Translations under genes and position numbers: made by a program | The notes under the pieces: model-generated | The model's database searches: none | What the model saw: only the letters and a program-made list of their open reading frames with translations | Told to the model about the DNA's origin: nothing | Shown here: piece after piece, positions 1 to 64,000 of the stretch | Layout: every line of letters starts with the position of its first letter | Position numbering within the stretch: position 1 is the first letter of the stretch | Virus record (IMG/VR): IMGVR_UViG_3300031953_000001 | From: a virus | Taxonomy: Duplodnaviria > Caudoviricetes | Reading direction: 5' to 3' (one strand) | Length of the DNA: 64,000 bases

Positions 1-222
1 GCGCGTCGTCCGGTCAGCGCCACGGATCGGTTTGAATCGCAGGACAAGGGATTCCAAAGGGACATACGGTCGTTCTACCGTCAGTACGCGGGTGCCAACA
101 AACACAACCCCAACGTACGGAAGGTGTTCAGCGACACGCCTTTGTCTGAAACAGATCTTGACGCTTTAGTCGACTGGATCGTCGAAGACACAGTTGTACC
201 CCTTATTCAACTCACCGCTTAG
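1..222 (+). CDS. C-terminal part of a probable thymidylate (dTMP) kinase, truncated by the window edge
   Basis: Frame +1 is open from base 1 to TAG at 220-222. It reads ...DRFESQDKGFQRDIRSFYRQYA, resembling the Tmk C-terminal DRFE..F..R..Y segment, and lies upstream of thyA. Confidence 0.5.
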   Translation, partial: ARRPVSATDRFESQDKGFQRDIRSFYRQYAGANKHNPNVRKVFSDTPLSETDLDALVDWIVEDTVVPLIQLTA

Positions 223-244
223 GTCATTTGACCCACGAGGAAGC

Positions 245-679
245 ATGTCTCATTACGGCATTGAATTAAGTGAACGTCAAGTCCTGGTTTTTGGGGAAGG
301 CGATGTGATGAACCCAAAGGACAGTATCATCGACCATTTTCCGTCTTTGGCCTCCTATTACTTCGGTCACATAAACGTCCACAAGGATCGGATTGCGGCC
401 GTGTTGGTGGAAGAATACTCACTCGCCCCAGTGATACTGGAAAGCACCGCCACCATGGCGATGTACATCCGCCCCATCATAGGTGAAGTTGCTATTGTTC
501 CTGACTCGATGTGTTACTACGTGATCGACGCCGATTGGTTGGCGATTGGGTTCTCAGTAGTGGCCACAGACGACTCAGAATGTCAGATTGTTTATTTAAC
601 CCGCACCGGTACGACCATGACCATCCCTATGGCCATAACCCCTGGAGACAAAGTCACCGCCGTGTACAGCGTCCATTAA
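245..679 (+). CDS. hypothetical protein
   Basis: ATG at 245 with GAGGA SD at 237-241; no recognisable motif. Confidence 0.6.
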   Translation: MSHYGIELSERQVLVFGEGDVMNPKDSIIDHFPSLASYYFGHINVHKDRIAAVLVEEYSLAPVILESTATMAMYIRPIIGEVAIVPDSMCYYVIDADWLAIGFSVVATDDSECQIVYLTRTGTTMTIPMAITPGDKVTAVYSVH

Positions 680-708
680 TTCCTTACAACAACACAAGAC
701 TCGGTATT

Positions 709-1260
709 ATGCACACACCCCCAAGAACCCCGCTCACCAACCCCGATGCGATTCACACCGAACTGACCGACCATTTACGTCAGTCATTAGGTGAGAGCCG
801 ATTGGCGAATATCTGCCACCACCGTGAGCAGTGTCGTAGAGACATGATAGGCTTTTGTCAGGAATACTCAGGCGATGATCGGAAGTTGATGTTCGCGTTG
901 GGTAAACTGTGGCTGTCTTTGCTGGATCACACCTTGTGGAACATAGACAACCGCAGTAACTTGTACTTCGCTCCCGATCTGAGGCTGTACGATCTGAACA
1001 TCGTGGGCTTGTGTTACGAGTGGCACGATTTTGCCGACTTTGCCCATATCGCTGATAAGTTGCCTGGGTATTCTGAATGGGCACAGAAGATTGAAAGCGA
1101 TGAGTACGTCTCTATGCACTTCATTTTCCGCACTCGCCCTAGCAGTCCCGACTTGCTGTTGCGGCCGACGTCGGCTGAGTTTTTCTCTCTTGAGAGCATT
1201 CATTTACTTGCACCCCATATCACTCAAACCCAAGTAGGATACCCCCATGAAACAATATAA
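709..1260 (+). CDS. hypothetical protein
   Basis: Likely start ATG 709 inside track ORF 511..1260; its stop overlaps the thyA start. Confidence 0.55.
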
Positions 1261-2431
1261 AGACTTATTAAACACCATCGTAGCCGGCGGCAGCACCCGC
1301 ACCGACCGCACAGGCACTGGCACCGTCAGTATTTTTGGGCATTCGATGCGGTTTGATCTGAACCAAGGCTTTCCGCTGGTGACCTTGAAGTTCACGCCAA
1401 TGCATTTGATTGTCAAGGAACTGCTCTGGTTCTTGGAAGGCAACACCAACGCTCACGACCTGACCGAGCAAGGCTGTCACATCTGGGACGAGTGGGCCAC
1501 TGAGAACGGAGATCTGGGACCTATTTACGGTAAGCAGTGGCGCAGTTGGTCTGCACCTGACCTGACGAACATTCGTGCTAAGATCGATCGCATCGAAGCG
1601 ACATTAGACGACACGACGATGTCCGGTGGCGAGGCGGACTTCAATGCAGAACAAGTCAGCGAGATGCGTCAATTGCTGTTGGAGATTCGTGAGCACGACA
1701 GTACGCGAACCATCGATCAAATTCGTGACGTCATCCAGATGATTAAAGACAAGCCTCACAGCCGCCGTCTGATCGTGTCTGCTTGGAACCCGACCGATAT
1801 GCCAGACGAATCCCTATCCCCTCAAGAGAACGTCTCTGAGGGCCGCATGGCGTTGGCTGCGTGTCACACCCTGTTTCAGTTCTACGTCAGTGATATGACC
1901 GATGAAGAACAGCACAATTGGTTCTGTCGGCAAGAAAGCAAAACCTACTGGGAACTGCATCAGTTGGCCCGCATCCACCCAGACGCCGTTAACGACGTCC
2001 CAGAAGCGCATCGGGTGGTCTGGAAGAACGTAGGTGCTGACATTTGGTATTACAAAGGTGCCTATGAGGTCTTCAACGCGTACGCTCGCCAGCACGCGCC
2101 AAAGGGCAAATTGTCTTGTCAGCTCTACCAAAGATCATGTGATTCATTTTTGGGTGTCCCGTTCAATATCGCCTCCTATGCGCTACTGACACACATGATC
2201 GCTCAGGTCTGTGATCTGGCGGTGGGCGATTTTGTGTGGACCGGTGGGGATGTGCATTTGTATCTAAATGCAATAGAGCAAACCAAAGAACTGGTTTCAC
2301 GGGAACCTAAGAAACTGCCAACGTTAAAACTCAATCCGGCCATTAAAGACATAGATGCGTTCACACTGGACGACATCGAACTGGTGGGGTACGAGTCGCA
2401 CCCAGCCATTAAGGTCAAAGTGTCTGTATAG
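1247..2431 (+). CDS. thyA: thymidylate synthase ThyA with two large insertions
   Basis: Motifs [46 protein letters not shown] (catalytic Cys) and [17 protein letters not shown] (Asn indicates dUMP specificity). Confidence 0.95.
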
Positions 2432-2458
2432 AAAGGCTTATTTGGAAGGGACAGAATC

Positions 2459-2743
2459 GTGACTGACAAACCGTTTGAGACGACCCCAGATGGATATCAA
2501 AAGGCCAAAGAGTGGTTATCTGAACACAATCTATCACACAAGATCGAGGGCGAGCAGTCTGCCGATGGGTTCACGCTTGTCGCCTTAGCCAACCATTTAA
2601 GGCTGGTTCTACGGTACGAGCGTCGAAAGTACGAAAACTTCCGAGCAAGCTCTCGCCTCGAGGGAATTGAGTTGTCTGCATCGCAGTCGACTGAGTCGCT
2701 GGCAGACGTTATCGCCAGACACAAGACCCCACCCACGACATAA
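2459..2743 (+). CDS. protein with a C-terminal YhfG/FicA-like Fic-antitoxin segment
   Basis: YENFRASSRLEGIE resembles YhfG NFQASRRLEG and fits the (S/T)xxxE(G/N) Fic-inhibition motif. Confidence 0.55.
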   Translation: MTDKPFETTPDGYQKAKEWLSEHNLSHKIEGEQSADGFTLVALANHLRLVLRYERRKYENFRASSRLEGIELSASQSTESLADVIARHKTPPTT

Positions 2744-2763
2744 AGAAAAGGTTACGAAATAAG

Positions 2764-2795
2764 ATAAAGAGGCCTTCGGGCCTCTTTATTTTTTG
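2764..2795 (+). terminator. intrinsic terminator after the thyA operon
   Basis: ATAAAGAGGCC-TTCG-GGCCTCTTTAT followed by a T-tract. Confidence 0.85.
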
Positions 2796-2811
2796 TTTTG
2801 ACTGGAGGGAT

Positions 2812-2835
2812 GTTGAAACATATATCATCGAGGTG
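2812..2835 (+). promoter_or_regulatory. putative early phage promoter (TATATCAT class)
   Basis: GTTGAAACATATATCATCGAGGTG; the motif recurs at 25819, 29219 and 40804, each upstream of a gene. Confidence 0.6.
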
Positions 2836-2867
2836 ATCTAACCTTACCTTGTATTTAGGGGACACAC

Positions 2868-3074
2868 ATGCCTAAGAAAGACACAGCGTCTAAACGTAAC
2901 TTCATCATGTCTGATAGAGACTACGATTATTTTAAGCTCCTTGGTGGTGGTAATGCCACCGCGGGTTTGCGAGTAGCGGCCATGATTGTGAGAACGTTGG
3001 ACAGTCAACACGGTCTTTTGGAAGATACCCACATCCGGCCATTAGGTTGCCTATTTCAGTCTAATGCCAAATAA
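2868..3074 (+). CDS. small putative DNA-binding (ribbon-helix-helix-like) protein
   Basis: Basic N-terminal strand followed by LLGGGNATAGLR, a pattern seen in small RHH-like phage/plasmid proteins; first gene after the promoter motif. Confidence 0.45.
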   Translation: MPKKDTASKRNFIMSDRDYDYFKLLGGGNATAGLRVAAMIVRTLDSQHGLLEDTHIRPLGCLFQSNAK

Positions 3075-3126
3075 AGAGAGAGACACACGACTCTCTCTAT
3101 TAACGCTAATTCATTAGGAGTTTAAG

Positions 3127-3654
3127 ATGTCCGCACTCGACGCCGTAACTGTTTTTACTGAATTTTACCACAAAATAGAGACATCAGAAATAGTAAAGAC
3201 CTATGACAGCGACATGTTCTATATGTTACTGCATCAAAAAGAACCCGAAGGCGCTAAAGTTGTAACGGCCGTAACGCGCAATCGCGTGCGGTTTATTCAG
3301 TTGTACACTAAGATCGGTAATCTCGTCTTCTACGTTCAGGAATTCCGGGATGCAGCACCTCAGGTGCAAGTGGAGGTGGCTGACGCGTGGCGTAGTGTTA
3401 TAAAACCGTATCTACCTGTCACAGGAGAGCAACTGACTCAGTATTTAGAAGACAGTTTTAATGATGTAGAGACGAACTACTTTAGAGAGGCGTTGAGAAC
3501 GATTCTAGGCGCGGCGGTGCCTGAATTAGAAAAAGAAGAGTATGAAAACTCAATAGGGACGATTGAATACACAACTGACAAACCCCCACAGGTCTATACG
3601 TACACCCTAGATGCCTATAAGGTACTCGCTCAGATCAAGAACGCGTATGAGTGA
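3127..3654 (+). CDS. hypothetical protein
   Basis: AGGAG SD; 175-aa ORF. Confidence 0.7.
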   Translation: MSALDAVTVFTEFYHKIETSEIVKTYDSDMFYMLLHQKEPEGAKVVTAVTRNRVRFIQLYTKIGNLVFYVQEFRDAAPQVQVEVADAWRSVIKPYLPVTGEQLTQYLEDSFNDVETNYFREALRTILGAAVPELEKEEYENSIGTIEYTTDKPPQVYTYTLDAYKVLAQIKNAYE

Positions 3655-3737
3655 ACGTTCAGTCCTTTTATTTTTGACTTAGGAGAATAACAGTATGTTT
3701 AAAAGTAGATATGTGCTCGCCACCTTAAGGGGAAACC

Positions 3738-4019
3738 ATGCCAAGATACACATTTAGAACTGAAGGTCCTTTCGTCGGCGAGAAAGAACGCGTTGAAACG
3801 TTGGTTCAAGAACTGGGGTTATCCATCGTTAAACATTGGGTGGAGTACGATAGACGAGATTGGGCGTTGGATTTCTTTACCGTTGAAACTGAAATCGATG
3901 ACGTTGAGGTCCTTCGTGCTAAGATGACCGAACTGATCCTTAACGACCCTCGGTTTGAAGATCTGCATCGGTGTGAACAAACCCTTAATCCCGGAGATGC
4001 GGTTAAAGACCCATTTTAG
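3738..4019 (+). CDS. hypothetical protein, paralog of 4921..5250
   Basis: Shares YTFxTEGP, HW, FTVET and F.DLH.C.QTLN.G with the 4921 ORF. Confidence 0.75.
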   Translation: MPRYTFRTEGPFVGEKERVETLVQELGLSIVKHWVEYDRRDWALDFFTVETEIDDVEVLRAKMTELILNDPRFEDLHRCEQTLNPGDAVKDPF

Positions 4020-4033
4020 ACAACGTCCAAGTA

Positions 4034-4873
4034 ATGGAGAATATCACTATGGTTAGATCAACACCTGCACTTACCGACGAACAGAAAATCGACGATTTGT
4101 GGTACGACTTAAATATCCTCGGATTTAAAGACATGCGACGTTGCTGCATTAGAGACTTGGCCGCTCTACGTGGATCTATCGAAGCTGTGATCACCACAAC
4201 GGAAGTCCAACTTATACTGATGGACGGCGTTGGTAAGAAGACGATGCGAGAAATTAAAGATCTGGTAACCAGCGTTAGATTCCGCCAAAACATCCTCGAC
4301 GCCAAACTTCAGGGGGTGTTGAGGACCTCGGTGTCGGACAAATTCATCCAGAAAGCGATTAACGAAAGGCGTGGTATGAGCGAACGCAAGCGGCAGGCGT
4401 TAGGCATCACGGCAAGTCCCAGGTCGATGGTGGATGCGATCATGCTTCGTAAAGACATCTACGAAAAGCACGGTATGCCGGATTATAAGACGATCGGTTC
4501 AGCCGGCATTGATCTGCGCGCCTGCATTGATGAATCCATCGTGTTGGCCCCAGGCGAGGTCAAAATGATCGGCTCTGGGTTAAAGATCCACGTTCAAGAC
4601 CCTAACTATGCGGCTATCCTCCTGCCTCGCTCAGGACTGGGTGCCAAGCACGGCATTGTACTGGGCAACCTGGTGGGTCTGATTGACTCGGACTATCAAG
4701 GTGAGATGGGCATGTCGATCTGGAACCGCAGCGATAAGGAGTACTTGATCGAGCCTGGAGACCGCATTGCTCAACTGGTGGTCATCAAGGTCGAGCAAAT
4801 CGTATTAAGTTGGGTGGATAAGTTTGAATCCACTGAGCGCGGTTCCGCTGGGTTTGGCTCTACTGGGGTTTAA
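4034..4873 (+). CDS. dut: trimeric dUTPase with an N-terminal extension containing an RNAP alpha-CTD-like segment
   Basis: All five dUTPase motifs are present (GSAGIDLRA, PRSG, GLIDSDYQGE, GDRIAQLV, RGSAGFGSTG). The core begins near M132 (4427). Confidence 0.92.
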   Translation: MENITMVRSTPALTDEQKIDDLWYDLNILGFKDMRRCCIRDLAALRGSIEAVITTTEVQLILMDGVGKKTMREIKDLVTSVRFRQNILDAKLQGVLRTSVSDKFIQKAINERRGMSERKRQALGITASPRSMVDAIMLRKDIYEKHGMPDYKTIGSAGIDLRACIDESIVLAPGEVKMIGSGLKIHVQDPNYAAILLPRSGLGAKHGIVLGNLVGLIDSDYQGEMGMSIWNRSDKEYLIEPGDRIAQLVVIKVEQIVLSWVDKFESTERGSAGFGSTGV

Positions 4874-4920
4874 CCCATCGCCATTGGGGACTCATGTCCC
4901 CTTTTTTTATCGGAGTAAGC

Positions 4921-5250
4921 ATGTTCGTATATACGTTTTGTACCGAAGGGCCCGGCGACGGTCCTAGGGCTGAGAAGTTAATCCACGCGTTGAACCTAAA
5001 GACGGTGAACCACTGGCAGGTGGAGAACCCGATGGGGTACTTTTTGAGTGTCTTTACAGTGGAGACCGACGCGCTTCTCGAAGACCTGCGTGATCGAATG
5101 GCCGCTTTGATCCTTAGAGACACAGCCGCATGTCTGGCAGGGGAAGATTACAGACTCCTACCTTTTGTCGATCTCCATCAGTGCGCCCAGACGTTAAACC
5201 GCGGTATAAAACCCAAATGGCCTTACGACGACCCTGCGAGTGAGGATTAA
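4921..5250 (+). CDS. hypothetical protein, paralog of 3738..4019
   Basis: ATG at 4921 with GGAG SD; shared motifs as above. Confidence 0.7.
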   Translation: MFVYTFCTEGPGDGPRAEKLIHALNLKTVNHWQVENPMGYFLSVFTVETDALLEDLRDRMAALILRDTAACLAGEDYRLLPFVDLHQCAQTLNRGIKPKWPYDDPASED

Positions 5251-5709
5251 AGTCATGAATAAGAAAACTTTTATCAAAAAGTATTTTGAGTTCTTAGAGC
5301 AGTTGGGGTTGAGAGCTTCAACCGACGATCGGGCGAAAGCCAAGGAAGTCGTGGAACGGCTATACCGTAACTACCCAAAAGAACCGCCGTCGCCTGCTGT
5401 CCTGGAATCCTTAAAGAAGTATGCGCCTGAGGCCAGTGATGAGGAAGCTCATGCAGGTACGACCGACGACCAGCACCGATCGCCCATGTCGGTTCGAGAG
5501 TCTCTGGCTAATGAACCGACATTCGCTGGCTTGTCGATAGCGACCGGTGACTACGACCCTGCGAGTGAGGAATAGCACCGTGAATAAGAAAGCCTTTATC
5601 AAAAAGTATTTTGAGTTCTTAGAGCAGTCTGGCCTGTCTGCTAATCGGGTTCGAGTATCTTACGGAGGCGCTCTGTTGATGTTGGGGCTGAGAACCTCAA
5701 CCGACGATC
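5228..5709 (+). repeat. direct repeat, 325-nt offset: 5228-5330 vs 5553-5709 (copy 1 has a 54-nt deletion)
   Basis: Identical blocks ACGACCCTGCGAGTGAGGA (5228-5246 / 5553-5571) and TTTATCAAAAAGTATTTTGAGTTCTTAGAGCAGT (5270-5303 / 5595-5628). Confidence 0.95.
5255..5575 (+). CDS. chimeric ORF with an N-terminus duplicated from the downstream nucleotidyltransferase (GG motif deleted); possible pseudogene
   Basis: MNKKTFIKKYFEFLEQ-LGLRASTDD vs MNKKAFIKKYFEFLEQ(18 aa)LGLRTSTDD. Confidence 0.5.
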   Translation: MNKKTFIKKYFEFLEQLGLRASTDDRAKAKEVVERLYRNYPKEPPSPAVLESLKKYAPEASDEEAHAGTTDDQHRSPMSVRESLANEPTFAGLSIATGDYDPASEE

Positions 5710-6014
5710 TGGATTTAGACATCCCTAAAGAGTCCTATGAGCATTTGGTCACCACCCACAAACTTAAACGAGAAATGCGCAAAGTTGGTGAGTGCGCCAA
5801 CTGGAATCGCGACGTTAGTCTAAAAGCGGACGGCGATCTGAGTAAAGGCGTATTCATTGACGGCGTTTGGGTGGATACGCCAGAAGACGTACTCCGGAGA
5901 AAGAAAGCTCTCAATCGACCAAAAGATCAAGAAGATATTGTGAAGCTTACACGTCTGATTGAATACAACACGCCAACATCGCCGAAGAAATCTCGTAGTT
6001 GGGTGAACTGGTAG
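5580..6014 (+). CDS. minimal Pol-beta-superfamily nucleotidyltransferase
   Basis: GTG start with GAGGA SD; YGGALLMLGLRTSTDDLDL fits hG[GS]x9-13Dh[DE]h. Confidence 0.65.
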   Translation: MNKKAFIKKYFEFLEQSGLSANRVRVSYGGALLMLGLRTSTDDLDLDIPKESYEHLVTTHKLKREMRKVGECANWNRDVSLKADGDLSKGVFIDGVWVDTPEDVLRRKKALNRPKDQEDIVKLTRLIEYNTPTSPKKSRSWVNW

Positions 6015-6036
6015 ACAGTAATAAGGGTAGTTGATT

Positions 6037-6195
6037 ATGGACAAGTCTAATGTTGAGAAAAAGATCGAAGCACAGCGGGAGCAGTTTAAGGCACAAACCA
6101 AACAGACCGACCAGGCCTTTGACGCTCTGATTAAATCCTACCCCGACCCTCAAAAGGCCTTGTCCTACCTGAAAGGACGGTTGAACATTCGGTAG
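6037..6195 (+). CDS. small hypothetical protein (52 aa, below the track cutoff)
   Basis: MDKSNVEKKIEAQREQF...; fills the gap between co-directional genes and has an AAGGG SD. Confidence 0.55.
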   Translation: MDKSNVEKKIEAQREQFKAQTKQTDQAFDALIKSYPDPQKALSYLKGRLNIR

Positions 6196-6225
6196 TGATA
6201 GGAACTAACAGCTAAAGGACCGATT

Positions 6226-6654
6226 ATGAAACGTCTATTAAAAACCGCATTAACCTCAACGGCGGCGGTTGTCCTTATTGTCGGAAACCCTGAGAAGATG
6301 AAAGGCCAAGAGAAGTTGGCCGGCGCTTACTACCGGGCCATTACCGACTTCGTTGAATCGCAAGGCTTTGCGGTTAAAGTCGACCCAGGCGAACCCAAGA
6401 CGTGTCCAGACATGAGTGCAGCGTTCTGGATAGCGCACAGCCGTGGGGTGGATCGCATTCGATGCATCGATCCTAAGGATCAATGGCGGTTTTTAAAGTT
6501 AGGTGACCCAGACGGCGTTATCCACCCGGTCGACGCTAAATGGCAGGCTGGAATCACCGATCACCGAGGCTCTAAGGAGATGCCCCCCAAGGAACACTTT
6601 GAATTCACTGAGAATCAGAAGCAAGCAATTGTGGATCTGATCAAAAAACTATAA
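6226..6654 (+). CDS. hypothetical protein, possible small alpha/beta-hydrolase-like fold
   Basis: AAGGA SD; IAHSRG resembles a nucleophile elbow. Confidence 0.45.
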   Translation: MKRLLKTALTSTAAVVLIVGNPEKMKGQEKLAGAYYRAITDFVESQGFAVKVDPGEPKTCPDMSAAFWIAHSRGVDRIRCIDPKDQWRFLKLGDPDGVIHPVDAKWQAGITDHRGSKEMPPKEHFEFTENQKQAIVDLIKKL

Positions 6655-6741
6655 GGTAAGGAATACCGAAGTAGGTCGTTATTCCCTTAACTGAAGTAAA
6701 ACCAATTTTAAAACCCGCTCCTAACCACAAAGAGACATGCT

Positions 6742-7239
6742 ATGAACCTATTGATCATTGGCCATCGACAACACGGTAAGACCGACGTTGGTAAAACGCT
6801 GGCGGATCGGTTGGCCACCAAAGCTCACGATTCGTCCTGGTTCATGGCCGAGCGAGTCGTTTACCCGGCCCTTAAAGTTGAGTGCGGCTATTCGAGCGTT
6901 GAGGACTGTTACGCCGACCGAGGCCGCCACCGTCAGGCGTGGTTTGAGTTGATCGAAGCGTACAACGACGAACCCGACCGTCTGACTCGGGCTATCTTAA
7001 GCGAAGGCACCATCTACATTGGGATGCGCTCTCGCATGGAGTTTGAAGGCTCCAAGCAGCACTTTGATGCGGTGATCTGGGTAGACGGCTCAGAACGAGT
7101 GTCTGAGGAACCGGCCACATCCATGAAGTTAACGCCTGCCGATGCCGATTATGTCATTAACAACAACGGCACGGTTGACGAGCTTCCGGCTCAGATCGAA
7201 CGATTATTACTCTGGTTAAACGAGATACAGTATGAATAA
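6742..7239 (+). CDS. deoxynucleoside monophosphate kinase-like P-loop protein
   Basis: N-terminal LIIGHRQHGKTDV P-loop, DR..HRQ.W and C-terminal ADYVINNNGT, typical of phage dNMP kinases. Confidence 0.75.
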   Translation: MNLLIIGHRQHGKTDVGKTLADRLATKAHDSSWFMAERVVYPALKVECGYSSVEDCYADRGRHRQAWFELIEAYNDEPDRLTRAILSEGTIYIGMRSRMEFEGSKQHFDAVIWVDGSERVSEEPATSMKLTPADADYVINNNGTVDELPAQIERLLLWLNEIQYE

Positions 7240-7414
7240 ACTGTCTGTTATTTTAGACGCACTGGAAGCCAACGGCATACGTGTTGTGCCACCCCCGCCC
7301 ATAAAACAATCCAAACACAAGCCACCGACGGAAGAGCAGGAACGTCTGAAACTCGAAGCGCAACGCAAACGCGAGCGTCGGGCTCAGAAACGCCGCCGCG
7401 CCAGCACTCGGTAA
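7232..7414 (+). CDS. small basic hypothetical protein
   Basis: Overlaps the kinase stop; K/R-rich C-terminus. Confidence 0.55.
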   Translation: MNKLSVILDALEANGIRVVPPPPIKQSKHKPPTEEQERLKLEAQRKRERRAQKRRRASTR

Positions 7415-7612
7415 GAAGACTCACATTAATCCAATAGATGAGAAGGAAGTGATACGTGTACGCTACTGGCAGTATCTTAACCATGCCCCGGATAATAATC
7501 CTTCTGGTTGCTTTGATTAAGATCAGTGAATTCACTGAGTCCAAATCTTACGTAAGGCAAACCTCTTTGGCCGATACGGAAATTCAACTCACCCACTCGA
7601 CCGAGGTACTTC

Positions 7613-7825
7613 ATGTCTCCAGATAGACCCCAAGTCGACTTAGACAACACCGGGATGGACGAACGCACCATCGAAAAACGCTACGCGGCCCTGATGGGTA
7701 AAAAGAAGTCCAAGCTGGATCGAACCCAGACGGATGAGAACGCCCTTCAGGACGCTCAGGAGAAACGTCGATTAAAGGCGCGTAAACGTCTAGCCCAAAC
7801 TGCAACGGTCGCTCAGAGTGTTTAG
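7613..7825 (+). CDS. small basic hypothetical protein
   Basis: GAGG SD; stop overlaps the nuclease start. Confidence 0.5.
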   Translation: MSPDRPQVDLDNTGMDERTIEKRYAALMGKKKSKLDRTQTDENALQDAQEKRRLKARKRLAQTATVAQSV

Positions 7826-8291
7826 AACCTGCTTCTACGCGATCTTTGTCTTTGCGTTGCTGTGTCTGGGTGCCCCTGTGGCCTCAGCCGACACCCGCTG
7901 GACAATCAATCCGAACCACATCGCCCGCTATTACGACGGCGATACGTTCTACGTAAATCTGCCCGGACTGCCGGTGGTCTTCGGAGAGGAGCTGCCAATC
8001 CGACTGCTGAACATCGACACTCCTGAATTGCGCAGTCGCTGTAAAGACCCAGATATAAAACTTCAAGAGAAAGCCCTGGCTCGTGAGGCTCGGGATTACC
8101 TTATCCAACAGTTGGAGCAAGCGCAGGTTATTCGCATCCAAGATCTGGAGCGGGGCAGTTTCTTTCGAGTGGTGGCCAACGTGTACATTGACGACGTTTG
8201 GCTCAACGCTCAGATGGTGGAAGCCGGCTACGCGGTAGACGTCTTTGATGGTAAGAGTGCCGACTGGTGTGAGTTGCTGATCGGACAATAA
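7818..8291 (+). CDS. staphylococcal-nuclease (thermonuclease) family protein with a signal peptide
   Basis: YDGDTF, IRLLNIDTPE, R.VA.VY.D and LN.QMVEAGYA motifs; hydrophobic N-terminus ending ASA. Confidence 0.88.
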   Translation: MFRTCFYAIFVFALLCLGAPVASADTRWTINPNHIARYYDGDTFYVNLPGLPVVFGEELPIRLLNIDTPELRSRCKDPDIKLQEKALAREARDYLIQQLEQAQVIRIQDLERGSFFRVVANVYIDDVWLNAQMVEAGYAVDVFDGKSADWCELLIGQ

Positions 8292-8292
8292 A

Positions 8293-8330
8293 CGGCATAA
8301 GGGAAGGGCCGTGGCCCTTCCCTATGTCTG
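8293..8330. terminator. bidirectional hairpin of the CATA..TATG family between convergent genes
   Basis: CGGCATAAGGGAAGGGCC-GT-GGCCCTTCCCTATG. Confidence 0.7.
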
Positions 8331-8332
8331 CC

Positions 8333-8563
8333 TCAAACGTAGTAACCGCCAACGTCCGCTGTCCCGCGATTGTCTACGGGTTCCACGTCGCGATCTTGAG
8401 ACGACGCAATCACGTTCCCTTTTGCCAACCACTGTTCCACGTCAAGTGCTAGCTCAGCGCGTAAAGCCGGTTTGTTCCACGCTTGGGTCTTGATGTGCCG
8501 GATCGTGTCGTTTGAAGGAGTCTCCAGGTCCTGATCCGAGCCGCTGTTGTTTGACAGTACCAT
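8333..8563 (-). CDS. SutA RNAP-binding-domain-like small protein
   Basis: KPALRAELALDVEQWLAKGNVI resembles the SutA helix K..R..L...MEEFL..GG.V; ATGGTATG motif upstream. Confidence 0.45.
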   Translation of the reverse strand: MVLSNNSGSDQDLETPSNDTIRHIKTQAWNKPALRAELALDVEQWLAKGNVIASSQDRDVEPVDNRGTADVGGYYV

Positions 8564-8607
8564 CTTCTACGTTCCCATGTTAGGTTTGTGTGTAACACTC
8601 AGTGTGC

Positions 8608-8615
8608 CATACCAT
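8608..8615 (-). promoter_or_regulatory. putative late promoter ATGGTATG
   Basis: CATACCAT on +; the same 8-mer lies upstream of genes at 18170, 20450, 25369, 38399, 40853 and 62748. Confidence 0.55.
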
Positions 8616-8768
8616 GAGAACAACAATTCCATCCAGTCATCTATTGTCGAAATAATGCGTGGACTATAAACCGAGGTAGGACCTAGGTCCTACCTTTTAT
8701 GCCCCTTTAGTCGTTAATCTAGACACCACAGCCACTTATTTTGACCCACGGCCCCTTTGGAGGTTCTT

Positions 8769-9323
8769 ATGTTTAGTTACAAGGCACAGCTTGAAGAGCT
8801 AAAGTCTACGTTGGACAAACTTCAACACGAGATTGAAATTCGGTTGAACGTCGGGGAAGACCCCGGTGAGGTGTGCATCGATCTGCGTCACACGCTAAAA
8901 GGTCTGTCTAAGGAAAAGGTGTTTGACATACACACGCATCTGCCAGCGTCAGAAGAGAAGTTCGAGCGAGTGTTGGCGGCGTTGTTGCACGACGCGTTAG
9001 GACGCCACTGCGTAGACATCGGTGTGCTTAACGACAACACTCAACTGCTTGAAGCATTGTACACCCGTTGTCCGGAGTGGGATACCGTTGCCTGGGACGC
9101 CGACCTGGCTCGAAAGAGCATCAACTCTTTGTCTATCGCCCACCTGATCCGCCACTTAACGCTTAAAGACAGAGTTTTCTATCGGGTCAGTTTGATGGCT
9201 TCCCAAACCCACGACCCGAGGATTGACGTCATTGCAGAACATGAGCCGCACTTGAAACGCATCGTCATATTTGGTCTTGAAGTCATCGGTCGAGAACTTC
9301 CATCATTCATTAAAACCTCGTAA
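8769..9323 (+). CDS. hypothetical protein
   Basis: GGAGG SD, ATG at 8769. Confidence 0.7.
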   Translation: MFSYKAQLEELKSTLDKLQHEIEIRLNVGEDPGEVCIDLRHTLKGLSKEKVFDIHTHLPASEEKFERVLAALLHDALGRHCVDIGVLNDNTQLLEALYTRCPEWDTVAWDADLARKSINSLSIAHLIRHLTLKDRVFYRVSLMASQTHDPRIDVIAEHEPHLKRIVIFGLEVIGRELPSFIKTS

Positions 9324-9351
9324 AATACCCCCCCCCCATAAGGAAACCTGT

Positions 9352-9813
9352 ATGAATCACTTAGACGCTGATGCAATCGGTGAACTGGAATCTCAAATGA
9401 CGACTGTCGTCAATACCGTTGTCTCTACCCTAGTGGCGGAAAATAAAGACTTCGCTCACTCTGTGGGTACCGAGATGATGGAGCTATTGATGGAGCGGTT
9501 CCAACACAGTCGACCCCGACCGGCTGCAAAGGCAACGGGACTTGATTTCATGTCGTCTGTCTTTCGAGTAGGTCAGATCAAAGCCCTACTCGAAGACACC
9601 CCCGACGATCGCTTGGTCTTGTGTCAGATCGTAGGAGACAAGTCTGGTGTGTGCAACGCCTTTGTAGACATGGGGATGCTGAAGAAAGGCGATGGCCCTA
9701 TGATGATCACAGTCGGTCATCCTGAGATAGCCCACTTAACCGGCACCGCCGACTACACCGAGCGGAACACGATAATTAATGGGATGGTCGAGCAGTTAAA
9801 TAGACTGAGGTAA
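9352..9813 (+). CDS. hypothetical protein
   Basis: AAGGA SD, ATG at 9352. Confidence 0.7.
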   Translation: MNHLDADAIGELESQMTTVVNTVVSTLVAENKDFAHSVGTEMMELLMERFQHSRPRPAAKATGLDFMSSVFRVGQIKALLEDTPDDRLVLCQIVGDKSGVCNAFVDMGMLKKGDGPMMITVGHPEIAHLTGTADYTERNTIINGMVEQLNRLR

Positions 9814-9907
9814 AGGTCGGTGCGATTTAAAGGGGACCTTAGGGTCCTCTTATTTTTTGACTGCACTGAACGATTCTATACTCACCTCCCTTCTTGGAGA
9901 CTCGCTC

Positions 9908-10330
9908 ATGACCAACGTTCTTCCATTCAAACCCAAGACCTCCACCGACAACGACGTGGATCGGTTCTTAGAGTTCGCACACGGGTTGATCTTCGACGCC
10001 CGGCCCTCAACTGATCGTATGGACTTTACCATGGGTACCGTGACAGTGAGCGCGCAGAATATTCTCCGCAGCTACGAAGAACAACACTGGAAACACTTTA
10101 TTGAAGATAAGATCATGGCTGCCAGCGGATTGACGTCCTTGATGATGGCCACCCCAGACATAACCCGTACTGAACTGTTTGATGTCGCGGCTGTAGACGT
10201 TCAACTGTGGAGTAAAATCCCACACCTAGAACACTTCATCACCGCCAGCAATTGTGAGTTTGAATACAACTTTCGCACCGTCAATTACGACCTTGCTCAA
10301 ATCGCGTTTCAGATCCAACGTGGCGATTAA
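9908..10330 (+). CDS. hypothetical protein
   Basis: GGAG SD, ATG at 9908, downstream of a terminator hairpin at about 9830-9857. Confidence 0.7.
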   Translation: MTNVLPFKPKTSTDNDVDRFLEFAHGLIFDARPSTDRMDFTMGTVTVSAQNILRSYEEQHWKHFIEDKIMAASGLTSLMMATPDITRTELFDVAAVDVQLWSKIPHLEHFITASNCEFEYNFRTVNYDLAQIAFQIQRGD

Positions 10331-10367
10331 GTTCAGTAAAGACACCGTCACTTATTAGGAGCATTGA

Positions 10368-10931
10368 ATGGCCAAGGCATCAGCGGGCATGTCGAAGTAC
10401 GCGCACAAGGTTAGAAAACCATATCCAACGTTGTATCACATTTCGTTTAACGAAGAGCTACAGGGCGTCTGGCAACCGAAGTCTCCAGATGGGGATTACG
10501 ACGACAGTGGCGATGACGCCCTTTATGGAGAACCAACCACCCCCCGCATTTCACTTTCGCCGTCAGTGGAACAAGCCTTTCAAGCGGTGTACGCCAACGT
10601 AAAGCATTTATTCGACAAGTACCCTTATTTGATTTTCTTTGTGTATCAGCCAGTCTTTAAAGGAACGGAAAGAATCGTTGATCCAGGTCAGTTTTCCAAA
10701 CACCGCCTGGTTCACGATGCCCACATCACCGAAGAACACTCAGTTCTAGATCCTTTAAAGATGGCGTTATTGTCCAGAGTTAAAATACATAAACCAAACG
10801 ATAAGAATAGAGTCAACTATTACGCGTTTAACGTTAAGGCGAACGAGTATTACGGTTGGCTCCCTGGGCAAATTAATGCCGAATGGATGTCTTTAGAGTC
10901 ACGGTCATCCGTGGCGTGGTTAAACTGGTAA
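10368..10931 (+). CDS. putative virion head-packaged protein
   Basis: AGGAG SD; ends SLESRSSVAWLNW (SxE prohead-protease-type site plus Trp tail). Confidence 0.6.
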   Translation: MAKASAGMSKYAHKVRKPYPTLYHISFNEELQGVWQPKSPDGDYDDSGDDALYGEPTTPRISLSPSVEQAFQAVYANVKHLFDKYPYLIFFVYQPVFKGTERIVDPGQFSKHRLVHDAHITEEHSVLDPLKMALLSRVKIHKPNDKNRVNYYAFNVKANEYYGWLPGQINAEWMSLESRSSVAWLNW

Positions 10932-10943
10932 ATGGAGAGTAAC

Positions 10944-11489
10944 ATGGTTAAGACACCTTGGGACCCGGAGTTCACTCCGAGTTACACACCCAAAGAGATG
11001 CTTGAGTTAGGTGTGTTCGAAGGTAAGTACATCAACGCTTTATCTGGTTTACCCCCCGCCTGGTACAAACTGCCTAAAGTACTGGGACCCAAAGACGAGC
11101 CCGATGCCACCATCGATCACTTTGGGGTCAAGTCCCGCCAGCCGCTGTCGGAGTGGAAGAAGAAAGGATGGACAACGGACTTGTCTCCTTATGGCTGGTT
11201 TCAGTGGTATTGCCTGTATTGGACGGGGCGTAGGAACGACAAAGAAGACACGCTTCAGATCGGCCGGTGGAAAAGTTTTATAGCACGTCACCAAGGGCAA
11301 GTCGACGCTAAGTGTACGCCTAAGGATCGGACGTGCAACACCCGCCAACGCCAGGGATTGTTACAATGGGCCTGGGACTCAGCAACGTCGTTTACCGAAG
11401 CCCAACGCAAAGCCAACCTGTCTCGGTTAAAGAAGCGCCCTGAGGTCACGTTAGAAGACCGCCGTTCGCACTCGTATCTTAATTGGTGA
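10944..11489 (+). CDS. Trp/Tyr-rich conserved protein of unknown function (TPKEMLELGVF...PYGWFQWYC..GRR type)
   Basis: Recognisable conserved motif set; ends TLEDRRSHSYLNW. Confidence 0.65.
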   Translation: MVKTPWDPEFTPSYTPKEMLELGVFEGKYINALSGLPPAWYKLPKVLGPKDEPDATIDHFGVKSRQPLSEWKKKGWTTDLSPYGWFQWYCLYWTGRRNDKEDTLQIGRWKSFIARHQGQVDAKCTPKDRTCNTRQRQGLLQWAWDSATSFTEAQRKANLSRLKKRPEVTLEDRRSHSYLNW

Positions 11490-11494
11490 TCCTT

Positions 11495-11794
11495 ATGCCT
11501 AGAGCCGTGTCCGTTTTGAGACTCAGTATAACCCCTGACAACTTAGCCCGTCAGATCGTGATGGATGGGTTTGCCATGCAGAAGAAATACCCGTCTCGCC
11601 TTGTTGAAAGTGCGTTGCCCGTCCCCATCGCTAAGAACTGCCGCGGTCGATTGGCAGCAAAAAATGGTGTGTTTTTAGATCCGGAGTTCCATTCGCTGTT
11701 CGATAAAGCCATTCGACTGATTCAAACGTCGATCCCTACCCCACAAGAGATACCCGACGATGTCGAACTCACATGCAGTTGTGACCGAGGTTAG
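11495..11794 (+). CDS. hypothetical protein
   Basis: ATG at 11495 inside track ORF 11483..11794. Confidence 0.5.
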   Translation: MPRAVSVLRLSITPDNLARQIVMDGFAMQKKYPSRLVESALPVPIAKNCRGRLAAKNGVFLDPEFHSLFDKAIRLIQTSIPTPQEIPDDVELTCSCDRG

Positions 11795-11972
11795 AGGTGC
11801 TACCTCGACGCACACCTGCCCTAAGTGCGAAGGGCCTGCCACTTGCGCCATGGAGACGGGTAAGTCAATATCGGCCTGTTGGTGTTTGCAGTACTCCCCA
11901 GTACCTTTAACGCCTGACGCTGTAAGCGATCAATGCATGTGTCGGCGGTGTCTTCAGAGTCTGACGTCTTAA
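11760..11972 (+). CDS. cysteine-rich CWC family protein
   Basis: CPKC...C......CWC.....C.C.RCL pattern; start uncertain. Confidence 0.7.
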   Translation: MSNSHAVVTEVRGATSTHTCPKCEGPATCAMETGKSISACWCLQYSPVPLTPDAVSDQCMCRRCLQSLTS

Positions 11973-12045
11973 GTATAGCGGGGACACTCCTCGCTTTTTT
12001 TTGTCTCTATAGTTTGATTGAACACCTCACTTGGAGTAATTGCAG

Positions 12046-14085
12046 ATGCTTTCAAATATACGACGCGTGCTGGGGTCGATTGATATTCGGGAGAAGAACG
12101 ACGAGATCCACGTCAGTGGTATTCCAGCGAACATCATGGCCGGCGACATCGCGCGTATCTGGAAGACTTCCCGCATCAACACCTACATGTTCACGCAGCA
12201 AGGAAGAAGCAACTTCTCCTTCCCTAAGTTTTTTACGGTAGACGTGGTCTTTGCTTTGAACCGACTCAAGGAAGAGGCAAGAACGTACACCAGCCGGCGC
12301 GCCGCGGATAAGATCATTGCTGGCATTGAATTGATCACTTGGTTGTCATCCACCAAAGATGAACGTCCAGACATCCTGGATTTTCGAGAAGCCAAGCAAT
12401 TTAAGAAGACCATGTTGCCGCATCAGGACGAGTTCCTTAAGCAATACAACGACATAGTACCTCGCTATGAGTTAAACGGGTACATGTTAGCAGCGCCTCC
12501 TGGGGCCGGTAAGACCTTAACAGGGTTACTGCTACACGAGATGCTTAAGCACGACGTCGTGGTGTGTGTGGTCCCTAAGGTCTCTGTAGAGCGCGTCTGG
12601 GTGAAAGCTTTGCTGGAAGAGTACCGGCGTCCTAAAGAGAAGTACTGGGACTCGGTCACCAAAGGCGACATTGTTGATGGTCTTGATGCTTACGTGGTGC
12701 ATTACGAGTCGTTGAACAAGTTGCAAGAGATTGTGCCTTACCTACGCCGTAAACAGGTCACCGTGATTCTGGACGAATCGCACAACATGAATGAGATCGG
12801 CTCTCAGCGCACCGAGAACTTTGTCGAGTTCTGCAAAACCATAGGCGCAGAACACGTAGTCTGGTCCTCGGGCACACCGCTCAAAGCCATGGGGTCTGAG
12901 ATGATCCCGTTCTTGCGCACCACAGACAAGCATTTTAATTCCGGGGTGGAAGACCGGTTCAAGCGCATCTACGGCATGAGTGTGGCTCGGGCCAACGACA
13001 TTCTGTCTAATCGCCTGGGCATTGTCTCCTATCGGGTGGAGAAGTCCTTGGTGGTGCCGGGTGAGCCTTCTGAAGAGACGATCAAGATTCAGATACCCAA
13101 CGGGGACCATTACACCTTACGGGCTGTTGCCGAGCGGATGCGGGAGTTCATAGCGCAGCGGTTGGAGTATTACCGTGCCAACATGCCTGAGTTCAAGGAA
13201 ACGTATCGGCGCAGTTTGGATGTCTTTGCACAAACGCTGAAGACGCAACGTGAGCTGGATGAATTCCGCTTCTACGAACACAAGGTCAAGCAGATCCGAG
13301 CCACTAAGGATTACTCAACCGTCGCTGACATCATGATGGAGGCAAACCAATACGAACTTAAAACGATTCTTCCAGCTTTGCCTAACGAGCTGAGAAGTCC
13401 GTTTAAGAACGTCCGGTCCATCATTAAGTACGTTGACTTAAAAGTCCGGGGGGAAGCGCTGGGCAGTATCTTAGGTCGAGCTCGAATCGAGTGTCATACT
13501 GAGATGGTGCCGTATTCTGGGTTGCCTGACATCATTAAAACGGCGGCTAAGAAGACACTCATCTTCACCAGTTACGTTGACGTGGTGAAGACGGCAGACG
13601 CTTACTTGAAAACACAGGGTTTTAAACCAGCCACGGTGTTTGGGGAGACCAACAAGGACTTGGCTAGGATCATCGGCCAGGTAGATAAGGATGCAACCGT
13701 CAACCCACTACTGGCCACCTACGCCTCCTTATCAACGGCCATGCCTTTGGTGATGGCCAATGTGGTGGTGATGTTGAACCAACCCTTTAGATCTCACGAG
13801 CGCGAACAAGCAGTGGCGCGTGTGCATCGATTAGGACAAGACAGTCAGGTCTATTTCATCACCATCTTACTGGACACCGGCGATGAACCCAACGTCTCCA
13901 CTCGATCCTCTGACATTATGGAATGGTCCAAACGTCAGGTTGAGGAGATGATGGGGGTAAGAGGCGATGTGTCGTTGGAGGCGTACGGGGAGTTAAACGA
14001 CCCTGAGATCCAATTGATTCCTCACCTTGAGGAAATTGAGCAACTTCTGAATCCACCGGCAAACCGCCAGTGGCACACTTGGTAA
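12046..14085 (+). CDS. SF2 (SNF2/DEAD-like) helicase, probably virion-associated
   Basis: Walker [14 protein letters not shown] box, SGTP, motif [13 protein letters not shown]; C-terminal SLE...WHTW. Confidence 0.9.
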
Positions 14086-14190
14086 ACGGCAAGTAGATCC
14101 ACCGCGATGCTACGGTATAAGACATAACCTGGGGTAGGGCTTAGGCCCTACCCTCTATGCCGTCTAAAACCGTTGATCCAACCGAATCTC

Positions 14191-14208
14191 AAACCTATAT
14201 CACACAGG
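14191..14208 (+). promoter_or_regulatory. putative early promoter AAACCTATATCACACAGG
   Basis: Exact 18-mer also at 16480-16497 and 46496-46513. Confidence 0.7.
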
Positions 14209-14260
14209 TGACTTGGAGCAGCATACCGCTGTAACCGTAACCCGTAGAAGGAAATTAACC

Positions 14261-14449
14261 ATGTTCAAAACCATCACTGATACCCTGAACGATCCTAAAG
14301 TAGCAGGCGCAAGTGGTGCCGTAGCCGGTGTAGCAGTTGCAGGTCTGTTCAGCTTCGGCCGTCGTAAGCTCCGCGAGCGGGCTATCGCTAAAGCCCACAA
14401 GGATGCTGAAGATGCCATAAAAGAAAGTATGGCTGCTGCTGCAAAGTAA
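14261..14449 (+). CDS. small single-pass membrane protein
   Basis: AAGGA SD; Ala/Gly/Val-rich hydrophobic helix then a basic patch; monocistronic between promoter and terminator. Confidence 0.75.
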   Translation: MFKTITDTLNDPKVAGASGAVAGVAVAGLFSFGRRKLRERAIAKAHKDAEDAIKESMAAAAK

Positions 14450-14476
14450 ACCACAGTCGGCGCGATGGTGGTTATA

Positions 14477-14506
14477 AGAGGGACTCAGGTCCCTCTTCTT
14501 TTTTTT
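14477..14506 (+). terminator. intrinsic terminator
   Basis: AAGAGGGAC-TCAG-GTCCCTCTT followed by a T-tract. Confidence 0.85.
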
Positions 14507-14630
14507 GTTCAAGCTGTTAATTTGCACACCGATTACGATTGATGTGAGAGTTTGAAGGATACCGCAAACGTGGATCGGCATTCAATTCCTCACCTACGAG
14601 AATAAACGACCTTATTAGGAGCCGTCTTAG

Positions 14631-15302
14631 ATGACTGTATTATCCGATATCAGTATCCGCGATTTGTGCACAGGTGAATTTATAACGCGTTGGACCGAAC
14701 CCGTAGAGTGGGACATGCGTGGCAACGTTAAAACAGAGAGATCTTTGGGGGAGTTGCGCAACCACTCCGGCAAACCGATGATCGCGCCGTTTGTCGATCG
14801 GTCAGTTAAAGTAGACGATCAAGGCAACCCGATCATCTCGTACGGACTGTCCAGTTACGGGTACGACATTCGGTTGTCCAATCGGTTCCGGTTGTTCACC
14901 AAACCCAACGACGGTCGAGTAATCGATCCTAAGAGTTCCAACCACGACGATTTTTCCGAAGCGGTGGTGGCAGACACCATCGTCATACCGCCTGGGGGGT
15001 TGTTGTTAGGTCACAGCGTCGAGACCTTCAGTATTCCTCGTGAGGTGATGGTGGTGTGTTTAGGAAAGTCAACGTACGCAAGATGCGGTGCCTTAGTCAA
15101 CGTGACGCCCTTGGAACCTGAGTGGGAAGGGGAATTGGTCATAGAGATTACCAATGGCACGAACTTGCCGTTGAAGATCTACGCTCACGAAGGCATTGCG
15201 CAATTGATGTTCCACGTCGGTGATCGAGAATGTGAGACCAGCTACAAAGACCGCGGTGGTAAGTACCAAGGCCAATCGGGCGTGACCCTCGCCAGAATCT
15301 AA
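14631..15302 (+). CDS. dcd: dCTP deaminase
   Basis: ISYGLSSYGYDIRL, GKSTYARCG, VNVTPLEPEWEG, YAHEGIAQL and YKDRGGKYQGQ motifs. Confidence 0.95.
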   Translation: MTVLSDISIRDLCTGEFITRWTEPVEWDMRGNVKTERSLGELRNHSGKPMIAPFVDRSVKVDDQGNPIISYGLSSYGYDIRLSNRFRLFTKPNDGRVIDPKSSNHDDFSEAVVADTIVIPPGGLLLGHSVETFSIPREVMVVCLGKSTYARCGALVNVTPLEPEWEGELVIEITNGTNLPLKIYAHEGIAQLMFHVGDRECETSYKDRGGKYQGQSGVTLARI

Positions 15303-15335
15303 TCTTAATTTCAACCCCAACAGAGCAGCAGTACA

Positions 15336-15611
15336 ATGATGTTGAATCAAGGCACACTTCCGTTAGAAACAAACCCCGCTGGACAAACTGAACCGCTTGA
15401 CACCGAAGTTATTTATTCAGGCGAACCACTGCCGATGGAGTTTAGTTTCCCCATCACCTACGTGTACGCCAACGGAGAGTCCGTCGTATGCGATACGAAA
15501 GAGGAAGTGTTGGCAGCGGAACAGTACGACCTTGAGTTGACCATTTACCCCCCGGCTATTGTAATGATTGGATTGATGGTCGCTATGGCCATTGCTATGT
15601 ATTTCTACTGA
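15336..15611 (+). CDS. hypothetical protein with a C-terminal membrane anchor
   Basis: Hydrophobic tail IVMIGLMVAMAIAMYFY. Confidence 0.6.
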   Translation: MMLNQGTLPLETNPAGQTEPLDTEVIYSGEPLPMEFSFPITYVYANGESVVCDTKEEVLAAEQYDLELTIYPPAIVMIGLMVAMAIAMYFY

Positions 15612-15639
15612 ACAATAAAGACTACGAGGAGTTTGAATC

Positions 15640-15945
15640 ATGATCGTATACGGTAAAGTCACCCACGATATTTTTCATTCTGCAGACGGGTTGTACCACA
15701 TTTTCAATATACGCCGCCATGGGGGGCAACCTCTGGTGGCCACGTACACGGGAGATGCTCCACCTAAGCCACTGAAGACCGTGGAGTACGAATTCCACGG
15801 CGAAGAAGCGGTGCACCCTAAATACGGTAAGCAGTTCGCTGTGACGTCGTATTGCCGAAGTACCGTTAAAGGCGAGTCTCCCGCACTCAATTACCGCCTT
15901 AAACGTCTTGATCAAACCGCCGCACACCACATGAGAGACTTGTAA
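15640..15945 (+). CDS. stand-alone RecD2 N-terminal OB-fold-like protein
   Basis: AGGAG SD; G.V..IF...DG.Y.IF and HPKYGKQF.V..Y motifs. Confidence 0.6.
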   Translation: MIVYGKVTHDIFHSADGLYHIFNIRRHGGQPLVATYTGDAPPKPLKTVEYEFHGEEAVHPKYGKQFAVTSYCRSTVKGESPALNYRLKRLDQTAAHHMRDL

Positions 15946-15975
15946 GGTCGTGGTGTACAAAAAGGAATCTGCACC

Positions 15976-16242
15976 ATGAGTGATGACAACTACCAAGATT
16001 TGGGCTTAGACGACATAGCCCCTATGCAGCTGTCGGAGCTGTCGGTCGAAGCTCAGGCACAGCAAGCATTTCACCGCATAGCGCCTAAGGTGCCTGAGGA
16101 GCTCTCTGAGCGCTTTGTACAGTTAGGTATGGAAGCGTGCAAGCGCATTGCTGCAAACCGCCCTGGTGGCGTTGTCAGCACCGACGAGCTGGTTACGGAG
16201 TTTGAGTCTATCTTACGGGGATTGATCACAGACTCCCGCTAG
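15976..16242 (+). CDS. hypothetical protein
   Basis: AAGGA SD. Confidence 0.7.
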   Translation: MSDDNYQDLGLDDIAPMQLSELSVEAQAQQAFHRIAPKVPEELSERFVQLGMEACKRIAANRPGGVVSTDELVTEFESILRGLITDSR

Positions 16243-16260
16243 GCAACCTTAAGGTGACCG

Positions 16261-16434
16261 ATGAGTTTGAAACGTTCTTCCCAAACCAAACGCCGACCGT
16301 CTGCGGGTGAATTAAAACGCCGAGAACTGCAAGGGTATTTGGACAAGTTACAACAAGTGCCCAACAAAACCTCTCAAGACACCGACCTGATCCACGAGTT
16401 ACACGTCGCTTTAACCCGATTAAAACAGCGGTAG
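16261..16434 (+). CDS. small hypothetical protein (57 aa, below the track cutoff)
   Basis: MSLKRSSQTKRR...LKQR; AAGGTG SD; followed by a hairpin at 16425-16452. Confidence 0.55.
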   Translation: MSLKRSSQTKRRPSAGELKRRELQGYLDKLQQVPNKTSQDTDLIHELHVALTRLKQR

Positions 16435-16479
16435 GGTTCGCCCTACTGCTGTATGCCCAATCCGATTGAACGATTTTAT

Positions 16480-16497
16480 AAACCTATATCACACAGG
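16480..16497 (+). promoter_or_regulatory. putative early promoter AAACCTATATCACACAGG
   Basis: Exact copy of the 18-mer. Confidence 0.7.
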
Positions 16498-16555
16498 TAG
16501 CACACGTGTGCCGCTCTGTCGATTCGTAATACCCCACCCTGTACGGAGAACACCC

Positions 16556-16873
16556 ATGAAAGCCTACGTCCAGAAAGTAAAAGAAGCCGGTATCCATAAC
16601 CAAACGGTTTACGGCAATCCGGATACCGCCACCTTAAGAGCCCACATCGCCCGCCAGATGCGCGATTTGGTTTCTGATGTAGTTGAACAACAAGTGCGAG
16701 ACGGCGCCTTCGATCGTCTAACCTTGCCTGAGTTGCAACTGTTAACCTTACGCCTGCCTGAGTTGTCTGCCGACGACTTCCAGATAGTAGACGCGATAGT
16801 GGATGCAGTAATACCCCCACCTTCTGAGGACACCATCACGCTGCGCAACCGTGGCGTTAACATTCCAGAGTAA
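16556..16873 (+). CDS. hypothetical protein
   Basis: GGAG SD, ATG at 16556, downstream of the promoter motif. Confidence 0.7.
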   Translation: MKAYVQKVKEAGIHNQTVYGNPDTATLRAHIARQMRDLVSDVVEQQVRDGAFDRLTLPELQLLTLRLPELSADDFQIVDAIVDAVIPPPSEDTITLRNRGVNIPE

Positions 16874-16943
16874 TGCACATCTTCGGAGAAGTGGGTTCGC
16901 CCACTTTCTCCATCCCTTTTCTTTTTTCGATAAGGAAACCTGT

Positions 16944-18080
16944 ATGTCCCTACGTGAACAGATGCTGCAACACCGAGTAGATGCCTTAGAAGAGGCCGTT
17001 GAGAACTTAATCGTAACCATTCAGACGCACCTACCCAGCGCAGGCGGTATGGCAGACAACGCTCGATCGGCTATCTATTCGGCCGGCGCGTACGTTGAAA
17101 CAATGGTCGCTCAAACACTCGCCGCACCTAGAGTCGCGCGCAGGGCAAGTCACGATAAGGTATTAAGCAACGGAGATCTTGGTCGACTAATGCGGATCTA
17201 CATTCCCCTGTTGTTGGAATGTGACCCAGAGCAGCGGTTCTTAAAACGAACCGACCGGGATAGAGGTAGGAGAGATTTGTCGGATACATACACCTTGGAT
17301 CTTTCATCGATACCTAAAGCTGCTCACACCCCAGTACCCCATTCCCACACAACGGCGAACAACGACCATACGAGAATGGCGTTGCGCGTTTCAAATAAAA
17401 TACAAGGTATGTGGTTCGCTACTTGCATCTCAGGCACTGAGTTGTATCACGACGAATGGTCGAGTTACTCAACTGAGTACGATGGCGTTGCCATGTCGTT
17501 GTTTGAAAAAGAGCTCATCGAAGCCATATCACAGATCTTTAAAGTCCTGAACCGATCGGATGCGATGATCGACCCCAACTTCGATCTGCACGGTAGAAAC
17601 GGTGTGAACCACAAGTTGACCTTATCCCACGACACCTGGCGTCGGGAAGCGATCTTGCTGGGGACAGCCATTGAGGGACAAGGAGTGACCCTCGCCTCTA
17701 AATCTTCCAACGAGGACGTCATCCCCAACCTAAGGATCACGTTGTGGAAAGACCTCCCCGACAAAGCCATAACGATCGCAATCGGACCTCAACACGGAGA
17801 CACCTTCGTACTGAAAGTCTTCCGTGACCAACAAATTCTATCGCTACGTAAGTACGACGGTATCGATCAAGAGTTGCGCCCAAGTGATCTGAATGTACTC
17901 GATCGTGCTCGACTCAAACTGCTGATTGAATTTGTCGTGGCGCTGATGCGAGGCGAACATACGGGTACCGACTTATCGTTCCGTGATCCCACTGGGATTC
18001 AGGTGGACTGGGACGTTACCGTCATTCCGACCCCAGACATCGAAGACGCTCAAGACGAAAACTATTCGCTTCCTACGTGA
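16944..18080 (+). CDS. hypothetical protein
   Basis: AAGGA SD, ATG at 16944; about 378 aa. Confidence 0.75.
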   Translation: MSLREQMLQHRVDALEEAVENLIVTIQTHLPSAGGMADNARSAIYSAGAYVETMVAQTLAAPRVARRASHDKVLSNGDLGRLMRIYIPLLLECDPEQRFLKRTDRDRGRRDLSDTYTLDLSSIPKAAHTPVPHSHTTANNDHTRMALRVSNKIQGMWFATCISGTELYHDEWSSYSTEYDGVAMSLFEKELIEAISQIFKVLNRSDAMIDPNFDLHGRNGVNHKLTLSHDTWRREAILLGTAIEGQGVTLASKSSNEDVIPNLRITLWKDLPDKAITIAIGPQHGDTFVLKVFRDQQILSLRKYDGIDQELRPSDLNVLDRARLKLLIEFVVALMRGEHTGTDLSFRDPTGIQVDWDVTVIPTPDIEDAQDENYSLPT

Positions 18081-18132
18081 GGTAACTGTATCGCAGCCAC
18101 ACTAGATGTGACTCCATAGTGCTGAGGCGTAA

Positions 18133-18177
18133 CGCATAAGGGGAGCTTCGGTTCCCCTTATTTTTTGTCATGGTATG
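18133..18177 (+). promoter_or_regulatory. terminator hairpin immediately followed by late promoter ATGGTATG
   Basis: CGCATAAGGGGAGC-TTCG-GTTCCCCTTAT-T-tract-GTC-ATGGTATG. Confidence 0.7.
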
Positions 18178-18214
18178 GCCGAAGACCTATATTCTTCTAA
18201 CCGAGGATACACGT

Positions 18215-18643
18215 ATGCTACGCAGACACTTCTTTGAAGAGAACGCCCCCTCCTTGGAGTCGGCGGATGAAACCATTGAGCAGCGCATCGATGCGATGGC
18301 AAAACTCAAGGATGTAAACGACAAGAGCTTCAACGCAGTCAACTGGCAGATCGCTATGGACCACATCGTTCAGAAGAGCGATAAGGCGTCCGCTAAGACA
18401 TTGGTTGGGTTGTTGACGAAGGGTATGACAGACACCCTTGAGAAAGCCGTCACGGAAGGCTCACTGGCTGACAGCGATTTGCCCAGCGCCGAGCAACGCG
18501 ACCGGCTGATCGATCTTGGACTGATGTCCCTGGTTTCGGAGAAAGGCAAGAAGATGAATGCCGTCTCCATGGTTGGGTTTAAGTTCTGGGACTTGGCTGG
18601 GGGTGACACCGCAGCGAAAGACGACAAGGACGACGGCGACTGA
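18215..18643 (+). CDS. putative virion head protein with an N-terminal propeptide
   Basis: GAGGA SD; early APSLE site; late promoter motif upstream. Confidence 0.6.
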   Translation: MLRRHFFEENAPSLESADETIEQRIDAMAKLKDVNDKSFNAVNWQIAMDHIVQKSDKASAKTLVGLLTKGMTDTLEKAVTEGSLADSDLPSAEQRDRLIDLGLMSLVSEKGKKMNAVSMVGFKFWDLAGGDTAAKDDKDDGD

Positions 18644-18687
18644 CCGCCGGCATAGGGGAGGGCGACGGCCCTCCCCTTATGTCGTTT

Positions 18688-19065
18688 TTACGTTTTGCTG
18701 GTCAAATCGATCTCTGTTGAGACGCCTGTGGGTTTTTGGCGGGAAGGTTCTCCTCCAGGGTCGCCACCGATCCTTCCTTTGAGGTCGGGGTTCAACGCCG
18801 CACCGGTTAATAAAGCCCCAAACGCCAAATGGAACAGTCCTGAACCGCGGAGTGTAAACGGCTCGTACCCATTGCCCACCACGGATACAACCTGACTCTG
18901 TATTCCAACGTCCATGCCTTTGATCTGATCAATCAACACCACCAAATCCAATCGGTTCAACCCCACCCATGCTGGGAATACCACAAAATCGCACAGACAG
19001 ATCAACGTATAAACAAACGCCGCCGCCGGTTTCCAGTGAGTTACCATCCAGTTATGTACTTTCAT
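18688..19065 (-). CDS. membrane protein, possible holin
   Basis: W...WKPAAAFVY..IC.CDF..FP ... PFTL.G.GLFHLAFGA.L pattern with 2-3 hydrophobic segments; TTGGTATG upstream at 19090-19097. Confidence 0.5.
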   Translation of the reverse strand: MKVHNWMVTHWKPAAAFVYTLICLCDFVVFPAWVGLNRLDLVVLIDQIKGMDVGIQSQVVSVVGNGYEPFTLRGSGLFHLAFGALLTGAALNPDLKGRIGGDPGGEPSRQKPTGVSTEIDLTSKT

Positions 19066-19138
19066 ACCCTATTCCTATTTAAGAACATACATACCAAACG
19101 GCATAAGGGACGGCCGAAGCCGCCCTTAAGAATACTGG

Positions 19139-20413
19139 TTACTTTTCGTAGTTGGCCAGGCCTCGTTCGCAGTACTCAATCATCGCTCGACTGGTCTGGA
19201 AGATGTAGCCGTACGCTTCAATGATGTTGTCCAGGAGGTACTCCATCCACACGGTGACGTTGTTACCGAAGTAATTGCCGATCATCACCTCAGCAATATC
19301 GATTAGGCCTTCTTTACCGTTGAAGATTTTACCCACCGGCAGCTTTTGTTGAATCAGTGGCAGATTGCCTTTGGCCTTGGACATCTCACTGGCGTCGGTA
19401 AGAAGGACTTCACCTTTATCCACCATGTCTTCCAATGAGGATACCGAGGCCTTAGCGAATGCAACCAAGGTTCGCATCTGATCCATCGTGGGGGCGGTTA
19501 CCTGGTCCTTCTCACGATACGTGCCGAAGGCATTGGCGTTGAACACCGAGATCTGAGTCAAAGGCACATCCCGAGACGACATGGCGATGGTGAATTGAGT
19601 CAGCTTGGCGGTCTTCATCATTTGTCCACCCGGCAGAACGGTGCCGTCCAGACCCTTAACCGCTGAGATATACCCTTCGATTTCTTTCTCAATGGCTACT
19701 TTAGAAGACGTCTGAAGCTTTACAATCTGGTCTTTCTCAGTCTTAGCGTTGAATTTAAAGATCTCTTTCTGAGTGGTCTCGATCCGATCCAACAGACCGC
19801 GTCCAAATTGGGTGGTTTCTGCAACAAACGCCGTGGTGGCTTCGATGGACTTGGCGTAGTTATCAACCAGGTCCTTAGGTTCCATGCTGGTTTTGATGTG
19901 CAGCCGAGAGCCACCGGCCACTTTGATGGTGTCTTTAATAGGAACGGCTTTTCGATCTATGTCGTCTAAGCCCCTGAGAACGTCTTCAGCACGTTTTTCC
20001 AATCCTTCGTACGACCCAGTAATGCTTGTAGTAAAGTCCTTCCAGCCGCGCTGTATGCGCCCACCAGCGTTCAACGTGGCCCGTCCGATCCGTTTGACCA
20101 GATTGATCATGCCTTCTTGAGAGAACTCGGCTTCGACGGCAAACTCAGCGCCAAAGAAATTCTCCAAGGTCAAACGATAGCTTGCTTCAAGACCGTCGAT
20201 TGATCCGTTGCTTTCCAAGGTGGCGGCGTACAGATTTGAGAAAGCTTCGATCGATTGTTGGGCGCGGGTTAGACTCTCCATCTGAAGCGTCGCTAACCTA
20301 ACCTCGTTGCCAGCTTCAATCACCCGCTCAGCGGCGCGTTCGCCTGAGATGCGGTCTTCCAGAGTCATCGCAATGTGAGGCTCTGGGCGAAACAGTTCTG
20401 CGGCTAATCGCAT
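19139..20413 (-). CDS. phiKZ-type internal head (inner-body family) protein
   Basis: AAGGA SD before ATG 20413; acidic propeptide with TLE/GLE/SQE sites, then a helical domain; late promoter at 20450-20457. Confidence 0.65.
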   Translation of the reverse strand: MRLAAELFRPEPHIAMTLEDRISGERAAERVIEAGNEVRLATLQMESLTRAQQSIEAFSNLYAATLESNGSIDGLEASYRLTLENFFGAEFAVEAEFSQEGMINLVKRIGRATLNAGGRIQRGWKDFTTSITGSYEGLEKRAEDVLRGLDDIDRKAVPIKDTIKVAGGSRLHIKTSMEPKDLVDNYAKSIEATTAFVAETTQFGRGLLDRIETTQKEIFKFNAKTEKDQIVKLQTSSKVAIEKEIEGYISAVKGLDGTVLPGGQMMKTAKLTQFTIAMSSRDVPLTQISVFNANAFGTYREKDQVTAPTMDQMRTLVAFAKASVSSLEDMVDKGEVLLTDASEMSKAKGNLPLIQQKLPVGKIFNGKEGLIDIAEVMIGNYFGNNVTVWMEYLLDNIIEAYGYIFQTSRAMIEYCERGLANYEK

Positions 20414-20502
20414 GGGTTGTATCCTTTTAGTGAGAATTGATGAGAGTGCCATACCATGACGGACATAAGAAAGGGTCCGAAGACCCCTTCCTGTGTTAAA
20501 CG

Positions 20503-20754
20503 TTATACCCGAGGTTTCCCGTGAGGGCCTTCGTCAGGTCCAAGGGCCTCCAGGCAAGTCATAGTGTCACGCTGCAACTCTTCGGCACGAACCAACAGCG
20601 ACACTATGGCTTCATTGTTGACGCGGATGCGGTCGTTGGCCGGGCAGTTACCCGTCAGTTTAAGGGTTTTGGCTCTCAACTCCCGTTGCAGTTGAGACAA
20701 GAGCGTCTCTAACTTGTGTCCGTCGGGGTTATCCACACTCATTAAGATTGGCAT
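20503..20754 (-). CDS. hypothetical protein
   Basis: 83-aa ORF directly downstream of the helicase, with a GAGG SD. Confidence 0.65.
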   Translation of the reverse strand: MPILMSVDNPDGHKLETLLSQLQRELRAKTLKLTGNCPANDRIRVNNEAIVSLLVRAEELQRDTMTCLEALGPDEGPHGKPRV

Positions 20755-20766
20755 ACGCTCGCCTCT

Positions 20767-22287
20767 TTAGGTGAAGTCAATCTGCATTCCCGCCTCAGCG
20801 GTGGTGAGGGATTCGAACGACGAGTCGTCGACGTGCAAGTCATCGGGTACATACGCAACTTCTTGGAACGGCAGATAGAAGTGACGGTACTTCAGTGGGG
20901 TGGCTTTCACTGTCCGGTGCTTTCCGCGGTGAATGGCCAGGTAGTGTTTCTTATCCCGTTCTACAATGTCCACGAAGATTTCAAGATCGGCCTCGTTGGC
21001 AATGCGCTTAGAACCGTCCCAGTAGTTCTTACCCGCGATCTCTGCCACAAAGTTCGCCACCCCTGAGCGTTTCACGGCCATGGCCTCTTGCGACAGCTGA
21101 TGGGGGGTAACAAACAGAATGTTGCGCGCCGACATGAACGTCCGCACCCGTTGCATCAGCATGCGGATGTCTTCACCGATCATCCCCGACTGACACCCTT
21201 TGCGGTTGATCATCGCCAGGTAATCGAAGTAGATGGCGTGTACTTCACAACCTTCCGACTCGTACCTCAGAACCGTGTTGTACAGTTCCTGATAGGTGAA
21301 CTGACTGGGGTCCAACCGAATCATCTCGACGTTCCAGCCACGGGCGGTCAGCTTTTCAGCAACGTAGCCGGCGGCTTCGTCTTTATCGATTCGGGTAATG
21401 TCCACCGCGGTGCCGGTTTCATTCTCTTTAAGCGCCACGTACATCCGGATCAGGTCTTCTTCAGCGCGGTTCTCACTGGAGAAGTACAGGATGGTGGGCT
21501 TTTTATTCTCAGTTTCTTGGATGGGGTCGTTGTGAATGCACGCATGACGGAACAGATCGTGCACCAAACCAGACTTGTAACAGTGGGTCAACCCCCCCGC
21601 TAGTACGAACATACCTCGACGCATCTGACCGCTTTCGCCCATCATGCGATTGAATGCTTGCCAGCCGCTCTTAAAGCCACCGCTGCCCTCGTTGTCTTCT
21701 TTGGCTTTCTCTAATACGCTTTTCAAGCTCTCTGGGTCGCTCATGCTCATTAAGTTGATAATAAACTCCTGTTGATTTTTGCTCCAACCGTTAGAAAAGG
21801 CCTCTAGATCGGCCACCAAGTTCTCGACGTACTTCCTCCAATCCAGAGGCTTCTTGTTATAAAACAGCTCTCTATGCGCTTTGTGGACAATCTCACGGAT
21901 GGCCCACTGGTGTAAGAATTGCTTCAACTCGGTGTTCAGACCCCCACACAACTTGATCAAAGACTCATCGTCAACGGCGTGGTACCGGTCCACGTCTTCA
22001 AACGCCTGGAACACCGTGAAGTCTTCCCCAGCATTTAACCGCACACGTTGCAGCAGGGCGTTGAAATCAAACGGTTCGCTCTCAGGTTGATCGCACATCC
22101 ACATCACCGTTTCACGCAGACCCACGATGACGTTGCGGCCGCTGTCGGTCTCGGTGATCTGCTCAGGAAGCTTTAAGCGGGAGATGATGTCTTGAGCAAT
22201 GTCGATGCTGCGGTGGGTGGTGCGCTTGCACAGTCCTTCACAGTACAATAGGGTGATGATCTTAATCAGAACCAGTTTGGAGTCCAT
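20767..22287 (-). CDS. DnaB-like replicative helicase (phiKZ gp118 type)
   Basis: Start MDSKLVLIK at 22287; Walker-A-like GGLTHCYKSG, YFSSEN, IYFDYL, VTPHQLS and IHRGKHR; divergent from the MCP operon as in phiKZ-like phages. Confidence 0.85.
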   Translation of the reverse strand: MDSKLVLIKIITLLYCEGLCKRTTHRSIDIAQDIISRLKLPEQITETDSGRNVIVGLRETVMWMCDQPESEPFDFNALLQRVRLNAGEDFTVFQAFEDVDRYHAVDDESLIKLCGGLNTELKQFLHQWAIREIVHKAHRELFYNKKPLDWRKYVENLVADLEAFSNGWSKNQQEFIINLMSMSDPESLKSVLEKAKEDNEGSGGFKSGWQAFNRMMGESGQMRRGMFVLAGGLTHCYKSGLVHDLFRHACIHNDPIQETENKKPTILYFSSENRAEEDLIRMYVALKENETGTAVDITRIDKDEAAGYVAEKLTARGWNVEMIRLDPSQFTYQELYNTVLRYESEGCEVHAIYFDYLAMINRKGCQSGMIGEDIRMLMQRVRTFMSARNILFVTPHQLSQEAMAVKRSGVANFVAEIAGKNYWDGSKRIANEADLEIFVDIVERDKKHYLAIHRGKHRTVKATPLKYRHFYLPFQEVAYVPDDLHVDDSSFESLTTAEAGMQIDFT

Positions 22288-22453
22288 TGTTCGTCCTTCG
22301 TTGTTACTTAATCGAGTGTCGATGTGACCGCTGCGAATCGTCACTCGAGAGTAGAAAATTGTTCGAGCTATACCATCCCCAAGTCCCATCCAATTTGAAT
22401 AATGCACCATAATGTGATGCAGACCTTTATGAACAAGTCGAAGGGAGCCTACC

Positions 22454-23017
22454 ATGCGACTGATTTGCGTACCTCTGTGGCTGTCACAGACCCTAACCTA
22501 CCACGGCCTGCCGGAGAGCGCATTGTTGAATGAGGCAGCGCTCTCTCCCTACATGCCTAAAAAGGACTTGGATTGCTACAATGATCTGAGCCTGGATGCA
22601 AACGAGTACCTCGAGAAGACCTTTGGTATCCAGAACTTGGTGCACCACGCGTCTGCTCCTGTGCGGGTTGATCGACCGTTTGGTCAATCCAGTGACGTAA
22701 AGGCCAGCTTAGCTGCCCGGATCGTCCGCGATCTCGAGATCAGTCAAGGAACTAAGGGTTTAGATTACGCCATGGTTGGACGGCACTTACCGTCCGGTTA
22801 TGTCTGGTCAATGACGGCCCGCCCTCTTAACAGCACCCAAGGCGACGGTGCGATTGGGTTGTTTGTGTATTTAATAGAAGGCACGTCCGCTGACAAAATA
22901 GAAGCCGATACGGTATTTTTGTCCGAACTGCTGGAACTATTGTATGCACACAATCTAACCATCGACAGGCTGGCGCAGTCCGGCTTACTTGGGGCTTACA
23001 TTAATCGCCTAACCTAA
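22454..23017 (+). CDS. conserved protein upstream of the major capsid gene (phiKZ gp119 position)
   Basis: GGGAG SD; assignment rests on synteny. Confidence 0.6.
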   Translation: MRLICVPLWLSQTLTYHGLPESALLNEAALSPYMPKKDLDCYNDLSLDANEYLEKTFGIQNLVHHASAPVRVDRPFGQSSDVKASLAARIVRDLEISQGTKGLDYAMVGRHLPSGYVWSMTARPLNSTQGDGAIGLFVYLIEGTSADKIEADTVFLSELLELLYAHNLTIDRLAQSGLLGAYINRLT

Positions 23018-23110
23018 GCTTGGTGATAAGCGCCGCCATTGTATAGTGGCGGCTTTGAAATCCAGCTACTGGCCCATTAGATTTCTTTTGAGCAAAAGGA
23101 ACCAAACAGC

Positions 23111-25273
23111 ATGTCTAAGAAAACGCGTTTTTCGAATGAATTGAGCGGTATCATCTCCAGTCTGGAAATGTCCCTTAACCACAACGGCATCGAAGTCACC
23201 GACGGTGTTGCTAAAGGAGCTTACTCTCAGGAGTCAGCACAAGACTTCAACCAACACTTTGACACACAGACTCAAGGTCTGCGTCAGATTGTTTCGGATG
23301 CGATGAGTGAGATCGATCCGGGCTTCTCCCAAGAAGCGATGAGTGCAGACATGAGCGAGCCTATGCGCGCTGGTCTGATTGCAGCCCTGGCTTCACGTAA
23401 AGGCGCAGCTCAGTACCACAAGCAAGCCCTGGCTTCCCAGAACAACGACCGCAACCTGTCCTTGGAATCTATTTTCAATGGCGTAGGCGGTGAAGTAAAC
23501 GTAGCCGAAGCCAACGCTTATTCTCAGGAATCGTTTGACGAAACTGAGCTGGCGAACTTTGCTGCACAGAACATCATGTACAACGTACTGGCCTCGCGTC
23601 AGGACCCGTTTGCAGAAGCGTTCTTCCCAACCAAGGTTGTGACTCCGGCTGAAGCTGGCATCAAGATCACCGTGGATCGTCAGGAAGTTCTGGACTACGC
23701 TCAACACAAGACTGACGGATCGTCTTTGGGTGAGAAGCGCTCCAACCTGATCGATGCCTTTGCCGATGCAAGCATCCTGAACCGTCCGGCTACCGAACTG
23801 GTACCCTGGGCTAAAGAAGACAACAGCAACGACGGTTACTTTGTTGCTAACGACGATGTTGCTGCACGCTCGGTTGAGTTGTCTGGCCATGCGGTACGCA
23901 CACGTCCGTTGAAGATGGGCAAGCGTGTTAACCTGCTGGGCATCTCTTCACACCCAGGTCTGATCGACAATGGCGTTCTGGACGTCACCGATCAAATCGC
24001 CAACGGCATGCGTTTGACCAACCTGTACGTTAAATTGGTCGACAGCACCGCCACACCGGCAACTGTTGAGATTGTGAAGTTGGGCGTGGGCAACATGACC
24101 CGCACTCAGTTCAAGAAATCCCACGAAGGCAAAGGCCGTGAAGTGGTACTGAACTTCATCTCCGACGCGGTGGTGATTGACAGTGCTAGCAAGACACCCG
24201 CCGGTGCTGCTCTGGCCCTGTTGGCCAGCCAAGTAGCTACCCCTGACCTGACCGTTCAACTGTCTCTGTCCGTTAGCGGCTCTGGCAACCTGAACGAAGG
24301 TACTGTGGACGTTCATTCTTCCCCGGTCCGTGTTGAGTCTGTGGTTGATTCTGACGGTTCTGTGTTGTCTCTGTCTGAAGGTGCTGGTAAGGCGGTTGTA
24401 GATCGTCTGGAAGCCCTGAGTGCATCTGTTATCGGTTACGACCTGAACGCACGTCGTTCTAACAGCAACTGGCGCTCTACCGGTGCCCTGATCGACGTAA
24501 CTCCGTACACCGAGAGCTACGCAATCGAGCCAGGCTACCCCATCAGCGTTCTGACGCCGACTGACGACACCCAGAATGGTGCCAAGATCTCTGGTATGGT
24601 TAACGCTGCGCGTATCCGCAACAGCAACAACGCCATCACCACTCTGATCAACTACGGCGAACAGCTGGAAGCGTATCAGCAAGCCATGCTGCGCGGCGTT
24701 AAGCTGGACATCGTGGGCGCTGGTCGTCACGTGGTTAAGCCGTTCTTCGCATCGGACAACCTAGACGTGGCTGCCCGTGTTACGTCCATCAGCTCGCATG
24801 AACGCGCTGAAGACGTGTCCATGGTTCTGGTTGATGCTATCCGTGACATGGCTTACCGCATGTACCGTGAAGCCAACTACGGCCCGGCTCTGGATCTGGC
24901 GAACGCCGGTACTCAGACCAAGCCTATCGTGCTGATCGGTTGTGATGCTGTGGTTCAGCGTTACCTGATGGTGTCTGGTGATGACCGTCTGCTGGGTGAG
25001 ATGGTGGATTACCGCATCGTGTCTACCAACGACACACGCATGACCGACAGCATCTACCTGACCTTCACTCGTGAGCGTCCAGGCAGTGAAGACGGTCTGA
25101 GCTTTGGTGTACACGCGTACATCCCAGAGCTGATCCAGCGTGTGACTACCAACCGTGGTGGTTCTACTGCTAAGAACGATCGTGTCGTTCCTCGCAGCAT
25201 CCACGTACCGGTACTGCCGGTTCTGGGTCACATCCGGGTTGTAGGACTGAAAGAAGCCATCACCAACACTTAA
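23111..25273 (+). CDS. major capsid protein precursor (phiKZ gp120 type)
   Basis: 720 aa; propeptide with SLE, YSQE, FSQE, SLE and YSQE sites; RQDPFAEAFFPT and RIRNSNNAIT-type motifs; strongly biased codon usage; synteny. Confidence 0.9.
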   Translation: MSKKTRFSNELSGIISSLEMSLNHNGIEVTDGVAKGAYSQESAQDFNQHFDTQTQGLRQIVSDAMSEIDPGFSQEAMSADMSEPMRAGLIAALASRKGAAQYHKQALASQNNDRNLSLESIFNGVGGEVNVAEANAYSQESFDETELANFAAQNIMYNVLASRQDPFAEAFFPTKVVTPAEAGIKITVDRQEVLDYAQHKTDGSSLGEKRSNLIDAFADASILNRPATELVPWAKEDNSNDGYFVANDDVAARSVELSGHAVRTRPLKMGKRVNLLGISSHPGLIDNGVLDVTDQIANGMRLTNLYVKLVDSTATPATVEIVKLGVGNMTRTQFKKSHEGKGREVVLNFISDAVVIDSASKTPAGAALALLASQVATPDLTVQLSLSVSGSGNLNEGTVDVHSSPVRVESVVDSDGSVLSLSEGAGKAVVDRLEALSASVIGYDLNARRSNSNWRSTGALIDVTPYTESYAIEPGYPISVLTPTDDTQNGAKISGMVNAARIRNSNNAITTLINYGEQLEAYQQAMLRGVKLDIVGAGRHVVKPFFASDNLDVAARVTSISSHERAEDVSMVLVDAIRDMAYRMYREANYGPALDLANAGTQTKPIVLIGCDAVVQRYLMVSGDDRLLGEMVDYRIVSTNDTRMTDSIYLTFTRERPGSEDGLSFGVHAYIPELIQRVTTNRGGSTAKNDRVVPRSIHVPVLPVLGHIRVVGLKEAITNT

Positions 25274-25327
25274 CAGTGAGGTGACTTGAGTTTCGGGCAC
25301 GGTGCCTGATGCTTGAATGTAATGGGC

Positions 25328-25376
25328 GCATAAGGGGCAGGCTTCGGCTTGTCCCTTATGTCGTCTTGATGGTATG
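25328..25376 (+). promoter_or_regulatory. MCP terminator hairpin followed by late promoter ATGGTATG
   Basis: GCATAAGGGGCAGGC-TTCG-GCTTGTCCCTTATG, then ATGGTATG at 25369-25376. Confidence 0.7.
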
Positions 25377-25405
25377 AACACTCGCCCCTTGGAGATAATG
25401 ATAAC

Positions 25406-25696
25406 ATGGCTACTATTACTGATCTGGACGCAAAACGCGTTGAAATGAATAATGCGATCGATGCGTACAAGCAAGCAATCCTGGATTACCAGGCATCGAC
25501 TATTACTCTGGCACAACTGAATGCAGCTAAAGACGCCGCCAGCAGTAAAGCCGATGAGTTCGGCAAATTGGCCGGTCAAGTGAAGAAAGACAATCCTGGT
25601 ACGCCTACTGCGGATTTCTTTTCAAACTCAACCGTTCAAACCCAGGCACGGATCGATCACGTTGCAACGACCATGACCAATGGCCCAGCGGTTTAG
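25406..25696 (+). CDS. small helical late protein, domain X copy 1
   Basis: GGAG SD; homologous to 62834..63115 and to the N-terminus of 53468..54682. Confidence 0.8.
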   Translation: MATITDLDAKRVEMNNAIDAYKQAILDYQASTITLAQLNAAKDAASSKADEFGKLAGQVKKDNPGTPTADFFSNSTVQTQARIDHVATTMTNGPAV

Positions 25697-25758
25697 TCAG
25701 TCAGCATAAGGGACAAGCCAAAGTCTGAGCGCCAGCAACTTCCTTAACTTCGCATAAC

Positions 25759-25793
25759 CGCATAAGGGAGAGGCCAAATGGCCTCTCCCTATG
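25759..25793. terminator. CATA..TATG family hairpin
   Basis: CGCATAAGGGAGAGGCC-AAAT-GGCCTCTCCCTATG. Confidence 0.7.
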
Positions 25794-25809
25794 TTTGCCT
25801 TGCACTTTT

Positions 25810-25833
25810 TTTGAGTCATATATCATCAAAGTG
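25810..25833 (+). promoter_or_regulatory. putative early promoter (TATATCAT class)
   Basis: TTTGAGTCATATATCATCAAAGTG. Confidence 0.6.
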
Positions 25834-25872
25834 TTATCCATTACATTCACTAACGGACGAAGACCATGTGAC

Positions 25873-26985
25873 ATGCAACACATCGAGCCGCAAGAGACCC
25901 GATACATCGAGGTTGGTGATGTCGAGGTCTATACAGCCATAAGCCGTGCTCGAGGTCCTTTGGAATACAGTCTGGCGTACTTCAATCACCTCAATCGAGA
26001 GGTAACGATCACGCTGCGCAACGGCGTGCCGTTCAAGCTTCCTGCCGGAGACGGACGGAAGAACTGCGTTGAGGTACTAGCCACCTTCAGCATCGATCCT
26101 CAGGTGAGGGTAGATCCGAAGAGTACATTCCACAATGGCACCAGCGTCTCTGCGGAGTCGTTGGCGCTTAAAGCGGCCCTTGAGAACTGTGAGAAAAGCG
26201 GTCGATTCAACCGAAAAAGCTTCACGCTGAAGTACAGCGTTCCGGCGGAGAAGGTTGAAAAGAACAGCGGTGCCATCTACATTGCCGACTTGGACATGAC
26301 CCTCTCGGTCAGTTCGGACGATCGTCGTGCAATCCATCCGTATAGCCCCAGCAGCGATCGATACCGTCTCATTGAGGCGGAGGTGAATATCAACAACCCC
26401 GAGCGGTTTGGGTATTCTTTGTATCTGATCAGCAACAACGGAGCCATCACAGATAAGTACATTAACGTAGGAGGACGAGTTTATCGCGTACCCAGCATTG
26501 AGAATAAATCATTACGGGATGGCGTTTATCTATGTAGTAGTGGCTGCATAGAAGAAAAGGGAAACGCCCCTGTACCAGTCACCGAGTACTACACCCACGA
26601 ACAAGCTATTGAGCAACTGAGGCTCTTCGACGATCCTGAGACTGCCCGGAACCACGGCGATGCTTTGGCTGCTCGAGAGCAGGAACTTAAAGACCTTCAA
26701 TTTAAATACAAAGAACTAGAACACGATCAGAAAATGGAACGGTTGAAATACGAGCATAAACTGGCCGTACAAAAACAGGAAGTGGAGGAATTAAAGCTTG
26801 AGCAAGAACGTCAATTCGCCCGTGAGGAACACGAGCGTAAGATGCGAGCTATGCGCGATAAGGAGTACTACGACACGCGTCAATCGGCCCGCAAGGATTC
26901 CAGCGAGCTTATCAAGTTCATTCCAGTATTGATCACCGGAGTAATAGCCATAGCAATGGTTATTTCTAAACACAACAAAGACTAG
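25873..26985 (+). CDS. conserved protein with a C-terminal coiled coil and membrane anchor (phiKZ gp122 position)
   Basis: Coiled coil ELKDLQFKYKELEHDQK..., then hydrophobic FIPVLITGVIAIAMVI; synteny. Confidence 0.65.
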   Translation: MQHIEPQETRYIEVGDVEVYTAISRARGPLEYSLAYFNHLNREVTITLRNGVPFKLPAGDGRKNCVEVLATFSIDPQVRVDPKSTFHNGTSVSAESLALKAALENCEKSGRFNRKSFTLKYSVPAEKVEKNSGAIYIADLDMTLSVSSDDRRAIHPYSPSSDRYRLIEAEVNINNPERFGYSLYLISNNGAITDKYINVGGRVYRVPSIENKSLRDGVYLCSSGCIEEKGNAPVPVTEYYTHEQAIEQLRLFDDPETARNHGDALAAREQELKDLQFKYKELEHDQKMERLKYEHKLAVQKQEVEELKLEQERQFAREEHERKMRAMRDKEYYDTRQSARKDSSELIKFIPVLITGVIAIAMVISKHNKD

Positions 26986-26997
26986 GATCGGTTGTTG

Positions 26998-28620
26998 ATG
27001 GACTCTCAACTATTAGAAGGGGTACTTGAGCGCACGCCTGAGATCAACCCTCGCATTGCAAACGGTCTGGCCACTGAGCAGCTCCTGGGGGCTGAGCAGT
27101 TTGTCGACGAGATCTTCCGCTGTGCGGCGGTGGATTTCCCAGACGGCCTGACCTATGAGGGATCAAGACGGTGCACACCCAACCAAGAGTTTAACGAAGC
27201 CACCCGCGCAAGAGACAACCGGCAAGTCTACGAGCTTGCCCAAAGCGACTTCTATTTAATGGAGTACCGCTTCAAGCACCACGGCGAAGACCTGTTCCCC
27301 CGTTACTTGTACTTACCGTACGTGTCTCAGGGCGGCATGCTCAGCGTTCGGGGTAAGAAGTTTGCCATCTACCCAGTGTTGGCGGACCCGGCCTTCAGCG
27401 TTGGCCCAAAGAACATGTTCATACAGCTAACCCGTGCGCGGTTAACGTTTGAGCGTGTTACCCACCACTACATGGCCAACAACGAACACGAAGCAACGTA
27501 CGTAGCTTGGTCTTGGGTCCACAGTACCGCCCGCAACCGGCAAAGACGTAAGTCAGGCAACGCCAAAGTCATCTATTCCACTATGGCCAACTATCTGTTT
27601 GTCAAGCACGGCTTCACCGAAGCCATGCGGGAGTATACAGGAGCTGACGTAGTAGTGGGTGAAGATGAGATCACTCCGAAGGATTACCCCCCTGAAGATT
27701 GGGTGATCTGCAGCACCGTGGGCAACAAGCCGCGGGCGTTTGTGGGAGGCGCTTACCGCAGTGCTCGAGTTCGAGTGGCGGTGCCTAGAGAGCAGTACAC
27801 TCAACCGGTGCGCTGTTTATTGGGCGGCTTCTTCTACATCGCTGACCACTTCCCCAATCGAGTCCGTGCCGAGTACGTTGACGACGTGTGGATGTGGAAG
27901 GTGATTCTAGGACACATCATCTACGAGCCAGGGACCAGCGAAGGCTTGATGGTGCAAGAGATCGAAGACCACTTGGTCTCTTTGGATGAGTATCTGGATT
28001 CCATCGTCTGGAAGGAACTGAAAGCAGCGGGGGTGTCGTGCAATGACATCTACGAGCTTTTCATGCACGTGGTTGAAACCTTGGCGCAGAAGACGGCGTC
28101 CTCCGATGTGGGGGTCTCCAGCATCTACGGCAAGCGATTGATCACTCTGAGGTACGTGTTGTTTGACATCGTCAGTCAGATCAACACCTTGATGTACAAG
28201 CTCCGCGCCGCGCAGAAGAAGCGCAGTAAGCTGGAGATCACTGAAATCAACAACCTGATGAACATCTACTTACGCAGCGGCCGTATTGCCAACGTCAGTA
28301 ACCACGCAAAGCACCCGGAGGTCAATCCCATCTCCACCTCGAACGACAACCTGTTCTTTGGCGTCACGTGCAACATGCTGACCCAGGACAATGCGTCAAC
28401 TACGGGGGGTAAGAAAGGCAAGATCAATCTCAACGATCCTAGCAAACACTTACACGCCAGCGTGGCGGAAGTTGGCTCATACAACAACATTCCTAAGTCA
28501 GACCCCACAGGTCGGAGTCGGATCAATCCGTTTATACACATCGGAGCCGACGGAATGGTGGAGCGCGATCCTGACAAGAAACCCTTGTTGGACCACGTTC
28601 AAAGAATGCTGATGCTGTAA
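26998..28620 (+). CDS. non-virion RNA polymerase subunit, beta N-terminal part (phiKZ gp123 type)
   Basis: About 540 aa; TP..NP.IANGLA start, LYLPYV..GG, PVL.D and H.S.AEVGS..N motifs; synteny after MCP. Confidence 0.8.
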   Translation: MDSQLLEGVLERTPEINPRIANGLATEQLLGAEQFVDEIFRCAAVDFPDGLTYEGSRRCTPNQEFNEATRARDNRQVYELAQSDFYLMEYRFKHHGEDLFPRYLYLPYVSQGGMLSVRGKKFAIYPVLADPAFSVGPKNMFIQLTRARLTFERVTHHYMANNEHEATYVAWSWVHSTARNRQRRKSGNAKVIYSTMANYLFVKHGFTEAMREYTGADVVVGEDEITPKDYPPEDWVICSTVGNKPRAFVGGAYRSARVRVAVPREQYTQPVRCLLGGFFYIADHFPNRVRAEYVDDVWMWKVILGHIIYEPGTSEGLMVQEIEDHLVSLDEYLDSIVWKELKAAGVSCNDIYELFMHVVETLAQKTASSDVGVSSIYGKRLITLRYVLFDIVSQINTLMYKLRAAQKKRSKLEITEINNLMNIYLRSGRIANVSNHAKHPEVNPISTSNDNLFFGVTCNMLTQDNASTTGGKKGKINLNDPSKHLHASVAEVGSYNNIPKSDPTGRSRINPFIHIGADGMVERDPDKKPLLDHVQRMLML

Positions 28621-28700
28621 AGATGTCCCATGGGGAGGGTCTAACGACCCTCCCCTTTTGAGGCCTTAACCTGTAAACTTCGACCCTAAGGAGTGATGTC

Positions 28701-29093
28701 ATGCCACCCGAGCAAATCAAACGGATACAGGGCGGGGCCCTGATTCTTGCATTCTACGCTGTTATCTTTGGACTGCCGTCGGCTATATTGAGTCGGAGTC
28801 TGTTGGATCTGTTAGTTCTGCCATTGGTGTTCGGGTTGCCAACGTGTTACCTAATGGGCGTCTTTGATTCTAAGGTGTGGAGGGTAAACCATGACCGTAC
28901 CAAAGAACATACGCGACTTCAGCGATCTGATTTGCCTGTGCCTCTCCGACGGGTGGGAGTTTACCCAAGGACCCCCGAGCGAAACCCAGTTGCAACAATG
29001 GGCCGCTCGAGGCCGCGCCGAACTGGCGTTCAAACGTCCGAGGTGTCATCCTCAAGACTCGTCGAATCACAGCTTACATCTGATTCGCTGTAA
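28701..29093 (+). CDS. membrane protein
   Basis: AAGGAG SD; two N-terminal hydrophobic segments; the 3' part overlaps the next ORF. Confidence 0.5.
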   Translation: MPPEQIKRIQGGALILAFYAVIFGLPSAILSRSLLDLLVLPLVFGLPTCYLMGVFDSKVWRVNHDRTKEHTRLQRSDLPVPLRRVGVYPRTPERNPVATMGRSRPRRTGVQTSEVSSSRLVESQLTSDSL

Positions 29094-29214
29094 AGAAGAA
29101 ACGCGGGTCCGGATGGGTCATACCCGATGGACTCAAGTGGGACTGTGGACAGCCTGGCTCGACACCACGTCCAACGAGCTTATCGATGTACCGTGTAGAT
29201 TTGATCGAGTTTAA
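28891..29214 (+). CDS. hypothetical protein
   Basis: GGAGG SD before ATG 28891. Confidence 0.55.
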   Translation: MTVPKNIRDFSDLICLCLSDGWEFTQGPPSETQLQQWAARGRAELAFKRPRCHPQDSSNHSLHLIRCKEETRVRMGHTRWTQVGLWTAWLDTTSNELIDVPCRFDRV

Positions 29215-29233
29215 AAGATATATCATCCAGGTG
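29210..29233 (+). promoter_or_regulatory. putative early promoter (TATATCAT class)
   Basis: TTTAAAAGATATATCATCCAGGTG. Confidence 0.6.
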
Positions 29234-29326
29234 AACTGGATACCAACAACCAATTCCAGGGGAGATCCACTGGGTCTCAAAATACTTAGGACACACGTCC
29301 AATGGTAAGTCTTTAGGAGCATATCG

Positions 29327-31411
29327 ATGCACAATCCCCAACAACACCTACCGGTGTCTGCCACTCAGGTGCAGCAACACCAGTTCGTAACTGGGAACCA
29401 AATGCCCACGTTACCGAACATACCCGAGGTTGGGACCCTGCCACGACAAGAGGTCGTAAACCTCCACATGGCTTTGGTACACACCTTACAAGGGTTGGCC
29501 CCAAAGTCGGCGATTCGAACGTTCATGGCCAACTTGTTCAGTTCGAACCAGTACACGAACGCAGGCTACTCTGAATTACTGGGGGCGGCCATTGACTACT
29601 ACACGGTGCTTAAACGCGACAACCAAGCCGACGTCCAACGGTGTGCTCAGTTGATCCTGGACGCCTACGTGCCTAAGGTGGTGGATGAGTTTGCAGCCCT
29701 GTTGGCGTTCTTGACCCCTCAACAGCAAGCGGATTTGAACTCCTTGCGAGGGCTGCGTCAGCAAATCGGTGAGCAGGTAATGCAGGCACATGGTGGCTAC
29801 CCACCCCAGCAGCCAGGAGGCTATCCGCCGCAACAACCGAGCGGCTACCCACCGCAGCAAAACGTTGGCTACCCACCGCAAGGACATTACCCACAGCAGC
29901 CAGGAGGCTACCCACCCCAGCAGAATGTGGGTTATCCCCCACAAGGCGGTGGCGGCTACCCACCGCAACACGCAGGTGGTTATCCTCCTCAAGCTGGTGG
30001 AGGCTACCCACCGCAAGGCGGAGGACACCCGGGTGGACCTGATCTGCGGTTTGGAACCGGAGGTTACCCACCGCATGGCGGAGGTGGACGTCCTACAGCC
30101 GCTTGGGGTGGTGGTGCGCCACCTGCACCTGCGATGGGAACACGGCGTCCTGCAGGACCGGGTGCCAACAGCATGCTGAATCAAGCCGGTAGTAACGCGC
30201 CTGTACAGGGCGGAGGGTCACGTCGTCCCACCGTCGGAGGTGTACATAACCCACACGAAGTCAACCCAACCACCAACGAAGTACCAGGAGCTGAAATGAA
30301 ACACATTGAACCGGAGAACCGTCAACTGGGTCACTGGTCCGCTGTGCATGAAATCAGACCCCCGGCTCCACCGATTGACCGCGAAGTAACGTTCACATCG
30401 GCTTCTTATATACCCGTACGCCGCATCGATCAAAAGATCGTCACCACTGAAAAAGACGGACGCACCCAATGGGGCGTTGTTGACCTTGAGGAAGGATTTA
30501 TGGATTACAACCAACACGAGCAAAACCAGAAGATGACGACCTTAGCCCGTCAAACTCAAGTAGGACCAAAAGTGGGACGTGCCGCGCACTGGGCCGATGT
30601 GTCTGTTCCCAACGTTGTTAGCGCCGACGACCCTAAAGACGAAGAACACTCGGAGTCGTTCAAAGCCGACGTAGCGGTTATCCTAAATGAGCCTGTGTTG
30701 GCGTATTCGTTCAGTCATGGCCGGAGTCAAGCGTTGGCCAGTGCTGAGACCTTAGGGGTGGAGTACAGCCCCGAGCGGGTCTTTGAGTATTACATAGATC
30801 TGATGACGCCCGTGGGCAGTGCGGTGGCGGCTGAACAGATCCAGAAGTTGCGTGAAACTGAAGATCTGGCTCACCTGGTTACGGTGTTGACGGAACTGGC
30901 GTCGGAAATGGACAGTCGCTTGTGGTACCAGATCCACGATCGATTGACTGCGGTGTTCTGTCGTCGTATGCGTGGTGGCATTGGCTTTCCTGCAGACATC
31001 ACCTCCATCGTCGACGATTACGAAGTGATCATGGGTATTTTGAAGAGTAAGTTCTCCGACCCGGCGGTGGACACATTCAAACGCAATGCGTTTGTAACTT
31101 GCCTGAGAGCCTTAAACCTAAGGGAAAGCAACAGCAAAACCTTAGTGGCGGAATCGGTCAGTGTGACGGAGCTGCCTTGGACCAGTCAAGAGATTGGGTT
31201 GGTGATGGAAGCCAAGTACTGCATGCTCAGTGCAGCGGTGAATGAACAGATGGCGGGGGCAGCTTTGGCGTTGTTTGAACGGACCAACGTGAAGAGTCGT
31301 CAGATGAATCGACGCTTCTGGGTAACCGCCGACAACGTGGTGATCGAGTTGCATCGAGGCGATATGGGTCAGAACACGTTCCTAATCTCCAAATCCGAAC
31401 TGTGCTGCTAA
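29327..31411 (+). CDS. conserved core protein with a central G/Y/P/Q low-complexity region
   Basis: AGGAG SD; 694 aa; GYPPQ repeats between two folded-looking domains; position after the nvRNAP gene. Confidence 0.8.
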   Translation: MHNPQQHLPVSATQVQQHQFVTGNQMPTLPNIPEVGTLPRQEVVNLHMALVHTLQGLAPKSAIRTFMANLFSSNQYTNAGYSELLGAAIDYYTVLKRDNQADVQRCAQLILDAYVPKVVDEFAALLAFLTPQQQADLNSLRGLRQQIGEQVMQAHGGYPPQQPGGYPPQQPSGYPPQQNVGYPPQGHYPQQPGGYPPQQNVGYPPQGGGGYPPQHAGGYPPQAGGGYPPQGGGHPGGPDLRFGTGGYPPHGGGGRPTAAWGGGAPPAPAMGTRRPAGPGANSMLNQAGSNAPVQGGGSRRPTVGGVHNPHEVNPTTNEVPGAEMKHIEPENRQLGHWSAVHEIRPPAPPIDREVTFTSASYIPVRRIDQKIVTTEKDGRTQWGVVDLEEGFMDYNQHEQNQKMTTLARQTQVGPKVGRAAHWADVSVPNVVSADDPKDEEHSESFKADVAVILNEPVLAYSFSHGRSQALASAETLGVEYSPERVFEYYIDLMTPVGSAVAAEQIQKLRETEDLAHLVTVLTELASEMDSRLWYQIHDRLTAVFCRRMRGGIGFPADITSIVDDYEVIMGILKSKFSDPAVDTFKRNAFVTCLRALNLRESNSKTLVAESVSVTELPWTSQEIGLVMEAKYCMLSAAVNEQMAGAALALFERTNVKSRQMNRRFWVTADNVVIELHRGDMGQNTFLISKSELCC
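29792..30076 (+). repeat. coding tandem repeat, ten GYPP[QH] units
   Basis: Repeated GGCTACCCACC(G/C)CA units read directly from the sequence. Confidence 0.95.
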
Positions 31412-31423
31412 CGCACGCTGAAT

Positions 31424-31453
31424 GAGAGAGGGCCTTCGGGTCCTCTCTTTTTT
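31424..31453 (+). terminator. intrinsic terminator
   Basis: GAGAGAGGGCC-TTCG-GGTCCTCTCT followed by a T-tract. Confidence 0.85.
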
Positions 31454-31508
31454 TGTGTACGCCCCCGACTTATCCGATGAGACGCCCCTTATTGATTCGG
31501 ATGATTTT

Positions 31509-31877
31509 ATGGAGATGTACATAGGCAACGTTGCCATGGTGATCGGCGAGTGCGACGTTGAATGCATACGACAGGACCTAGAACACTTTTACGGTATGAG
31601 CGTCGGCACCGTTCAACGCGTTACACCACAAGTCCCCTACTCTGGGGAAATACGGGATCGGGACAACACCTTGGTACACATCGCCACCCCGGTCAGACTT
31701 CCCAATGACTTATACGACACCACTACCGTTCGCAACAGCTTTGACTTGGCTGAGGTCGGTATGTCTGAAGACGCCTTTTCACGAGCTGATCTGGTTTTGG
31801 TGTTATTGCAAGATGATAAAGGCGGCGTGTACTACTATCCATACAAAGTAGCCATGTACCGTTCGTCTGAGGAATAG
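31509..31877 (+). CDS. hypothetical protein
   Basis: The track start lies inside the terminator; a likely start is 31509 or 31515. Confidence 0.55.
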   Translation: MEMYIGNVAMVIGECDVECIRQDLEHFYGMSVGTVQRVTPQVPYSGEIRDRDNTLVHIATPVRLPNDLYDTTTVRNSFDLAEVGMSEDAFSRADLVLVLLQDDKGGVYYYPYKVAMYRSSEE

Positions 31878-31879
31878 CT

Positions 31880-32389
31880 ATGCCATTGCGTATGTTTCAC
31901 CTTGTCCCTGAAGTAGATAACAAATTACACACAACCGAACACCGATATCGACTGAGTGACCCAGAGCTGATCGCTAAGATTTTACCCTCCCACGATGCAG
32001 GGGTGGATAGGGGCGTGATCGCCGGCCGGCTAAACGGTTTGGTGGAAGCTGCGATGAGTATGAATATAGACATACTGGTGGTGTCTCCCCCGGAGTCATA
32101 TCGAGGATTGCTTGAACTGAAGCTGACCAAAGCCGGACTTGTCGTCGCCTACGAAGATTATGCAATCTTAAGCGACGGGTCGCTGTACAAAGTCGGCTAT
32201 CGACTGGCAGCCACTGTCCCTGCTGCGCCTCACACCACCAACGCCCATGTCTGTTATGATCGTTGGGTAGCCACACAACTGGACTCCGTAAAAGAGTCCG
32301 AACTCTGGAAGGTCGTAGACCCATGGACCACATACCTACAACACGAACTACGGACTCACTATCAGAGCGAGCGGGAAACCTCGCATTAA
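31880..32389 (+). CDS. hypothetical protein
   Basis: GAGGA SD; 169 aa. Confidence 0.65.
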   Translation: MPLRMFHLVPEVDNKLHTTEHRYRLSDPELIAKILPSHDAGVDRGVIAGRLNGLVEAAMSMNIDILVVSPPESYRGLLELKLTKAGLVVAYEDYAILSDGSLYKVGYRLAATVPAAPHTTNAHVCYDRWVATQLDSVKESELWKVVDPWTTYLQHELRTHYQSERETSH

Positions 32390-32715
32390 CCCCCACCCTG
32401 ATCAATGGCATCACCTACATCCCCGCGGCCTTTGGCTTAGGAGTGATTGTAGATGGAGTCACCATCAGACGAACCCACATCAAAGTGTCTGCCCGCACCG
32501 GGGAGGGGCTCTTAGCAGACGCCTCAGTGATTAAGGACGAGTTGGTCTATCTCATCAATGCGACTTTAGGGCATTACGCTTGGGATGCAGTTCAGATCTT
32601 AGGCGCCGATGGTGGGTTGGTGAAAACCGTTGACAACCCACAGAAGCTACCCTCCGATTGCCGCCACCCACCGTTAAACCGACGCCATCTGGTGTATTTA
32701 GATCCTGCCCCTTAA
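32323..32715 (+). CDS. hypothetical protein
   Basis: ATG at 32323 with GGAAGG upstream; ends at a hairpin at 32725-32765. Confidence 0.5.
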   Translation: MDHIPTTRTTDSLSERAGNLALTPTLINGITYIPAAFGLGVIVDGVTIRRTHIKVSARTGEGLLADASVIKDELVYLINATLGHYAWDAVQILGADGGLVKTVDNPQKLPSDCRHPPLNRRHLVYLDPAP

Positions 32716-32768
32716 GTGACTCACACGGCATACGAGGAGGGCGCGTGCCCTCCTCTATATTTTTTGTC

Positions 32769-33599
32769 TTAGTTGTACACAAAGATCAACCGCCCCGCGT
32801 ATTTTGTAGACTGAGCGGATAACTCAATCACGCACACGTAAGCATAGGTGTGATCGCCTGTGAAGTACACGCCATCGTTGGCGCCGTTGTACACCACCAC
32901 AGACCCGGCCACGTTGTTCTCTCCAGGCGTCGTAAGGTCTACGTACCAATACGGCCGTGCCCCCAAGCCTGGCATCAAGATGCCTTCTATGCCATTAGCC
33001 CCAAGCACGTCTCCTACGGAGAACTCACTGAGTATCTCCTTAACGTCCGTGGCTGCCATGGCGCCCAGTCGTATCTCAGCGACTTGACGCGTGGTGTCCA
33101 GACTGGCCGGATAGACCAGATCGGCGTAAGTGCCTTGTACAATCACGGTGTTCAGCTCCGTTGGAGGCGCTGCGATCTCCAGAGTGAATCGACCGACCCA
33201 CATCAAGGACGCTGAGCGCATGGTGATTAAAATGGGCCCTAAGTACCCAATCGAGAAAGGTTCATCGTAGACGTCGTCCTCGGTCAACGCCAGGTGATAC
33301 TTTTTGTTGATCAATGGCAGCACTTCATGCACCGACGCCATCAACGGGGCTGCCACACGCAGCTCAATACCCGCCAACAGCAAACCAATATCTTGTCGCC
33401 TAACCCGAACGTTGGTTTGACCGGTGAATCGTTCACGGTCGTTGGATTGCACCGTGACTAAGATGTCGTTACTGCCGGCGATGGCCTCGACCGGTCCAAA
33501 GATCAAATCCTTTGGCGCAAAGGTCAAATTCAACTGACGGTTGATCTGACGCGTCAGGTAGGCCCGCGCGTCTTGTTGGTGCGGAAACGAGTTAGACAT
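32769..33599 (-). CDS. virion structural protein (baseplate-associated, phiKZ-like)
   Basis: Coupled to the 33592 gene; R.D...L and YA.V.VIEL...Y..G.L.F.YN features seen in phiKZ-like structural proteins. Confidence 0.6.
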   Translation of the reverse strand: MSNSFPHQQDARAYLTRQINRQLNLTFAPKDLIFGPVEAIAGSNDILVTVQSNDRERFTGQTNVRVRRQDIGLLLAGIELRVAAPLMASVHEVLPLINKKYHLALTEDDVYDEPFSIGYLGPILITMRSASLMWVGRFTLEIAAPPTELNTVIVQGTYADLVYPASLDTTRQVAEIRLGAMAATDVKEILSEFSVGDVLGANGIEGILMPGLGARPYWYVDLTTPGENNVAGSVVVYNGANDGVYFTGDHTYAYVCVIELSAQSTKYAGRLIFVYN

Positions 33600-35679
33600 T
33601 GCTGCTATCCTGATTCAACAGACTGACTCCTTCAAGCGAAACCCGGTAGCGAGCCACAGCGTTGTCGGTGATGTTGAACATCATAGACAAGTCGACGTTG
33701 ACACTACCTTCTCCGAGAGAATTGTTCAGTCGTATAGGCCGCACGCCAGCTTGGCGACGCAGTGTTTTATGGGAAGTGCTCAACCCAAGGGTGAGCGGCT
33801 CGATGCGGTGTATGTCAATGGGTTCCGCGGTGTGGTACACCGACGCTATGTCCGAGAACCTGGGCATTAAAGTATCCAAGATCCGATACGAGGTGCTGTT
33901 GATGGTAGTGAGGTATTGCACACTGTAGCTGGACAGTCGTCCCATCAATTGCATCATGGCGTCTTGTAACTGGGCTAAGGCACTGGCTGACCCGATTTCT
34001 TGACCGGTCACTGTGGTGATCACGTTGTTGGCCAACAAATCTAAGTCCAGCGCCCCCAGTTGAGCAAAGTCCAACCCCCGTTCTGCAAACCACTCGGTGT
34101 AGGCTTGACCCACCCCCAGATCGCAAGGCATGTCTCGATAACAGTAAGCCGCCGCGGCTTCCATCATTCCTCGGTTGAGGTGATACTCTGGAATGGCGTA
34201 GACTCCCCGTTGGTAGTTCTGAGCAAACTGCACCTGTTGACAAAATTCCCGATAAGCTGCGAGTGACACGTACACACCCATAGGCGGCTGATGTTCCAGC
34301 AACACAGCAAGCTGAGCCTCAGTAATCCGATTGGGGTCTACTAAGGCAAGCATCTGAGCGGTCGTCGGCAACGTCGGTTTACGCACTCGATTGGCGTAGA
34401 CTTTCGGGATGGTGTCTAAGACTACCCCACGAGCGCCGTTAAAGGCGTATAGGAAGACGATGAAGGCCTCTTTGGCCGTTAGAGCTACAGAGACCCCCGT
34501 AGTGGGGTCAGGTACGTTCACGATCGCCTCAAAGCGGTTGCTGGAGGCCAAGTAAAGCCAATGGTTAAGAAAGACTTCTTCCCGAGCAAAAGGCACGCTG
34601 TCGGTGGTGTCCAACAACGCCGATTCCAACACTTTGGTGGGCAGCCGGTTGCTGCGTGAGTGCACCATGGTGTTCACCACATCGTCCAAGACCTCATAGT
34701 GACGGTCTGAGTTAGAACGAGCGGCGGGGTACTGTTTGCTCATGACGTCGTCGACGGTGCGGCGGTTGGTGCTGCCGTCGCCTGGATGATCGTTGAGCGC
34801 TTGCCGGAACATTTCAATCTTTGGTCGTAACGCGTCGGTCTGATCGGTCTCGTCGTGACGCATCTCATAGCGCGCCAAAGGCAAATTGCGATCGCTGACG
34901 ATGTTTTGGATTAACGTTTTAAACGTCGACTGCTTACCGGCGTTGCGTTGCAGGTAATTAACGTTGCGATACAAAAACAGAGCCTGCTTAACCGTCATCT
35001 GAGGCAAGAAGGCGTCTAAGCCTGCGTGGCTGGCCAGGTACTCTCGAATGTGGAAGGTGTGGGCCTCTTCTGTTCGACAGGCCTCCAGGCGAAGGTTAAG
35101 CAGCTCAAGCGGCAGGTTGGCAAACAACACACCCAGTTGTCCCGCCGGATAATACTCGTCCGTAAACCCGTACCCAGGCACGGTCCACCGAGACATAAAC
35201 GCGTGTATCCACCGTTGCAGTTGGGGGATCAACGTAACTTCTTGAGATTCAACCAAAGTCGTATCGTAGTACAGGATGTCGCCATCTTGTGCACCGAGGG
35301 CTTTGTTGATATCAATGGGGTTTAAAATCCCCAGGATTAAGGTTTCCTGAGTCGGATAGCGCGCCACCAAGTCGCGATAGTATCGAGAACCGTACGCATA
35401 CGCCGACGCCGTAGCCCGAAAGATTTTCAGGTTATCGCGGGTAAACTCAATCTCCTCCAGCGTGTCCATGGACGTTACTGTCATGACCGTATCGGTTGGA
35501 TGATACAGACCTGCCAGATTCATATAGTACTTCCAGGTGTGAGGGTCGCTACTTAACGATTCACCGAAGCTTTGCAGCTCACGGTTGATGGTTTCAGCAG
35601 CGACCTCCGATTTCACCACCATTGTTTTAGCCAAGGTCATAACCTGGCTTACAAAGATGCGATAATACGCGCTAGACAT
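33592..35679 (-). CDS. virion structural/baseplate protein (phiKZ gp128 type)
   Basis: P.TWKYYMNLAG.YH.TD..M.V.S.DT.E.I.F, QE..LI..LQ.WI and LYRN..YL.RNAGKQ motifs; divergent from portal. Confidence 0.75.
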   Translation of the reverse strand: MSSAYYRIFVSQVMTLAKTMVVKSEVAAETINRELQSFGESLSSDPHTWKYYMNLAGLYHPTDTVMTVTSMDTLEEIEFTRDNLKIFRATASAYAYGSRYYRDLVARYPTQETLILGILNPIDINKALGAQDGDILYYDTTLVESQEVTLIPQLQRWIHAFMSRWTVPGYGFTDEYYPAGQLGVLFANLPLELLNLRLEACRTEEAHTFHIREYLASHAGLDAFLPQMTVKQALFLYRNVNYLQRNAGKQSTFKTLIQNIVSDRNLPLARYEMRHDETDQTDALRPKIEMFRQALNDHPGDGSTNRRTVDDVMSKQYPAARSNSDRHYEVLDDVVNTMVHSRSNRLPTKVLESALLDTTDSVPFAREEVFLNHWLYLASSNRFEAIVNVPDPTTGVSVALTAKEAFIVFLYAFNGARGVVLDTIPKVYANRVRKPTLPTTAQMLALVDPNRITEAQLAVLLEHQPPMGVYVSLAAYREFCQQVQFAQNYQRGVYAIPEYHLNRGMMEAAAAYCYRDMPCDLGVGQAYTEWFAERGLDFAQLGALDLDLLANNVITTVTGQEIGSASALAQLQDAMMQLMGRLSSYSVQYLTTINSTSYRILDTLMPRFSDIASVYHTAEPIDIHRIEPLTLGLSTSHKTLRRQAGVRPIRLNNSLGEGSVNVDLSMMFNITDNAVARYRVSLEGVSLLNQDSSNV

Positions 35680-35705
35680 AGCACACTCTCCGGAGGATGG
35701 GTTTT

Positions 35706-38372
35706 ATGGAGAACAAAGGTAAGCAACGACGAGTCGATTTTGACTCACGCGCCAAACTACAACACGCGGTGGTGACCAAACTGGTACCGGATCATCAGCG
35801 GGCGAGAGCCTACGATAATACCGGTAACCGCAAAGCCACTACCCCCCCAACGTCTGTGCTGAACGCCGTCTCAGATAAGACCGCCAGCGTCACCCGCGAC
35901 ATAGAGTCGATGGAGCAACTGCTGCCGGACATTGAGTTGGCTGCGCAGATCATGGTCAGCAGTATATTGTCGCCTAAGGACATGGGGGCAGCGGATCTGA
36001 ATTTCACCTACAACGCCTCTTTCTCCAATGTAGAATTGGGGGGTAAACTGCTGAAAATTGTGGCAGATTACTTCACTAATGACTATAGGATTAACGAGGA
36101 GCTGTCGGAAATCTTACACGACATGCTGTTTCGTAAAGGCGCTTACGCCCGCATGATCATTCCTGAGTCCAGTCTCGATCAGATCATCAACGATCGAGGT
36201 CGGGTGTCTATGGAATCCATTCGGCCCTTGGTGAATCATCAGAACATGACGGTCTCACCCATGGGCATCTTGGGCGACGTGATCAAAGACGAAAAGACCA
36301 AGAACAACCGATCCAAGCCTGAAACGACTATGTCTTTGGAGAGTTTGTTCAGCCCGTCCCCGACACCTGGGCGCACGGCCTCCTACAGTGGGATTGGCAC
36401 GTACGTCACCGTCACCGACAACCCCGACGCTGTTAAGATGCCGAAGTTGTTCCGTCGGCTGAACACCGATCGCACGTCTACCGCCATGGCGTCTCGGTTT
36501 GCCACTTTGGAAGCCCGTAAAGACAAAGAGCGGGCTAAGAAGAAACTGAAGGATAAAGAACAACCCAAGATCGACTACGGCAGCAGCGATCGCGACATCG
36601 AGCGCAGCATCGATAAGAACCGCAAGCATGGGATTGAATCGGTGGTGGAGGTCAAGACCAAACACGCCGCCGACCGTGAAATGTTTGGCCATCCGATGGT
36701 GACGCAGTTGTCGGTGGAGGCGGTTATCCCAGCCCACGTGCCGTCCAACCCAAAAGAACACATCGGGTACTTTGTGTTGTTGGATCAGTTTGGCAACCCG
36801 ATCAGTGCCGCTACGGCCACGGATCACTTCCGCGATCTGCAGAACTCGTTTCAAAGCAGCGGTGCGGAGAATCAAGTCTCTACCGTGTTGAAGGAGTTGC
36901 GCGGTGCCGGTAACATGGGTGAGGCCGATGGTGATCGGGTACAATCGGTGCACGAGGCCACATCAGCGTACGCCGATGTGATTGAGCGTAACTTACTGGA
37001 ACGGATGCGCAAAGGCATGGGTCACGAGTCGATCGAGTTGGCCAGACCCAACGACGTCTATCAGATCATGCTGGGCCGCACCTTAAAGAAGAAGCACACC
37101 CAGCTACTCTACGTGCCGGCAGAACTGATGTCGTACATGGCCTTTTACTACAACAACCAAGGCATCGGTAAGTCGCTGTTGGAAGAGAGTCGGATCTTAG
37201 GCAGCATTCGAGTGATGTTGATGTTCGCCAACACCATGGCGTCCATTCGTAACTCCACGTCTCGGACGGAACTGGGCATTCAGCTAGACCCCAACGACAC
37301 CGATCCGATGAGCACCATCGACCAGGTACGAGATGCGTTCATGCGCTCGCGTTCTGAGTTGTACCCTTTGGGGGAAGGCGATCCGGCGGCGGTAGTGAAG
37401 TACTTGCAACAAGCCGGGGTGGATGTGGTCTACTCTGGGCACCCAGGGTTGCCGGAGATGCGGGTGGAAACCAACGACCGCGCCCCGGGTAAGGTGTTGA
37501 TGGATCGGGATCTGGAAGAAACCCTGAGGCACCAACACATCATGTCTTTGGGGATGTCGCCTGAGACGGTCGACGCCAGTTCCGGTATCGACTTTGCCAC
37601 CACTCTGGTCAACTCCAGTCTCCTGCTGTCCAAACGTGTGGCTCTGTACCAACGCAAGTTTGAGGAGCAAGAGAACGAGTTCATTCGAAAGTACACCTCC
37701 AACTCAGAGACCCTCTTGACCAAAATGATCAAAGTGGTGGAAGACCACGGTCAGGCTCAGGATAAAGAGAGCCCTATGGAAGCCGTGGAGGCGTTCATCG
37801 CGTGTGTGGAAGTGGAGTTGCCCAAACCGGACTCCGCTACGCTAGAGACGCAGATGGAGTCTTTCCGCATGTACAGCGACAGTCTTGAGATGGCGTTGGA
37901 TGCGTGGATCAGCGATGAGTTTGCCTTACTCGACGCGGAAGGCGATGTGGCTGGCAACTTGCGTGAGATGCGCTCAGCGGTCAAAGCGCACTTTCTCCGT
38001 CGATGGTTGCGCGAGAACAACGTGTTCCCTGAGCTTGAAGAGATCACGGAAGTCAATGAGAAAGGCGACTCGGCGTTCAACTTCGCGGAGATTCAGGGCA
38101 AGCACATGGATGCGGTCTTGGGCTTCGTGGCCGATTACCTTAAGAAGGCTCGAGAGTCTTCGGCTAAACGGGATAAGAAGTTGGCGGAACAAGCCGATAA
38201 ATTGGGCGAAGAGACGGACGGCGTGGCTGAGTTTGGTGAAGACAACGCGTCCTCCACCGATACCGGCTTTGACGAGCCTACCGACGTAGTAGACGACCCA
38301 CCGCTTGAGGACGAAACGCCCCCAACCGATGAGGGCGATGCGTTTGGTGAGGACGACTTTGAATTGCCCTAG
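35706..38372 (+). CDS. portal protein (phiKZ gp129 type)
   Basis: About 890 aa; QLLPDIELA.QI.VSSILSPKDM, IIPESS.D, GYFVLLD..GNP and G.G.SLLE motifs; internal SLE sites; acidic tail; synteny. Confidence 0.75.
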   Translation: MENKGKQRRVDFDSRAKLQHAVVTKLVPDHQRARAYDNTGNRKATTPPTSVLNAVSDKTASVTRDIESMEQLLPDIELAAQIMVSSILSPKDMGAADLNFTYNASFSNVELGGKLLKIVADYFTNDYRINEELSEILHDMLFRKGAYARMIIPESSLDQIINDRGRVSMESIRPLVNHQNMTVSPMGILGDVIKDEKTKNNRSKPETTMSLESLFSPSPTPGRTASYSGIGTYVTVTDNPDAVKMPKLFRRLNTDRTSTAMASRFATLEARKDKERAKKKLKDKEQPKIDYGSSDRDIERSIDKNRKHGIESVVEVKTKHAADREMFGHPMVTQLSVEAVIPAHVPSNPKEHIGYFVLLDQFGNPISAATATDHFRDLQNSFQSSGAENQVSTVLKELRGAGNMGEADGDRVQSVHEATSAYADVIERNLLERMRKGMGHESIELARPNDVYQIMLGRTLKKKHTQLLYVPAELMSYMAFYYNNQGIGKSLLEESRILGSIRVMLMFANTMASIRNSTSRTELGIQLDPNDTDPMSTIDQVRDAFMRSRSELYPLGEGDPAAVVKYLQQAGVDVVYSGHPGLPEMRVETNDRAPGKVLMDRDLEETLRHQHIMSLGMSPETVDASSGIDFATTLVNSSLLLSKRVALYQRKFEEQENEFIRKYTSNSETLLTKMIKVVEDHGQAQDKESPMEAVEAFIACVEVELPKPDSATLETQMESFRMYSDSLEMALDAWISDEFALLDAEGDVAGNLREMRSAVKAHFLRRWLRENNVFPELEEITEVNEKGDSAFNFAEIQGKHMDAVLGFVADYLKKARESSAKRDKKLAEQADKLGEETDGVAEFGEDNASSTDTGFDEPTDVVDDPPLEDETPPTDEGDAFGEDDFELP

Positions 38373-38398
38373 AATGTAAACTGGAAAGGCGGGGTCGA

Positions 38399-38406
38399 AT
38401 GGTATG
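38399..38406 (+). promoter_or_regulatory. putative late promoter ATGGTATG
   Basis: Intergenic, upstream of a virion gene. Confidence 0.6.
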
Positions 38407-38448
38407 ATCCTGCCTTTCATTCTTTTATTCAGTAAGGAACGCACACTT

Positions 38449-39300
38449 ATGTCTATCGTGACACGCACTGTGTATGGCGCTGGTATGCAGTCGGCCATAT
38501 ACATGGGCAAGCCCCATCGAGTTCAGGAAAACAGCACCCTGAATGAAAAGTTCGGCATTCAAGCCAACGTATTGCCCAGCGCCGCCGAGCGTCACGCGGT
38601 ACGGTATTACTGCATTGGCAGTGGTGGGCACCGCGCAGTTGCGGGTGCCGATGGCATCCCTTACATCACCCCCAACCGACACGAAGCCACAGACGCGGCT
38701 TGCTTTCGTCATCTGCCGTTTGTGTTGCGGGAAGTCACCGACGATCTGAGCGTTGAGCAGCGGGCCAAATACGCTTTACGTCGCCGAGAGACTCACGACG
38801 GTCGTGAGTTTGTTGCTTACTACGCCAAGCGGTTGGATCTGAACACCGCCGAGGTGAATCTACAACGCACTCGGGTCGATGGCAACAACCAGACGTCTGA
38901 GCCGTTCATCCCGACCACCGCCAACCTTAATCCCCAACCGCTGGTCAGTGGCGACGACGACAACGTCATTGAAGCTTCTGGCGAGTACGTCTCTGGCAGC
39001 ATCGTGGTGACCATTGGGTTCAATGAAGCCGATGCGCAAGAGTTGCGCAACGTAGCTCAGGTCATCTACGGCGATGAGAAGTACGCGGTGATTTCTGAGT
39101 TGGCGCTCTTAGGTGGCATTGACCGTGTGGTCACAGGACCTGGAGTGGGCAACAACGAGATCAACTACGAAGAAGTCATTGCGTCTCAGGTGACCACCTT
39201 CATCTCGGCGTATTACCAACTGAACGTCCAGAACAACGGCTTCTCCTTCACTGCGGATTTGGGCATCACCGAGCCCTTGTACGCCGCTGCGGTGTCTTAA
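38449..39300 (+). CDS. virion structural protein (phiKZ gp139 type)
   Basis: AAGGA SD; STLNEKFGI, Y.CIG.GGH, H.ATDAA.F..LPFVLRE...DL and YA.ISE.AL motifs. Confidence 0.7.
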   Translation: MSIVTRTVYGAGMQSAIYMGKPHRVQENSTLNEKFGIQANVLPSAAERHAVRYYCIGSGGHRAVAGADGIPYITPNRHEATDAACFRHLPFVLREVTDDLSVEQRAKYALRRRETHDGREFVAYYAKRLDLNTAEVNLQRTRVDGNNQTSEPFIPTTANLNPQPLVSGDDDNVIEASGEYVSGSIVVTIGFNEADAQELRNVAQVIYGDEKYAVISELALLGGIDRVVTGPGVGNNEINYEEVIASQVTTFISAYYQLNVQNNGFSFTADLGITEPLYAAAVS

Positions 39301-39302
39301 CC

Positions 39303-39902
39303 GTGTTGCTCGTACCGGACGGCGACGAGCGTTTACGCATAGTGGCTATCGATCCAGGGACGGACACGATGGGCACCGCGGTGGTGGAGCTGCACACGCG
39401 TACCTTAGTCGTTCGCGTGTTGGACGCTCAAACGTTTGTGGCTAGACGGTCCATGCGATACTTCGGGGGGTATCAGATGATTGAGGAAATGCACGGCGAC
39501 CGCCATGCACGGCTGATGACGCACGCGGATGCGATCAGCCGACACCTCCAACACTGGTACCCGCACTCGGTCGCCTGTGAGTCGCCGTTCATGGGCAATC
39601 GCCCTCAAGCGTTTGAAGCCCTCACCGAATGCGTAAACGTCATACGTCTGGCCGTGTTCAACCACGACCCGACTCTGGCCTTCGTTTCAATCACACCGCC
39701 TCAAGCTAAGAAGACGGTAGGCGCTTCATTTAAGGGAGCTGATAAAAACGACGTTAGAGTAGGCGTCGCAGCGTTGATTCAGCAAGGCGCCATCAGTTAC
39801 GAAGCCAATGTTCCGTTCGATCGCATCGATGAGCACAGCGTGGACGCTTTGGCTGTTGGACTGTGTCACTGTCAACAATGGGTAGAACATCTCACTCACT
39901 GA
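39303..39902 (+). CDS. RuvC-like Holliday junction resolvase
   Basis: IVAIDPGTDTMG, ACESPF and EHSVDALAVG acidic catalytic motifs. Confidence 0.85.
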   Translation: MLLVPDGDERLRIVAIDPGTDTMGTAVVELHTRTLVVRVLDAQTFVARRSMRYFGGYQMIEEMHGDRHARLMTHADAISRHLQHWYPHSVACESPFMGNRPQAFEALTECVNVIRLAVFNHDPTLAFVSITPPQAKKTVGASFKGADKNDVRVGVAALIQQGAISYEANVPFDRIDEHSVDALAVGLCHCQQWVEHLTH

Positions 39903-39919
39903 CGCACAAGGAGGGCCCG

Positions 39920-40561
39920 ATGGCCTTATCCATTGGATCGATTGTATCGAAGCTGGTACCCACCACTTTAAAGAGTAGAATCTTCGTGGTGGGGGGCGTG
40001 GTCCTATTGGTGTTCATCATCTGGGCTGGTATGAAGTGGGATGCTCTGAAGATCTTGGGGTTGGAGAAAGACAACCAGCGCCTTGAGATTGAACGAGACA
40101 CCGCGCAGGAGTCGGCCGAACAAGCCGATGCCCTGCGCACCATTGAGGAAGACGTCGTGCGCAGTACCTTGGATCGGATTGACGCGATCGATCGAGACAC
40201 CGAGGTAGCACGAGAACGGGGACGCAACGATGTGCGCAAGATACAACGAGAATTGGAAACCCTTGAAGATGAGCGTCAAGCACGATTGGCGGAGTTGTCT
40301 GAGGTGGAACACCGGCAACAAGAAGCCATGGCGGCTTTGGCAAAAAGCACCCACCCTGAAGAAGTCCAAAGAGCCGTCTCTAAGGCACCTCAGCCGGCTT
40401 TACTTCCAGTGGCCGACCCTTTACCGACTGTTGCTCCTCGCATCGCTGAGCGCATCGTTGGTGGGTTGTGGGACGACTACTGTGGTGAAGTTTCGAACGA
40501 TCGCCGTTGTACCGCCCGACACCTTACTGAGAAAGACGCCGCTGGCTCCACCGCCCAATGA
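39920..40561 (+). CDS. putative inner-membrane spanin (Rz-like)
   Basis: AGGAGG SD; single N-terminal TM helix, long coiled coil, C-terminal Cys residues. Confidence 0.6.
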   Translation: MALSIGSIVSKLVPTTLKSRIFVVGGVVLLVFIIWAGMKWDALKILGLEKDNQRLEIERDTAQESAEQADALRTIEEDVVRSTLDRIDAIDRDTEVARERGRNDVRKIQRELETLEDERQARLAELSEVEHRQQEAMAALAKSTHPEEVQRAVSKAPQPALLPVADPLPTVAPRIAERIVGGLWDDYCGEVSNDRRCTARHLTEKDAAGSTAQ

Positions 40562-40757
40562 GGTTGAGTTTGTGGCCGCCGATGGGATTGAGCGTTTGTT
40601 GTTGCTGGCGGACGCATGGCGGGAACAGACTGCGGTGGTGCGCACCGAGCACACTCAAACCGATGGACTGTTGGAATGGAAAGCCCGGGTATTAAAGTAC
40701 TATCAGAATCTAGAGGACACCGAGATCCGTGAAGACGTTCCCTTTGCACCGAGGTAG
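40356..40757 (+). CDS. putative outer-membrane lipoprotein spanin (Rz1-like), overlapping in another frame; start uncertain
   Basis: Lipobox LLLLASLSASLVG-C (Cys codon 40467-40469), then a Pro-rich segment and a helix. Confidence 0.6.
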   Translation: MKKSKEPSLRHLSRLYFQWPTLYRLLLLASLSASLVGCGTTTVVKFRTIAVVPPDTLLRKTPLAPPPNEVEFVAADGIERLLLLADAWREQTAVVRTEHTQTDGLLEWKARVLKYYQNLEDTEIREDVPFAPR

Positions 40758-40794
40758 GCGTATGCCTACCTCTTATTCCGCGCGATGAAGAAGA

Positions 40795-40860
40795 TTTGAA
40801 TCATATATCATCCACGTGTCTTACCCTTGTGTAAACCAACACGACCTCGATGATGGTATG
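40795..40860 (+). promoter_or_regulatory. tandem early-type (TATATCAT 40804-40811) and late-type (ATGGTATG 40853-40860) promoter motifs
   Basis: Both motifs lie in one intergenic gap after a hairpin at 40751-40771. Confidence 0.55.
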
Positions 40861-40904
40861 CATTAACACCCACCATACACAACTCCCCATTGGAGACCCT
40901 AGGA

Positions 40905-41606
40905 ATGTGCCCTATTTATCACGAGGACTTTACGCCTGCCACATCACAGCGTCCGAAGGTGCGTGAGAAACGTTTCCTCAACCGGATCGTGAAAGGTCAA
41001 GTCCTGTCTATGAACCACGCTTTGTTTCTGCCTCACACCTTGGAACAGATTCGGTCAATCGTACACGACAAAACTCAACGTCCGTACTTAGAAATGGATC
41101 TTAAGCTACTCACTGGAAATCTGGATAGCAATATACCACACCACATCGATCGACTGTTGGAGCTGTATAGCTACACTCCTTTCTCTATGATTGATCAAAT
41201 CAACGAAGTTGAGCTACACCAAGGCATTGCTCGGCTGGGGTGTGGGTTCTCATCGACCATGGCATCGCAAGCACTCTGGGGTATGGAGATCGCGCTATCC
41301 GATGACGATCTGCCGTTTGATCAATTGTCTTGGGGCTTGAACTATCTCCAGAAGCAGGATTACCTTCCCACTGTAGACTCAAGTACACTGGTAGGGTCTG
41401 ACAACGGTGAGCGTGCCTTAGTGGTTCAGTTAATTGTTGCTCTGGCAGACCGGCTATTGATCAATCAAAACGGCAGTCACCACCAAGCGCGTCTACATCA
41501 ACTCACACGTTGGCCAGGGATTGAGCACACAGTTCTTGAACAAGACGCTTTTGGACCGCTTCTTTGCGGTTTGATCACTAACAAAGGAATCATCCGTTAT
41601 GGGTAA
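40905..41606 (+). CDS. hypothetical protein
   Basis: GGAG SD, ATG at 40905. Confidence 0.7.
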   Translation: MCPIYHEDFTPATSQRPKVREKRFLNRIVKGQVLSMNHALFLPHTLEQIRSIVHDKTQRPYLEMDLKLLTGNLDSNIPHHIDRLLELYSYTPFSMIDQINEVELHQGIARLGCGFSSTMASQALWGMEIALSDDDLPFDQLSWGLNYLQKQDYLPTVDSSTLVGSDNGERALVVQLIVALADRLLINQNGSHHQARLHQLTRWPGIEHTVLEQDAFGPLLCGLITNKGIIRYG

Positions 41607-41964
41607 GAAAACAATCGCAAGCGCTGGGTGGTCCGTACACGGCGATGGAATGAAGCATCTGATCGCCAACCCGACGGCCGATGACATCGCTACATTGAGA
41701 GACACCCCACCGTCGGAGGTTCGCCTATACATAATCGATGCCGTTGTCGATGGGGCGTATTGCTCTGACGTCATTGCGGTGGGTACTATGATCATCCCCG
41801 ACTTAGCTTCGTTTGACGGTCAGGAGCCGTTACACCCGGTTCTACGCTTGACCCTCAGTCCGTACTACCCCACGTTCATTAGCTACATAGTGGACTACTA
41901 CGTCCGAGCTTATAAGGTCAAAGCCTATCTAGTCAACCTACAGCAAGTGCGTGCTTTGAATTAA
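41599..41964 (+). CDS. hypothetical protein
   Basis: Overlapping start; AAGGA SD. Confidence 0.65.
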   Translation: MGKKTIASAGWSVHGDGMKHLIANPTADDIATLRDTPPSEVRLYIIDAVVDGAYCSDVIAVGTMIIPDLASFDGQEPLHPVLRLTLSPYYPTFISYIVDYYVRAYKVKAYLVNLQQVRALN

Positions 41965-42075
41965 ACCTAAAGGGGAGGCCACGGCCTTCCTTTATGCCGT
42001 TTGTGTTATTTAGGAAGGTTCTGACTCATCGAATAGGAGTCAGTGTCTGTGTTTGTTTTTACAGAGGAATACCGT

Positions 42076-42405
42076 ATGACTTTGTCCACTCACATGCAGT
42101 TTGGTCGCGAATCCGAGATTGCGGCCAACGACGTGGGACAACCTAAGTTCCGTCTGATCGACGCTCAGAACGCCGAGGAGCTTTACGTACTGCTAGGGTC
42201 TTTGCACATACCGATCGAATCGGATGGATTAATCGCAGAGGCAGAACACTACGTTAATCGCTCGGAACTAAGACCCGTACTGCTGCGGACTTTGGCGCGA
42301 ATCAGTGACCGGACAATACCGGAACACGCTGAATTCGAGTACGTCCGCCGCCACTTAGAATACACGCACACGACCCCCACTACACGAAGGATCGCCCAAC
42401 AATGA
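42076..42405 (+). CDS. hypothetical protein
   Basis: GAGGA SD, ATG at 42076. Confidence 0.65.
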   Translation: MTLSTHMQFGRESEIAANDVGQPKFRLIDAQNAEELYVLLGSLHIPIESDGLIAEAEHYVNRSELRPVLLRTLARISDRTIPEHAEFEYVRRHLEYTHTTPTTRRIAQQ

Positions 42406-42800
42406 CCCACGAACTCATGTTGCACCAGATGACCGTGAAGAAACTCACCTTACGGTTGAATCTTACCCCACGTGACGTCGAGATGCTCTTGTTGCTACAC
42501 ACCAGCCGCTCACTCAGCACCCCCAGTATCTACCGCTTGACCGGCACCCGCAAAAGTGAGATCAACAAGATCGTCGGTCCTAAGTTGGAAGCCGCGGGTT
42601 GGGTGCGACGAGAATCGGTGGTTCACAGTCAGAAACCCGGACTGCCCACCAACCGCTGGTCGCTGATCACAGAGAGCATTCATCCCCTGGAACAACTGAT
42701 TCTTGATATACGTCGAGAAACGTTGATGAGCCTGGGACTGGTGTTCAGCGCCGATGAGGTATGGTCCACCCCTTCGCCTTGCTCAATGGAGGGTTTGTAA
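42402..42800 (+). CDS. MarR-like winged-helix protein
   Basis: LNLTPRDVEMLLLL...KLEAAGWVRRE wHTH pattern. Confidence 0.65.
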   Translation: MTHELMLHQMTVKKLTLRLNLTPRDVEMLLLLHTSRSLSTPSIYRLTGTRKSEINKIVGPKLEAAGWVRRESVVHSQKPGLPTNRWSLITESIHPLEQLILDIRRETLMSLGLVFSADEVWSTPSPCSMEGL

Positions 42801-42801
42801 T

Positions 42802-43200
42802 GTGGCCACACCTATAACCACGGTCGCTCGAGTCATTGAGCGTCTGAGTATCGAGTTGCAAGTCACTCCTCGACAAGTAGAGTTGCTGTTGACCATTTAT
42901 GAATTGAAGTCCATCGGCTTGACCGATTTAGCAGAGCTGTACGACATCCGCTCAAACACCGCTGAAACCCACGTTTTAAAGTTAGTGGAAAAAGGATGGG
43001 TTGAGCGCAAGAGCTATTCAGAGGACGACCGTTTCTCGGTCATCGCTGATCGTCGTAAGGATCTGACTCAACTGCTATCGTACCACGTTCGTACCTTAAG
43101 GTACTTAGGGGGACTCTTAACCCGCAAACACAGCAGCCGCGCCAAAACAAAAGAGGTAGAGGTTGGGGTGAGTCCACCCATACTGAGGCATCCGCTGTAG
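42802..43200 (+). CDS. MarR-like winged-helix protein (paralog of the upstream gene)
   Basis: GTG start with GGAGG SD; LQVTPRQVELLLTIY...KLVEKGWVERK..EDDR. Confidence 0.7.
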   Translation: MATPITTVARVIERLSIELQVTPRQVELLLTIYELKSIGLTDLAELYDIRSNTAETHVLKLVEKGWVERKSYSEDDRFSVIADRRKDLTQLLSYHVRTLRYLGGLLTRKHSSRAKTKEVEVGVSPPILRHPL

Positions 43201-43392
43201 TTTTTGATCTAGACGCTTGGTTTATAGAAGGCTCTGTCGTACGTTCAGAGCCCTATTCCGTGTACCCACCACGTATGCACGACCTGTTCCTTTAACGTTG
43301 TCTGTAGAGCGTCTTAGGCGAGCTGAGAGGGTGCGGGGCAAACCGCGCTTCCTGGTGGTTGATTTATAGCCAATAATGGCGTAGGAGATTGT

Positions 43393-43935
43393 ATGACCGA
43401 AGCAACTGACCCTGGTATCACCGACTCAGAGATCCGCGACATCGCGGTGTCGTCTGGGTTCACTGTTCGAGAACAACCCGATGGAGACACAGACTTAAAC
43501 CCATACGTGTACGAATTCGCCAGAACCTTAATCAAACGCGCCCGAGGCGTGTTACATCACCCCGTTCGAAACAGCAAATTCGTGTTGGTGGTGAAAGTAG
43601 ATAGACGCACCGGCGCTACAGTTGCATACGACGCCGCTGTCAGCGTCGTTGAGGCAGTAAATCGGTGGCAAGCTGAGATGGGGTTGGCCTCTGGTATGGA
43701 CTTGCTGGAGGAGATCACAGAAGCTCCAGTGATGTGGGGTAAAGTCCTGGCGAACAACCTAGACGATGCCCACAGCTATCTGATGGTTAGAGGTAACGAG
43801 CTATCGGACATGGGTGCCACCATCAATGCCTTGATCCATAAGCGCTGGCCCAGCGAGACATCAATAACCAACCCACTGACCCGCGACGACATAGCTCAAC
43901 TGGCAGATACGTTAGACGAACCTCTTCGTAGCTAA
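43393..43935 (+). CDS. hypothetical protein
   Basis: AGGAG SD; N-terminal GF..REQPDG..DLNPYVYEFAR motif seen in other phage proteins. Confidence 0.7.
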   Translation: MTEATDPGITDSEIRDIAVSSGFTVREQPDGDTDLNPYVYEFARTLIKRARGVLHHPVRNSKFVLVVKVDRRTGATVAYDAAVSVVEAVNRWQAEMGLASGMDLLEEITEAPVMWGKVLANNLDDAHSYLMVRGNELSDMGATINALIHKRWPSETSITNPLTRDDIAQLADTLDEPLRS

Positions 43936-43956
43936 GAAAGACTTTAGGAGGAAGGT

Positions 43957-44370
43957 ATGGACTTTTTTATAGCGTTAGGGGTGGTGTTAGGGACAGTGAT
44001 GATCATCCCTGTAGGCGGAGGGTTACGAAAGATCTATTGCATACGTCGCCAGCGAAAGTTGTTGGAGAAATACATTGGTGTCCGGTCTAACATGGGGGAG
44101 CTGGTCAGTCTGCTGTGCACCCTCGATGAGAATGAAACGCCCGCAGCCACCGAGCGGAGGCGTCAACTGGAAGCGCGCACCGGAGAGTTAACGCACACCC
44201 TGGTCTTCCCACAGGGGCGTAAAGACCCTGAGGTGATCCGCCAGCTAAGACACATGGGCTTTCCCTTGGAGTACAGCCCTAAACACGCGTACAAGTACGT
44301 GTTATCAACCACCGTCGTCATGGTGGACATGAACGTCCCCGTCCCAACCACAGAAGCGTATCGGATTTAA
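43957..44370 (+). CDS. membrane-anchored hypothetical protein
   Basis: AGGAGG SD; N-terminal TM helix. Confidence 0.7.
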   Translation: MDFFIALGVVLGTVMIIPVGGGLRKIYCIRRQRKLLEKYIGVRSNMGELVSLLCTLDENETPAATERRRQLEARTGELTHTLVFPQGRKDPEVIRQLRHMGFPLEYSPKHAYKYVLSTTVVMVDMNVPVPTTEAYRI

Positions 44371-44516
44371 AAGAAACCCGAGTTAATTCAGCCCCTTAAG
44401 GAGATCCTTGTGTTCAACAATTAACACCATCACCACGGTTTAATTACCGTAATACTAAGCTATCGATTGAAATACCGCGAACGCGGTTAAATCGACAGTC
44501 GGTCAGGAGAGATCCC

Positions 44517-44981
44517 ATGGACAAAACCGTACATACCGTTTTTGATTTGCGCAGCGTATTGACCCGATCCCCCGGCAGTTATCAGGTACTTCTACGCACC
44601 CCCGACCGAGGCCTGCAAATGGTCCACATGGTCGAAGTTAATCGCGGAGGCTACCCCTCCATCGTACTGGAAGCAGTGGGTACCCCTGACAATCTGGTGC
44701 CCTTGTCGACTCTCATCAAACACGACCGGTTTTACTTTCAAGAACACGACGACGAGGAGTTCGAGGTCATCGCGGTTGATTGTGAGCCGAGTCACGAGTT
44801 GGTTATGGAGATTCGAAGTCTCAAAGCCGGCTGGCGAGGACGCATCGGCTTAATGACCGGAGCCGCCGATTGGGCCCGAGGTCAGTATTACAACACCTTG
44901 GTCACCCCTAATCGACGTGGGGAAGATCGAGGGATACCGCCTGCCACAGGTCCCATCCCAGAACGCAGACGAGATCGGTAA
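44517..44981 (+). CDS. hypothetical protein
   Basis: AGGAG SD. Confidence 0.7.
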   Translation: MDKTVHTVFDLRSVLTRSPGSYQVLLRTPDRGLQMVHMVEVNRGGYPSIVLEAVGTPDNLVPLSTLIKHDRFYFQEHDDEEFEVIAVDCEPSHELVMEIRSLKAGWRGRIGLMTGAADWARGQYYNTLVTPNRRGEDRGIPPATGPIPERRRDR

Positions 44982-45046
44982 CATAACGGGGGGCCATGCG
45001 CCCCCTAAGTACGTTGTTCGTTTAACCAACAATAAAGGACGTAGAA

Positions 45047-45493
45047 ATGCCTGAAGAAGCTACACACAGTCCCCACATACGCGCCAGTGCTCCGGAGAGC
45101 TCTGTTCGCAAGCCAATACTGGCCGTAGACTTCGATGGAACGCTGCACGCCTACACCAGTGGTTGGAAAGGCGCCGATATAGTGTCTGACCCCCCCATCA
45201 GCGGTGCCATGCGATTTCTGACCGACGCGTCAGAGAAGTTTGAAGTACACATCTATTCTTCCCGTTCCAACCAACCCGGCGGCATAATGGCGATGTACGA
45301 TTGGTTAAGTGAGGAACTGGCGCGGTATTGGATCGATCAACCCGACTTCGGGGCTAAGGTACTCAGCCGCATCAAGTTTCCTAAAGACAAACCTCAAGCT
45401 GAAGTCATACTCGATGACCGAGCGGTGACCTTTAATGGCATTTACCCAGACATAGATGCGCTGTTGGCGTTTAAACCCTGGAATAAGAAGTAA
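45047..45493 (+). CDS. HAD-superfamily phosphatase (phage polynucleotide/nucleotide phosphatase-like)
   Basis: LAVDFDGTL motif I, YSSR motif II, KP.A.V.LDDRA motifs III/IV. Confidence 0.85.
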   Translation: MPEEATHSPHIRASAPESSVRKPILAVDFDGTLHAYTSGWKGADIVSDPPISGAMRFLTDASEKFEVHIYSSRSNQPGGIMAMYDWLSEELARYWIDQPDFGAKVLSRIKFPKDKPQAEVILDDRAVTFNGIYPDIDALLAFKPWNKK

Positions 45494-45545
45494 CGTCACG
45501 ATACTAGGAAGGCAATGCCTTCCCTTATGCCCAAAGGTCAGAGTT

Positions 45546-45899
45546 ATGATTGATTCTGAGTTTCAAAACTACAGCTTAAGAGTGGATTTGCAAGTGCTGC
45601 TCCGATATGAGGCCCTAGGCGCTTCAGTGGCGCAAGTCGTTCGTAGGTTAACTTACACCCACGCTTACCCCACGGTGGTGCACGTACACTTTGACGAGCC
45701 GGTGGAGCGTACTGGAACAACCCCGCCGGAATCCGCAGTGTATGACATGCCGGTAATCATGGGGGTGTTCGATAAACCTCGATCGCGCAACGTTTTGTTC
45801 AATGTAAAGTTAGCAGAGACACACATCACCGATTGTTTCAATCAACCGTTACGTCGATTGGACATCCACTACAACGAAGTCGATCAACCCACACATTAG
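45546..45899 (+). CDS. hypothetical protein
   Basis: ATG at 45546 after a hairpin. Confidence 0.55.
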   Translation: MIDSEFQNYSLRVDLQVLLRYEALGASVAQVVRRLTYTHAYPTVVHVHFDEPVERTGTTPPESAVYDMPVIMGVFDKPRSRNVLFNVKLAETHITDCFNQPLRRLDIHYNEVDQPTH

Positions 45900-45911
45900 G
45901 AGAACACCGAT

Positions 45912-46025
45912 ATGAGCGATCAAGTACAATGCGGTTCATGCTGCGAAGTCAAAGACAAAAAAGAAGTTCAAGACAACGGCCACCGGTGTCCTGAATGTGG
46001 CGGTAAAGAGTTTCGTCCAACTTAA
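45912..46025 (+). CDS. 37-aa zinc-ribbon microprotein (below the track cutoff)
   Basis: AGGAG SD; MSDQVQCGSC...HRCPECGGKEF, two CxxC pairs. Confidence 0.65.
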   Translation: MSDQVQCGSCCEVKDKKEVQDNGHRCPECGGKEFRPT

Positions 46026-46035
46026 GGAATCGCAC

Positions 46036-46449
46036 ATGTCCGACCGTATCTTAGATTACAACTACGCTCGCAACCACTCGGCTAAAACGGAGCTGGAGTA
46101 TGTGCTCACTCACCCTCCCGCAAAGACGTCGTCAAAAGACATCATCGTCGAAACCCACGTCATGGGTCTGGATGGGAAGACTTACATTAAGTACGCCACG
46201 GTCAGTTTGAACGAACTGGCTAAACGTTCGTACCTTATACACTGGGGTTCTCAACACCCCTCGATCCTGTACACCGACGTGGCATATCTACCCAACGACA
46301 TCCGAGTGTATAAGAGTGTTCACAACACCTTACCCATCCACCGTCTGACGGCAATGGAACAGGCGATGATGAAGAGGAACTTTAAGATGTACTTGGCGCA
46401 GAGTCTTAGCCACTGGGGTAAAGTGGACACGGTTAAGTCTAAGGGTTAA
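46036..46449 (+). CDS. hypothetical protein
   Basis: AAGGA SD, ATG at 46036. Confidence 0.7.
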   Translation: MSDRILDYNYARNHSAKTELEYVLTHPPAKTSSKDIIVETHVMGLDGKTYIKYATVSLNELAKRSYLIHWGSQHPSILYTDVAYLPNDIRVYKSVHNTLPIHRLTAMEQAMMKRNFKMYLAQSLSHWGKVDTVKSKG

Positions 46450-46495
46450 CCTACCCTCACGAAATGGTGTTTATTTTGTCATTCCATTGAAATAC

Positions 46496-46513
46496 AAACC
46501 TATATCACACAGG
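46496..46513 (+). promoter_or_regulatory. putative early promoter AAACCTATATCACACAGG
   Basis: Exact copy of the 18-mer. Confidence 0.7.
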
Positions 46514-46570
46514 GGAGTATGCACCTACTTAACCGATGCTAATCTAACCTCTACGAATAAGGAATTTGAT

Positions 46571-47110
46571 ATGACCAAGTCTACTCTTGAAACCAACGTG
46601 TTTATGGAAATCGCCGAGGAACTGATTGCCTCCGACGTTCCTGTTCAGGACATGATCAATAAGACTGCACTATCGCCTGCGCAGTTTTATCGGGACTTCC
46701 GAGAATACTTCGATTGTACTCCTACCGAATACCGGGTAGCCGGACGGCAAGCGCAGCAAGCGCGTGAAGAGAAAGTCAAGACCGAAGAGGTGTTCAATTT
46801 CACCGTGAATATGCAGCAGGCGGGACTCTACCCCCAAGGCATGGCTCACACCGGACATGGTCCAATGAATGCTGAGTTCGTTATACCTTTGGTGGTGAAC
46901 GGCCAGTATGGGTTTACCGCGTACGTTGTCCCCATCTCAGGAAGTTGCCCCACCCGCGACCCAGTCAATTTTCTCCGCAGTGAATACAGAGACTACTTCA
47001 ACGCCCAGGTGGTAGATACTCTTATACCCTATTTCCATGGGCAGCTCGACATTGCGTATCTTCAGACCCTTAGTTTAGCTCAAACCGCACGCCGAGGCGC
47101 AGCTTGGTAG
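46571..47110 (+). CDS. protein with an N-terminal AraC-type HTH
   Basis: AAGGA SD; LSPAQFYRDFREYFDCTPTEYR matches the first AraC HTH (S..yF.R.FK...G.TP.EY). Confidence 0.6.
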   Translation: MTKSTLETNVFMEIAEELIASDVPVQDMINKTALSPAQFYRDFREYFDCTPTEYRVAGRQAQQAREEKVKTEEVFNFTVNMQQAGLYPQGMAHTGHGPMNAEFVIPLVVNGQYGFTAYVVPISGSCPTRDPVNFLRSEYRDYFNAQVVDTLIPYFHGQLDIAYLQTLSLAQTARRGAAW

Positions 47111-47159
47111 TAAGAAAACAATCTACACAAACACCCCACAACCTTTAGGAGAAGTCCCC

Positions 47160-47303
47160 ATGAATGTCCTCATGTACACCGTCTTGATTGTAGTTATCTT
47201 CACAACCGTCGATTACGCTATTGTTAAATGGAACGACAAACGCAAAAGGCGCGCAGAGATCAAAGCGTCATTTGCAAACAGAAAACCCACAATCATTTAT
47301 TAA
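47160..47303 (+). CDS. 47-aa single-pass membrane microprotein (below the track cutoff)
   Basis: AGGAG SD; MNVLMYTVLIVVIFTTVDYAIV then a basic tail. Confidence 0.6.
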   Translation: MNVLMYTVLIVVIFTTVDYAIVKWNDKRKRRAEIKASFANRKPTIIY

Positions 47304-47334
47304 CCCCCCCCCCCTAAGTAACAAGGACACCAGC

Positions 47335-47754
47335 ATGTATCAAGTTTATGGATTTGCCATCTCGTCGTACATCGATAAGAACGGCCTACCCCACGTCCCT
47401 ATGATTGTGGTCGATCCTGATCTGGGGGTTATACTGCAAAAAGCCGTAGCTCCATTAACCGAGTTACTCGAACAAATTACTGGAAATGAGACCTCTGAGA
47501 CAATCGTCGCCGGCACCCTTGTGCGCTACTTGCATGAGATAGACTCTGAGTCGGTGGTGAAGTTGCTTGAGTTACTGTACCTTGGCGATTTGGACGAGCA
47601 ATACGACCAGGCCCCCCAGGTATATCTGGCCATCGACACCGACGAAGACGATCTGGAAGATAAGCTGATTGCCTTGGTGGGCGACGTTGAAGACGACGAC
47701 GAACTCGATGAAGACTACCTCGACGAACTCGAAGAGCTTGAAGACGAGAACTGA
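47335..47754 (+). CDS. acidic hypothetical protein
   Basis: AAGGA SD; D/E-rich C-terminus. Confidence 0.7.
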   Translation: MYQVYGFAISSYIDKNGLPHVPMIVVDPDLGVILQKAVAPLTELLEQITGNETSETIVAGTLVRYLHEIDSESVVKLLELLYLGDLDEQYDQAPQVYLAIDTDEDDLEDKLIALVGDVEDDDELDEDYLDELEELEDEN

Positions 47755-47836
47755 TTAACTGAGGTCGGGGTAAATCCCCGGCCCTATTCCGCAAGATCCT
47801 TCTATTTTCTAAAAACTTCACATAGAGAACACTAAA

Positions 47837-48535
47837 ATGAACAACACTAACGATCGCGTATACAGCCAAAAACCCCGCCGTTCGATTCTCAGCGGCGGGT
47901 CAACACCCGAAGAGACAACCGACACCACTGGAACCCACCTGAAGCGTCACACTGGAAACTTGCACGCCGCTTCTTTGTTGGCCTCGTCTGGGGTTGATCG
48001 ATCTGCCGTCTTACCCGCCTTGTTCGTAGGGGGCACTTTGGTGGTGGTGTCTAAGGACATCCACGAAGACGATGAGATCAACGAGCTCCGCCCGGAGTGG
48101 TTTTGGTCCGAACGCGAGCAATGCAGCGACTACACCCGAGTGTCGATCTCATACGCCATGGCGGTTGCGTGTCAGGACGACCTGATCTCAACGGCTAATG
48201 CATTTATCGGCGTTCGTGTCTATACCGCCGTGGTGGATGATGTGACGTACCGTTTGCCTATCTCATACACCGACGATCTGGTGCTGTTGTGTTTACTGGA
48301 CCCCAGTGTGTGGTCGAAGCCTGAGTTGATGTACCCGTCGTGGATTGAGGCTTGGGTAACCACCCACAGCTCCACCGATCGGGTTCTTACCGAAGGGGTG
48401 AGGGCAGCGTTGCTGCTGCAAGCGGATGCGCTGCGCCAAAGAGTCGATGTCGCCACTGACGTGAAATCATCAGACGCATCTACGCCCCGCGCCCCAAAGA
48501 AACCCCGAGCTAAACCCATCGTACGTAAGTCGTGA
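47837..48535 (+). CDS. hypothetical protein
   Basis: 232-aa ORF in a co-directional run. Confidence 0.7.
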   Translation: MNNTNDRVYSQKPRRSILSGGSTPEETTDTTGTHLKRHTGNLHAASLLASSGVDRSAVLPALFVGGTLVVVSKDIHEDDEINELRPEWFWSEREQCSDYTRVSISYAMAVACQDDLISTANAFIGVRVYTAVVDDVTYRLPISYTDDLVLLCLLDPSVWSKPELMYPSWIEAWVTTHSSTDRVLTEGVRAALLLQADALRQRVDVATDVKSSDASTPRAPKKPRAKPIVRKS

Positions 48536-48685
48536 CTTAAAGCGGGTCTGTTATTTTGTACAGGCCCGCTACATCTATCGACCCTAACCGGGCTTGGACG
48601 TGAGTCCACAGTGGGACTTCCGCGCCCACTGCAGATATGCCGTTTATTCTTTTTTTGACATCACAGCCTCTATGGAGACACAGTT

Positions 48686-49183
48686 ATGACTATTTCAACC
48701 GACGAAGCCAAAGCGTTAGTAACCACCCAGTTGTACACCACCCAGTTGGAGTGTGAGACGTCGATCCTCTTGGAATACACTGACATCCTGGACCGAGTAA
48801 TTGAAGCCTTAGCCCTCAAAGACCCTCGGTACGTGTACCGCCACGGCGAGGCGGTGTTCGTTGATGAGGCCATCGTGGAAGGGTATCTTCAGATCGAGTT
48901 GATTGACTTTAACCTCGACGACGAATCCCATCCAGAACACCACTGGATAGTGGATGGCGATGAGTTGGACACCACCAAATGGCGACTCGACGACATCACC
49001 CTGGGGTTTAAACTGTCGGGCGTCGAGGTCAACCCCCTGCCCGCGTACATTGAGGTAGAGCAGGTGGACTATGTCACTGACACCGATCAGCCTGACCGTG
49101 AGGATTTCAAATTCAAACGCACGTATCTGGTGAACATTCGTTTGTTAGAGCGTCCCGCGTTTATTCGCCCCGCAGCGGAGTGA
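48686..49183 (+). CDS. hypothetical protein
   Basis: GGAG SD. Confidence 0.7.
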   Translation: MTISTDEAKALVTTQLYTTQLECETSILLEYTDILDRVIEALALKDPRYVYRHGEAVFVDEAIVEGYLQIELIDFNLDDESHPEHHWIVDGDELDTTKWRLDDITLGFKLSGVEVNPLPAYIEVEQVDYVTDTDQPDREDFKFKRTYLVNIRLLERPAFIRPAAE

Positions 49184-49190
49184 TCTCTTT

Positions 49191-49649
49191 ATGATGAATC
49201 CCGAGTACGCCAACGCCATTGTAGACAACATGGCCGTCACCATGATCCGGTTGTACGGCATCGTGTTGTCCGAATACCCCAACGCCCTCAAGCAAGCCGT
49301 AGAGACCTTAGCGCATGAAGACGTGCGTTACGTACAACACGGCAACCGTAAGATCTGGATTGGCCATGCGGCTATTGCAACCGAGTTGCAAATAGACGTG
49401 ATGGAGTTTGACGTGGCCCAGGAAGTGGAGCCTGAGCAACCAGTACGCCCTAACGGCACGCACCTAGGGCAACGCCGGTTTGAGGTAAAGAACGTGCCCC
49501 TTACGGTGCAAGATGCGCGCAAGCAAGTCGCGTGTACGGTCGTGGTGATCATTGACGACTACCTCCCGCCTTCTGAGGCTGTCTTGGAAGACACCGCTGA
49601 CTTAAAATACGAACGCTCGATTCAAGTGGCGTTCTACATCAATTCGTGA
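49191..49649 (+). CDS. hypothetical protein
   Basis: GGAG SD. Confidence 0.7.
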   Translation: MMNPEYANAIVDNMAVTMIRLYGIVLSEYPNALKQAVETLAHEDVRYVQHGNRKIWIGHAAIATELQIDVMEFDVAQEVEPEQPVRPNGTHLGQRRFEVKNVPLTVQDARKQVACTVVVIIDDYLPPSEAVLEDTADLKYERSIQVAFYINS

Positions 49650-49659
49650 GGATATCTAG

Positions 49660-49968
49660 ATGCACGATCAAAACGGCGACCGGAATGACGTGAGAAAAGG
49701 GGTAACCGAGCCGCGTCTCTCGGAGGCGTTTGTTAAAGACTTGGTTAAGCGACACAATTGCCCAATCACCACCCGGGCCGTCAACGCCCTAACCGCAGGG
49801 GGAGTTGACACCGAGGAGAAGTTACTTAAGCTTACTGAGTACGACTTACGCAGAGCGCCTAATGTGGGTCCCCACACAGCGCAAAGCATCGTGGAACTTC
49901 AACGTCGAGTGACCGGTGATGTTAACTTAAGAAACCACCTGCTTCAGGGATTAAACGACAAAAATTGA
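49660..49968 (+). CDS. stand-alone RNA polymerase alpha-CTD-like protein
   Basis: ITTRAVNALTAGGVDTEEKLLKLTEYDLRRAPNVGPHTAQSI parallels alpha-CTD LSVRSANCL...I..IGDL...TE.ELLKTPNLG.KS..EI. Confidence 0.7.
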   Translation: MHDQNGDRNDVRKGVTEPRLSEAFVKDLVKRHNCPITTRAVNALTAGGVDTEEKLLKLTEYDLRRAPNVGPHTAQSIVELQRRVTGDVNLRNHLLQGLNDKN

Positions 49969-49978
49969 GGAAAGAATC

Positions 49979-51232
49979 ATGGACCTGAAAACACACGCTT
50001 TTTTCGTTGAAGTCGCCGCTGGTGCCACTATGTATCGTCGTCCTCTGGTTATTAACGATGGCGTGGTAACCATCGCCGAAGAGCATGGTGGCGCCGTCGA
50101 AGTCCCCGAGGCAAAGAACGGGAAGCGGATGGTAATGCATTTGGTCGCCGAACGATCTACACCAGACGGGCAGAGGTACATTCAGGTATTAACCGGTTAC
50201 ACCGATCGCGGTGTTGAAAAATCGCACGTCCTGGACCCAGAAACAAAGATTTACTTCAACCGGTTGGTGTCTGCCAGCGGAATAGGTCAAGCGCTGAGCG
50301 CGCGTTGGACCGGGCAGATATTCACACCTAATTCTCCTATGGGCTCTGGAATGCCAATGCGAAGATTGGCCCCAGAAGACATCGTAGGAGAATTGGCATT
50401 TCAAAGAGAGTTCCACTTCGAAAGTGGGATTGAGGATGCGAGATCGTACATTTACGGACTTAAACTGACCGACGCTGCCTTTCTAGAACCGACGACGTAT
50501 CTGTCCAAAATACAGGAGACATACACCCGCACACTGTCTGAGTGGGAGGAGAGCTCTCTATTTGATGACAACGATGACCGGCCCCTCGACGTGTGTTTGA
50601 ATCGACTGAAGTCTATGCCAATGGCTTGCAGTCCGATCTTGGCGAGAATACGGATGATGAATGACCATCTACTCAACAACTACATCACGTACGAGCAATT
50701 TAATCAATTAGTTGACGACAAAGACGTGGTGGTGGTTTTGCAGTCCGATACCGAGAAAAACAATCCTGCACCATCACATGACTGGAACAACAACGACCTG
50801 GAAACATTGGTCTGCGCCCGGCTGGAAGCAGAGCTGCCGACGGTGATGATTAACCGGGGAGTCGTCCAATGGGGGTTTAGCATTGTGTTTGATGGAGTAG
50901 GCTCTAGCGTCAAGTTCTACGCTTTAGATACGGAATTGACAACGGAACACCCACCCACCCTGATATCCGAACTCGAACGGCGAGTGATCGACATACTGAC
51001 ACCGTATATGGATGAGTTGAGTACCCTCGAGGTTACCGGCGCCAATATCCATAACAGTCGATATGTCATCACGTCAAATACGGGGAAACCTCGCACCTAC
51101 ATCGCACCTACGTATATGAATTCCATGTACAGTAGCTACTTGTCATCAGACTCAAAACACTTTGTGAAACTCGCCAAGACGGTGGAGGACTCCTTGGTGA
51201 ATCTTGGATTGGATGTCGTCACTAAGCACTGA
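49979..51232 (+). CDS. divergent homolog of the phage-nucleus import factor PicA/Imp1 (phiKZ gp69)
   Basis: Collinear motifs matching my recollection of gp69-family proteins: YRRP, GYTD.G....LDP....YFN, PEDI, W...D....A.....P.VM, E.ERR...IL and APT..S.... Confidence 0.6.
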   Translation: MDLKTHAFFVEVAAGATMYRRPLVINDGVVTIAEEHGGAVEVPEAKNGKRMVMHLVAERSTPDGQRYIQVLTGYTDRGVEKSHVLDPETKIYFNRLVSASGIGQALSARWTGQIFTPNSPMGSGMPMRRLAPEDIVGELAFQREFHFESGIEDARSYIYGLKLTDAAFLEPTTYLSKIQETYTRTLSEWEESSLFDDNDDRPLDVCLNRLKSMPMACSPILARIRMMNDHLLNNYITYEQFNQLVDDKDVVVVLQSDTEKNNPAPSHDWNNNDLETLVCARLEAELPTVMINRGVVQWGFSIVFDGVGSSVKFYALDTELTTEHPPTLISELERRVIDILTPYMDELSTLEVTGANIHNSRYVITSNTGKPRTYIAPTYMNSMYSSYLSSDSKHFVKLAKTVEDSLVNLGLDVVTKH

Positions 51233-51297
51233 CGCATACAGTCAACCGTCCAAATCCAAGATATCCTTTTAATAGTCAGGTGTAAGTCCATTGCAAA

Positions 51298-51333
51298 ATA
51301 AGAGGAGGGCGCTTGCCCTCCTCTTATTTTTTG
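51298..51333. terminator. bidirectional terminator between convergent operons
   Basis: AATAAGAGGAGGGC-GCTT-GCCCTCCTCTTATT, with A-run before and T-run after. Confidence 0.85.
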
Positions 51334-51334
51334 T

Positions 51335-51565
51335 CTAAAGGGTAGGATCGATGCGCACGTCGTACGCGGCACCGCGTTTGAGAGGCACCGCCTCACCCGA
51401 GTAAACCACCCCACACCACAAAGGTCCAGAGAAATAAAGAATACTGGGTACCGACTTAGGGTCCATGTTCGCTAACCCACACAGGGCCGCGTACGCCATC
51501 TCTCGACGGTTGTCAACCACGACGTCTGTGCCGTTCACGGTAATAGCAACGGTATTTTTTGTCAC
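51335..51565 (-). CDS. ubiquitin-like beta-grasp protein (multiubiquitin-domain-like)
   Basis: VAITVNG...MAY..L..LA...I.Y.SGP...G.V..GE.V.LK.G..YDV pattern; last gene after the endolysin. Confidence 0.55.
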   Translation of the reverse strand: MTKNTVAITVNGTDVVVDNRREMAYAALCGLANMDPKSVPSILYFSGPLWCGVVYSGEAVPLKRGAAYDVRIDPTL

Positions 51566-51568
51566 AAG

Positions 51569-52372
51569 TTAGACCGTCGTCTGACGCGCGTACGCTTCAG
51601 CCATTTTTTCATCGTACTTGTTCTTTTTGTAAGACGGTCCGTTGTAGATGCGTGCAAACGTTGCCCAGTCTTTTTGTTCTAACGCGCGGTGTAGCCGTGG
51701 GTCCGCGGCGATAAACCGTACAAAGGCATACAGTTGATGGGCTTCGTCGATGCACATCTTCGACATAAAGTCGTCCACTGAAGCGTAGTTGAGATACTTC
51801 CAGTGAAAACCCATGATCTGATATCGTCCGTACGATGCACTTTCTTTGGCAGCTGGGGTGTTCAACTCCATAGCTTTGCGCAGACGAGTCCATTCGTGCT
51901 TGCCCCCACGGTAACCGCCCCAACCGGTGTTGACCAAATCAGGACGTGCCGCTCGACCCAACTCCGCTGCCAGAGGTAACTTGGCCTCAAGCAGACGACG
52001 GTTCATGATGTGGCGCTCAAACAAGATTTTCGGCAGACCCGCTTCTAAGAAACCACCGCCTTGACTTTCCACCTCAGACACCGCCTTGATGGCCGCTACC
52101 TCTACACTCAACATTTCCGCAGCCCGCATCACGTCTTTCTCGGTCAACTGCCAATCGTCGACGCGGTTGTCGTTCAACTCTTCCCAGGTTCGCTTACCGG
52201 CTACGCCGTCGGCCAACAGTCCCGCTTTTGTTTGAAACGCCACTAAGGCCCGGTGGGTACCTGGCCCAAAGGCCCCGTCATCGGGTGGATTAAGGTGACC
52301 TTTATCGATCAACAGGCGCTGCAGCTGTGCCACTGCCTGGCCCCGAGAACCCAACTTTATCAATTTACTCAT
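51569..52372 (-). CDS. modular endolysin: PG-binding domain plus DUF3380-type muramidase
   Basis: LGSRG.AV.QLQ..L...DG.FG..T..A...FQ...GL.ADG.AG..TW, then AV.EVES, PKILFERH, SYG.YQIMGF and FAR.YNG..Y..N.YD.KM motifs. Confidence 0.92.
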   Translation of the reverse strand: MSKLIKLGSRGQAVAQLQRLLIDKGHLNPPDDGAFGPGTHRALVAFQTKAGLLADGVAGKRTWEELNDNRVDDWQLTEKDVMRAAEMLSVEVAAIKAVSEVESQGGGFLEAGLPKILFERHIMNRRLLEAKLPLAAELGRAARPDLVNTGWGGYRGGKHEWTRLRKAMELNTPAAKESASYGRYQIMGFHWKYLNYASVDDFMSKMCIDEAHQLYAFVRFIAADPRLHRALEQKDWATFARIYNGPSYKKNKYDEKMAEAYARQTTV

Positions 52373-52391
52373 GTTGTGCACCTTTTATTAA

Positions 52392-53429
52392 TTAATCGGC
52401 CGCTGTGCAACCCGTTGGAACCGTAATGAGCATATCAGTATCGCCAATGATGCTGGCGGTACTTACAATGTCCACGTCAGAGAGGACAGTTCCTTTTACT
52501 CGCGAGACGTCCAAGGTAATAACACCTGCCTGACTGCGCGCGTTGTTGCCAATCGACGTATTGATCGCGTTAATCGCACCGGCGGCGCTACTGATGACGC
52601 TGCCCTTAACCAATACCCCGTTCAAGGTAGTGACGCCACCACTGATGATGTCCTTACCAACCGTGCTGCCAGTGCCAATGTTGATCGCACCGCTGCCGGT
52701 GGAAACTGAGCCTCCCACAGTAACGTTGTTGGTCAGACCTACAACGCCCGCGCCGGTACTGACAACGCTACCACACAACCAACTTCGGTCGCCTATGGTG
52801 ATGCCGCCAGCGGTGGTGGCGATACCGCCGCCAAGGACGACGTCCGTTAATAAGGTAACCACCCCATCGGTGGATGACACCTCACCGTCCACCGTGCTTC
52901 TCACCCCTAAATTAATCCCGCCGGCTTGGGTGCTGACATCCCCCCCGACTCGACTTTTATACTCCAAGGTTATTACACCGGTAGAGGCACTGGTGCTGAT
53001 GTTCCCAGACAGTCTACTTTCACTGGCTAAATTAACGGTCCCCACCCCGACTACGTTGGCGTTCATTATTGAATTTGCACCCAACACAAACGCCGCGTTG
53101 GTAATCAACGTAAGGTCCTCGGACGGTTTTCCAGCGTTGATCAGATTGCCCGTCCCGGTGGTGAAGGTTCCGGAAAAGGTAATCGTAACCGGAGTCACAC
53201 CGCCCAGAGCGATGGTGTCGCCTGCAACCAACTCCAACGCACTGCATCCGTAGGAGCGCGCCCCGGCATCGATGAGACTACAGCCTATGGGTAGCGTGTC
53301 TCCATTGGAAGAAAACGTGTAATTAGTGGCGGCTTGAACAAGATTGCTTAACAGCAACCCTACCACCAGCAGCGTCTGACACAAGAGTTGTATCGGCGTA
53401 TACCGACGGTGGGGGCTTTGGTGTTTCAT
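52392..53429 (-). CDS. secreted beta-helix protein resembling the N-terminus of MshQ/DUF6701-type pilus-associated adhesins
   Basis: Sec signal ending VQA; ATNYTF...LP.GCS...Y.C.AL.L..GDTI; repeated G.V.T..G.I.L/IG units. Confidence 0.55.
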   Translation of the reverse strand: MKHQSPHRRYTPIQLLCQTLLVVGLLLSNLVQAATNYTFSSNGDTLPIGCSLIDAGARSYGCSALELVAGDTIALGGVTPVTITFSGTFTTGTGNLINAGKPSEDLTLITNAAFVLGANSIMNANVVGVGTVNLASESRLSGNISTSASTGVITLEYKSRVGGDVSTQAGGINLGVRSTVDGEVSSTDGVVTLLTDVVLGGGIATTAGGITIGDRSWLCGSVVSTGAGVVGLTNNVTVGGSVSTGSGAINIGTGSTVGKDIISGGVTTLNGVLVKGSVISSAAGAINAINTSIGNNARSQAGVITLDVSRVKGTVLSDVDIVSTASIIGDTDMLITVPTGCTAAD

Positions 53430-53467
53430 TGTGGTGTTTCCTGGTGATGGGTTAATAGCTTAGTGCA

Positions 53468-54682
53468 TTAAAAGTTAGGTAAATAGTTGGTTTGGATGTT
53501 GCTGTCGAAACTGAAACCGCCAAAGAGAGTTACTTGACTCACAGTCCAACCGCTGAGGTCCTGATTGAAGGCCCCCGCAAAACTGAACATGGAACTCATG
53601 TTGGTCACCTTACTCACATCCCACTGACTCAAAGGTCGGTTGAAGGCGCCAGCTCGATAGAACATAGAACCCATGTCCACCACGTTGCCTACCCCCCAAT
53701 CGTTCAAAGGAAGGTTAAACGCCGTCGCTCTAAAGAACATGGCGTTCATGTTGGTGACGCTGCTGACATCCCAGCTGTTGAGCGGTTGATTAAATGATTC
53801 GGCCCCAGAGAACATCTGCATTGTGGTCTCAACACCGCTGACATCCCAAGCCTCCAGCGGCTGGTTGTAGCTTACGGCTCGGTTAAACATGGCCGTCATA
53901 TCCACCACACCGCTGACGTTCCATTGGTTAAGCGGTAGATTAAAGGCCGCGGCCTCTCGGAACATGTGTGAGGTGTCGATCACATTACTCATGTCCCAGT
54001 GGCTAATATTGCTGTTGAAGTCAGCTGCCCCGTAAAACATATACCGACACGACGTCCCAGGGAGAAAGGCCGGACTGTCAGCGTCGTTGATCACAAACCC
54101 GGTCCGGTTTTGGAACATACGTTCGCCTGAGGCAAACGTAGTTAGTCCCCACCGCCATATATTTTTCCACTGTTTCTGATGTTCTGGTAACGGTGCGGTA
54201 AACCCGGCGATGGCGCCTAACACATGAACGTCGTATATCCCAGGGACCGCGTAAGTGTGACTGATGCCCCGGGTGGTTGTTACATACCCAGAGCCATCGC
54301 CCCAGTCGATGGTGACGTCACTGCCGGCGGCAAAGGGTAAGGCCACGTCGGCGGCGCCTGCCGTGTCACCTTCGGTGTCGATCAATATATGCGTACCGTC
54401 CCGGATCGGATGTCCCCGCATTAAGATAACGGCGATCTCATCGCGAACCGACTCACCCATAAACAGAGGTTGGCTGAACAGCTGATCGATGTCGGTGATT
54501 GTAGGGTCGTCTCGTTTGACTTGAAAGACCAGTCTTGCGTACTCATCGCCTTTGATTTGAGCCGTGGATTTGGCGCTGAGGAGATCCCATGGAGTGACCT
54601 CTGATAACACCGCTTGCCGGTAAGCTTCGGTGGCGTTGTACAGCTCATTGCGTTTGGCATAAAGATCGTCGAGGATAGCCAT
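53468..54682 (-). CDS. domain X + PKD-like + DUF285/BspA-like 25-residue repeat surface protein
   Basis: N-terminal domain X; IDWGDG..HTY..PG.Y.V; seven MF..A..FNQPL..WDVS.V..M repeats. Confidence 0.85.
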   Translation of the reverse strand: MAILDDLYAKRNELYNATEAYRQAVLSEVTPWDLLSAKSTAQIKGDEYARLVFQVKRDDPTITDIDQLFSQPLFMGESVRDEIAVILMRGHPIRDGTHILIDTEGDTAGAADVALPFAAGSDVTIDWGDGSGYVTTTRGISHTYAVPGIYDVHVLGAIAGFTAPLPEHQKQWKNIWRWGLTTFASGERMFQNRTGFVINDADSPAFLPGTSCRYMFYGAADFNSNISHWDMSNVIDTSHMFREAAAFNLPLNQWNVSGVVDMTAMFNRAVSYNQPLEAWDVSGVETTMQMFSGAESFNQPLNSWDVSSVTNMNAMFFRATAFNLPLNDWGVGNVVDMGSMFYRAGAFNRPLSQWDVSKVTNMSSMFSFAGAFNQDLSGWTVSQVTLFGGFSFDSNIQTNYLPNF

Positions 54683-54734
54683 ATCTGAGTCTCAAGGAAA
54701 GGCGAACGTACGGTACAACGACCCACCCCGATCG

Positions 54735-55520
54735 TTATTTACGAAACAACGTCTCACCTAACCATCCAATGGGGTCTATGCGGTGGAAACGTACTTGATT
54801 TGGGTGTCGATGATGTTCTTCGTGCCAGCAGTCACCGAGAATAAAGGGAAACATCCATAAACTGCTGTGGGCGCGGTCGTGATCGTTGCCCCAACCGTGG
54901 CCCCAGGTGTTGGCTAACGATTGCAGTTGCCACACCAGAGCCGGTGGCGCCCAGACTAGAGCCAAGGCCCAGTCCAACGGCAGCAGCCAGAGACTGCCTA
55001 ACAACACCGATCCGTAGATCTTCCAGTAGTGTCTGTGAAACCCCACATGCCAGGTATCTCGCAACAAACGCCCGGCATGCCGGCCGCTGACCTCTCGAAA
55101 GGTGTACCCTAACAGCTGAATGGCCAGCCAATGACTCTGAGCTGGACTATGAGGGTCCTTAGGGGTCCCCTGGTGCTTGTGATGGGCATTGTGAGTGGCA
55201 ACCCACCCCAACGTACTGCCTTGAAGTGAAAGCCCTCCCAGAAGAGTTAGAATCACCTCTACGGATCGGGGTACAGTTACGGTCTTGTGCGTCAGCACTC
55301 GATGGTACATAAAACTGATCCCCAGTTGTGAGATCAGGTACGCCATCCCTAGGGCCAGTAACAGAGCGCCACCGGCACCAGAAAAGACCAATGTCAAAAC
55401 GACAGCGTGTGACGCGATGATCACGCTGTAATGCAAGACTCGGTTCAGAGGTACGATTTCTACATTGATCGCGCGCAGTCGGTCCATGGTACTTCCTTTT
55501 AAGTCAATAAGAACGTTCAA
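54735..55520 (-). CDS. membrane fatty-acid desaturase (Delta9-like), copy 1
   Basis: His boxes YHRVLTH, HNAHH and WHEEHH; DPHS; hydrophobic helices. Confidence 0.88.
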   Translation of the reverse strand: MNVLIDLKGSTMDRLRAINVEIVPLNRVLHYSVIIASHAVVLTLVFSGAGGALLLALGMAYLISQLGISFMYHRVLTHKTVTVPRSVEVILTLLGGLSLQGSTLGWVATHNAHHKHQGTPKDPHSPAQSHWLAIQLLGYTFREVSGRHAGRLLRDTWHVGFHRHYWKIYGSVLLGSLWLLPLDWALALVWAPPALVWQLQSLANTWGHGWGNDHDRAHSSLWMFPFILGDCWHEEHHRHPNQVRFHRIDPIGWLGETLFRK

Positions 55521-56416
55521 AGCGTCTCTATGTCAAAGGCATTGAAGAAGGCTTCATCCAAGTGACCATACCGATCGTTCCAGCGTCGGGTGTTTTCTTT
55601 TACCGCTTGGTAGAAGGGGTCGCTCAAATGAGACTTCACCTCAAACGCCCTGTTCAGGTAACGGCGAAACGGGATTTGCAAGAACACTCGGTCGGTGGTG
55701 AGGTTTGGGGTCCATGGGTAGATGGGACCTGCAAAGTTGGCGACAGCGGCTTCTCTTAATCGGACATGATGTCTAAGGCACATCGAGTAGGTCAAACGAT
55801 CCACCACGCTGACTTCGGGTTTGATCACAAAATTGCCTGGCAATAACCCTTTCTTTAGCGGGGCGGCTAACCGATTAATGAAGTGTTTGTAATGCCCTCG
55901 GTCTGGGTTGTCTTGGGCTAAGTAACGTGCGTCCAGATCAGCCCAGTCTGGGTTTGATCGTAATCGGGCCAAGTTGAACACCGCCAGTCCCAACGTGAAA
56001 TAACTCTTAGATCGCACCAGACGATCGGGGTGATGTGGATCGAATCTCACATACAGGTCGTTCATTGAGGACAACTCAAACGGACGGTCGGGTCGAACAA
56101 CCACGTCTTGACCGCTCAGATCGGCGTGACTCACCTCAGCGATGGGTCGGTTACACACACTGTGACTGCTCACCAAACACACCCGGTCTTCGGTGCTGTG
56201 CTCAAGTAACGTAGACAGAACCGCCACCGGGTCAGCACGGTGGATCTGAACGTACTCAAGGGTGTCGGCAAATGCCGCTTCCAATCGCCTGAGAGCCAAT
56301 ACATCGTCGCTGTAGACTCGGCACCGCCAAGTCGGGTTCTTCAGTTTAAAACTGTGAATCGCCACTATGGCCTGATCGACTTTTTCCCATGGCACCACAA
56401 AAGCAGCAAAGGCCAT
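55517..56416 (-). CDS. glycosyltransferase family 8-like protein lacking the DxD motif
   Basis: YFTLGLAVFNLARLR resembles GT8 YFNAGV...NL..WR; NFAGPIYPW resembles HF.G..KPW; DxD position reads VSSHS. Confidence 0.55.
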   Translation of the reverse strand: MAFAAFVVPWEKVDQAIVAIHSFKLKNPTWRCRVYSDDVLALRRLEAAFADTLEYVQIHRADPVAVLSTLLEHSTEDRVCLVSSHSVCNRPIAEVSHADLSGQDVVVRPDRPFELSSMNDLYVRFDPHHPDRLVRSKSYFTLGLAVFNLARLRSNPDWADLDARYLAQDNPDRGHYKHFINRLAAPLKKGLLPGNFVIKPEVSVVDRLTYSMCLRHHVRLREAAVANFAGPIYPWTPNLTTDRVFLQIPFRRYLNRAFEVKSHLSDPFYQAVKENTRRWNDRYGHLDEAFFNAFDIETL

Positions 56417-56426
56417 GACGGTCTCC

Positions 56427-56951
56427 TTATGCGTTTAAGAAATCGATTTCCAAGGCCGCCATGACCCCGCCATTGGGACCTGCGGTGACCGTAATCTCAC
56501 TGCCTGATAGTCGAACGATCTGCATGTCGTTCACGGGCGTGTCATTAAGAGACACTTCCCCCAACACCGGCGCCAGGTACCCAGGAAAGCCTACCGACAT
56601 CGTCTCATTAGGTCCTAAGACCAAACGGTGGGGTTTGATCACCCGGTGGTTTGGGTTGGTGGTGTTCAGACAGATGCCGATGGTCTCTTCCAGCGCAGTG
56701 ACCTTAGTCCAATACGGATTGCCTTTCTGTGCAATGTCGTCGTGGGCGGTCAGTTGGTATTCGTTGAACGTGTTTTGACTTAAGGTACTGCCTTTGACCA
56801 AGAACCGACTTTCCACCACCGGTATAAAATCGTCGGTGTACTTTTCTTCCCAGTGGGGTTTCTTCCCCAGAATGAAAGACTCGTCTTTGTCAACGTAGAA
56901 CTTAGCCACCGCCACACCTTCGTGACGCAAGCGATTAACCCGTGTGCGCAT
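56427..56951 (-). CDS. hypothetical protein, beta-rich
   Basis: Coupled within the operon; no motif recognised. Confidence 0.65.
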   Translation of the reverse strand: MRTRVNRLRHEGVAVAKFYVDKDESFILGKKPHWEEKYTDDFIPVVESRFLVKGSTLSQNTFNEYQLTAHDDIAQKGNPYWTKVTALEETIGICLNTTNPNHRVIKPHRLVLGPNETMSVGFPGYLAPVLGEVSLNDTPVNDMQIVRLSGSEITVTAGPNGGVMAALEIDFLNA

Positions 56952-56953
56952 GA

Positions 56954-57259
56954 TTAAAACTCCAGAGGTTGGTCTTGGGTGTGGACATCGCCGTCATCGT
57001 AATGCACGTACAGGGCGTCTGGGGTCGATCCGACCCGCTGTTCAATAAGTTCGCGGAGTTGTGAAGATAATGCCAACTCAGCAGGCAACTCAGGCCGCAG
57101 CTCTTCGATCAACTCTCGCATACGAATGAGAGGCAAGTTAGGGTCGTCAACTATGGCTTGAGGCAACGGGTGGCTATGCACCACCCACCCCCAATCGACT
57201 AACGCAGTCTTATCGACCAGATCAATGGCTTTGACTACAAAGGACATCACGTTCTCCAT
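56954..57259 (-). CDS. hypothetical protein
   Basis: ATG at 57259 overlaps the upstream TGA (TGATG coupling). Confidence 0.65.
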   Translation of the reverse strand: MENVMSFVVKAIDLVDKTALVDWGWVVHSHPLPQAIVDDPNLPLIRMRELIEELRPELPAELALSSQLRELIEQRVGSTPDALYVHYDDGDVHTQDQPLEF

Positions 57260-58116
57260 CAGAGTTGTTTGGGGTAGGTACGTTGGTGCTCTAACGCGAT
57301 GAGGGACAGCGTCTTCTCCATCCGCTCTGAACTGTCGTCTACCCAACAAACCCCACTGTAAGGGCTGGCTAGGAAACGCCTCAGCGCGATGTGTGGGTTG
57401 GTCTGTGAAAACACCGCCTTGTATATTTGTCGGTAGATGTTTCGGGCACAGGTGGGGTCCGTGCTGTCTACTAACTTCACGACCTTACCCAACAGTAACC
57501 CCAACAACCCCATTTCGGAGGCAGAGGTGGTGTATACGGTCTCAGCCCGACGTAAGTAATCGAACCCACTCAAAGTGGCAGGTAACACCGCCCCTGGAAA
57601 ACTGTCGTTCAACTTTTTCAACCAAGCCCCGTTAGTGATGGGATGGGGTTTGATCTTACTGCCCCGCCGATACAGCTGGAACACCCTGACCCAATCGACG
57701 TTGTGTTCCAACAAGTTGGTGCCCGGTAGAAACACCACCGATGGGATGGTGGTTTTGTCCAACTGACGAGTGAGTCGATACTTATCCAACCGCATCCCCA
57801 ACAGACGTTGTTCCACATCGATAGGTTCAGCATCGGTGTCGCTGACCGCCGAGATTGCCATACCGTACCGAAGTCTATCGTCGCAGGGGGTGATCATGAT
57901 GGCTCGGGTAAAGAGTTCGGTGTAATGTAAGGATTTGAATTCAGGATCGGGGGTGTAATAAATGTCGTACAACACTTCTTTGGTTGTCAGCGACTCTAAC
58001 CGTTGTCCTAAGACGTCCAATTGACTCAAAGCCGCCACTCGACCTAAAGGGCCGGATTTGAAGACCTGAGTCACCGCTGAGTCTATACGGTCCTCAGTAA
58101 ACGACCGTCGGGTCAT
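57259..58116 (-). CDS. KpsS/capsule-synthesis-like GT-B glycosyltransferase
   Basis: VFLPG, IKPHP and V.TT.SE.GLLGLLLGK.V match the Capsule_synth-type KPHP and T..S..G.EA.L.GK.V motifs. Confidence 0.6.
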   Translation of the reverse strand: MTRRSFTEDRIDSAVTQVFKSGPLGRVAALSQLDVLGQRLESLTTKEVLYDIYYTPDPEFKSLHYTELFTRAIMITPCDDRLRYGMAISAVSDTDAEPIDVEQRLLGMRLDKYRLTRQLDKTTIPSVVFLPGTNLLEHNVDWVRVFQLYRRGSKIKPHPITNGAWLKKLNDSFPGAVLPATLSGFDYLRRAETVYTTSASEMGLLGLLLGKVVKLVDSTDPTCARNIYRQIYKAVFSQTNPHIALRRFLASPYSGVCWVDDSSERMEKTLSLIALEHQRTYPKQL

Positions 58117-58343
58117 ACGGCGCCGTCCAACCGTTTGGCCAAGATCTCGTCTACTCGGGACTGCACCCGATCGTCAACCACGGCGTTGATGTTGGTTTCA
58201 AACTCGTCCATAATCGCCGCTACCCGATCGTCAAACCGAGTGATGTGTTCCAATAACGCCTCGGCTAAGGTCTCAATGCGCAGGCGCGCAGCGTCCAGTT
58301 CGGCTAAGGTGACGGCTTTATCGGCTACGGTTGCTTCAGTCAT
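58113..58343 (-). CDS. small coiled-coil protein
   Basis: Heptad pattern; ATGA overlap with the next gene. Confidence 0.7.
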   Translation of the reverse strand: MTEATVADKAVTLAELDAARLRIETLAEALLEHITRFDDRVAAIMDEFETNINAVVDDRVQSRVDEILAKRLDGAV

Positions 58344-58357
58344 AAAATATTCCTTGC

Positions 58358-58870
58358 TCAGTATAGCTGTAGTGCGATGATGGCGGTGTTGGCTGAGGTG
58401 GTGTACTCAGTGGTTCGACTGCCGGCCAAGGTGGTGGTGTTTCGGGTTAAGGTGGTGTTTCTTGCTGTGACGTGCGATGTGGTGCGGGACGCAAAGACGG
58501 CGGTGGTGACCGAAGTACTCAATGTCTTCCCGCCGGTGTCTGGTATCTCCGTAATGCGCGAGGTGGTGCGAGACCCAGACTGATACGTAGTTGCGTACGA
58601 GGTGTTGAAACTCGTTGACGCTATCCAGGACGTTAAGGTCGTGGTGGAGGCGTCTGTGGTACGAGTGGCCGTGGCTGTGGTCACTCGGGTGGTGGACACC
58701 GACCGCGAGTAAGTCACGTTTAACATGTCGCTCAGACGAAACGGTGGCGTGAGCGGCATGCTTGGAAAGCCTCGACCCAGCAGGTTGGACATGCGATTGT
58801 CGGGGAGCGTGTTTTGAAATTCGGTGATCACGTCCGAGAATCGTAGCGGTGGACTGCCTTGTAATGCCAT
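58358..58870 (-). CDS. Ser/Thr-rich tail-tip adhesin-like protein
   Basis: N-terminal MALQGSPPLRFSDVITEF...RLSDM resembles fibre-tip anchor domains; about half of the last 110 residues are S/T. Confidence 0.6.
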   Translation of the reverse strand: MALQGSPPLRFSDVITEFQNTLPDNRMSNLLGRGFPSMPLTPPFRLSDMLNVTYSRSVSTTRVTTATATRTTDASTTTLTSWIASTSFNTSYATTYQSGSRTTSRITEIPDTGGKTLSTSVTTAVFASRTTSHVTARNTTLTRNTTTLAGSRTTEYTTSANTAIIALQLY

Positions 58871-58873
58871 AGG

Positions 58874-59620
58874 TTACTCCTTTTTAATCAGACGAATAAA
58901 CCAGGCGGCAAAGTCCCATTCCCACCAGCGTTCTTGGGTGTTCCAATGTCCCGGGTGGGCGTGATGGTTGTTGTGCCATCCATCCCCAGCGGTTAATACG
59001 TTCATCAGCCAACTGTTACGACTGCGGTCGGGCGTCTCGTGGTTGCGGTAACCCCAACCATGGCCGAGGGTGTTGAACACTCCTTTCAGATGAAACAACA
59101 GAGCCGTAGGAAGACACCAGCCGTAGACCAGCAGTTTCCAGTCGATCAAACTCAACCCCAAGGCGTAAATCAGCAGAATGAGAACGTAGTAGTCGTGTGT
59201 GATCTGATAGAACCGTTGTTTACGTTCGGTTCGAATGGCGCGATGGTCCAAGACCCAAGGTCGATCCAGCCAATCTCCAAACCAAGCGTCGATAAGGCCG
59301 TGTTGGTGTTGGCTGTGTGGGTCTCTGGGGCGATCTGAAAAGCCGTGATGGGTTCGGTGTACCAATGCGTTTGTCAATGGCGAGCCTAATGCAGTCAAGA
59401 TCCCCACGCCCGTGAGTGCAAGCTCAATGGGTTTATAGGTTTCAAACGACCTGTGCGCCAACAATCGATGATACCCCACGGTGATGCCAAAGAACCCATA
59501 GGCGTAATAGATAGCTAATGTAAACCCAAGCCAGCCCCACCAGCCGAGATAGATCGCCAGAGGCAGAAACACACACAACACCAGTTGGTTGCAGATTTGA
59601 AGGTGTTTTAGATACGTCAT
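58874..59620 (-). CDS. membrane fatty-acid desaturase (Delta9-like), copy 2
   Basis: GYHRLLAHRSF, HRTHH, DPHS, NTLGH, GYRN..T.D.SRN and WHNNHH. Confidence 0.92.
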   Translation of the reverse strand: MTYLKHLQICNQLVLCVFLPLAIYLGWWGWLGFTLAIYYAYGFFGITVGYHRLLAHRSFETYKPIELALTGVGILTALGSPLTNALVHRTHHGFSDRPRDPHSQHQHGLIDAWFGDWLDRPWVLDHRAIRTERKQRFYQITHDYYVLILLIYALGLSLIDWKLLVYGWCLPTALLFHLKGVFNTLGHGWGYRNHETPDRSRNSWLMNVLTAGDGWHNNHHAHPGHWNTQERWWEWDFAAWFIRLIKKE

Positions 59621-59700
59621 GGTTTACTCGCTCAATCGGAGTGGGTTCACTCTATTAGAGATCGCTGTCAAAGAACAGACATCCATGTCCTAATGAAACC

Positions 59701-61923
59701 TCAACGGCGATTAAGTCGGTCCGACAACTTGACGGTCAGCTCTTGAACGGTGACCTCCAGCCAAGCGACGCGGCGGTTGCTGATGTCCAACTCTCTCGCC
59801 ATCTGTTTGATGGAGTGTTGCGCCAGGGCGTGAAAGTCGTTGTACGACAACCCCTCGTAACCGTCGTCTTTCTGTCTTACCAAGTCAGGGAAGAACGCTT
59901 TAACGTCTGTGGTCAGAAACCCGTAGTGGGTTTGATTTGAGACGTCTTCAGTTAGGCGATACGAGTAGGGTCTCAGTTCCAGATAGTTATACAACGCGTT
60001 ATCCAGAGCTTTCACGTCTTCCTTCAATCGAGGATCGGAGGTGTAGACCACATCGCCGGCGTACAGATCGCCGGTGACCGTAAGATCGCCGGTGACCGTA
60101 TCGCCACCCGCTTTACCGACGTACCGAGCGTCGTGATCGCCCGACACGCGGTGATCGTTCATACCCTTGGCTTGCAATACCGTGTCCGTGTCGACGGACG
60201 TTCGCAGCGCGGTGGTGGGCAAGTTCGGCTCTGCGTTGGCGGCAACGGTGTCGAGTTTGACGACGTTGGCCGACGCCATCAATCCGGCTGCTGAAACGCT
60301 GGCCAGAGGGAAGGCGACGCCATCTCCCGTAGACGACACCAAGGTAGGGGCTTCTGCCGTGCCGCCCACACTGAGGTCCGTGGCTACGTTGACCTGCGCT
60401 CCCGATTGAACGCTGGCCAGTTTACTGTGGTCGTTGATGCTCATGAACCCGGCAGCCGTATCCGTTGCCACAGGAATGGCCACGTTGTTGCCCGTGCTGC
60501 TTACCAAGGTTCGAGTGTCGCCCGCACCGGTCAAGGTCAGATCCGTACCCACATTGACTTGAGCACCGGAACTCACCCCATCCAACTTCACTTTATCGCT
60601 GGCGGACATGACGCCGGCGTTGGTGACACTTACCCCAGGAATGGCGACATTGTTGCCGTAGCTGTTGGTGATCGTGATACTGGTGGCGGTTTGCGTGAGC
60701 GCCAAGTTACTGGGTACATTGACCTGGGCGCCTGTCTCTACCCCCCCGAGTTTGGTGAACTGCGCCATGGACATCAACCCGGCCGTGCTGGCTGAGGCTG
60801 TCGGTAAGACCACGTTACTACCGGTGGACGAGGTGACACCGCGAGCATCGCCGGTCCCACTCAACCCGAGGTTGGTGCCCACGTTGACTTGTGCGCCAAT
60901 CGCCACACCGGCCAATTTGGTTTTCTCAGTCGAACTGTAATCTTCGCTCGATAGCCCTTTGCCAGCGACGGTGTTCACTTTGGTGAGCAGCGCCGTGTCC
61001 ACTTGAAGTTGAGTGTAATAACGCCCGTCGTGGTCGTCGGACGCGACGTGATCTACCATTCCTTTGGCCGTCAGCACCGTACCTGTCTCATTCAACGTTC
61101 GTGACGAGGTGGTGGGCAAGTTCACTTCCGCCGCGGTTTGGATGTTGGCCAATTTGGTAAACTGACTTGGCGCCATCAACCCAACCTTGGACGCATCGGC
61201 CACCACCAAATCAACTCCGGTACCACCACTGTTCTCTATGCGGTAGGTTGTACCCCCACGAGTGAACGTCAAGTTCACCGCAACGTTCTGCTCAGCGCCG
61301 GCTTCAATGCCGGTTAATTTACTCAACCAGGCATCGGTGAAGTCATTTGCACTTAAGGCTTTGCCCGTGACTTTATCGACTTTGGTACCCAAGGCTGACT
61401 GCAACCCGGCGATCGAATCGATGCTCAAGTTCTCCAACGAGTCTCGATTGAGCTTGATGTAATCCACAATCTCTTGGATCTGATCCAGAGTGGTGTCGTC
61501 GCTGCCAATCAAGGCGTTGATGGCGTCCACCGCGTCTTTCAGTACCTTACCTTGCGCCGCACTCAACACCTCACTGGGGGCGTTGCTGGTCAGCGTATCG
61601 GCGATGTTGGCGATGTCAATTTTCAACGCCAAGGCCGCATCCATTTCCGTTTCGGTGTAGTAACGCCCGTCGTGGTCGTCGGACGCGACGTGATCTACCA
61701 TCCCTTTGGCGGTTAACAAGACCCCGGTGCTATTGACCGTGCGTTCGATGGTGATGGCGTTCGGAATCTGGTCCAACCCGACCTGTACTTTGGTCACTGA
61801 GTGGGGATTATCGTCTCGTGCAATGTGCGTGTCCGTGTTCTCAAAGAGAATGTCGATCTTTCCCTTGAGGGTTTCGAACATACGCTTGACCGCTGCGGTT
61901 AGCTGGTCGGTTGGTTTGGTCAT
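59701..61923 (-). CDS. tail fibre with a C-terminal intramolecular chaperone (Peptidase_S74)
   Basis: NPHSVTKVQVGL start, KL.G...GAQVN repeats, SDPRLKED..L...YGF..DV...FPDLV. Confidence 0.88.
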   Translation of the reverse strand: MTKPTDQLTAAVKRMFETLKGKIDILFENTDTHIARDDNPHSVTKVQVGLDQIPNAITIERTVNSTGVLLTAKGMVDHVASDDHDGRYYTETEMDAALALKIDIANIADTLTSNAPSEVLSAAQGKVLKDAVDAINALIGSDDTTLDQIQEIVDYIKLNRDSLENLSIDSIAGLQSALGTKVDKVTGKALSANDFTDAWLSKLTGIEAGAEQNVAVNLTFTRGGTTYRIENSGGTGVDLVVADASKVGLMAPSQFTKLANIQTAAEVNLPTTSSRTLNETGTVLTAKGMVDHVASDDHDGRYYTQLQVDTALLTKVNTVAGKGLSSEDYSSTEKTKLAGVAIGAQVNVGTNLGLSGTGDARGVTSSTGSNVVLPTASASTAGLMSMAQFTKLGGVETGAQVNVPSNLALTQTATSITITNSYGNNVAIPGVSVTNAGVMSASDKVKLDGVSSGAQVNVGTDLTLTGAGDTRTLVSSTGNNVAIPVATDTAAGFMSINDHSKLASVQSGAQVNVATDLSVGGTAEAPTLVSSTGDGVAFPLASVSAAGLMASANVVKLDTVAANAEPNLPTTALRTSVDTDTVLQAKGMNDHRVSGDHDARYVGKAGGDTVTGDLTVTGDLYAGDVVYTSDPRLKEDVKALDNALYNYLELRPYSYRLTEDVSNQTHYGFLTTDVKAFFPDLVRQKDDGYEGLSYNDFHALAQHSIKQMARELDISNRRVAWLEVTVQELTVKLSDRLNRR
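61019..61701. repeat. 41-bp exact direct repeat inside the tail fibre gene (61019-61059 and 61661-61701)
   Basis: TAACGCCCGTCGTGGTCGTCGGACGCGACGTGATCTACCAT occurs twice, encoding MVDHVASDDHDGRY. Confidence 0.95.
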
Positions 61924-62002
61924 ACCGGATTCCCCGTACTAGGCAAAATAAGACGAAGGCGTCCTCGCAAAAGGCGCCCTCGTCGATGATTCGGTTAGGA
62001 TC

Positions 62003-62461
62003 TTACGATGACGTGGAGCTGATCGTTAACAGTGGCATGCACAACCACAAGCGACTGGGAGACATGGGCAGATCGGGCCAGGACAAAGTAGACCCCCCTA
62101 TCGTAAGCGCGGTGGCCACAAAGGTTGCCGGGTTCCAGCCCTCTAAAGTGCGTGGGGTACCGATGGGCATCCATTGAGGTTTGTCGTACGCAGGTTTGGT
62201 TATCTGCGTTCTTACGAATCGGGACATGGCCTCAGAATCGGTCACCCGCACCACCACCAAACTTCGGTCTGGGTACCGGTCTTCGAACGTTGTCTTAGTT
62301 CTAAACACCACCCCCGAGTCGACGTCTACCTCAGCGATGTAGGAGTTCAACTCCAACGCCACGTGATCCCAATAGGTTTGGGTAACAAGACGACGCACCG
62401 AGGCCGTCTTGCCAGGTCTGCGAGCAAACCAGACCTTTACCCATTTATTTTTTGGTCGCAT
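62003..62461 (-). CDS. permuted papain-like (YiiX/NlpC-P60-like) protein lacking the catalytic Cys
   Basis: WDHVAL His motif and K..YD retained; WFCSELVA position reads WNPATFVA. Confidence 0.5.
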   Translation of the reverse strand: MRPKNKWVKVWFARRPGKTASVRRLVTQTYWDHVALELNSYIAEVDVDSGVVFRTKTTFEDRYPDRSLVVVRVTDSEAMSRFVRTQITKPAYDKPQWMPIGTPRTLEGWNPATFVATALTIGGSTLSWPDLPMSPSRLWLCMPLLTISSTSS

Positions 62462-62714
62462 CGATGACTTTCACCACATCGCTCAGAGACAAGCCCGTCC
62501 ACTGACCGTAGACTTGAGTCAACGTCTCTACGTCCTTGGTGTTGTACAGCGCGCTTTCAATCAACTTAACCAGAAGATCGTCGATGGAGTTGTCGGTCTT
62601 CTTAGACAGCAAGACCAACTTGGTGATGATGATGCGTTTGACGGCGTCGGTACCCAGCAGACTGAGTAGAATCTCACCGAGTTTGCTCAGCATCAAAGTC
62701 ATAGTGGTTTTCAT
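62445..62714 (-). CDS. small late protein
   Basis: AGGAG SD before ATG 62714; KKTDNSIDD motif; late promoter upstream. Confidence 0.65.
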   Translation of the reverse strand: MKTTMTLMLSKLGEILLSLLGTDAVKRIIITKLVLLSKKTDNSIDDLLVKLIESALYNTKDVETLTQVYGQWTGLSLSDVVKVIDATKK

Positions 62715-62747
62715 AGGTCTTCTCCTAACGGTTAAACTAAGTGTGGT

Positions 62748-62755
62748 CATACCAT
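62748..62755 (-). promoter_or_regulatory. putative late promoter ATGGTATG driving the tail fibre operon
   Basis: CATACCAT on +, downstream of the hairpin at 62787-62817. Confidence 0.6.
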
Positions 62756-62786
62756 TTCAAGAAGATGAGCCCGATCCTTAAAGCGG

Positions 62787-62822
62787 AATAAGAGGAGACC
62801 TGTTGGTCTCCTCTTTGTTTTA
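62787..62822. terminator. terminator hairpin
   Basis: ATAAGAGGAGACC-TGTT-GGTCTCCTCTT. Confidence 0.75.
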
Positions 62823-62833
62823 TGCTCACATTG

Positions 62834-63115
62834 TCAACGGGTACGTATAATAGCGGCTACATCATCCCGCCGAAGAGACGACATTAAGTCTGGGTTGCTG
62901 AACAAAACGTCGTCTATTAAAGTGGGGTTGTCTTTCTTCACCCGCCCCATTAACTTTGCGTATTCAACGACGGTCACTCGCGCAGCTTTACGAGAAGCGG
63001 TAACCTCAAACTGTGTGGTGCGTTTGTGGTTAAACTCCTCAACCGTGCGTTTGTAATCATCGATCGCCGCATTTAACTCCGCGCGCTTTACGTTTAAATC
63101 TGTAACTGTAACCAT
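62834..63115 (-). CDS. small helical protein, domain X copy 3
   Basis: Homologous to 25406..25696. Confidence 0.8.
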   Translation of the reverse strand: MVTVTDLNVKRAELNAAIDDYKRTVEEFNHKRTTQFEVTASRKAARVTVVEYAKLMGRVKKDNPTLIDDVLFSNPDLMSSLRRDDVAAIIRTR

Positions 63116-63124
63116 GACTGTGTC

Positions 63125-63973
63125 TCATATAGAGTCGAGGGAGGGATATCCTTCTCTCTTATCGACGTGTCGCATCAAATGGTGAGTCGATGGGTTTATC
63201 GGCGATGGGTGAGCGCCTTCGTTTGAGCGTTTACGAATGATCCGAATGATCCACGCGGGTAAGTCGAACTCCCACCATCGGACCTGGTTATTCCAATGTT
63301 GCGGATTGTGATGGTGGTTGTTGTGCCAGCCTTCCCCTAAGAACAACCAAGCCACCATCGGTGAATTGCGACTGTCGTCGTCGGTGTTGTAATTACGGTA
63401 ACCGACCGTGTGGGTCCAAGCCAAAGCGAACTTGAACACATACAGAATGATCGTGGCCGGCATGGCAAACGCAAAGACCACCAACCGCCAATCGATCGCC
63501 AGTAAGACCAAACACCAAACTCCCAAGATCGTGAAGTAGTGATTGTGACAAAACACGATGTCTTTCTGACGCAGCAGGTCTTTAGCTATTCTAGGCGACA
63601 GCTTTACCTCCGGCCAGTGCCCAAACCACACCCTAAAGAACCCCTGCACTTTGGGGCTGTGTGGGTCGGATGTGGTGTCTGCCTTGGCGTGATGGGTACG
63701 GTGCACGATCGTCCAGTTGATCGGAGAACCAAACCCCATCAACATCCCGACAAAGAGCAAAACGTAACGAATGGGGGTGTAGGTCTCAAATGACCTGTGG
63801 GCAACGTATCGGTGGTACCCCAAGGAGTTACCGAACAGACTGAGGACGTAGTACATCCCCAAGGCCACCAACAACCACTCGTATTGTTCGCTGTACATCA
63901 CGTATCCTAACCCCACCGCGGTTAACAGGTGATTGCCGCGGTTTAACCACAGTAGTTTGTGGTTATGGCTCAT
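63125..63973 (-). CDS. membrane fatty-acid desaturase (Delta9-like), copy 3
   Basis: GGAGG SD; GYHRYVAHRSF, HRTHH, DPHS, GYRN..T.D.SRN and WHNNHH. Confidence 0.92.
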   Translation of the reverse strand: MSHNHKLLWLNRGNHLLTAVGLGYVMYSEQYEWLLVALGMYYVLSLFGNSLGYHRYVAHRSFETYTPIRYVLLFVGMLMGFGSPINWTIVHRTHHAKADTTSDPHSPKVQGFFRVWFGHWPEVKLSPRIAKDLLRQKDIVFCHNHYFTILGVWCLVLLAIDWRLVVFAFAMPATIILYVFKFALAWTHTVGYRNYNTDDDSRNSPMVAWLFLGEGWHNNHHHNPQHWNNQVRWWEFDLPAWIIRIIRKRSNEGAHPSPINPSTHHLMRHVDKREGYPSLDSI

Positions 63974-64000
63974 AACGTCCTCCGGTATTTAGGCAAAGGT

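Follow-up and report, generated by a model that had tools for sequence, protein, structure and literature searches.

X, a constant N-terminal three-helix module and putative virion-docking domain in a phiKZ-like giant phage from brine

The locus and its features

The source of the analysed DNA is an uncultured phiKZ-like giant phage from brine with a 222-kb genome, of which the window is a stretch of 64,000 nucleotides. The window carries three copies of an unnamed domain of about 90 residues, here called X, in the following setting:

23111..25273, + strand: phiKZ-type major capsid protein (PF25620, E 1.8e-184; phrog_3231), 132 nt upstream of the 96-aa X gene
25363..25376, + strand: late-promoter-like element GTCTTGATGGTATG, 30 nt before the start codon of the 96-aa X-only gene
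25406..25696, + strand: X-only gene (96 aa), next in line behind the major capsid gene, with its own hairpins upstream and downstream and its own TATG element
53468..54682, - strand: full-length X protein, 404 aa, with X (residues 1-92), an Ig/PKD-like sandwich (~97-177) and a DUF285 BspA-type LRR solenoid (~178-404)
54407..54682, - strand: X domain of the 404-aa protein, with helices at residues 4-26, 31-58 and 77-89
54735..55520, - strand: fatty-acid desaturase paralog (PF00487, E 1.4e-10), 52 nt upstream of the 404-aa X gene
62834..63115, - strand: X-only gene (93 aa), separated by 9 nt from the preceding desaturase gene; a hairpin lies downstream, and there is no separate promoter element
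63125..63973, - strand: fatty-acid desaturase paralog (PF00487, E 9.8e-16), last in a tandem trio and 9 nt upstream of the 93-aa X gene

The preliminary description of this DNA had located one X copy after the capsid gene and two directly after desaturase genes. Both placements hold: the PF25620 gene ends 132 nt upstream of 25406-25696, and the 404-aa and 93-aa copies follow PF00487 desaturases at 52 nt and 9 nt. The three ORFs are present at the coordinates first given and align end to end over ~90 residues, as had also been claimed, with 35-40% identity and significant scores (BLASTP E 3e-21, 3e-16 and 2e-15), and are true paralogs.

A family of nine X proteins

The three copies are real, yet their number falls short of the whole, because a profile search of the phage genome retrieved nine. 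Each of the six copies outside the window is N-terminal in a protein of 359-509 aa. Seven of the nine proteins combine X with an Ig/PKD-like part and DUF285 (BspA-type LRR), at 359-509 aa, and the other two are the X-only genes (96 and 93 aa), both inside the window. The alignments have 20 invariant columns among the three window copies and 18 over eight copies, and conservation is highest where helix 2 ends, along the following loop and on into helix 3 (DEYAKL..QVK.DDP....DD.LFS.P). Among six full-length copies of this genome (the seventh was left out of the alignment), identity reaches 63-64% in X and the Ig part compared with 52% in the LRR cargo. Reading of the sequences revealed no signal peptide or membrane segment, and the genes are spread around the genome, most of them having a terminator and a TATG element to themselves. 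The nine X proteins form one family of predicted late-expressed binding proteins, with X as the constant N-terminal three-helix module.

The cargo of the 404-aa protein (53468-54682) had been described as PKD plus DUF285. The C-terminal part matches DUF285 (PF03382) well above the gathering score (328 bits, cut-off 25; E 1.8e-99), whereas the PKD match (E 2.6e-4) misses the Pfam thresholds (21.4 bits against 23.5 for PF00801, 18.9 against 27 for PF18911), with residues 97-177 modelled by AlphaFold2 as a beta-sandwich at pLDDT >90. The WGDG..H.Y..G.Y motif of this PKD-like part is invariant across the family. The AlphaFold2 model averages a pLDDT of 86.8 over the whole protein and exceeds 90 in the Ig and LRR parts. 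Its LRR solenoid bears a weak likeness to LRR ectodomains (Foldseek E >0.001), and the full-length model retrieved from the PDB and AFDB/Swiss-Prot weak matches only, all of them LRR receptors and none a phage structural protein.

Fold and relatives of X

The predicted fold of X is a three-helix bundle of generic type, in which a third helix adds to a helical hairpin. The two X-only proteins had no match in Pfam or PHROG at the thresholds used (best E ~0.08), and the best hit of the X profile among PDB sequences was a designed protein (E 0.046). The X model found no informative structural match in the PDB and BFVD (Foldseek), in 48,161 chains (VIA-align) or in the ESM Atlas; the matches were generic helical bundles, spectrin-like repeats and efflux-adaptor alpha-hairpins with Z <=9.6, under the informative level for helical bundles. 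A complex prediction with three X copies, aimed at self-association, scored 0.00, which is no answer and counts neither way.

Searching the X profile against 1.84 billion (1.84e9) protein cluster representatives yielded 36 matches, about 25 of which are true relatives, and X begins at residue 1 in all relatives with an intact N-terminus. The cargo fused to it is DUF285, LamG/ConA-like, a beta-propeller or none: P0014 carries Laminin_G_3 (E 7e-8), P0005 a jelly-roll-like domain and P0013 a beta-propeller (TM 0.76-0.82 to LVIVD/SGL propellers), and four more proteins from other phages (P0018, P0025, P0032 and P0034) are X-only. No match was obtained by tblastn in 50,697 phage records, no relative was confirmed by a pattern scan of IMG/VR using the X profile, and a word-index search for X-only-sized homologs recovered the query protein alone. 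When the profile was run against the whole records of OBP, PAU, AH04, D3 and SXP01, a single match appeared, in OBP (E 0.01), and was judged spurious because it lies antisense inside OBP_103. X thus has no recognisable relative in cultured phages, as covered by the phage records and the five whole genomes. The X family occurs in uncultured phiKZ-like jumbo phages that form a small clade from brine.

Promoter elements and timing

TATG, the late promoter consensus of phiKZ (PMC4666361), occurs 25-62 nt upstream of five of eight X genes, compared with 25 among the 119 others (p 0.018 by Fisher test). The proposal that the 96-aa X gene has its own late promoter agrees with a late-type TATG element 30 nt before its start codon. 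The extended 14-nt element, searched as the pattern GTCTTGATGGTATG, occurs once in the window, where 0.02 matches are expected, and four times in the genome, three of them before X genes and one before the gene for the phiKZ_IP internal head protein. Against late timing, TATG comprises four bases only, and the major capsid gene lacks it at the same distance.

The element in common with the phiKZ_IP gene, the X copy after the capsid gene and a relative's X-only gene two genes downstream of a phiKZ_IP-like gene would all suit a capsid-targeting propeptide or scaffold-binding signal, by which its fusions would enter the prohead to serve as internal or ejected proteins, X maybe being cleaved off afterwards. 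Heads of phiKZ-like phages do package many proteolytically processed proteins. We nevertheless consider such a role improbable: Ig/PKD-like, BspA-type LRR, LamG-like and propeller modules are typical outward-facing ligand binders, the X/cargo junction (..LLVDTEG..) departs from the S/A/G-x-E cleavage motif of the phiKZ-type protease, and an X-only protein with no cargo makes poor sense as a targeting signal.

Late timing bears on a further alternative, in which the X proteins are intracellular, F-box-like adaptors, X docking to a phage or host machine while the variable module captures host targets such as defence proteins. A small constant helical N-terminal domain joined to LRR, propeller or lectin-like modules would fit this, as would the missing signal peptide and the scattered, multi-copy, fast-evolving genes whose cargo varies more than X. 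However, the promoter elements are of late rather than early type, PKD, DUF285 and LamG modules are overwhelmingly extracellular, and several X copies lie inside structural gene clusters, so that we regard the adaptor role as very improbable.

Desaturase adjacency

Both desaturase neighbours score above the PF00487 gathering score (41.8 and 58.7 bits against 29.7) and contain the H..HH boxes. Contigs from an RNA library cover this region, with strand, transcript ends and expression level not readable from them; one metatranscriptome contig corresponds to 62825-63524 and spans the 93-aa X gene with part of the desaturase, which is no proof of transcription. The desaturase at 63125..63973 is probably co-transcribed with the 93-aa X-only gene.

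The preliminary description had suggested a repeated desaturase-X module, and X as a partner or substrate carrier of the desaturases; neither is supported by the wider comparison. The two desaturases share 31% identity without being one another's nearest paralogs, and their X copies are not sisters, so the two pairs are not duplicates of one another. A function of X as partner, regulator or substrate carrier of the phage membrane desaturases could draw on the two of nine copies that directly follow a desaturase, one of them 9 nt away and on the same RNA-library contig, and on an estimate under random placement that two chance adjacencies have a probability of ~0.01, given five desaturases in ~257 genes. 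It is, however, extremely improbable, considering that the other seven copies and the contigs of two relatives with upstream neighbours have no adjacent desaturase, that the sister phage G002 retains orthologs of both desaturases with no X beside them, that the cargo fused to X is adhesin-like, and that X, by reading of its sequence, shows no hallmark of a carrier protein, such as a redox motif or phosphopantetheine site. Upstream of the X-only relatives found elsewhere lies an SbcC-like gene or an unrelated gene of 278 aa. Two candidate neighbours were rejected in this comparison: the gene before P0025, considered as a capsid gene, turned out to be SbcC-like, and the one before P0034, considered as a desaturase, gave no such match. 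We infer that the desaturase adjacencies stem from insertion slots in an accessory region, with no shared function.

Gene slots in sister phages and the X-only genes

Other X genes in the genome neighbour gp130/gp131-like fibre genes, a baseplate-assembly gene, an S74-chaperone tail fibre and an endolysin. The slot after the capsid gene holds a 408-aa X-PKD-DUF285 gene in G002, an X-only gene here and nothing in a second sister phage, G001, which also carries an internally deleted and frameshifted X-family relic. The phiKZ gene of this slot, gp121, shows no similarity to X (hhalign probability 0.3%). Birth and death at fixed slots is thus the pattern of the X family, as seen in the two sister phages.

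The two X-only genes in the window appear to be cargo-less derivatives of full-length genes, and they might be functionless leftovers of deleted ones, which we regard as possible though doubtful. The full-length positional counterpart in G002 and the clear relic in G001 are what such decay would leave, together with a possible relic of the C-terminal tail beyond the stop codon of the 96-aa gene and the lack of a close ortholog of the 96-aa protein elsewhere. On the other hand, both ORFs are intact and end at the domain boundary despite ~60% divergence, all 18 invariant positions are kept in both proteins, both genes have a terminator and one a promoter element, and X-only proteins occur in other phages (the four named above). 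The X-only genes retain the fold-defining and motif residues, and therefore their products probably occupy or regulate the same site as full-length X.

Comparison with known systems

The fibre paralogs gp131, gp133, gp134 and gp135 of phiKZ have a common N-terminal anchor and differing C-termini, gp131 ending in a propeller (PMC13250141), and the short 110-aa gp132, listed as a gp131 paralog, adjoins their genes (Xiao et al. 2026, PMC13250141). These fibres resemble the X family in belonging to the same phage lineage, in being paralogs with an N-terminal attachment segment (putative in X) and a variable C-terminal module, in having a propeller (gp131 and the X relative P0013) and in including a short protein in the set (gp132 and the X-only proteins). 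In contrast, the gp131 N-domain is beta-rich with an LPFDP..G..N motif and X is all-helical, with no similarity in sequence or fold; the gp131-like protein of this genome (G0 88734-91415) has an LPFDP..G..N-type motif and no X. The phiKZ fibre genes are also arranged in tandem whereas the X genes are dispersed.

This comparison raises the reading that X is chiefly an oligomerisation module, with paralogs, X-only proteins included, assembling into mixed helical bundles, as the hetero-hexameric base of the phiKZ fibres does, with another protein as the anchor. Six N-terminal segments of different phiKZ paralogs do form a six-helix bundle (PMC13250141), and a helical hairpin with a third helix is a plausible element of such an assembly, in which X-only members would suit as structural filler. 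The dissimilarity of X to the gp131-type N-terminal domain and the presence of a separate gp131-like gene argue against it. BspA-type LRR and Ig modules, moreover, are usually monomeric, and we hold a chiefly oligomerising X to be rather improbable.

T4 Hoc follows the logic proposed here for X, being a dispensable monomeric Ig-containing adhesin held on a large capsid by a small dedicated binding domain. Its capsid-binding domain, however, is C-terminal and unrelated to X, which is N-terminal; it is encoded by a single gene compared with a family of nine, and it has tandem Ig-like domains where the 404-aa X protein has one Ig-like domain plus LRR cargo. Nor is the linkage of X to the capsid gene kept across the sister phages.

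The PF03382 repeat cargo of the X fusions recurs in OBP_145, AH04 gp144, Aeromonas D3 gp155 and AaV_052/382. In cultured phiKZ-like phages the DUF285 gene has baseplate-assembly and SbcC genes as neighbours, a setting shared by one X copy of the present genome; OBP and AH04 each have one giant DUF285 gene (1,700 aa) without X, compared with seven small X-headed genes here. The giant protein of these two cultured phiKZ-like phages is annotated 'hypothetical' and its neighbour 'virion structural protein', and the former label may mean that the protein was undetected in particles. Literature searches turned up no direct proteomic evidence that phage particles contain DUF285 or BspA proteins; the particle of the giant virus AaV packages two DUF285 proteins and LamG proteins (PMC7507832).

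X as a putative docking module

Taken together, X may well be a shared virion-docking module for interchangeable adhesin cargo, a reading drawn from sequence to which we give about an even chance. Behind X the cargo is interchangeable between Ig/PKD-like plus BspA-type LRR, a LamG/ConA-like jelly roll and a beta-propeller. The earlier suggestion of a virion-surface anchor displaying cargo is in keeping with this domain order, with promoter elements of late type and with the surroundings of the genes; its link to the capsid gene is weak, because the slot is empty in G001 and occupied by a full-length fusion in G002. By means of X, each of the proteins would be plugged into a single, common virion site (the capsid surface, or the tail or baseplate periphery), probably through the conserved stretch from the end of helix 2 to helix 3, and a single particle would display mixed adhesins. 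Against docking, the 93-aa X-only gene is closely tied to an operon of desaturases, an unexpected arrangement for a protein of the particle, and X has a generic fold, the three-helix bundle, for which the structural searches gave nothing informative.

A more specific reading, which we put forward as unlikely but worth stating, is that X is a plug-in domain, undescribed until now, by which at least seven adhesins of LRR, lectin-like and propeller types, mixed and rapidly exchangeable, occupy one class of virion site, with the X-only proteins competing for it and so setting the display level. If true, a phiKZ-like phage would possess a programmable system for displaying multiple adhesins.

Phage proteins that pair constant attachment with variable binding decide what the phage sticks to and are favoured parts for re-engineering. 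With ~90 aa and no annotation, X is a compact candidate for an attachment module that nature has already fused to three or more unrelated types of binding module, and the present analysis corrects a tempting, unsupported link between it and the unusual desaturase genes of the phage. Docking of X, if real, would account for the simultaneous display of many adhesins by a nucleus-forming jumbo phage in brine, and would offer a natural display handle.

X, a domain with nine copies in the genome

The three copies of X, a domain of ~90-95 residues, picked out in the preliminary description are confirmed as clearly homologous ORFs with statistically significant pairwise BLASTP alignments (E 3e-21 between the 96-aa and 93-aa genes, 3e-16 between the 96-aa and 404-aa genes, and 2e-15 between the 93-aa and 404-aa genes), sharing 35-40% identity across ~90 residues and 20 invariant columns. 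The capsid gene and two desaturases it had named as their neighbours were also recovered.

X genes, capsid gene and desaturase paralogs (window positions unless marked G000, the whole genome)
23111-25273, +, phiKZ-type major capsid protein (PF25620)
25406-25696, +, 96-aa gene, X alone
53468-54682, -, 404-aa gene, X at the N-terminus
54735-55520, -, fatty-acid desaturase (PF00487)
58874-59620, -, desaturase paralog
62834-63115, -, 93-aa gene, X alone
63125-63973, -, fatty-acid desaturase (PF00487)
G000:C1:108568-110163, just past the window end, desaturase paralogs

The window belongs to a virus record of 222,493 bp that has terminal repeats, and a profile built from the copies extends the observation to nine X domains. 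Seven form the N-terminal end of 359-509 aa proteins; DUF285 (BspA-type LRR) repeats were strong in all six long members scanned, and five of these had a weak PKD-type match after X. The only genes with X alone are the 96-aa and 93-aa genes, both in the window. The nine copies are spread across eight loci. Two form a tandem pair; the rest neighbour a tubulin-like gene or the group of baseplate-assembly, SbcC and gp130/gp131-like fibre genes, follow the capsid gene, fall within the region of desaturases and tail fibres, or lie close to RNA-polymerase genes. A 319-aa protein near one copy (G000:C1:16766-17725, -) has at its start a tubulin/FtsZ-like GGAG motif, recognised by eye, and is a possible PhuZ-like spindle protein.

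Nearly identical copies of 23000-27000 occur in sequencing runs of ~15 studies (2011-2024) whose labels are brine or aquatic metagenome, with a contig depth of roughly 580-fold in one, and the phage appears abundant and persistent in this habitat. Within the 404-aa gene, public DNA and RNA-library contigs break where X meets the Ig part (54296-54336), with alternative loose ends, probably reflecting assembly-graph branching among paralogs.

Distant relatives and structure

X matched no family in Pfam or PHROG. An HMM searched exhaustively against 1.84 billion cluster representatives gave 36 hits, ~25 of them genuine, in which X begins at residue 1 wherever the N-terminus is intact (P0019 has a 10-residue lead). 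Most relatives have PKD plus DUF285 as the C-terminal partner, whereas P0014 has Laminin_G_3 (E 7e-8), with a weak match in P0021. P0005/8/9/20/36 carry an unannotated ~195-aa module resembling viral jelly-roll domains (Atlas feature score 0.97), and P0013 a beta-propeller (Atlas TM 0.76-0.82 to LVIVD/SGL propellers); P0018, P0025, P0032 and P0034 have no partner, P0018, like P0028, being a partial sequence. The few contigs that show neighbouring genes are phiKZ-like, with part of an RNA polymerase beta gene, a phiKZ_IP-like gene and a baseplate gene; the gene ahead of X-only on them is SbcC-like or an unrelated one of 278 aa, in neither case a desaturase or a capsid gene. No X was found in cultured phages by tblastn, or by profile search of five jumbo-phage records. 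X is a new domain family with a very narrow distribution and a familiar architectural use.

AlphaFold2 with an eight-copy alignment models X as a three-helix bundle (helices 4-29, 35-62 and 76-92; pLDDT 77), and searches by fold and by sequence returned nothing informative for it. In the model of the whole protein (pLDDT 86.8), X, whose helix 3 is ill-defined, is followed by two confidently modelled parts, an Ig-like sandwich and an LRR solenoid, the latter weakly matching LRR ectodomains (Foldseek E above 0.001). That such a bundle is purely an oligomerisation module has lower odds than docking, in which the helix 2-loop-helix 3 stretch would likely make the contact.

Desaturases as neighbours

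The preliminary description had proposed a repeated desaturase-X module, or X as a desaturase partner. Five desaturase paralogs, 29-40% identical and with histidine boxes retained, lie within an ~11-kb stretch of the tail-fibre region, and the four of them that were compared have orthologs in both sister phages, G001 and G002. The 93-aa gene is probably co-expressed with its desaturase, since 9 nt separate the two, the gene lacks its own promoter element, and both lie on one RNA-library contig. However, the two desaturases preceding X genes are 31% identical and not mutual nearest paralogs, their X copies are not sisters in the X-domain tree, G002 has orthologs of both without X, seven of the nine X copies lack a desaturase neighbour, and none stands beside X in the two distant relatives' contigs that hold upstream neighbours. 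These observations argue against a duplicated module and a dedicated partnership; the desaturase reading is not supported and has lower odds than docking.

In the same region, the gene immediately following the 404-aa one (52392-53429, -) encodes a 345-aa protein whose N-terminus is hydrophobic and signal-like and whose long repetitive body is rich in Gly/Ser/Thr/Val; neither Pfam nor PHROG matches it, and both sister phages lack a counterpart. A 740-aa tail-fibre protein (59701-61923, -) has phage fibre repeats, a C-terminal S74 intramolecular chaperone domain and an NPHSVTK motif also present in the phiKZ gp131 family.

Promoter elements

Upstream of most X genes stand a GC-rich hairpin and, after it, a TATG 25-62 nt ahead of the start codon. 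Among X genes whose upstream gap measures 40 nt or more, five of eight show this, versus 25 of 119 other genes (Fisher p 0.018). A 14-nt element, GTCKTRATNNTATG, which follows a hairpin and T-run, occurs four times in the genome, three times before X genes and once before a PF12699 phiKZ internal-head-protein (phiKZ_IP) gene. Its positions include:

25363-25376, before the 96-aa gene
G000:C1:183762-183775, -, before gene 182563-183729

In G002 the element is also upstream of the X gene following the capsid gene. The clade may thus have in it an extended late promoter, for which it is a candidate. In phiKZ, the non-virion RNA polymerase uses TATG as the late promoter and starts transcription at the G (PMC4666361), which supports expression of X genes late, alongside structural genes, on evidence that is statistical and concerns a short motif. 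A role for X as a head-targeting signal has lower odds than docking.

Insertion slots in sister phages

Gene order was compared with two IMG/VR contigs, G001 (73 kb) and G002 (170 kb), whose capsid proteins are 75-77% identical to that of the present phage.

Contents of X slots in the three phages
After the capsid gene: G000, 96-aa X-only; G002, 408-aa full fusion; G001, nothing
After desaturase 54735-55520: G000, 404-aa fusion; G002, unrelated small genes; G001, frameshifted relic
After the desaturase trio: G000, 93-aa X-only; G002, nothing; G001, 291-aa fusion two genes downstream
Four slots outside the window: G000, X-fusions; G002, X-fusions retained; G001, contig without flanking orthologs

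X genes thus occupy recurrent insertion slots in which they are gained, truncated and lost. The G001 relic (G001:C1:40756-41090, -), directly after the orthologous desaturase, comprises X residues 1 to ~42, a frameshift and the last ~30 residues of the DUF285 C-terminus. Downstream of the 96-aa gene's stop codon, another frame encodes a short peptide resembling the family C-terminus ...NLPNF, possibly left behind by an internal deletion. In the X-domain tree the 96-aa copy joins full-length fusions of other phages (P0007/10/11), and full-length copies group largely by genome, not by slot, which suggests homogenisation.

A putative docking module

Phage fibre, spike and decoration proteins have as their standard layout a constant N-terminal module to which unrelated modules for ligand binding are attached. 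In the same lineage, the phiKZ fibre paralogs are a direct precedent for the X family's common N-terminus and variable C-terminus: they share an N-terminal anchor and differ in their C-termini, gp131 ending in a propeller, and the short gp132 (110 aa) is listed as one of them (PMC13250141). X is homologous neither to that anchor nor to phiKZ gp121 in the post-capsid slot. Cultured phiKZ-like phages of several hosts have one giant DUF285-repeat gene in a conserved position, beside SbcC, converging on the baseplate-assembly gene and annotated hypothetical only (OBP_145, AH04 gp144, Aeromonas D3 gp155, Shewanella SXP01). In OBP and AH04 these 1,700-aa proteins are 'hypothetical' beside 'virion structural' neighbours, a mild warning for the docking reading. 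X proteins also lack a secretion signal. That X is an intracellular adaptor has lower odds than docking.

The 96-aa and 93-aa genes would be cargo-less derivatives, probably still functional, since they are intact ORFs at ~60% divergence that keep all invariant residues and have their own terminators, and X-only genes exist independently elsewhere. Taken together, the fibre- and spike-like layout, the missing secretion signal, the late-type elements, the placement among structural genes and the phiKZ fibre precedent make a putative shared docking module, serving as a display anchor for interchangeable adhesin cargo, the best available, though unproven, interpretation of X.

Follow-up and report, generated by a model that had tools for sequence, protein, structure and literature searches.

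Beside its canonical PicA/Imp1 gene, a nucleus-forming jumbo phage from brine carries a second, shorter and divergent gene of the same family, and we regard it as almost certain that this second gene is bona fide and intact. No selectivity gate of the phage nucleus other than PicA/Imp1 is known to us. The short gene lies in a window of 64,000 nucleotides, the whole stretch of DNA analysed here, which corresponds to the reverse strand of positions 110133–174132 in a 222,493-bp IMG/VR record with direct terminal repeats (G000). It is the last of four co-directional genes, and the features of this unit, in window coordinates, are as follows.

48542–48643, plus strand: upstream boundary of the unit, two hairpins (48542–48569 and 48609–48631) followed by TATGCCGT (48636–48643); fold z-score −3.7
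48686–49183, plus strand: 165-aa protein, first gene of the short-PicA unit, in tandem with its paralog, the 152-aa gene (blastp, 26% identity, E 1e-8)
49191–49649, plus strand: 152-aa protein of unknown function, about 65–70% identical to positions 552–1007 of contig L007
49660–49968, plus strand: third gene, for a 102-aa helix-hairpin-helix protein resembling the RNA polymerase alpha-CTD (Pfam RNA_pol_A_CTD)
49967–49971, plus strand: Shine-Dalgarno sequence GAGGA, 7 nt 5′ of the short PicA ATG, read from the sequence
49979–51232, plus strand: short PicA/Imp1 (phiKZ gp69 family) paralog P0001, 417 aa (ORF, PHROG, BLASTP, hhalign and AlphaFold2)
51297–51333, no strand assigned: perfect 15-bp GC-rich hairpin with a T-run on either strand (MFE −38.3 kcal/mol, z-score −4.1)

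The short PicA reading frame runs uninterrupted from its ATG through 417 codons, and its GAGGA sequence overlaps the stop codon of the preceding gene. The motifs by which a sequence-only reading of this DNA had recognized the protein are all present and in the listed order: YRRP (residues 19–22), LTGYTDRG...LDPETKIYFN (71–94), RLAPEDI (129–135), YLSKIQ (174–179), HDW (267–269), ELERRVIDIL (331–340) and YIAPTYMNSMYS (373–384). A detail of the second motif was wrong, in that six residues, rather than the two stated, lie between the G and LDP. The phiKZ gp69 motifs that this reading gave for comparison are roughly right: phiKZ gp69 has LDPNMRIYFN, as given, and the other counterparts read RPEDV, FERRLITDAI and FIAPTFIDSLFS.

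P0001 had no match in Pfam. It matches PHROG 3141 (function unknown) with an E-value of 7.5e-15, and it is 23% identical to the canonical copy of the same genome, P0002 (BLASTP E 9e-18, residues 64–406 against 99–471). Alignment of the short clade with 37 canonical proteins using hhalign gave a probability of 99.95% (E 8e-38, 405 columns) and ran from column 5 to 410 against 8 to 465 of 492, which is almost all of both profiles. An exhaustive phmmer search with P0001 against 1.84 billion cluster representatives returned 39 hits at E ≤ 1e-3, comprising an ortholog (P0005), a fragment of another (P0007), the query's own fragment, a spurious 4307-aa protein and, for the remainder, gp69-like proteins of about 410–530 aa with 21–28% identity; canonical members scored between 1e-12 and 1e-3. 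The short protein was not reached by tblastn with phiKZ gp69, and neither a tblastn search with P0001 in 50,697 phage records nor megablast of the surrounding 11 kb yielded a match. Because direct tblastn misses P0001, its assignment to the family is based on profile matches and on the paralog within the genome. The similarity goes far beyond chance, and P0001 is a true homolog of gp69, as the sequence-only reading had proposed.

The AlphaFold2 model of P0001 (pLDDT 84.6, pTM 0.85) agrees with this assignment: its only significant matches in BFVD were 15 chimallivirus gp69 homologs (TM 0.73–0.83, E 1e-28 to 1e-16), an agreement that is not independent of sequence homology, as the input alignment consisted mostly of canonical proteins. 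The single-sequence model from the ESM Atlas was poor (pTM 0.22), and a look-alike search there with P0001 yielded no informative match. Among solved structures there was no sequence match for P0001 or P0002 and no Foldseek match in the PDB. The absence of a look-alike in the PDB fits the published statement that Imp1 had no homologs of known molecular function in the searches performed (10.1101/2024.03.27.586873).

The canonical PicA of this phage (P0002, 514 aa) lies at 216.7–218.2 kb of the record, approximately 94 kb from the short copy. It matches PHROG 3141 with an E-value of 2.6e-92 and PHIKZ069 of phiKZ with 24% identity over 98% coverage (tblastn E 9e-33), and it adjoins a gp68 homolog, whose end it overlaps by 4 nt, on one side and a gp70 homolog on the other, within a block collinear with phiKZ gp65-66-67-68-69-70-71-73-74 at 210.6–222.5 kb (tblastn with phiKZ proteins). 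Further homologs in the record include ChmA (6337–8232, E 6.7e-34), PhuZ (E 6.4e-90), gp50, gp55, gp56, Imp3/gp59, Imp6/gp67 and the nvRNAP subunits. Since ChmA, PhuZ, Imp3 and Imp6 homologs are all present, the phage is of the nucleus-forming (Chimalliviridae) type and its core import set is complete. An all-against-all comparison of reading frames identified PicA as the sole duplicated gene among its shell and import genes.

A relocated single copy was rejected on this evidence, the canonical gene being present in full synteny between the gp68 and gp70 homologs. The description of the short gene as a 'displaced' PicA does not hold either: nothing has moved, and the gene is an extra copy that arose by old duplication or acquisition. 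In other respects the sequence-only reading was borne out, as the copy is indeed a second one, shorter (417 against 514 aa), divergent and placed among small genes in an accessory array, outside the gp68/gp70 slot; profile and structure matches to gp69 were found and this is not the genome's only PicA, the two points on which that reading had staked its case. A duplicated Imp1–Imp6 module was also considered and rejected, as the 165-aa, 152-aa, alpha-CTD-like and 232-aa neighbours resemble neither the Imp6 profile nor any core gene.

In every isolate genome examined, PicA/Imp1 is a single-copy core gene. A family profile that included the short clade detected one gene each in phiKZ, RSF1, LucasX, JM-2012 and Ea277G, chosen as diverse complete chimalliviruses, and two in the phage studied here, while tblastn with P0002 hit each of 159 isolate phage records at a single site. 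The canonical gp69 synteny is also found in four isolate phages. Two long-branch hits, P0008 and P0042, were examined as possible paralogs elsewhere and rejected, both being in canonical synteny. The PicA and Imp1 papers, reviews and further papers that we searched make no mention of a paralog or duplication, and to our knowledge a second PicA copy is unreported for an otherwise single-copy core gene.

Orthologs of the short copy were found in two related metagenomic phages only, at 55% (P0005) and approximately 38% (P0007) identity, and scans for the short clade in viral contigs and metagenome contigs gave no match. P0005, encoded on Logan contig L004, is uninterrupted (414 aa), and comparison with P0001 gives dN 0.34 and dS 1.81, a ratio of approximately 0.19 with dS near saturation. 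On this estimate short PicA is maintained under purifying selection (dN/dS about 0.2). The second ortholog, on Logan contig L007, starts 10 nt after a homolog of the 152-aa gene and has an apparent frameshift near codon 225, with both parts open; this may reflect either misassembly or a lesion of recent date. Between the window and L007, dN for short PicA is 0.65–0.69 against 0.23 for the adjacent gene, approximately threefold higher. The phage itself is uncultivated and known from brine metagenomes. Identical copies of the window sequence occur in metagenome runs of brine, aquatic and marine origin dated 2011–2024, and the recovered contigs, which do not differ from it, offer no variants for a within-species dN/dS. 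Contigs from a brine metatranscriptome (X19) extend over most of the short PicA reading frame, which is a hint of expression only, since assembly from an RNA library is not proof that a gene is transcribed.

Maximum-likelihood analysis placed the three short proteins in a clade of their own (support 100/99), set apart from all canonical proteins on a long stem of 1.25 substitutions per site, while P0002 falls in a well-supported canonical clade of 12 members. The AU test did not reject a grouping of the short clade with these 12 (p 0.51) and weakly rejected a very recent duplication from the phage's own pair (p 0.044). The short copy may have arisen by an old duplication within the lineage followed by accelerated change, or by acquisition from another chimallivirus; both origins are possible on these trees.

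The gene neighbourhood is partly conserved. The pairing of the 152-aa gene with short PicA is kept in L007, and conservation extends to the intergenic region upstream and to the C-terminus of a 232-aa reading frame. Missing from the L007 locus are the alpha-CTD-like gene and one member of the tandem pair, and the 152-aa homolog there directly abuts short PicA. The 152-aa protein gave no hit in Pfam or PHROG; the alpha-CTD-like protein matches RNA_pol_A_CTD just above the cut-off (E 2.3e-5, 24.5 bits against 23.8). A protein with an AraC-type HTH is encoded 3 kb upstream of the unit. Downstream, the hairpin at 51297–51333 has the features of a bidirectional terminator-like element and lies between the short-PicA unit and a convergent endolysin unit.

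Genome-wide k-mer enrichment in intergenic regions revealed three classes of recurrent element. Class A, ATATATCATC(C/G)A(A/G)GTG, lies 5′ of PhuZ, the gp56 homolog, the operon of gp68 and canonical PicA, and gp71–73, and ChmA has a variant of it with two mismatches at the corresponding place. Class B, a hairpin plus TATGCCGT, occurs in 23 copies, often 40–61 nt 5′ of a start codon, and class C, ATGGTATG, is found 5′ of genes for one internal head and one tail protein. Whereas the canonical copy is preceded by class A, the short-PicA unit has class B, with its hairpins and TATGCCGT placed 50 nt 5′ of the first gene. In phiKZ, PicA and ChmA are early genes (PMC12908238), the nvRNAP genes are likewise early (PMC12908238; PMC4666361) and the late promoters of the nvRNAP are defined by TATG, in which G is the start site (PMC4666361). 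With promoter classes drawn from motif recurrence and from this analogy, the TATGCCGT element would be a promoter akin to the phiKZ TATG late promoters; canonical PicA would be expressed early, and short PicA later by the nvRNAP. Judging from these elements, short PicA is probably under different transcriptional control from the canonical copy, and read-through into its unit from a class A element at 40803 is possible. A sigma-70 promoter scan found fewer sites than in shuffled controls, a shortfall that is expected as the phage uses its own RNA polymerases.

In family, predicted fold and collinear alignment, the short copy is the same as PicA/Imp1 (phiKZ gp69, PhiPA3 gp63, 201phi2-1 gp125; PHROG 3141), and it keeps the signatures GYTD...DP...YFN, (R)PED, YL(S/A)K, W, P..M and AP(T/S)(F/Y). 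Like PicA/Imp1, it is encoded only in phage that encode ChmA. Compared with a typical PicA/Imp1 of about 480–560 aa, the 417-aa protein is smaller by approximately 100 aa, and it differs in lacking an N-terminal two-helix element, a hairpin tip and a disordered C-terminal tail, seen as gaps opposite P0002 residues 29–56 (two helices in the canonical model), 143–150 (the tip of a β-hairpin) and 482–514, respectively. It also differs in genomic setting, as it sits outside the gp68/gp70 slot and not behind the core early-type element, and coexists with a canonical copy. All five residues that are invariant among 40 family members are kept (G73, T75, N94, P132 and Y174), together with 14 of the 22 columns that reach ≥90% conservation and 20 of the 38 that reach ≥80%, for the latter of which canonical members retain 25–38. 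From these alignments, the core signature is present while much of the conserved surface is altered.

Cargo-specific mutations of phiKZ PicA/Imp1 have been mapped to G88, R90, I226, A270, Q297, H300, R306, E310, H365, H366 and T367 (PMC11087766; 10.1101/2024.03.27.586873). All 11 positions fall in aligned, ungapped columns of P0001, which differs from P0002 at eight of them; as such positions vary across the whole family and differences are expected, this is weak, permissive evidence, and an altered cargo specificity of the short copy is plausible.

Our preferred reading, held tentatively and at a little short of an even chance, is that short PicA is an accessory cargo-selectivity factor of nuclear import that serves another cargo set or another time window. 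The canonical gene would stay in the core operon, with a trimmed, fast-evolving, lineage-specific paralog added to it. Having kept the family fold and the invariant core motifs while altering most of the positions that govern cargo choice in phiKZ Imp1, the paralog would handle cargo, or a time window, outside the range of the canonical protein. It would be expressed from its own hairpin-bounded four-gene unit, from a TATG-type (nvRNAP-like, post-early) element, and the canonical copy from the probable early promoter class common to PhuZ, the nvRNAP genes and, in its two-mismatch variant, ChmA. We infer the association of the short copy with the shell, its role in import and the timing of its expression from sequence. 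A broader version of this reading, possible but on the unlikely side, is that some chimalliviruses run two import receptors, with an early canonical PicA that sets up the nucleus and a later, trimmed paralog that re-programmes entry or bars the proteins of rivals.

Three other explanations have to be weighed. The PicA fold may have been recruited outside nuclear import, for example for binding a host factor together with the 152-aa partner. The long stem branch and the retention of only 53% of well-conserved family positions are in keeping with such a change of function, as are the conserved pairing with the 152-aa gene in L007 and a locus outside the core import and nvRNAP block. We nevertheless consider it unlikely, given that the alignment is collinear from end to end with every signature motif kept, that the gene is confined to phages encoding ChmA, and that the fold has no other known function, with neither a PDB match nor published homologs of known function (10.1101/2024.03.27.586873).

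Alternatively, the trimmed protein might act as a decoy or competitor, a role that the sequence-only reading had also suggested, by binding cargo-like surfaces without docking or translocating. It would thereby hold proteins outside the nucleus, be they the nuclear proteins of a co-infecting relative, cargo mimics made by the host or, for as long as they are not required, late proteins of the phage itself; in a variant of this idea, it would poison the import site of a rival phage. The loss of the N-terminal helices (P0002 residues 29–56) and C-terminal tail (482–514) from an otherwise retained globular core is what such a protein might look like, and these elements could dock PicA at the shell, in which case their absence would favour a role other than import; this docking role is, however, an assumption. 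Short PicA evolves fast relative to its neighbour, as expected of a conflict gene, but a dN/dS of about 0.2 reflects mainly purifying rather than diversifying selection, and the retained invariant motifs are likely to form the core or contacts with conserved machinery. Co-infection is plausible, as relatives occur in one run series (orthologs in SRR28998481 and SRR28998459, an Imp6 homolog in SRR28998489), and phage nuclear import discriminates between related phages (PMC11087766), which counts in favour of a decoy, as does the presence in the accessory array of genes of host-takeover type (the alpha-CTD mimic and the AraC-type HTH protein). On balance, we judge a decoy to be rather unlikely.

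That short PicA is a duplicate in decay, or a dispensable one, serving no selected function is improbable: the frameshifted L007 ortholog, a restriction to three lineages among 1.84 billion representatives and the many conserved positions lost speak for it, and some lineages may be able to do without the gene, given that frameshift, but the reading frames of 417 and 414 aa are intact across 45% amino-acid divergence at a dN/dS of ~0.19, the Shine-Dalgarno sequence is strong, the fold is confidently predicted and the invariant residues are kept, while the frameshift lies in a low-coverage contig whose two halves are open and similar and may be an assembly error.

As an accessory factor of import, short PicA would resemble the phiKZ adaptors Imp2, Imp4, Imp5 and Imp7 in its narrow distribution, its accessory-type location and the proposed widening or tuning of the core importer. 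Unlike these adaptors, which are unrelated to Imp1 in sequence, it is a paralog of the core factor itself. An analogy, and only that, may be drawn with the karyopherin/importin paralogs of eukaryotes, in which duplication of a receptor led to separate cargo repertoires; there is no homology between the two systems, the barrier is of another kind, a protein lattice in the phage in place of a nuclear pore, and transport by the phage paralog is hypothetical.

The finding suggests that duplication of a gene is one way for import specificity to diversify, which bears on competition between phages and on delivery into, or exclusion from, the nucleus. A naturally trimmed copy beside an intact one is a ready-made dissection of PicA, in which the elements lost by the short copy are candidates for docking or partner binding and the changed surfaces are candidates for cargo choice. 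If the proposal of two import receptors is correct, they would represent a first step towards a receptor family, comparable to the importin paralogs, and a natural experiment for telling the docking parts of PicA from those that select cargo.

The genes that lead into the short PicA gene on the forward strand of the window are set out below, together with a regulator-like gene of the same accessory array.

46487-47110 (+): 207-aa protein with an AraC-family HTH (PF00165)
48686-49183 (+): first member of a tandem paralog pair
49191-49649 (+): second member of the pair, 152 aa
49660-49968 (+): stand-alone RNA polymerase alpha-CTD-like helix-hairpin-helix protein, 102 aa (Pfam RNA_pol_A_CTD)

The tandem paralogs share 26% identity (E 1e-8) and neither gave a family match. 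Their feature look-alikes in the ESM Atlas were SnoaL/NTF2-like clusters (score 0.91-0.93, with few shared features), a weak resemblance that serves as a lead only. The pairing of the 152-aa paralog with the short PicA gene is kept in the relative L007, the Logan contig SRR28998459_42777, where the short-PicA ortholog (1018-2179) undergoes a change of reading frame near codon 225; the sequence on either side is open and similar to P0001, the short PicA, and the change reflects either faulty assembly or a frameshift of recent origin.

The 102-aa protein, which matched RNA_pol_A_CTD at 24.5 bits (cut-off 23.8), is encoded immediately upstream of short PicA. It appears to have been inserted into the short-PicA unit recently, since L007 has no such gene at the corresponding position. 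The 207-aa protein, encoded in the accessory array that also holds short PicA, matched PF00165 at 27.6 bits (cut-off 26.6). In bacteria, the alpha-CTD is contacted by AraC-type activators, so these two phage genes may act jointly on host transcription.

The canonical PicA and the adjacent gp70 homolog lie elsewhere in the 222,493-bp virus record (G000), as follows.

G000 216679-218223: canonical PicA (L002)
G000 215395-216663: adjacent gp70 homolog (L002)

These two adjacent core proteins have a C-terminal peptide in common, carried on disordered tails (...GDTSI and ...GGGTSI, respectively), and the canonical PicA of the relative L005 ends in ...GDTSL. The peptide may be a common docking motif; short PicA lacks the entire tail.

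The gp69/PicA homolog of Ralstonia phage RP12 (BFVD A0A1L7N194) carries the UniProt name 'Major capsid protein'. Since its model matches the PicA fold (TM 0.77), that label is probably a misannotation.

Three intergenic elements recur across the whole genome: class A, ATATATCATC(C/G)A(A/G)GTG, 5' of replication, nucleus and nvRNAP genes; class B, a GC-rich hairpin with TATGCCGT (23 copies); and ATGGTATG, 5' of virion genes. They are probably promoter classes used by the phage's two RNA polymerases.

Window 2820, 25818, 29218, 40803: class A elements
Window 14156, 41993, 48636: class B elements

Self-blast revealed five fatty-acid-desaturase-like paralogs across the genome, one of them backed by Pfam FA_desaturase (E 1.4e-10), and dispersed genome-wide DUF285/BspA-like repeat paralogs (seven full-length, plus two short related ORFs of 93 and 96 aa). 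The last ORF of the convergent endolysin unit matched Multiubiquitin (PF14452) weakly, at 20.2 bits, under the cut-off of 24.5.

Window 54735-55520, 58874-59620, 63125-63973 (-); G000 108568-110163: desaturase-like and DUF285 paralogs
Window 51335-51565 (-): 76-aa ORF, weak Multiubiquitin match

Metagenome runs of brine, aquatic and marine origin, dated 2011 to 2024 and spread over 15 studies, contain sequence identical to window 48600-52400; the phage is stably and widely established in saline waters.

Follow-up and report, generated by a model that had tools for sequence, protein, structure and literature searches.

In a 64,000-nucleotide stretch of phage DNA (the window), genes for a Thr-rich protein, a small coiled-coil protein and a KpsS-like enzyme form a unit that is conserved in other phages. 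With about even confidence, we propose that the functional core of the surrounding 17-gene block is a modification cassette that glycosylates the Thr-rich, fibre-associated protein, and that the rest of the block is separable from it. The proposed members are these three proteins and, in the jumbo-phage lineage, a GT8-like protein:

58358..58870, minus strand: Thr/Ser-rich repeat protein of 170 aa; quasi-repeats [ST]R[TN]T[ST] after a conserved double motif at the N-terminus
58113..58343, minus strand: small coiled-coil protein, 76 aa; conserved L-E-H motif
57259..58116, minus strand: KpsS/KpsC-like transferase, 285 aa; retaining beta-Kdo glycosyltransferase fold
55517..56416, minus strand: GT8-like protein, GT-A fold, 299 aa; without DxD and metal-binding His

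An earlier note on this DNA had suggested looking in other phages for linkage of the S/T-rich gene with the KPHP-type transferase, GT8-like and desaturase genes. The pairing with the KPHP-type gene was found in six contigs of the jumbo-phage lineage, in Vibrio phage KVP40 and in Caulobacter phage BL198, and that with the GT8-like gene throughout the jumbo lineage, but the link to desaturases did not hold throughout: none adjoins the cassette in the 43% clade (L025 and L030), KVP40 or BL198. The six contigs carry the unit at 43-71% identity. The order Thr-rich, coiled-coil, KpsS-like, GT8-like is kept in G000, L020 (71%) and L023 and L029 (50-52%), and recurs in L025 and L030 despite different flanks (transferase 43%, GT8-like 22%). 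In KVP40, gene 0254 (Thr-rich) is followed by 0255 (coiled coil) and 0256 (KpsS-like); KVP40.0254 has 49% Ser+Thr and TSRST/TTSW repeats and shares the double motif at the N-terminus. BL198 has a tail fibre (gp045), gp046 (39% Ser+Thr) and gp047; the coiled-coil gene is absent. KVP40 and BL198 are unrelated to the jumbo-phage lineage. Stenotrophomonas phage DLP_6 and contig L031 showed no Thr-rich ORF immediately upstream.

The Thr-rich protein, which we propose as the acceptor of the modification, contains 38% Ser+Thr, the top value of the phage proteome (median 12.6%), confirming its description as S/T-rich. Homologs were found in L020, L023, L029, L025 and L030, and as KVP40.0254 and BL198 gp046. 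Since the gene lies directly behind the tail-fibre gene, the product is probably fibre-associated. The T-even gp38-type fibre-tip adhesins are likewise encoded by a small gene right behind the long tail-fibre gene and carry low-complexity repeats. However, the repeats here are Thr/Arg/aromatic, whereas gp38 has Gly-rich loops, and there was no sequence or reliable fold match to gp38; the sole match had a TM of 0.44, on an Atlas model of low confidence (pLDDT 0.43). In L020, L023, L029, L030, L025, L031 and KVP40, the gene immediately upstream of the KpsS-like one encodes a homolog of the coiled-coil protein.

The assignment of the KpsS-like transferase was borne out by fold and by profile comparison. 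Its AF2 model (pLDDT 88) was searched with Foldseek against the PDB, and the top 17 matches were all WbbB or KpsC beta-Kdo transferases (E 2e-5). VIA structure alignment to KpsC/KpsS (GT107), WbbB (GT99) and KrkA gave Z 10.6-11.2 over 215-224 residues and covered both domains of the shared two-domain fold. In hhalign, the protein matched E. coli KpsC/KpsS (88%, E 3e-6), with KPHP matched to KPHP. It also shares with KpsC/KpsS-type enzymes the HP motif, a motif resembling 'SKYNL' and the P-G that precedes the catalytic helix. In contrast to the known enzymes, it is shorter (about 280 aa), has no Pfam Capsule_synth match, carries T-N-L-L-E (TxxxE) in place of QxxxD, and is encoded beside a Thr-rich gene rather than capsule or O-antigen export genes; its proposed acceptor is a protein, theirs a lipid-linked glycan. 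The GT8-like assignment stood only as a likeness of fold and remote profile. The protein resembles GT8 clusters in the Atlas (features 0.96, structure TM 0.72) and E. coli WaaJ/WaaO in hhalign (58%, E 1e-4), and it shares with GT8 enzymes (LgtC, WaaJ/WaaO, glycogenin type) a GT-A-like fold with collinear YF(N/T)xG and GxxxPW segments. The catalytic motifs, however, are missing: S-S-H stands at DxD and Asn at the metal-binding His in the WaaJ/WaaO alignment, and all six GT8-like homologs lack both features, so the protein may be inactive. No Pfam model matched either the KpsS-like or the GT8-like protein, PF01501 included for the latter.

These substitutions would fit a reading in which both transferase-like proteins are catalytically dead and act as chaperones or structural partners in assembly of the Thr-rich fibre protein. 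The KpsS-like family, too, has T/S where QxxxD has Gln, and only 13 of 17 sequences keep an acidic residue (E/D) at the nucleophile position. Against this, K156, H158 and P159, the HP motif and the S-E-x-G motif are invariant across the 17 sequences, down to 25% identity; invariance of HP, S-E-x-G and K156 is the pattern expected of an intact nucleotide-sugar pocket, and we consider lost catalysis quite unlikely. Action of the two enzymes on a host envelope glycolipid (the LPS core or the capsule phosphatidylglycerol-Kdo linker) instead of a phage protein is somewhat less improbable, though still unlikely. Such action would, for example, alter the receptor late in infection; the Thr-rich protein would then be a fibre accessory unconnected with it. 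Every solved relative (KpsC, KpsS, WbbB, KrkA) has a lipid-linked glycan as its substrate, as established for GT99 and GT107; GT8 relatives such as WaaJ and WaaO are enzymes of LPS core synthesis, and a membrane desaturase gene (Des5) is the neighbour. A lipid acceptor is possible because the substrate of bona fide KpsS is the lipid phosphatidylglycerol and because Des5 comes after the GT8-like gene in four of the contigs (G000, L020, L023 and L029). However, across jumbo, T4-like and T7-like phages only the Thr-rich and coiled-coil partners persist, not membrane or export genes, and the phage enzymes, judged from reading of the sequence, appear short and without an obvious membrane anchor. 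Modification of a phage protein has a reported parallel: Freeman and colleagues reportedly described mycobacteriophage virion glycosylation (Cell Host Microbe, 2023). There, too, phage glycosyltransferase genes adjoin structural genes, and here the target is likewise proposed to be a phage structural protein, but the enzyme families differ, the hosts are Gram-negative, and the putative target is a dedicated Thr-rich protein behind the tail fibre.

The earlier note had treated 17 co-directional minus-strand genes as one cassette, and all 17 ORFs were found at the coordinates given. The remaining features are:

63125..63973, minus strand: desaturase Des3, 282 aa; FA_desaturase E 1e-15, three His boxes
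62834..63115, minus strand: stand-alone 'domain X' protein X93, 93 aa; like the N-terminus of the DUF285 protein
62790..62815, no strand assigned: palindromic, terminator-like hairpin, 11-bp stem, between X93 and the next gene
62445..62750, minus strand: small protein, 101 aa as called; phrog_2738 E 1e-9, internal Met at 62714 a possible start
62003..62461, minus strand: 152-aa protein; 57% ortholog in L020
59701..61923, minus strand: tail fibre, 740 aa; C-terminal intramolecular chaperone domain, aa 629-683
58874..59620, minus strand: desaturase Des4, 248 aa; FA_desaturase E 1e-15, variable position
56954..57247, minus strand: 97-aa protein; ORF callable to 57349
56427..56951, minus strand: bicupin-like protein, 174 aa; without conserved metal-binding His
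54735..55520, minus strand: desaturase Des5, 261 aa; FA_desaturase E 1e-10, His boxes kept, Met12 start possible
53468..54682, minus strand: X-PKD-DUF285 repeat protein, 404 aa; one of seven dispersed paralogs
52392..53429, minus strand: 345-aa protein; hydrophobic N-terminal leader, Gly/Ser/Thr/Val repeats
51569..52381, minus strand: endolysin; PG-binding domain and N-acetylmuramidase
51335..51565, minus strand: Multiubiquitin-like protein, 76 aa; homologs after the endolysin in L020 and L023
51300..51325, no strand assigned: terminal hairpin, 11-bp stem followed by ATTTTG, read from the sequence

The source phage is a 222-kb jumbo phage from Arctic cryopeg brine, almost certainly the published vOTU43_CB18_222366. 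Most junctions had been described as 0-15 nt or overlapping, which is true of 11 of the 16; by the coordinates, the other five are gaps of 38-83 nt, after X93 and on both sides of the tail-fibre and DUF285 genes. A metatranscriptome contig spans 61672-62723, stopping at 62723 in adapter sequence, with a depth of 44 compared with 7-15 in neighbouring contigs. A transcript start downstream of the 62790..62815 hairpin is possible, and the end and depth of this contig give a weak hint of it only. At the other end, a plus-strand gene converging on the block stops at 51232, and the terminal hairpin likely acts as a bidirectional terminator closing the block. The last genes are lysis genes; the endolysin call was upheld by Pfam (muramidase and PG_binding_1, E 8e-63 and 7e-15; orthologs of 66-67% in L020 and L023). 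The ubiquitin-like call rests on a weak Multi_ubiq match (E 7e-4) below the cut-off. The tail-fibre call agreed with Peptidase_S74 (E 4e-11), Phage_fiber_rpt (E 5e-10) and tail-fibre PHROGs, with orthologs in L020 (68%) and L023 (47%). Neither the 'papain-like' (62003..62461) nor the 'MshQ-like' (52392..53429) label found a match in Pfam, NCBIfam or PHROGs. Domain X proved real: the N-terminal part of the DUF285 protein matches X93 (35% identity, E 2e-15), and the module occurs in nine genes of the genome. In the DUF285 protein itself, domain X and DUF285 (Pfam, E 2e-99) were recovered, but the PKD match was weak. The bicupin-like protein (AF2 pLDDT 94) matched YhaK, pirin, BacB and HutD in Foldseek (E 1e-4, TM about 0.55) and has only 9 relatives in 1.84 billion representatives; its gene adjoins 2OG/KAS in L023 and Des/KAS in L028. 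The 97-aa protein has a 65% ortholog in L020, and its pairing with the bicupin-like gene is also seen in L020 and L028. The gene of the small protein at 62445..62750 is conserved in L020.

The block combines separable parts within an accessory region that adjoins the tail-fibre genes. Its composite nature follows from the absence or relocation of Des4, from the absence of the DUF285 and 'MshQ-like' genes in L020 and L023, and from DUF285 being one of seven paralogs. In L018 and in the closest relative, L020, no Des4 separates the tail fibre from the Thr-rich gene, and the L023 ortholog of Des4 lies upstream of the fibre. Inside the DUF285 gene, contigs from three runs diverge at 54300 and 54334; this gene and the repeat gene with the leader are insertions specific to the strain.

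All three desaturases were confirmed (Pfam FA_desaturase, E 1e-10 to 1e-16), and they are part of a published five-copy vFAD set. The block extends past the window end, where two further desaturases, a ketosynthase, 2OG oxygenases and radical SAM genes follow. Des3 is the third of a tandem trio that begins there and has a 1:1 ortholog in L023 (54%); Des5 is the most divergent copy. The absence of a described pathway, as formerly claimed, does not extend to these genes: this phage's own five copies are in print as membrane-fluidity AMGs (PMC7300359, PMC10405475), reported for two cryopeg viruses with five each, in a set from the same phage genus. Like the cyanophage vFADs (PMC5776448), all are short delta-9/DesC-type enzymes with three His boxes. 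The text of neither cryopeg paper mentions glycosyltransferases, nor that of the 2023 paper radical SAM; neither paper takes up the transferase cassette or the linked genes for ketosynthase, 2OG and radical SAM enzymes.

A single late pathway of all 17 genes, serving either to attach both sugar and lipid to the S/T-rich adhesin or to remodel the envelope jointly, is very unlikely. The co-directional, tight packing of the block, the position of Des5 after the GT8-like gene in four contigs, the switching of the bicupin-like gene and Des4 between the lipid and transferase halves among relatives, and the desaturase/KAS sets that adjoin S74 tail-fibre genes in L028 would suit such a pathway. However, the gain and loss of Des4, DUF285 and 'MshQ-like' genes, the cassettes without a nearby desaturase, IMG/VR contigs with tandem desaturase pairs but no cassette gene, and the internal hairpins that divide the block all argue against it. 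So does the published transcript coverage, low for the desaturases ('active at a low level') and high for head genes (PMC7300359, PMC10405475). Lipid modification of the adhesin was not supported. A further possibility, though a doubtful one, is that the desaturases, ketosynthase, 2OG oxygenases and radical SAM enzymes make a specialised lipid or fatty-acid-derived product, beyond membrane fluidity. The five paralogs are mutually only 21-42% identical, each kept as a 1:1 ortholog with intact His boxes; a FabF/FabB-like KAS is linked to them in G000, L023 and L028, and the co-directional block that holds the desaturases also includes the 2OG and radical SAM genes. On the other hand, the phage has no ACP gene, every copy has delta-9-type His boxes (also PMC7300359), and tandem desaturase pairs occur elsewhere without KAS. 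For the desaturases and the ketosynthase outside the window, the most likely substrates are membrane acyl chains rather than the adhesin.

For the cassette itself, we favour glycosylation of the phage protein. Late in infection, the KpsS-like enzyme would use a CMP-activated ulosonic acid from the host, with CMP-Kdo as the simplest choice, given that the phage itself encodes neither KdsA nor KdsB. The sugar would be transferred to hydroxyls of the Thr-rich protein, or to a primer sugar on it, and the Thr-rich protein would sit with the tail fibre in the virion. The coiled-coil protein may serve as an adaptor or chaperone, and the GT8-like protein as a second, metal-independent transferase or a non-catalytic partner. 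On this reading, the Thr-rich protein would be glycosylated, probably from a host CMP-sugar.

All 17 minus-strand ORFs of the block at 51335-63973 were found where the earlier note had placed them. Pfam bore out three FA_desaturase genes, a Peptidase_S74 tail fibre (this endosialidase-type intramolecular chaperone domain lies at the C-terminus, aa 629-683; 43.6 bits vs. a cut-off of 22), the DUF285 protein, and an endolysin with muramidase and PG-binding domains. The PKD match in the DUF285 protein was weak and the Multi_ubiq score was under the Pfam cut-off. The proteins labelled 'papain-like' and 'MshQ-like' gave no Pfam, NCBIfam or PHROG match even at E up to 10, and a Pfam search at E up to 10 returned no usable match for ten unassigned proteins. 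The junctions, described as mostly tight, overlapped or spanned 15 nt or less in 11 of 16 cases; the remaining five were spaced by 38-83 nt.

Genes of the block discussed in the text (window coordinates)
62445-62750, minus strand, small gene
62003-62461, minus strand, 152-aa protein ('papain-like')
58358-58870, minus strand, Thr-rich protein
58113-58343, minus strand, coiled-coil protein
57259-58116, minus strand, KpsS-like protein
56954-57247, minus strand, 97-aa protein
56427-56951, minus strand, 174-aa protein
55517-56416, minus strand, GT8-like protein
52392-53429, minus strand, 'MshQ-like' protein
51335-51565, minus strand, Multiubiquitin-like small protein

We compared the block with related contigs, which were found via the KpsS-like and GT8-like proteins.

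Gene orders in related contigs (identity of the KpsS-like protein in brackets; Des1-Des5, the five desaturases; 2OG, 2OG-Fe(II) oxygenase; KAS, ketosynthase)
L020 (71%): 152-aa, fibre, Thr-rich, coiled coil, KpsS-like, 97-aa, 174-aa, GT8-like, Des5, endolysin, Multi_ubiq
L023 (50%): 2OG, 2OG, 174-aa, KAS, Des1-4, small gene, fibre, Thr-rich, coiled coil, KpsS-like, GT8-like, Des5, endolysin
L029 (52%): fibre, Thr-rich (246 aa, 50% S+T), coiled coil, KpsS-like, GT8-like, Des5, endolysin
L025 and L030 (43%): Thr-rich, coiled coil, KpsS-like, GT8-like, then a radical SAM gene

In L020, no desaturase lay between the fibre and Thr-rich genes, and the DUF285 and 'MshQ-like' genes were missing. Des4 and the 174-aa gene were on swapped sides in L023, and L025 had no desaturase inside 20 kb. 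The DUF285 gene, moreover, is one of seven scattered paralogs with an X-PKD-DUF285 architecture, accompanied by two further genes with domain X only. At 54300 and 54334, right behind the domain X portion of the DUF285 gene, contigs of three independent runs (one an RNA run) depart from the window, which suggests strain variants with a swapped C-terminal part of this gene. The gene orders of the relatives, together with the paralogy and branching of the DUF285 gene, indicate that the 17 genes are several separable parts and not the single pathway that had been proposed. Domain X itself is an N-terminal stretch of about 90 aa that heads nine genes across the genome, seven of which have the full X-PKD-DUF285 arrangement (BspA-like repeat); it resembles an anchoring or targeting module shared by a multigene family.

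Genes with domain X
62834-63115, window
53468-54682, window
25406-25696, window
18832-20043, full phage genome
64940-66097, full phage genome
66174-67253, full phage genome
70564-72093, full phage genome
86172-87326, full phage genome
197033-198187, full phage genome

The part that held together was a co-travelling trio made up of the Thr-rich gene, a gene for a coiled coil of 55-80 aa with an L-E-H motif, and the KpsS-like gene. The tail fibre gene adjoins this trio in the full genome and in L020, L023 and L029. Outside the lineage, the trio is present in Vibrio phage KVP40 as 0254 (Thr-rich), 0255 (coiled coil) and 0256 (KpsS-like). The KVP40 0254 protein (197 aa, 49% S+T) has the N-terminal double motif and the TSRST/TTSW repeats of the Thr-rich protein. 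The T7-like Caulobacter phage BL198 has gp046 (39% S+T) and gp047 after its tail fibre gene, gp045, with no coiled-coil gene among them. Ser and Thr make up 38% of the Thr-rich protein, the highest value in the phage proteome (median 12.6%). A word-based protein search with this protein found nothing, and its homologs came through synteny. Its Atlas structural neighbours, including a gp38 cluster at TM 0.44, were discarded, the model having a pLDDT of 0.43. Of the neighbourhood linkage that the earlier note proposed to look for, the pairing of the Thr-rich gene with the KPHP transferase was recovered; the GT8-like gene was linked only inside the jumbo lineage, and a desaturase (Des5) only in the clade of at least 50% identity. 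A Cys-rich tail (…SACACCNAC…; L025:9199-9786, L030:1-240) closes the Thr-rich protein of the 43% clade, where the gene right after the GT8-like one is a radical SAM gene; this hints at an extra modification of the radical SAM type on the Thr-rich protein in that clade.

The KpsS-like protein gave a confident model (pLDDT 88). The top 17 PDB matches in Foldseek were all retaining beta-Kdo transferases, WbbB (GT99) or KpsC (GT107) (E 1.6e-5). The structural alignment extended over both domains of a two-domain GT-B-like fold (VIA Z 10.6-11.2, rmsd about 4 A, 215-224 residues). Generic GT-B matches covered the C-terminal domain only and ranked below those to the beta-Kdo transferases. Profile comparison with E. 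coli CFT073 KpsC-N, KpsC-C and KpsS gave a probability of 88% (E 3e-6), and the alignment paired LDKYRL with LSKYNL, KPHP with KPHP, and P-G-T-N-L-L-E with P-G-Q-V-E-D-D (KpsS-like vs. E. coli). K156, H158 and P159, opposite the KPHP of E. coli KpsC, were unchanged in 17 of 17 sequences, so that the HP motif is kept. The QxxxD position reads T133-N-L-L-E137 and has lost the Gln; at the nucleophile position, 13 of the 17 homologs carry E or D and the other four K, S or G. Pfam Capsule_synth (PF05159) did not match the protein at E up to 10, and a scan of IMG/VR with the protein gave no match. The phage has neither KdsA nor KdsB, and CMP-Kdo made by the phage itself was rejected on this ground; a CMP-Kdo donor would thus be host-supplied.

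The GT8-like protein, a candidate for a GT-A fold of GT8-like topology, resembled GT8 clusters in the Atlas by features (0.96) and structure (TM 0.67-0.73), and WaaJ/WaaO weakly by hhalign (probability 58%, E 1e-4). The DxD position is S-S-H, and S-A-N, D-P-R, S-P-N, S-A-N and S-S-N in the homologs. The metal-binding His of HxxGxxKPW is Asn (Asn, Ser or Val across the homologs), P-W alone being kept. Neither the DxD nor the metal-His position was conserved among six GT8-like homologs, and judged by these residues the predicted protein is not a canonical GT8. No match was found in a scan of IMG/VR with the protein or in a scan of IMG/VR and JGI metagenomes with the alignment, and a PDB sequence search gave chance matches only. 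The neighbouring 174-aa protein has a predicted bicupin-like fold with no conserved His, and only nine relatives among 1.84 billion representatives. In the related contig L028, the 174-aa and 97-aa genes adjoin desaturases and KAS, behind an S74 tail fibre.

In the full genome, a virus record of 222,493 bp bounded by direct terminal repeats, the window corresponds to 110133-174132 on the minus strand. The major head protein of this genome has its match in the large phrog_3231 family (720 aa, E 5e-170), which would fit a phiKZ-type jumbo phage. Nearly all sequencing runs containing the region were labelled 'brine metagenome', and megablast of the region against the INPHARED phages gave no match. 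A complete cryopeg-brine phage of 222 kb, vOTU43_CB18_222366, and its 230-kb sister were described by Zhong et al. (2023); each carries fatty acid desaturases, and the host predicted for each is Pseudomonas. Our full genome contains exactly five FA_desaturase genes, matching the published cryopeg phage, so that this part of the observation was already in the literature. The terms 'glycosyl' and 'glycosyltransferase' are absent from the text of both cryopeg desaturase papers (PMC7300359, PMC10405475), 'radical SAM' is absent from that of the 2023 paper, and no description of the Thr-rich/KpsS-like cassette seems to exist in the literature searched.

The window's desaturases, Des3-Des5, were assessed as membrane desaturases of the delta-9 DesC/SCD type and scored 58.7, 58.4 and 41.8 bits against PF00487 (cut-off 29.7). 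Their three His boxes (HxxxxH, HxxHH, HxxHH) are complete and are kept in all five copies; the third box of Des5 differs among orthologs (HEEHH, HASHH, HRRHH). The bacterial DesA equivalog NF049918 (NCBIfam) failed, with 29-86 bits vs. a cut-off of 400 over profile positions 5-232 of 385 only. The five copies share only 21-42% pairwise identity, and each has a 1:1 ortholog in the related 78.6-kb contig L023 (54-77% identity). Beyond the window end (genome positions 96000-112000), two further desaturases, a FabF/FabB-like KAS, two 2OG genes and at least five radical SAM genes run in the same direction; this makes the first desaturase of the block number three in a tandem trio. Tail-fibre genes flank this upstream set on both sides. 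Tandem or divergent pairs similar to Des2 and Des3 (34-50% identity) also occur in eight otherwise unrelated IMG/VR contigs, with a distant 2OG nearby, and the pair seems to be a mobile unit in its own right. As a correction to the earlier note, the desaturases are better grouped with the KAS, 2OG and radical SAM genes that adjoin them than with the adhesin. A separate question is whether this set makes a specialised lipid and does not merely tune fluidity; the KAS, 2OG and radical SAM genes stand beside the desaturases, the phage has no ACP gene, and we consider the idea doubtful.

Hairpins lie within the block and at its end.

Hairpins and the gene facing the block (window coordinates)
62790-62815, hairpin, 11-bp stem, inside one of the longer gaps of the block
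51300-51325, hairpin, 11-bp stem followed by ATTTTG, at the block end facing the convergent gene
49979-51232, plus strand, convergent 417-aa gene

The hairpins bounding transcription units (51300-51325, 61950-61968 and 62790-62815) have common AAGAGGAG…CTCCTCTT-type stems, or ATT(T)TGC after them, and possibly act as a terminator or punctuation motif specific to the phage. Scans for sigma-70 promoters and terminators stayed at chance level. Metatranscriptome contigs identical to the window span the whole block, and such contigs separate neither RNA from carried-over DNA nor the levels of single genes. One of them (61672-62723) has a depth of 44 vs. 7-15 in its neighbours and runs into Illumina adapter sequence at 62723, a short way past the hairpin at 62790-62815. 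This is a weak hint of a transcript 5' end at 62723; if it is real, the small gene begins at an internal Met (62714). The convergent 417-aa gene, labelled 'PicA/Imp1-like' elsewhere, was matched neither in Pfam nor, by tblastn, in the 50,697 phage records of INPHARED. At the same end, the Multiubiquitin-like gene comes after the endolysin gene and is present in two copies in L023 (14203-14678).

The best reading, which we hold at about even confidence, is that the Thr-rich protein is glycosylated by the cassette. To the observed folds, motifs and linkage, this reading adds a donor, an acceptor, a timing and a virion location that we infer. The KpsS-like enzyme would take a host CMP-ulosonic acid, CMP-Kdo being the simplest, and would transfer the sugar to the Thr-rich protein, which is probably fibre-associated. 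The coiled-coil protein would act as an adaptor, and the GT8-like protein would be either an additional transferase of an atypical kind or a partner without a catalytic role.

The KpsS-like protein has WbbB/KpsC as its nearest structures and the Thr-rich gene as its constant neighbour; with both in view, we regard a host glycolipid as the acceptor as unlikely. Weighing the lost Gln and the unconserved GT8 positions together with the invariant residues of the KPHP motif, we find it quite unlikely that the transferase-like proteins are no longer catalytic. The single 17-gene pathway would suit the 11 tight junctions and is at odds with the gene orders of the relatives, and it seems very improbable. 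Glycosylation of DNA by the transferases was rejected, since the surroundings contain no DNA-modification genes and it is the Thr-rich gene that always accompanies them.

Glycosylation of the Thr-rich protein by the cassette leads to a broader proposal, which is possible and which we put forward tentatively. The KpsS-like protein would be the first protein-directed example of the retaining beta-Kdo-transferase fold, and in at least three unrelated phage families host CMP-Kdo, or a related CMP-ulosonic acid, would be the source of acidic sugars placed on a dedicated Thr-rich fibre protein. If this is true, there would be a widespread and so far undescribed virion O-glycosylation in phages of Gram-negative bacteria. 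Should the cassette indeed coat a fibre-associated protein with sugars, such phages, the well-studied KVP40 group among them, would carry virion glycosylation built on a fold known to date only from capsule and O-antigen synthesis, and the widespread 'hypothetical' phage family phrog_26179 would gain a function. It would also bear on adsorption, host range, phage stability and the immune recognition of therapeutic phages.

Follow-up and report, generated by a model that had tools for sequence, protein, structure and literature searches.

Ubiquitination-like systems of bacteria, namely Bil and Bub, were first described between 2023 and 2025. In type I Bil, which consists of BilA (an ISG15-like ubiquitin-like protein, or Ubl), BilB, BilC, and BilD, the Ubl is conjugated to the central tail fibre of phages (Hor et al., bioRxiv 10.1101/2023.09.04.556158). 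Ubls of the Multi_ubiq type belong to two kinds of operon that the Corbett laboratory has described, namely, type II Bil and Bub, the latter formerly known as 6E/DUF6527 (PMC11601603, PMC11601596), and solved examples are E. coli ZDHYS365 (9cd2), Citrobacter BubA (9d5a/9ea8), and the entries 8u38 and 9d5b (Gong et al., PMC11601603; Ye et al., PMC11601596). In BubA, it is Gly229 that comes to lie in the adenylation site of the E1 (PMC11601596). Activity against phages has been demonstrated for Bil but not for Bub (PMC11601603, PMC11601596).

The gene described here lies in a 64,000-nucleotide stretch of viral DNA (the window), where it occupies positions 51335 to 51565 on the minus strand and encodes a single-domain beta-grasp Ubl of 76 aa, which is of the Multi_ubiq type and falls into what we call subfamily B. 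This assignment draws on the open reading frame (ORF), Pfam, an AlphaFold2 model, matches to PDB entries 9cd2, 8u38, 9d5b, and 9d5a, hhalign, and dN/dS. The original prediction had proposed a phage-encoded, multiubiquitin-like protein without a C-terminal glycine that could act as a decoy for the enzymes of host Bil systems. Our literature search returned no report of a phage Multi_ubiq protein, nor of an inhibitor of Bil or Bub or a phage counter-measure against them. We hold it to be very probable that this is a real gene and that its product is an orphan beta-grasp protein of the Multi_ubiq type.

Fold and closest relatives

The Pfam profile Multi_ubiq (PF14452) matched the Ubl over profile positions 2–61 of 69 with an E-value of 7e-4 and 20.2 bits (19.1 bits in the genome scan), which falls under the gathering score of 24.5 bits. 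Eight of the 11 family sequences matched the same profile independently (E ≤ 0.1; best, 1.5e-5), and an hhalign comparison of the family with seven bacterial C-terminal Multi_ubiq domains gave a probability of 96.3% (E = 1.6e-9, 66 columns). The multiubiquitin pattern that had originally been read from the ORF was borne out by all of these comparisons.

The AlphaFold2 model, built on the family alignment, had a mean pLDDT of 90.5 and a b-b-a-b-b-b beta-grasp topology. When it was searched against the PDB with Foldseek, the top five matches (9cd2, 8u38, 9d5b, 9d59, and 9d5a) were all multi-ubiquitin proteins, with a TM of 0.70 and 28–30% identity for 9cd2. The VIA-align Z scores for multi-ubiquitin proteins were 9.7, 9.2, 9.2, and 9.1, and Citrobacter BubA(155-229), extracted from the structure in which it is bound to the E1 BubCD, scored 7.9 (model residues 5–76 against BubA 155–227); other beta-grasps reached 7.0 at most, and ubiquitin about 6.5. 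The parts of the multi-ubiquitin proteins that aligned were their C-terminal beta-grasp domains (9cd2 140–220, Z = 9.7; BubA 155–227), and the top ESM Atlas cluster (TM 0.82) was 97% PF14452. Judged by this model, the fold assignment of the original prediction, which had itself named AlphaFold as a check, is right.

By profile and predicted structure, the Ubl is a homolog, though a diverged one, of the Ubl modules found in Bub and type II Bil operons. Its family is no more than about 30% identical to any bacterial Ubl found, and it is therefore not a recent copy of a host Ubl. The link to Bil that had been invoked for this gene holds insofar as Bub and type II Bil contain its nearest kin, the Multi_ubiq Ubls, but it does not extend to type I BilA, the Ubl that tags tail fibres. 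Four residues are invariant (Y25, L28, C29, and A32); they are spaced i, i+3, i+4, i+7 and therefore fall on one helix face, where they most likely pack against the sheet, and the role of the invariant Cys (C29) is probably structural. Neither the Ubl nor its relatives could be assigned to a family in PHROGs, PADLOC, or NCBIfam. With tblastn, the matches among 50,697 phage records were at chance level only (E ≥ 0.5), and a word-based protein search found just one near-identical protein.

Like BubA and type II BilA, the phage Ubl is a beta-grasp with the motifs I-x-V-N-G, S/T-Y, L-A, and G-x-x-V-x-L-x-x-G-x-x-F/Y-x-V, and, as far as BubA is concerned, it aligns best to the C-terminal, E1-binding beta-grasp domain. 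Unlike these proteins, it is viral and consists of a single domain of 76 aa, profiles of ThiF, Prok-JAB, JAB, and Prok-E2 revealed no E1, E2, or peptidase nearby or genome-wide, its tail is short, variable, and without a conserved Gly, and its gene sits in a late lysis operon and not in a defence island. With type I Bil it has in common a ubiquitin-like beta-grasp in a conflict between phage and host at late virion assembly, which for the phage Ubl is a proposed role. However, a second beta-grasp domain and a C-terminal Gly are present in type I BilA and missing from the phage Ubl, which is structurally nearer to the Multi_ubiq group than to structures of the ubiquitin/ISG15 type (Z ~6.5). In addition, no link was found between the phage and any Bil-carrying host.

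Two further kinds of small beta-grasp protein are informative for comparison. The protein L039 of Methylophilus sp. 3sh_L is, like the phage Ubl, a single beta-grasp (75 aa) that ends without a Gly (YRS), and it matched the phage family in hhalign with a probability of 80% (E = 1.4e-5, 67 columns). Unlike the sub-threshold phage Ubl, L039 is a clear member of PF14452 (8.9e-15), and its gene overlaps a DUF6791-ThiF fusion, i.e., an E1-type partner, with a divergent patatin gene nearby, whereas the phage Ubl has no such partner. ThiS and MoaD are likewise free-standing beta-grasps of similar length. They were weaker structural matches (3cwi, TM 0.55; Atlas ThiS cluster, TM 0.64), and they end in Gly-Gly and work with ThiF or MoeB, whereas the phage Ubl has no GG, no match to the ThiS/MoaD sequence family (PF02597), and no ThiF. 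Within a domain family already known, the Ubl represents a viral variant that is new, and it is neither a BilA nor a BubA; it lacks three features of a functional member of the BilA/BubA type, namely, the tail Gly, an operon with the enzymes, and a score above the Pfam threshold.

The gene, its operon, and its phage

The virus record to which the window belongs is a complete genome of 222,493 bp with terminal repeats. Its major capsid protein shares 29–38% identity with the capsid proteins of phiKZ-like jumbo phages that infect Xanthomonas, Erwinia, Vibrio, and Pseudomonas (the hosts of the capsid relatives also include Ralstonia), and PHROG matches place the genome with the same group. Going by these sequence similarities, the phage is a phiKZ-like jumbo phage. 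The sequencing runs that contain this stretch are brine metagenomes, and a megablast search with the surrounding 7 kb returned zero matches. The bacterial relatives of the endolysin encoded next to the Ubl are spread across Gamma-, Beta-, and Alphaproteobacteria and point to no one host. The dominant genus of cryopeg brine is Marinobacter (PMC7300359), which is without a link to this phage.

The Ubl gene is the final member of a co-directional block on the minus strand, in which it is preceded by genes for a fibre-like protein, a 345-aa protein, and an endolysin; a tail-fibre gene is included in the same late block. The fibre-like protein (53468–54682) carries DUF285 (BspA-like repeat; Pfam, 1.8e-99) and a weak match to PKD. 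The 345-aa protein (52392–53429), for which neither Pfam nor PHROG contained a family, shows repeats rich in G, V, and T in its translated ORF, along with a signal-like hydrophobic segment at its N-terminus, and is predicted to be secreted. The endolysin (51569–52381), directly upstream of the Ubl, combines PG_binding_1 (6.6e-15) with an N-acetylmuramidase domain (PF11860, 8.3e-63) and corresponds to PHROG 1224, endolysin (8e-104).

Beyond the Ubl lies a hairpin terminator at 51295–51330 (−26.9 kcal/mol, z = −6.0) that is common to the two convergent operons. Its 16-bp stem starts 4 nt past the Ubl stop. On the minus-strand RNA, the stem is preceded by an A-run and followed by UAUUUUG, and on the plus strand, it is followed by T6; flanked in this way by an A-run and a U-run, the hairpin can therefore end both convergent operons. 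An equivalent hairpin, its stem bases altered, follows the orthologs in two related viral contigs, L003 and L009, and in L003, the changes affect both arms. The hairpin was seen on folding and is absent from the list produced by a scan for consensus promoters and terminators. The last place in a tail/lysis operon that had been claimed for the gene was thus accurate, as the Ubl ends the minus-strand block and the hairpin lies beyond.

The ORF itself was found as first described: it ends at a TAG codon (51335–51337), its C-terminus reads RIDPTL, and G65 is its last Gly. The GTG start (51563–51565) is indeed without a good Shine-Dalgarno sequence, yet it sits just past the endolysin stop. Read directly from the sequence, the junction (51563–51571, minus strand) consists of the endolysin TAA (51569–51571), one codon (CTT), and the GTG, so that the gap is 3 nt and both ORFs of the window are in the same frame. 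The junction is arranged alike in L003 (TAA-ATC-GTG, 3-nt gap), and in L009, the GTG start overlaps the endolysin stop as GTGA. Such closeness of start and stop is a usual sign of translational coupling. Coupling of the Ubl to the endolysin is plausible because of the 3-nt spacing in the window and the overlap in L009. A fusion of endolysin and Ubl by stop read-through was also considered and rejected, as the window and L003 are the only cases with both ORFs in one frame, those of L004 and L009 being out of frame, and the exhaustive protein search returned no relative longer than 84 aa.

The most useful comparison for the gene is its ortholog in L003, a 170-kb viral contig (62%-complete record), which is 65% identical and shares the length, the GTG start, and the position and synteny. 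Between these two genes, the dN/dS was 0.21 in frame (dS 1.04, dN 0.215) and 1.1 and 1.3 in the two shifted frames, and the differences at codon positions 1, 2, and 3 numbered 17, 14, and 33, respectively. The first 11 codons differ in three places, all of them synonymous, and translation therefore begins at or very near the GTG. The length of the Ubl is kept across family members that are 26–65% identical. On these comparisons, the gene is under purifying selection.

One contig of 1,914 bases from a brine metatranscriptome library spans positions 51364–53277 and bridges most of the 345-aa gene, the endolysin, and the Ubl ORF except its last 29 bases. This library is represented by contigs and not by reads, with DNA contamination possible, and the match signifies presence and not a defined transcript; likewise, positions 51291–51363, around the hairpin, are uncovered, which in contig data implies no transcript end. 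The Ubl gene is real and belongs to the late genes of its phiKZ-like jumbo phage.

Missing enzymes and a variable tail

ThiF, Prok-JAB, JAB, and Prok-E2_B had no match in the complete 222-kb genome, which contains a single copy of the Ubl. ThiF was also absent from the record of L003 (62% complete) and from four other jumbo phages. A match to Prok-E2_E at window positions 49107–49391 was rejected as noise; it reached 13 bits, has two stops inside, and spans two ORFs, neither of which yielded an E2 in Pfam. The Ubl is an orphan in that its phage encodes no detectable E1, E2, or JAB.

When 1.84 billion cluster representatives were searched exhaustively with phmmer, only ten relatives emerged, all of 58–84 aa. 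In some of the relatives, the gene is present as two consecutive copies. In the tree, the first of the two copies and the copy of L006 form a well-supported clade (100/99), subfamily A, and the Ubl of the window falls within the remaining grade, subfamily B. The C-termini of 15 family members vary in both length and sequence. In subfamily B, the tails are unrelated to each other (DPTL, DPTA, SAKR, KKDI, and EDKK, among others), and the tail of the window Ubl past the last strand comprises six residues without a Gly. In subfamily A, four of five tails have a Gly at position −3 and three of five end in Gly. The idea that subfamily A might be conjugatable through a G-x-G end is weakened by the L026/L027 copy, which ends in RSAK, and by that of L004, which ends in GRD. 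Bacterial C-terminal Multi_ubiq domains have a longer tail with a conserved Gly, sometimes with a few residues beyond it (...QAQQG, ...PGGASS).

The original prediction had called the protein non-conjugatable on account of the missing Gly. The Gly is indeed missing, but its absence is not proof and is by itself a weak sign because L039, a bona fide single-domain Multi_ubiq protein encoded beside an E2-like/ThiF fusion, also ends without one. The unconserved length and sequence of the tail across the phage family offer the stronger argument that the Ubl would not be conjugated.

Possible functions of the viral Ubl

Between a mimic of host Ubls and an accessory of the lysis cassette, we favour the mimic. 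According to this proposal, to which we would give somewhat less than an even chance, the phage protein would be a non-conjugatable Ubl that acts as a decoy on host Bub or Bil enzymes. It would be made late, together with the endolysin, through termination-reinitiation, and it would be neither activated nor conjugated, acting instead by non-covalent binding as a mimic of the host Ubl. In doing so, it would occupy the Ubl-binding site of the E1 adenylation domain of a host Bub or Bil system, or that of the cognate peptidase. Having no tail, the viral copy would dock on the E1 but escape activation there; it would compete with the Ubl of the host and thereby be a competitive inhibitor of Ubl conjugation during virion assembly in the cytoplasm. 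In the solved BubCD-BubA complex, just the C-terminal beta-grasp domain is used, which is the domain that the Ubl resembles best. The late timing, patchy accessory spread, small size, and fast divergence of the gene are compatible with a counter-defence gene.

The proteins that this fold family naturally binds are, in Bub and Bil systems, the peptidase and the adenylation domain of the E1. In Proteobacteria, Multi_ubiq-bearing operons were found above the cut-off in six of 401 sampled genomes (one class) and in two of four other genomes. These systems are therefore sparse (~1.5–2% of sampled genomes), which lowers the prior for a dedicated counter-measure. Furthermore, without a C-terminal tail that enters the E1 active site, the affinity of the Ubl for the E1 may be low. 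The near-constant place of the gene beside the endolysin points to a link with lysis, which a decoy leaves unexplained. The decoy idea is a reasonable hypothesis, but it has a serious rival.

This rival, which we place on the unlikely side but well within consideration, is that the Ubl is an accessory of the lysis cassette, binding the endolysin or a holin- or spanin-like membrane protein and tuning its stability, release, or timing. The resemblance to bacterial Ubls would then reflect shared fold ancestry only, and the protein would be akin to other small cytoplasmic lysis regulators. The genomic contexts, readable at ten distinct places, speak for this explanation, as the Ubl lies one or two genes behind an endolysin of the PG_binding_1 plus muramidase type in at least eight of them (the window, L003, L004, L005, L006, L007, L009, and L026/L027). 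The order is endolysin, Ubl, and terminator in the window, L003, and L009, whereas the endolysin is followed by two Ubl paralogs in L004, L005, L007, and L026/L027. The next gene past the paralogs in L005, L007, and L026 encodes a protein with one N-terminal transmembrane (TM) helix and a coiled coil (L027 is cut inside the next gene, and L028 is cut at the contig end). L006 and L008 contain these three kinds of gene as well, arranged differently, and in L008, a truncated muramidase-like end also precedes the Ubl. The TM/coiled-coil protein, which is conserved and i-spanin- or holin-like, flanks the Ubl in five relatives, and the plausible coupling of the Ubl start to the endolysin stop, with the 3-nt gap of the window and L003 and the GTGA of L009, would suit a lysis function as well.

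On the other hand, the endolysins of the Ubl-bearing relatives are 64–71% identical to that of the window; the phages are therefore kin, and the adjacency is not repeated independent evidence but may be inherited synteny, to be counted once. In 13 further viral loci whose endolysins are 39–53% identical, no Ubl was found within 4 kb, and in the four jumbo phages among these that are 90–100% complete (endolysin 44–47% identical), the Ubl was found nowhere in the genome. Because it is missing from these loci and phages with related endolysins, the Ubl is an accessory gene of one sub-lineage and not a standing partner of this endolysin type. Its copy number (one or two) and its position vary across the relatives, too. 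One family member, P0008, comes from an unrelated context, a small-phage contig that carries a portal gene and has no recognisable endolysin close by, and the genome of the window has no TM/coiled-coil gene that could supply the membrane partner. The TM/coiled-coil genes of the relatives were also searched, in a crude way, for a lipoprotein (o-spanin) gene embedded within or following them, and none was found. The Ubl itself does not look like a holin or spanin, having neither a hydrophobic stretch nor a lipobox, and its model is that of a soluble, globular beta-grasp. We know of no lysis regulator with this fold. A complex prediction for the endolysin with the Ubl family scored 0.01 against a mark of 0.32, which speaks neither for nor against an interaction.

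A role as some other non-covalent adaptor, either as an assembly or chaperone module for the upstream fibre-like proteins or as a binding unit unconnected with host ubiquitination-like systems, is in our view unlikely. Its appeal stems from the late co-directional block that the Ubl shares with the DUF285/PKD fibre-like protein and the tail-fibre gene, from the fibre-like gene that comes after the cassette in L006 and L008, and from precedent. A Ubl domain is present in the tail assembly protein I of phage lambda (Iyer et al. 2006, PMC1779556), and beta-grasp domains have been widely reused as adaptors (PMC1949818). Nevertheless, the best structural and profile matches of the Ubl are to the Ubl family of Bub and Bil and not to phage tail proteins, no structure in the viral library BFVD matched at E ≤ 0.001, PHROGs had no family, and the gene is patchy among related phages.

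Considerably less probable still is that the Ubl is a conjugatable tag, which a host E1 would activate, maybe after trimming, for attachment to phage or host proteins, the phage thereby turning the machinery of its host to its own use. This could be argued from (i) L039, which has an E2-like/ThiF fusion for a neighbour and yet ends without a Gly, and (ii) the subfamily A paralogs, which end in TGNG, SGYG, or TGRD. However, the window Ubl belongs to subfamily B, in which the tails are unrelated in length and sequence, although a tail that fits an E1 active site should be conserved; moreover, it has no Gly past residue 65, and its phage has no E1, E2, or peptidase. That the gene is a decaying or functionless Ubl remnant riding at the end of the operon, as its weak start codon without a clear Shine-Dalgarno sequence and its very small family might suggest, is highly improbable given the purifying selection, the length conserved over 26–65% identity, the confident fold prediction, and the coverage of the stretch in the RNA library.

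Returning to the preferred mimic, nucleus-forming jumbo phages shield their DNA, but their virions are put together in the cytoplasm. Defence aimed at proteins, together with a viral answer to it, would be in keeping with this biology. Taken to its full extent, the proposal would make the Ubl the first phage inhibitor of ubiquitination-like immunity, a tail-less mimic that plugs the E1 or peptidase of a host Bub or type II Bil system late in infection, which we regard as possible but rather doubtful. To our knowledge, the targets of Bub and type II Bil have not been described. A viral Ubl of 76 aa that comes without enzymes and without a tail is a cheap reagent for asking whether phages interfere with Bil and Bub pathways, and the same reagent could reveal which enzyme of the pathway is its weak point. 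If the Ubl is a decoy, its existence would also be evidence, indirect but the first of its kind, for an action of Bub against phages; if it is a lysis factor instead, it would represent a new kind of partner for a common type of endolysin.

Reading frame and neighbors of the Ubl genes

In the window, the open reading frames of the endolysin and of the ubiquitin-like protein (Ubl) share a frame, with only a TAA stop and one further codon between them (51563-51571). The same arrangement is present in L003, the viral contig that carries the 65%-identical ortholog, but in the related contigs L004 and L009 the two genes lie in different frames; therefore, the shared frame is more likely a coincidence than a sign of read-through. 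No Ubl gene was found in viral record IMGVR_UViG_2974665527_000001 (278,136 bp), whose endolysin is 44% identical to that of the window.

In five of the relatives, the Ubl genes are adjoined by a gene for a conserved protein of about 140 amino acids (L005:711-1118, L006:2312-2737, L007:817-1200, L008:286-714, and L026:6222-6635), in which a single N-terminal transmembrane helix is combined with a coiled coil and an end rich in Pro and Ser. The protein looks i-spanin- or holin-like. A crude search within these genes and after them gave no sign of an embedded gene for a lipoprotein, and no homolog of the protein was found in the genome of the window phage.

Other features of the window

Within the DUF285 fibre-like gene, contigs from DNA and RNA runs of three studies all break at 54296-54336, with loose ends at 54300, 54334, and 54336 and two different continuations, which suggests either repeat-driven assembly branching or strain variation in this gene. 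Two further open reading frames have domain matches: for one of 102 amino acids (49660-49968), the match is to the C-terminal domain of the RNA polymerase alpha subunit and barely exceeds the Pfam threshold (24.5 bits, E = 2.3e-5), and another (46487-47110) matches an AraC-type helix-turn-helix at 27.6 bits. In three of the relatives (L009, L026, and L028), AraC/HTH_18-like genes are convergent to the Ubl gene.

A bacterial Multi_ubiq locus and the subfamily A paralogs

A Multi_ubiq locus is present in Methylophilus sp. 3sh_L (L039:318-2994), where the gene for a 75-aa single-domain Multi_ubiq protein with the C-terminus YRS is overlapped by a DUF6791-ThiF fusion gene and accompanied by a divergent gene for a patatin-like phospholipase. 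The arrangement resembles a Ubl/E1 system in which a lipase is the effector and the tag lacks a terminal Gly.

Related phages also carry a second Ubl paralog, subfamily A, which is well separated from the window-type copy in the tree (support 100/99) and lies immediately 3' of the endolysin gene (L005:253-486, L007:347-580, L006:2764-2994, L004:2965-3198, and L026:5766-5999). Of these five copies, three have a terminal Gly (TGNG, SGYG, and TGNG), and the other two end in TGRD and RSAK. Such Gly-ended viral Ubl proteins, for which no enzymes are seen, may represent a case distinct from that of the window copy.
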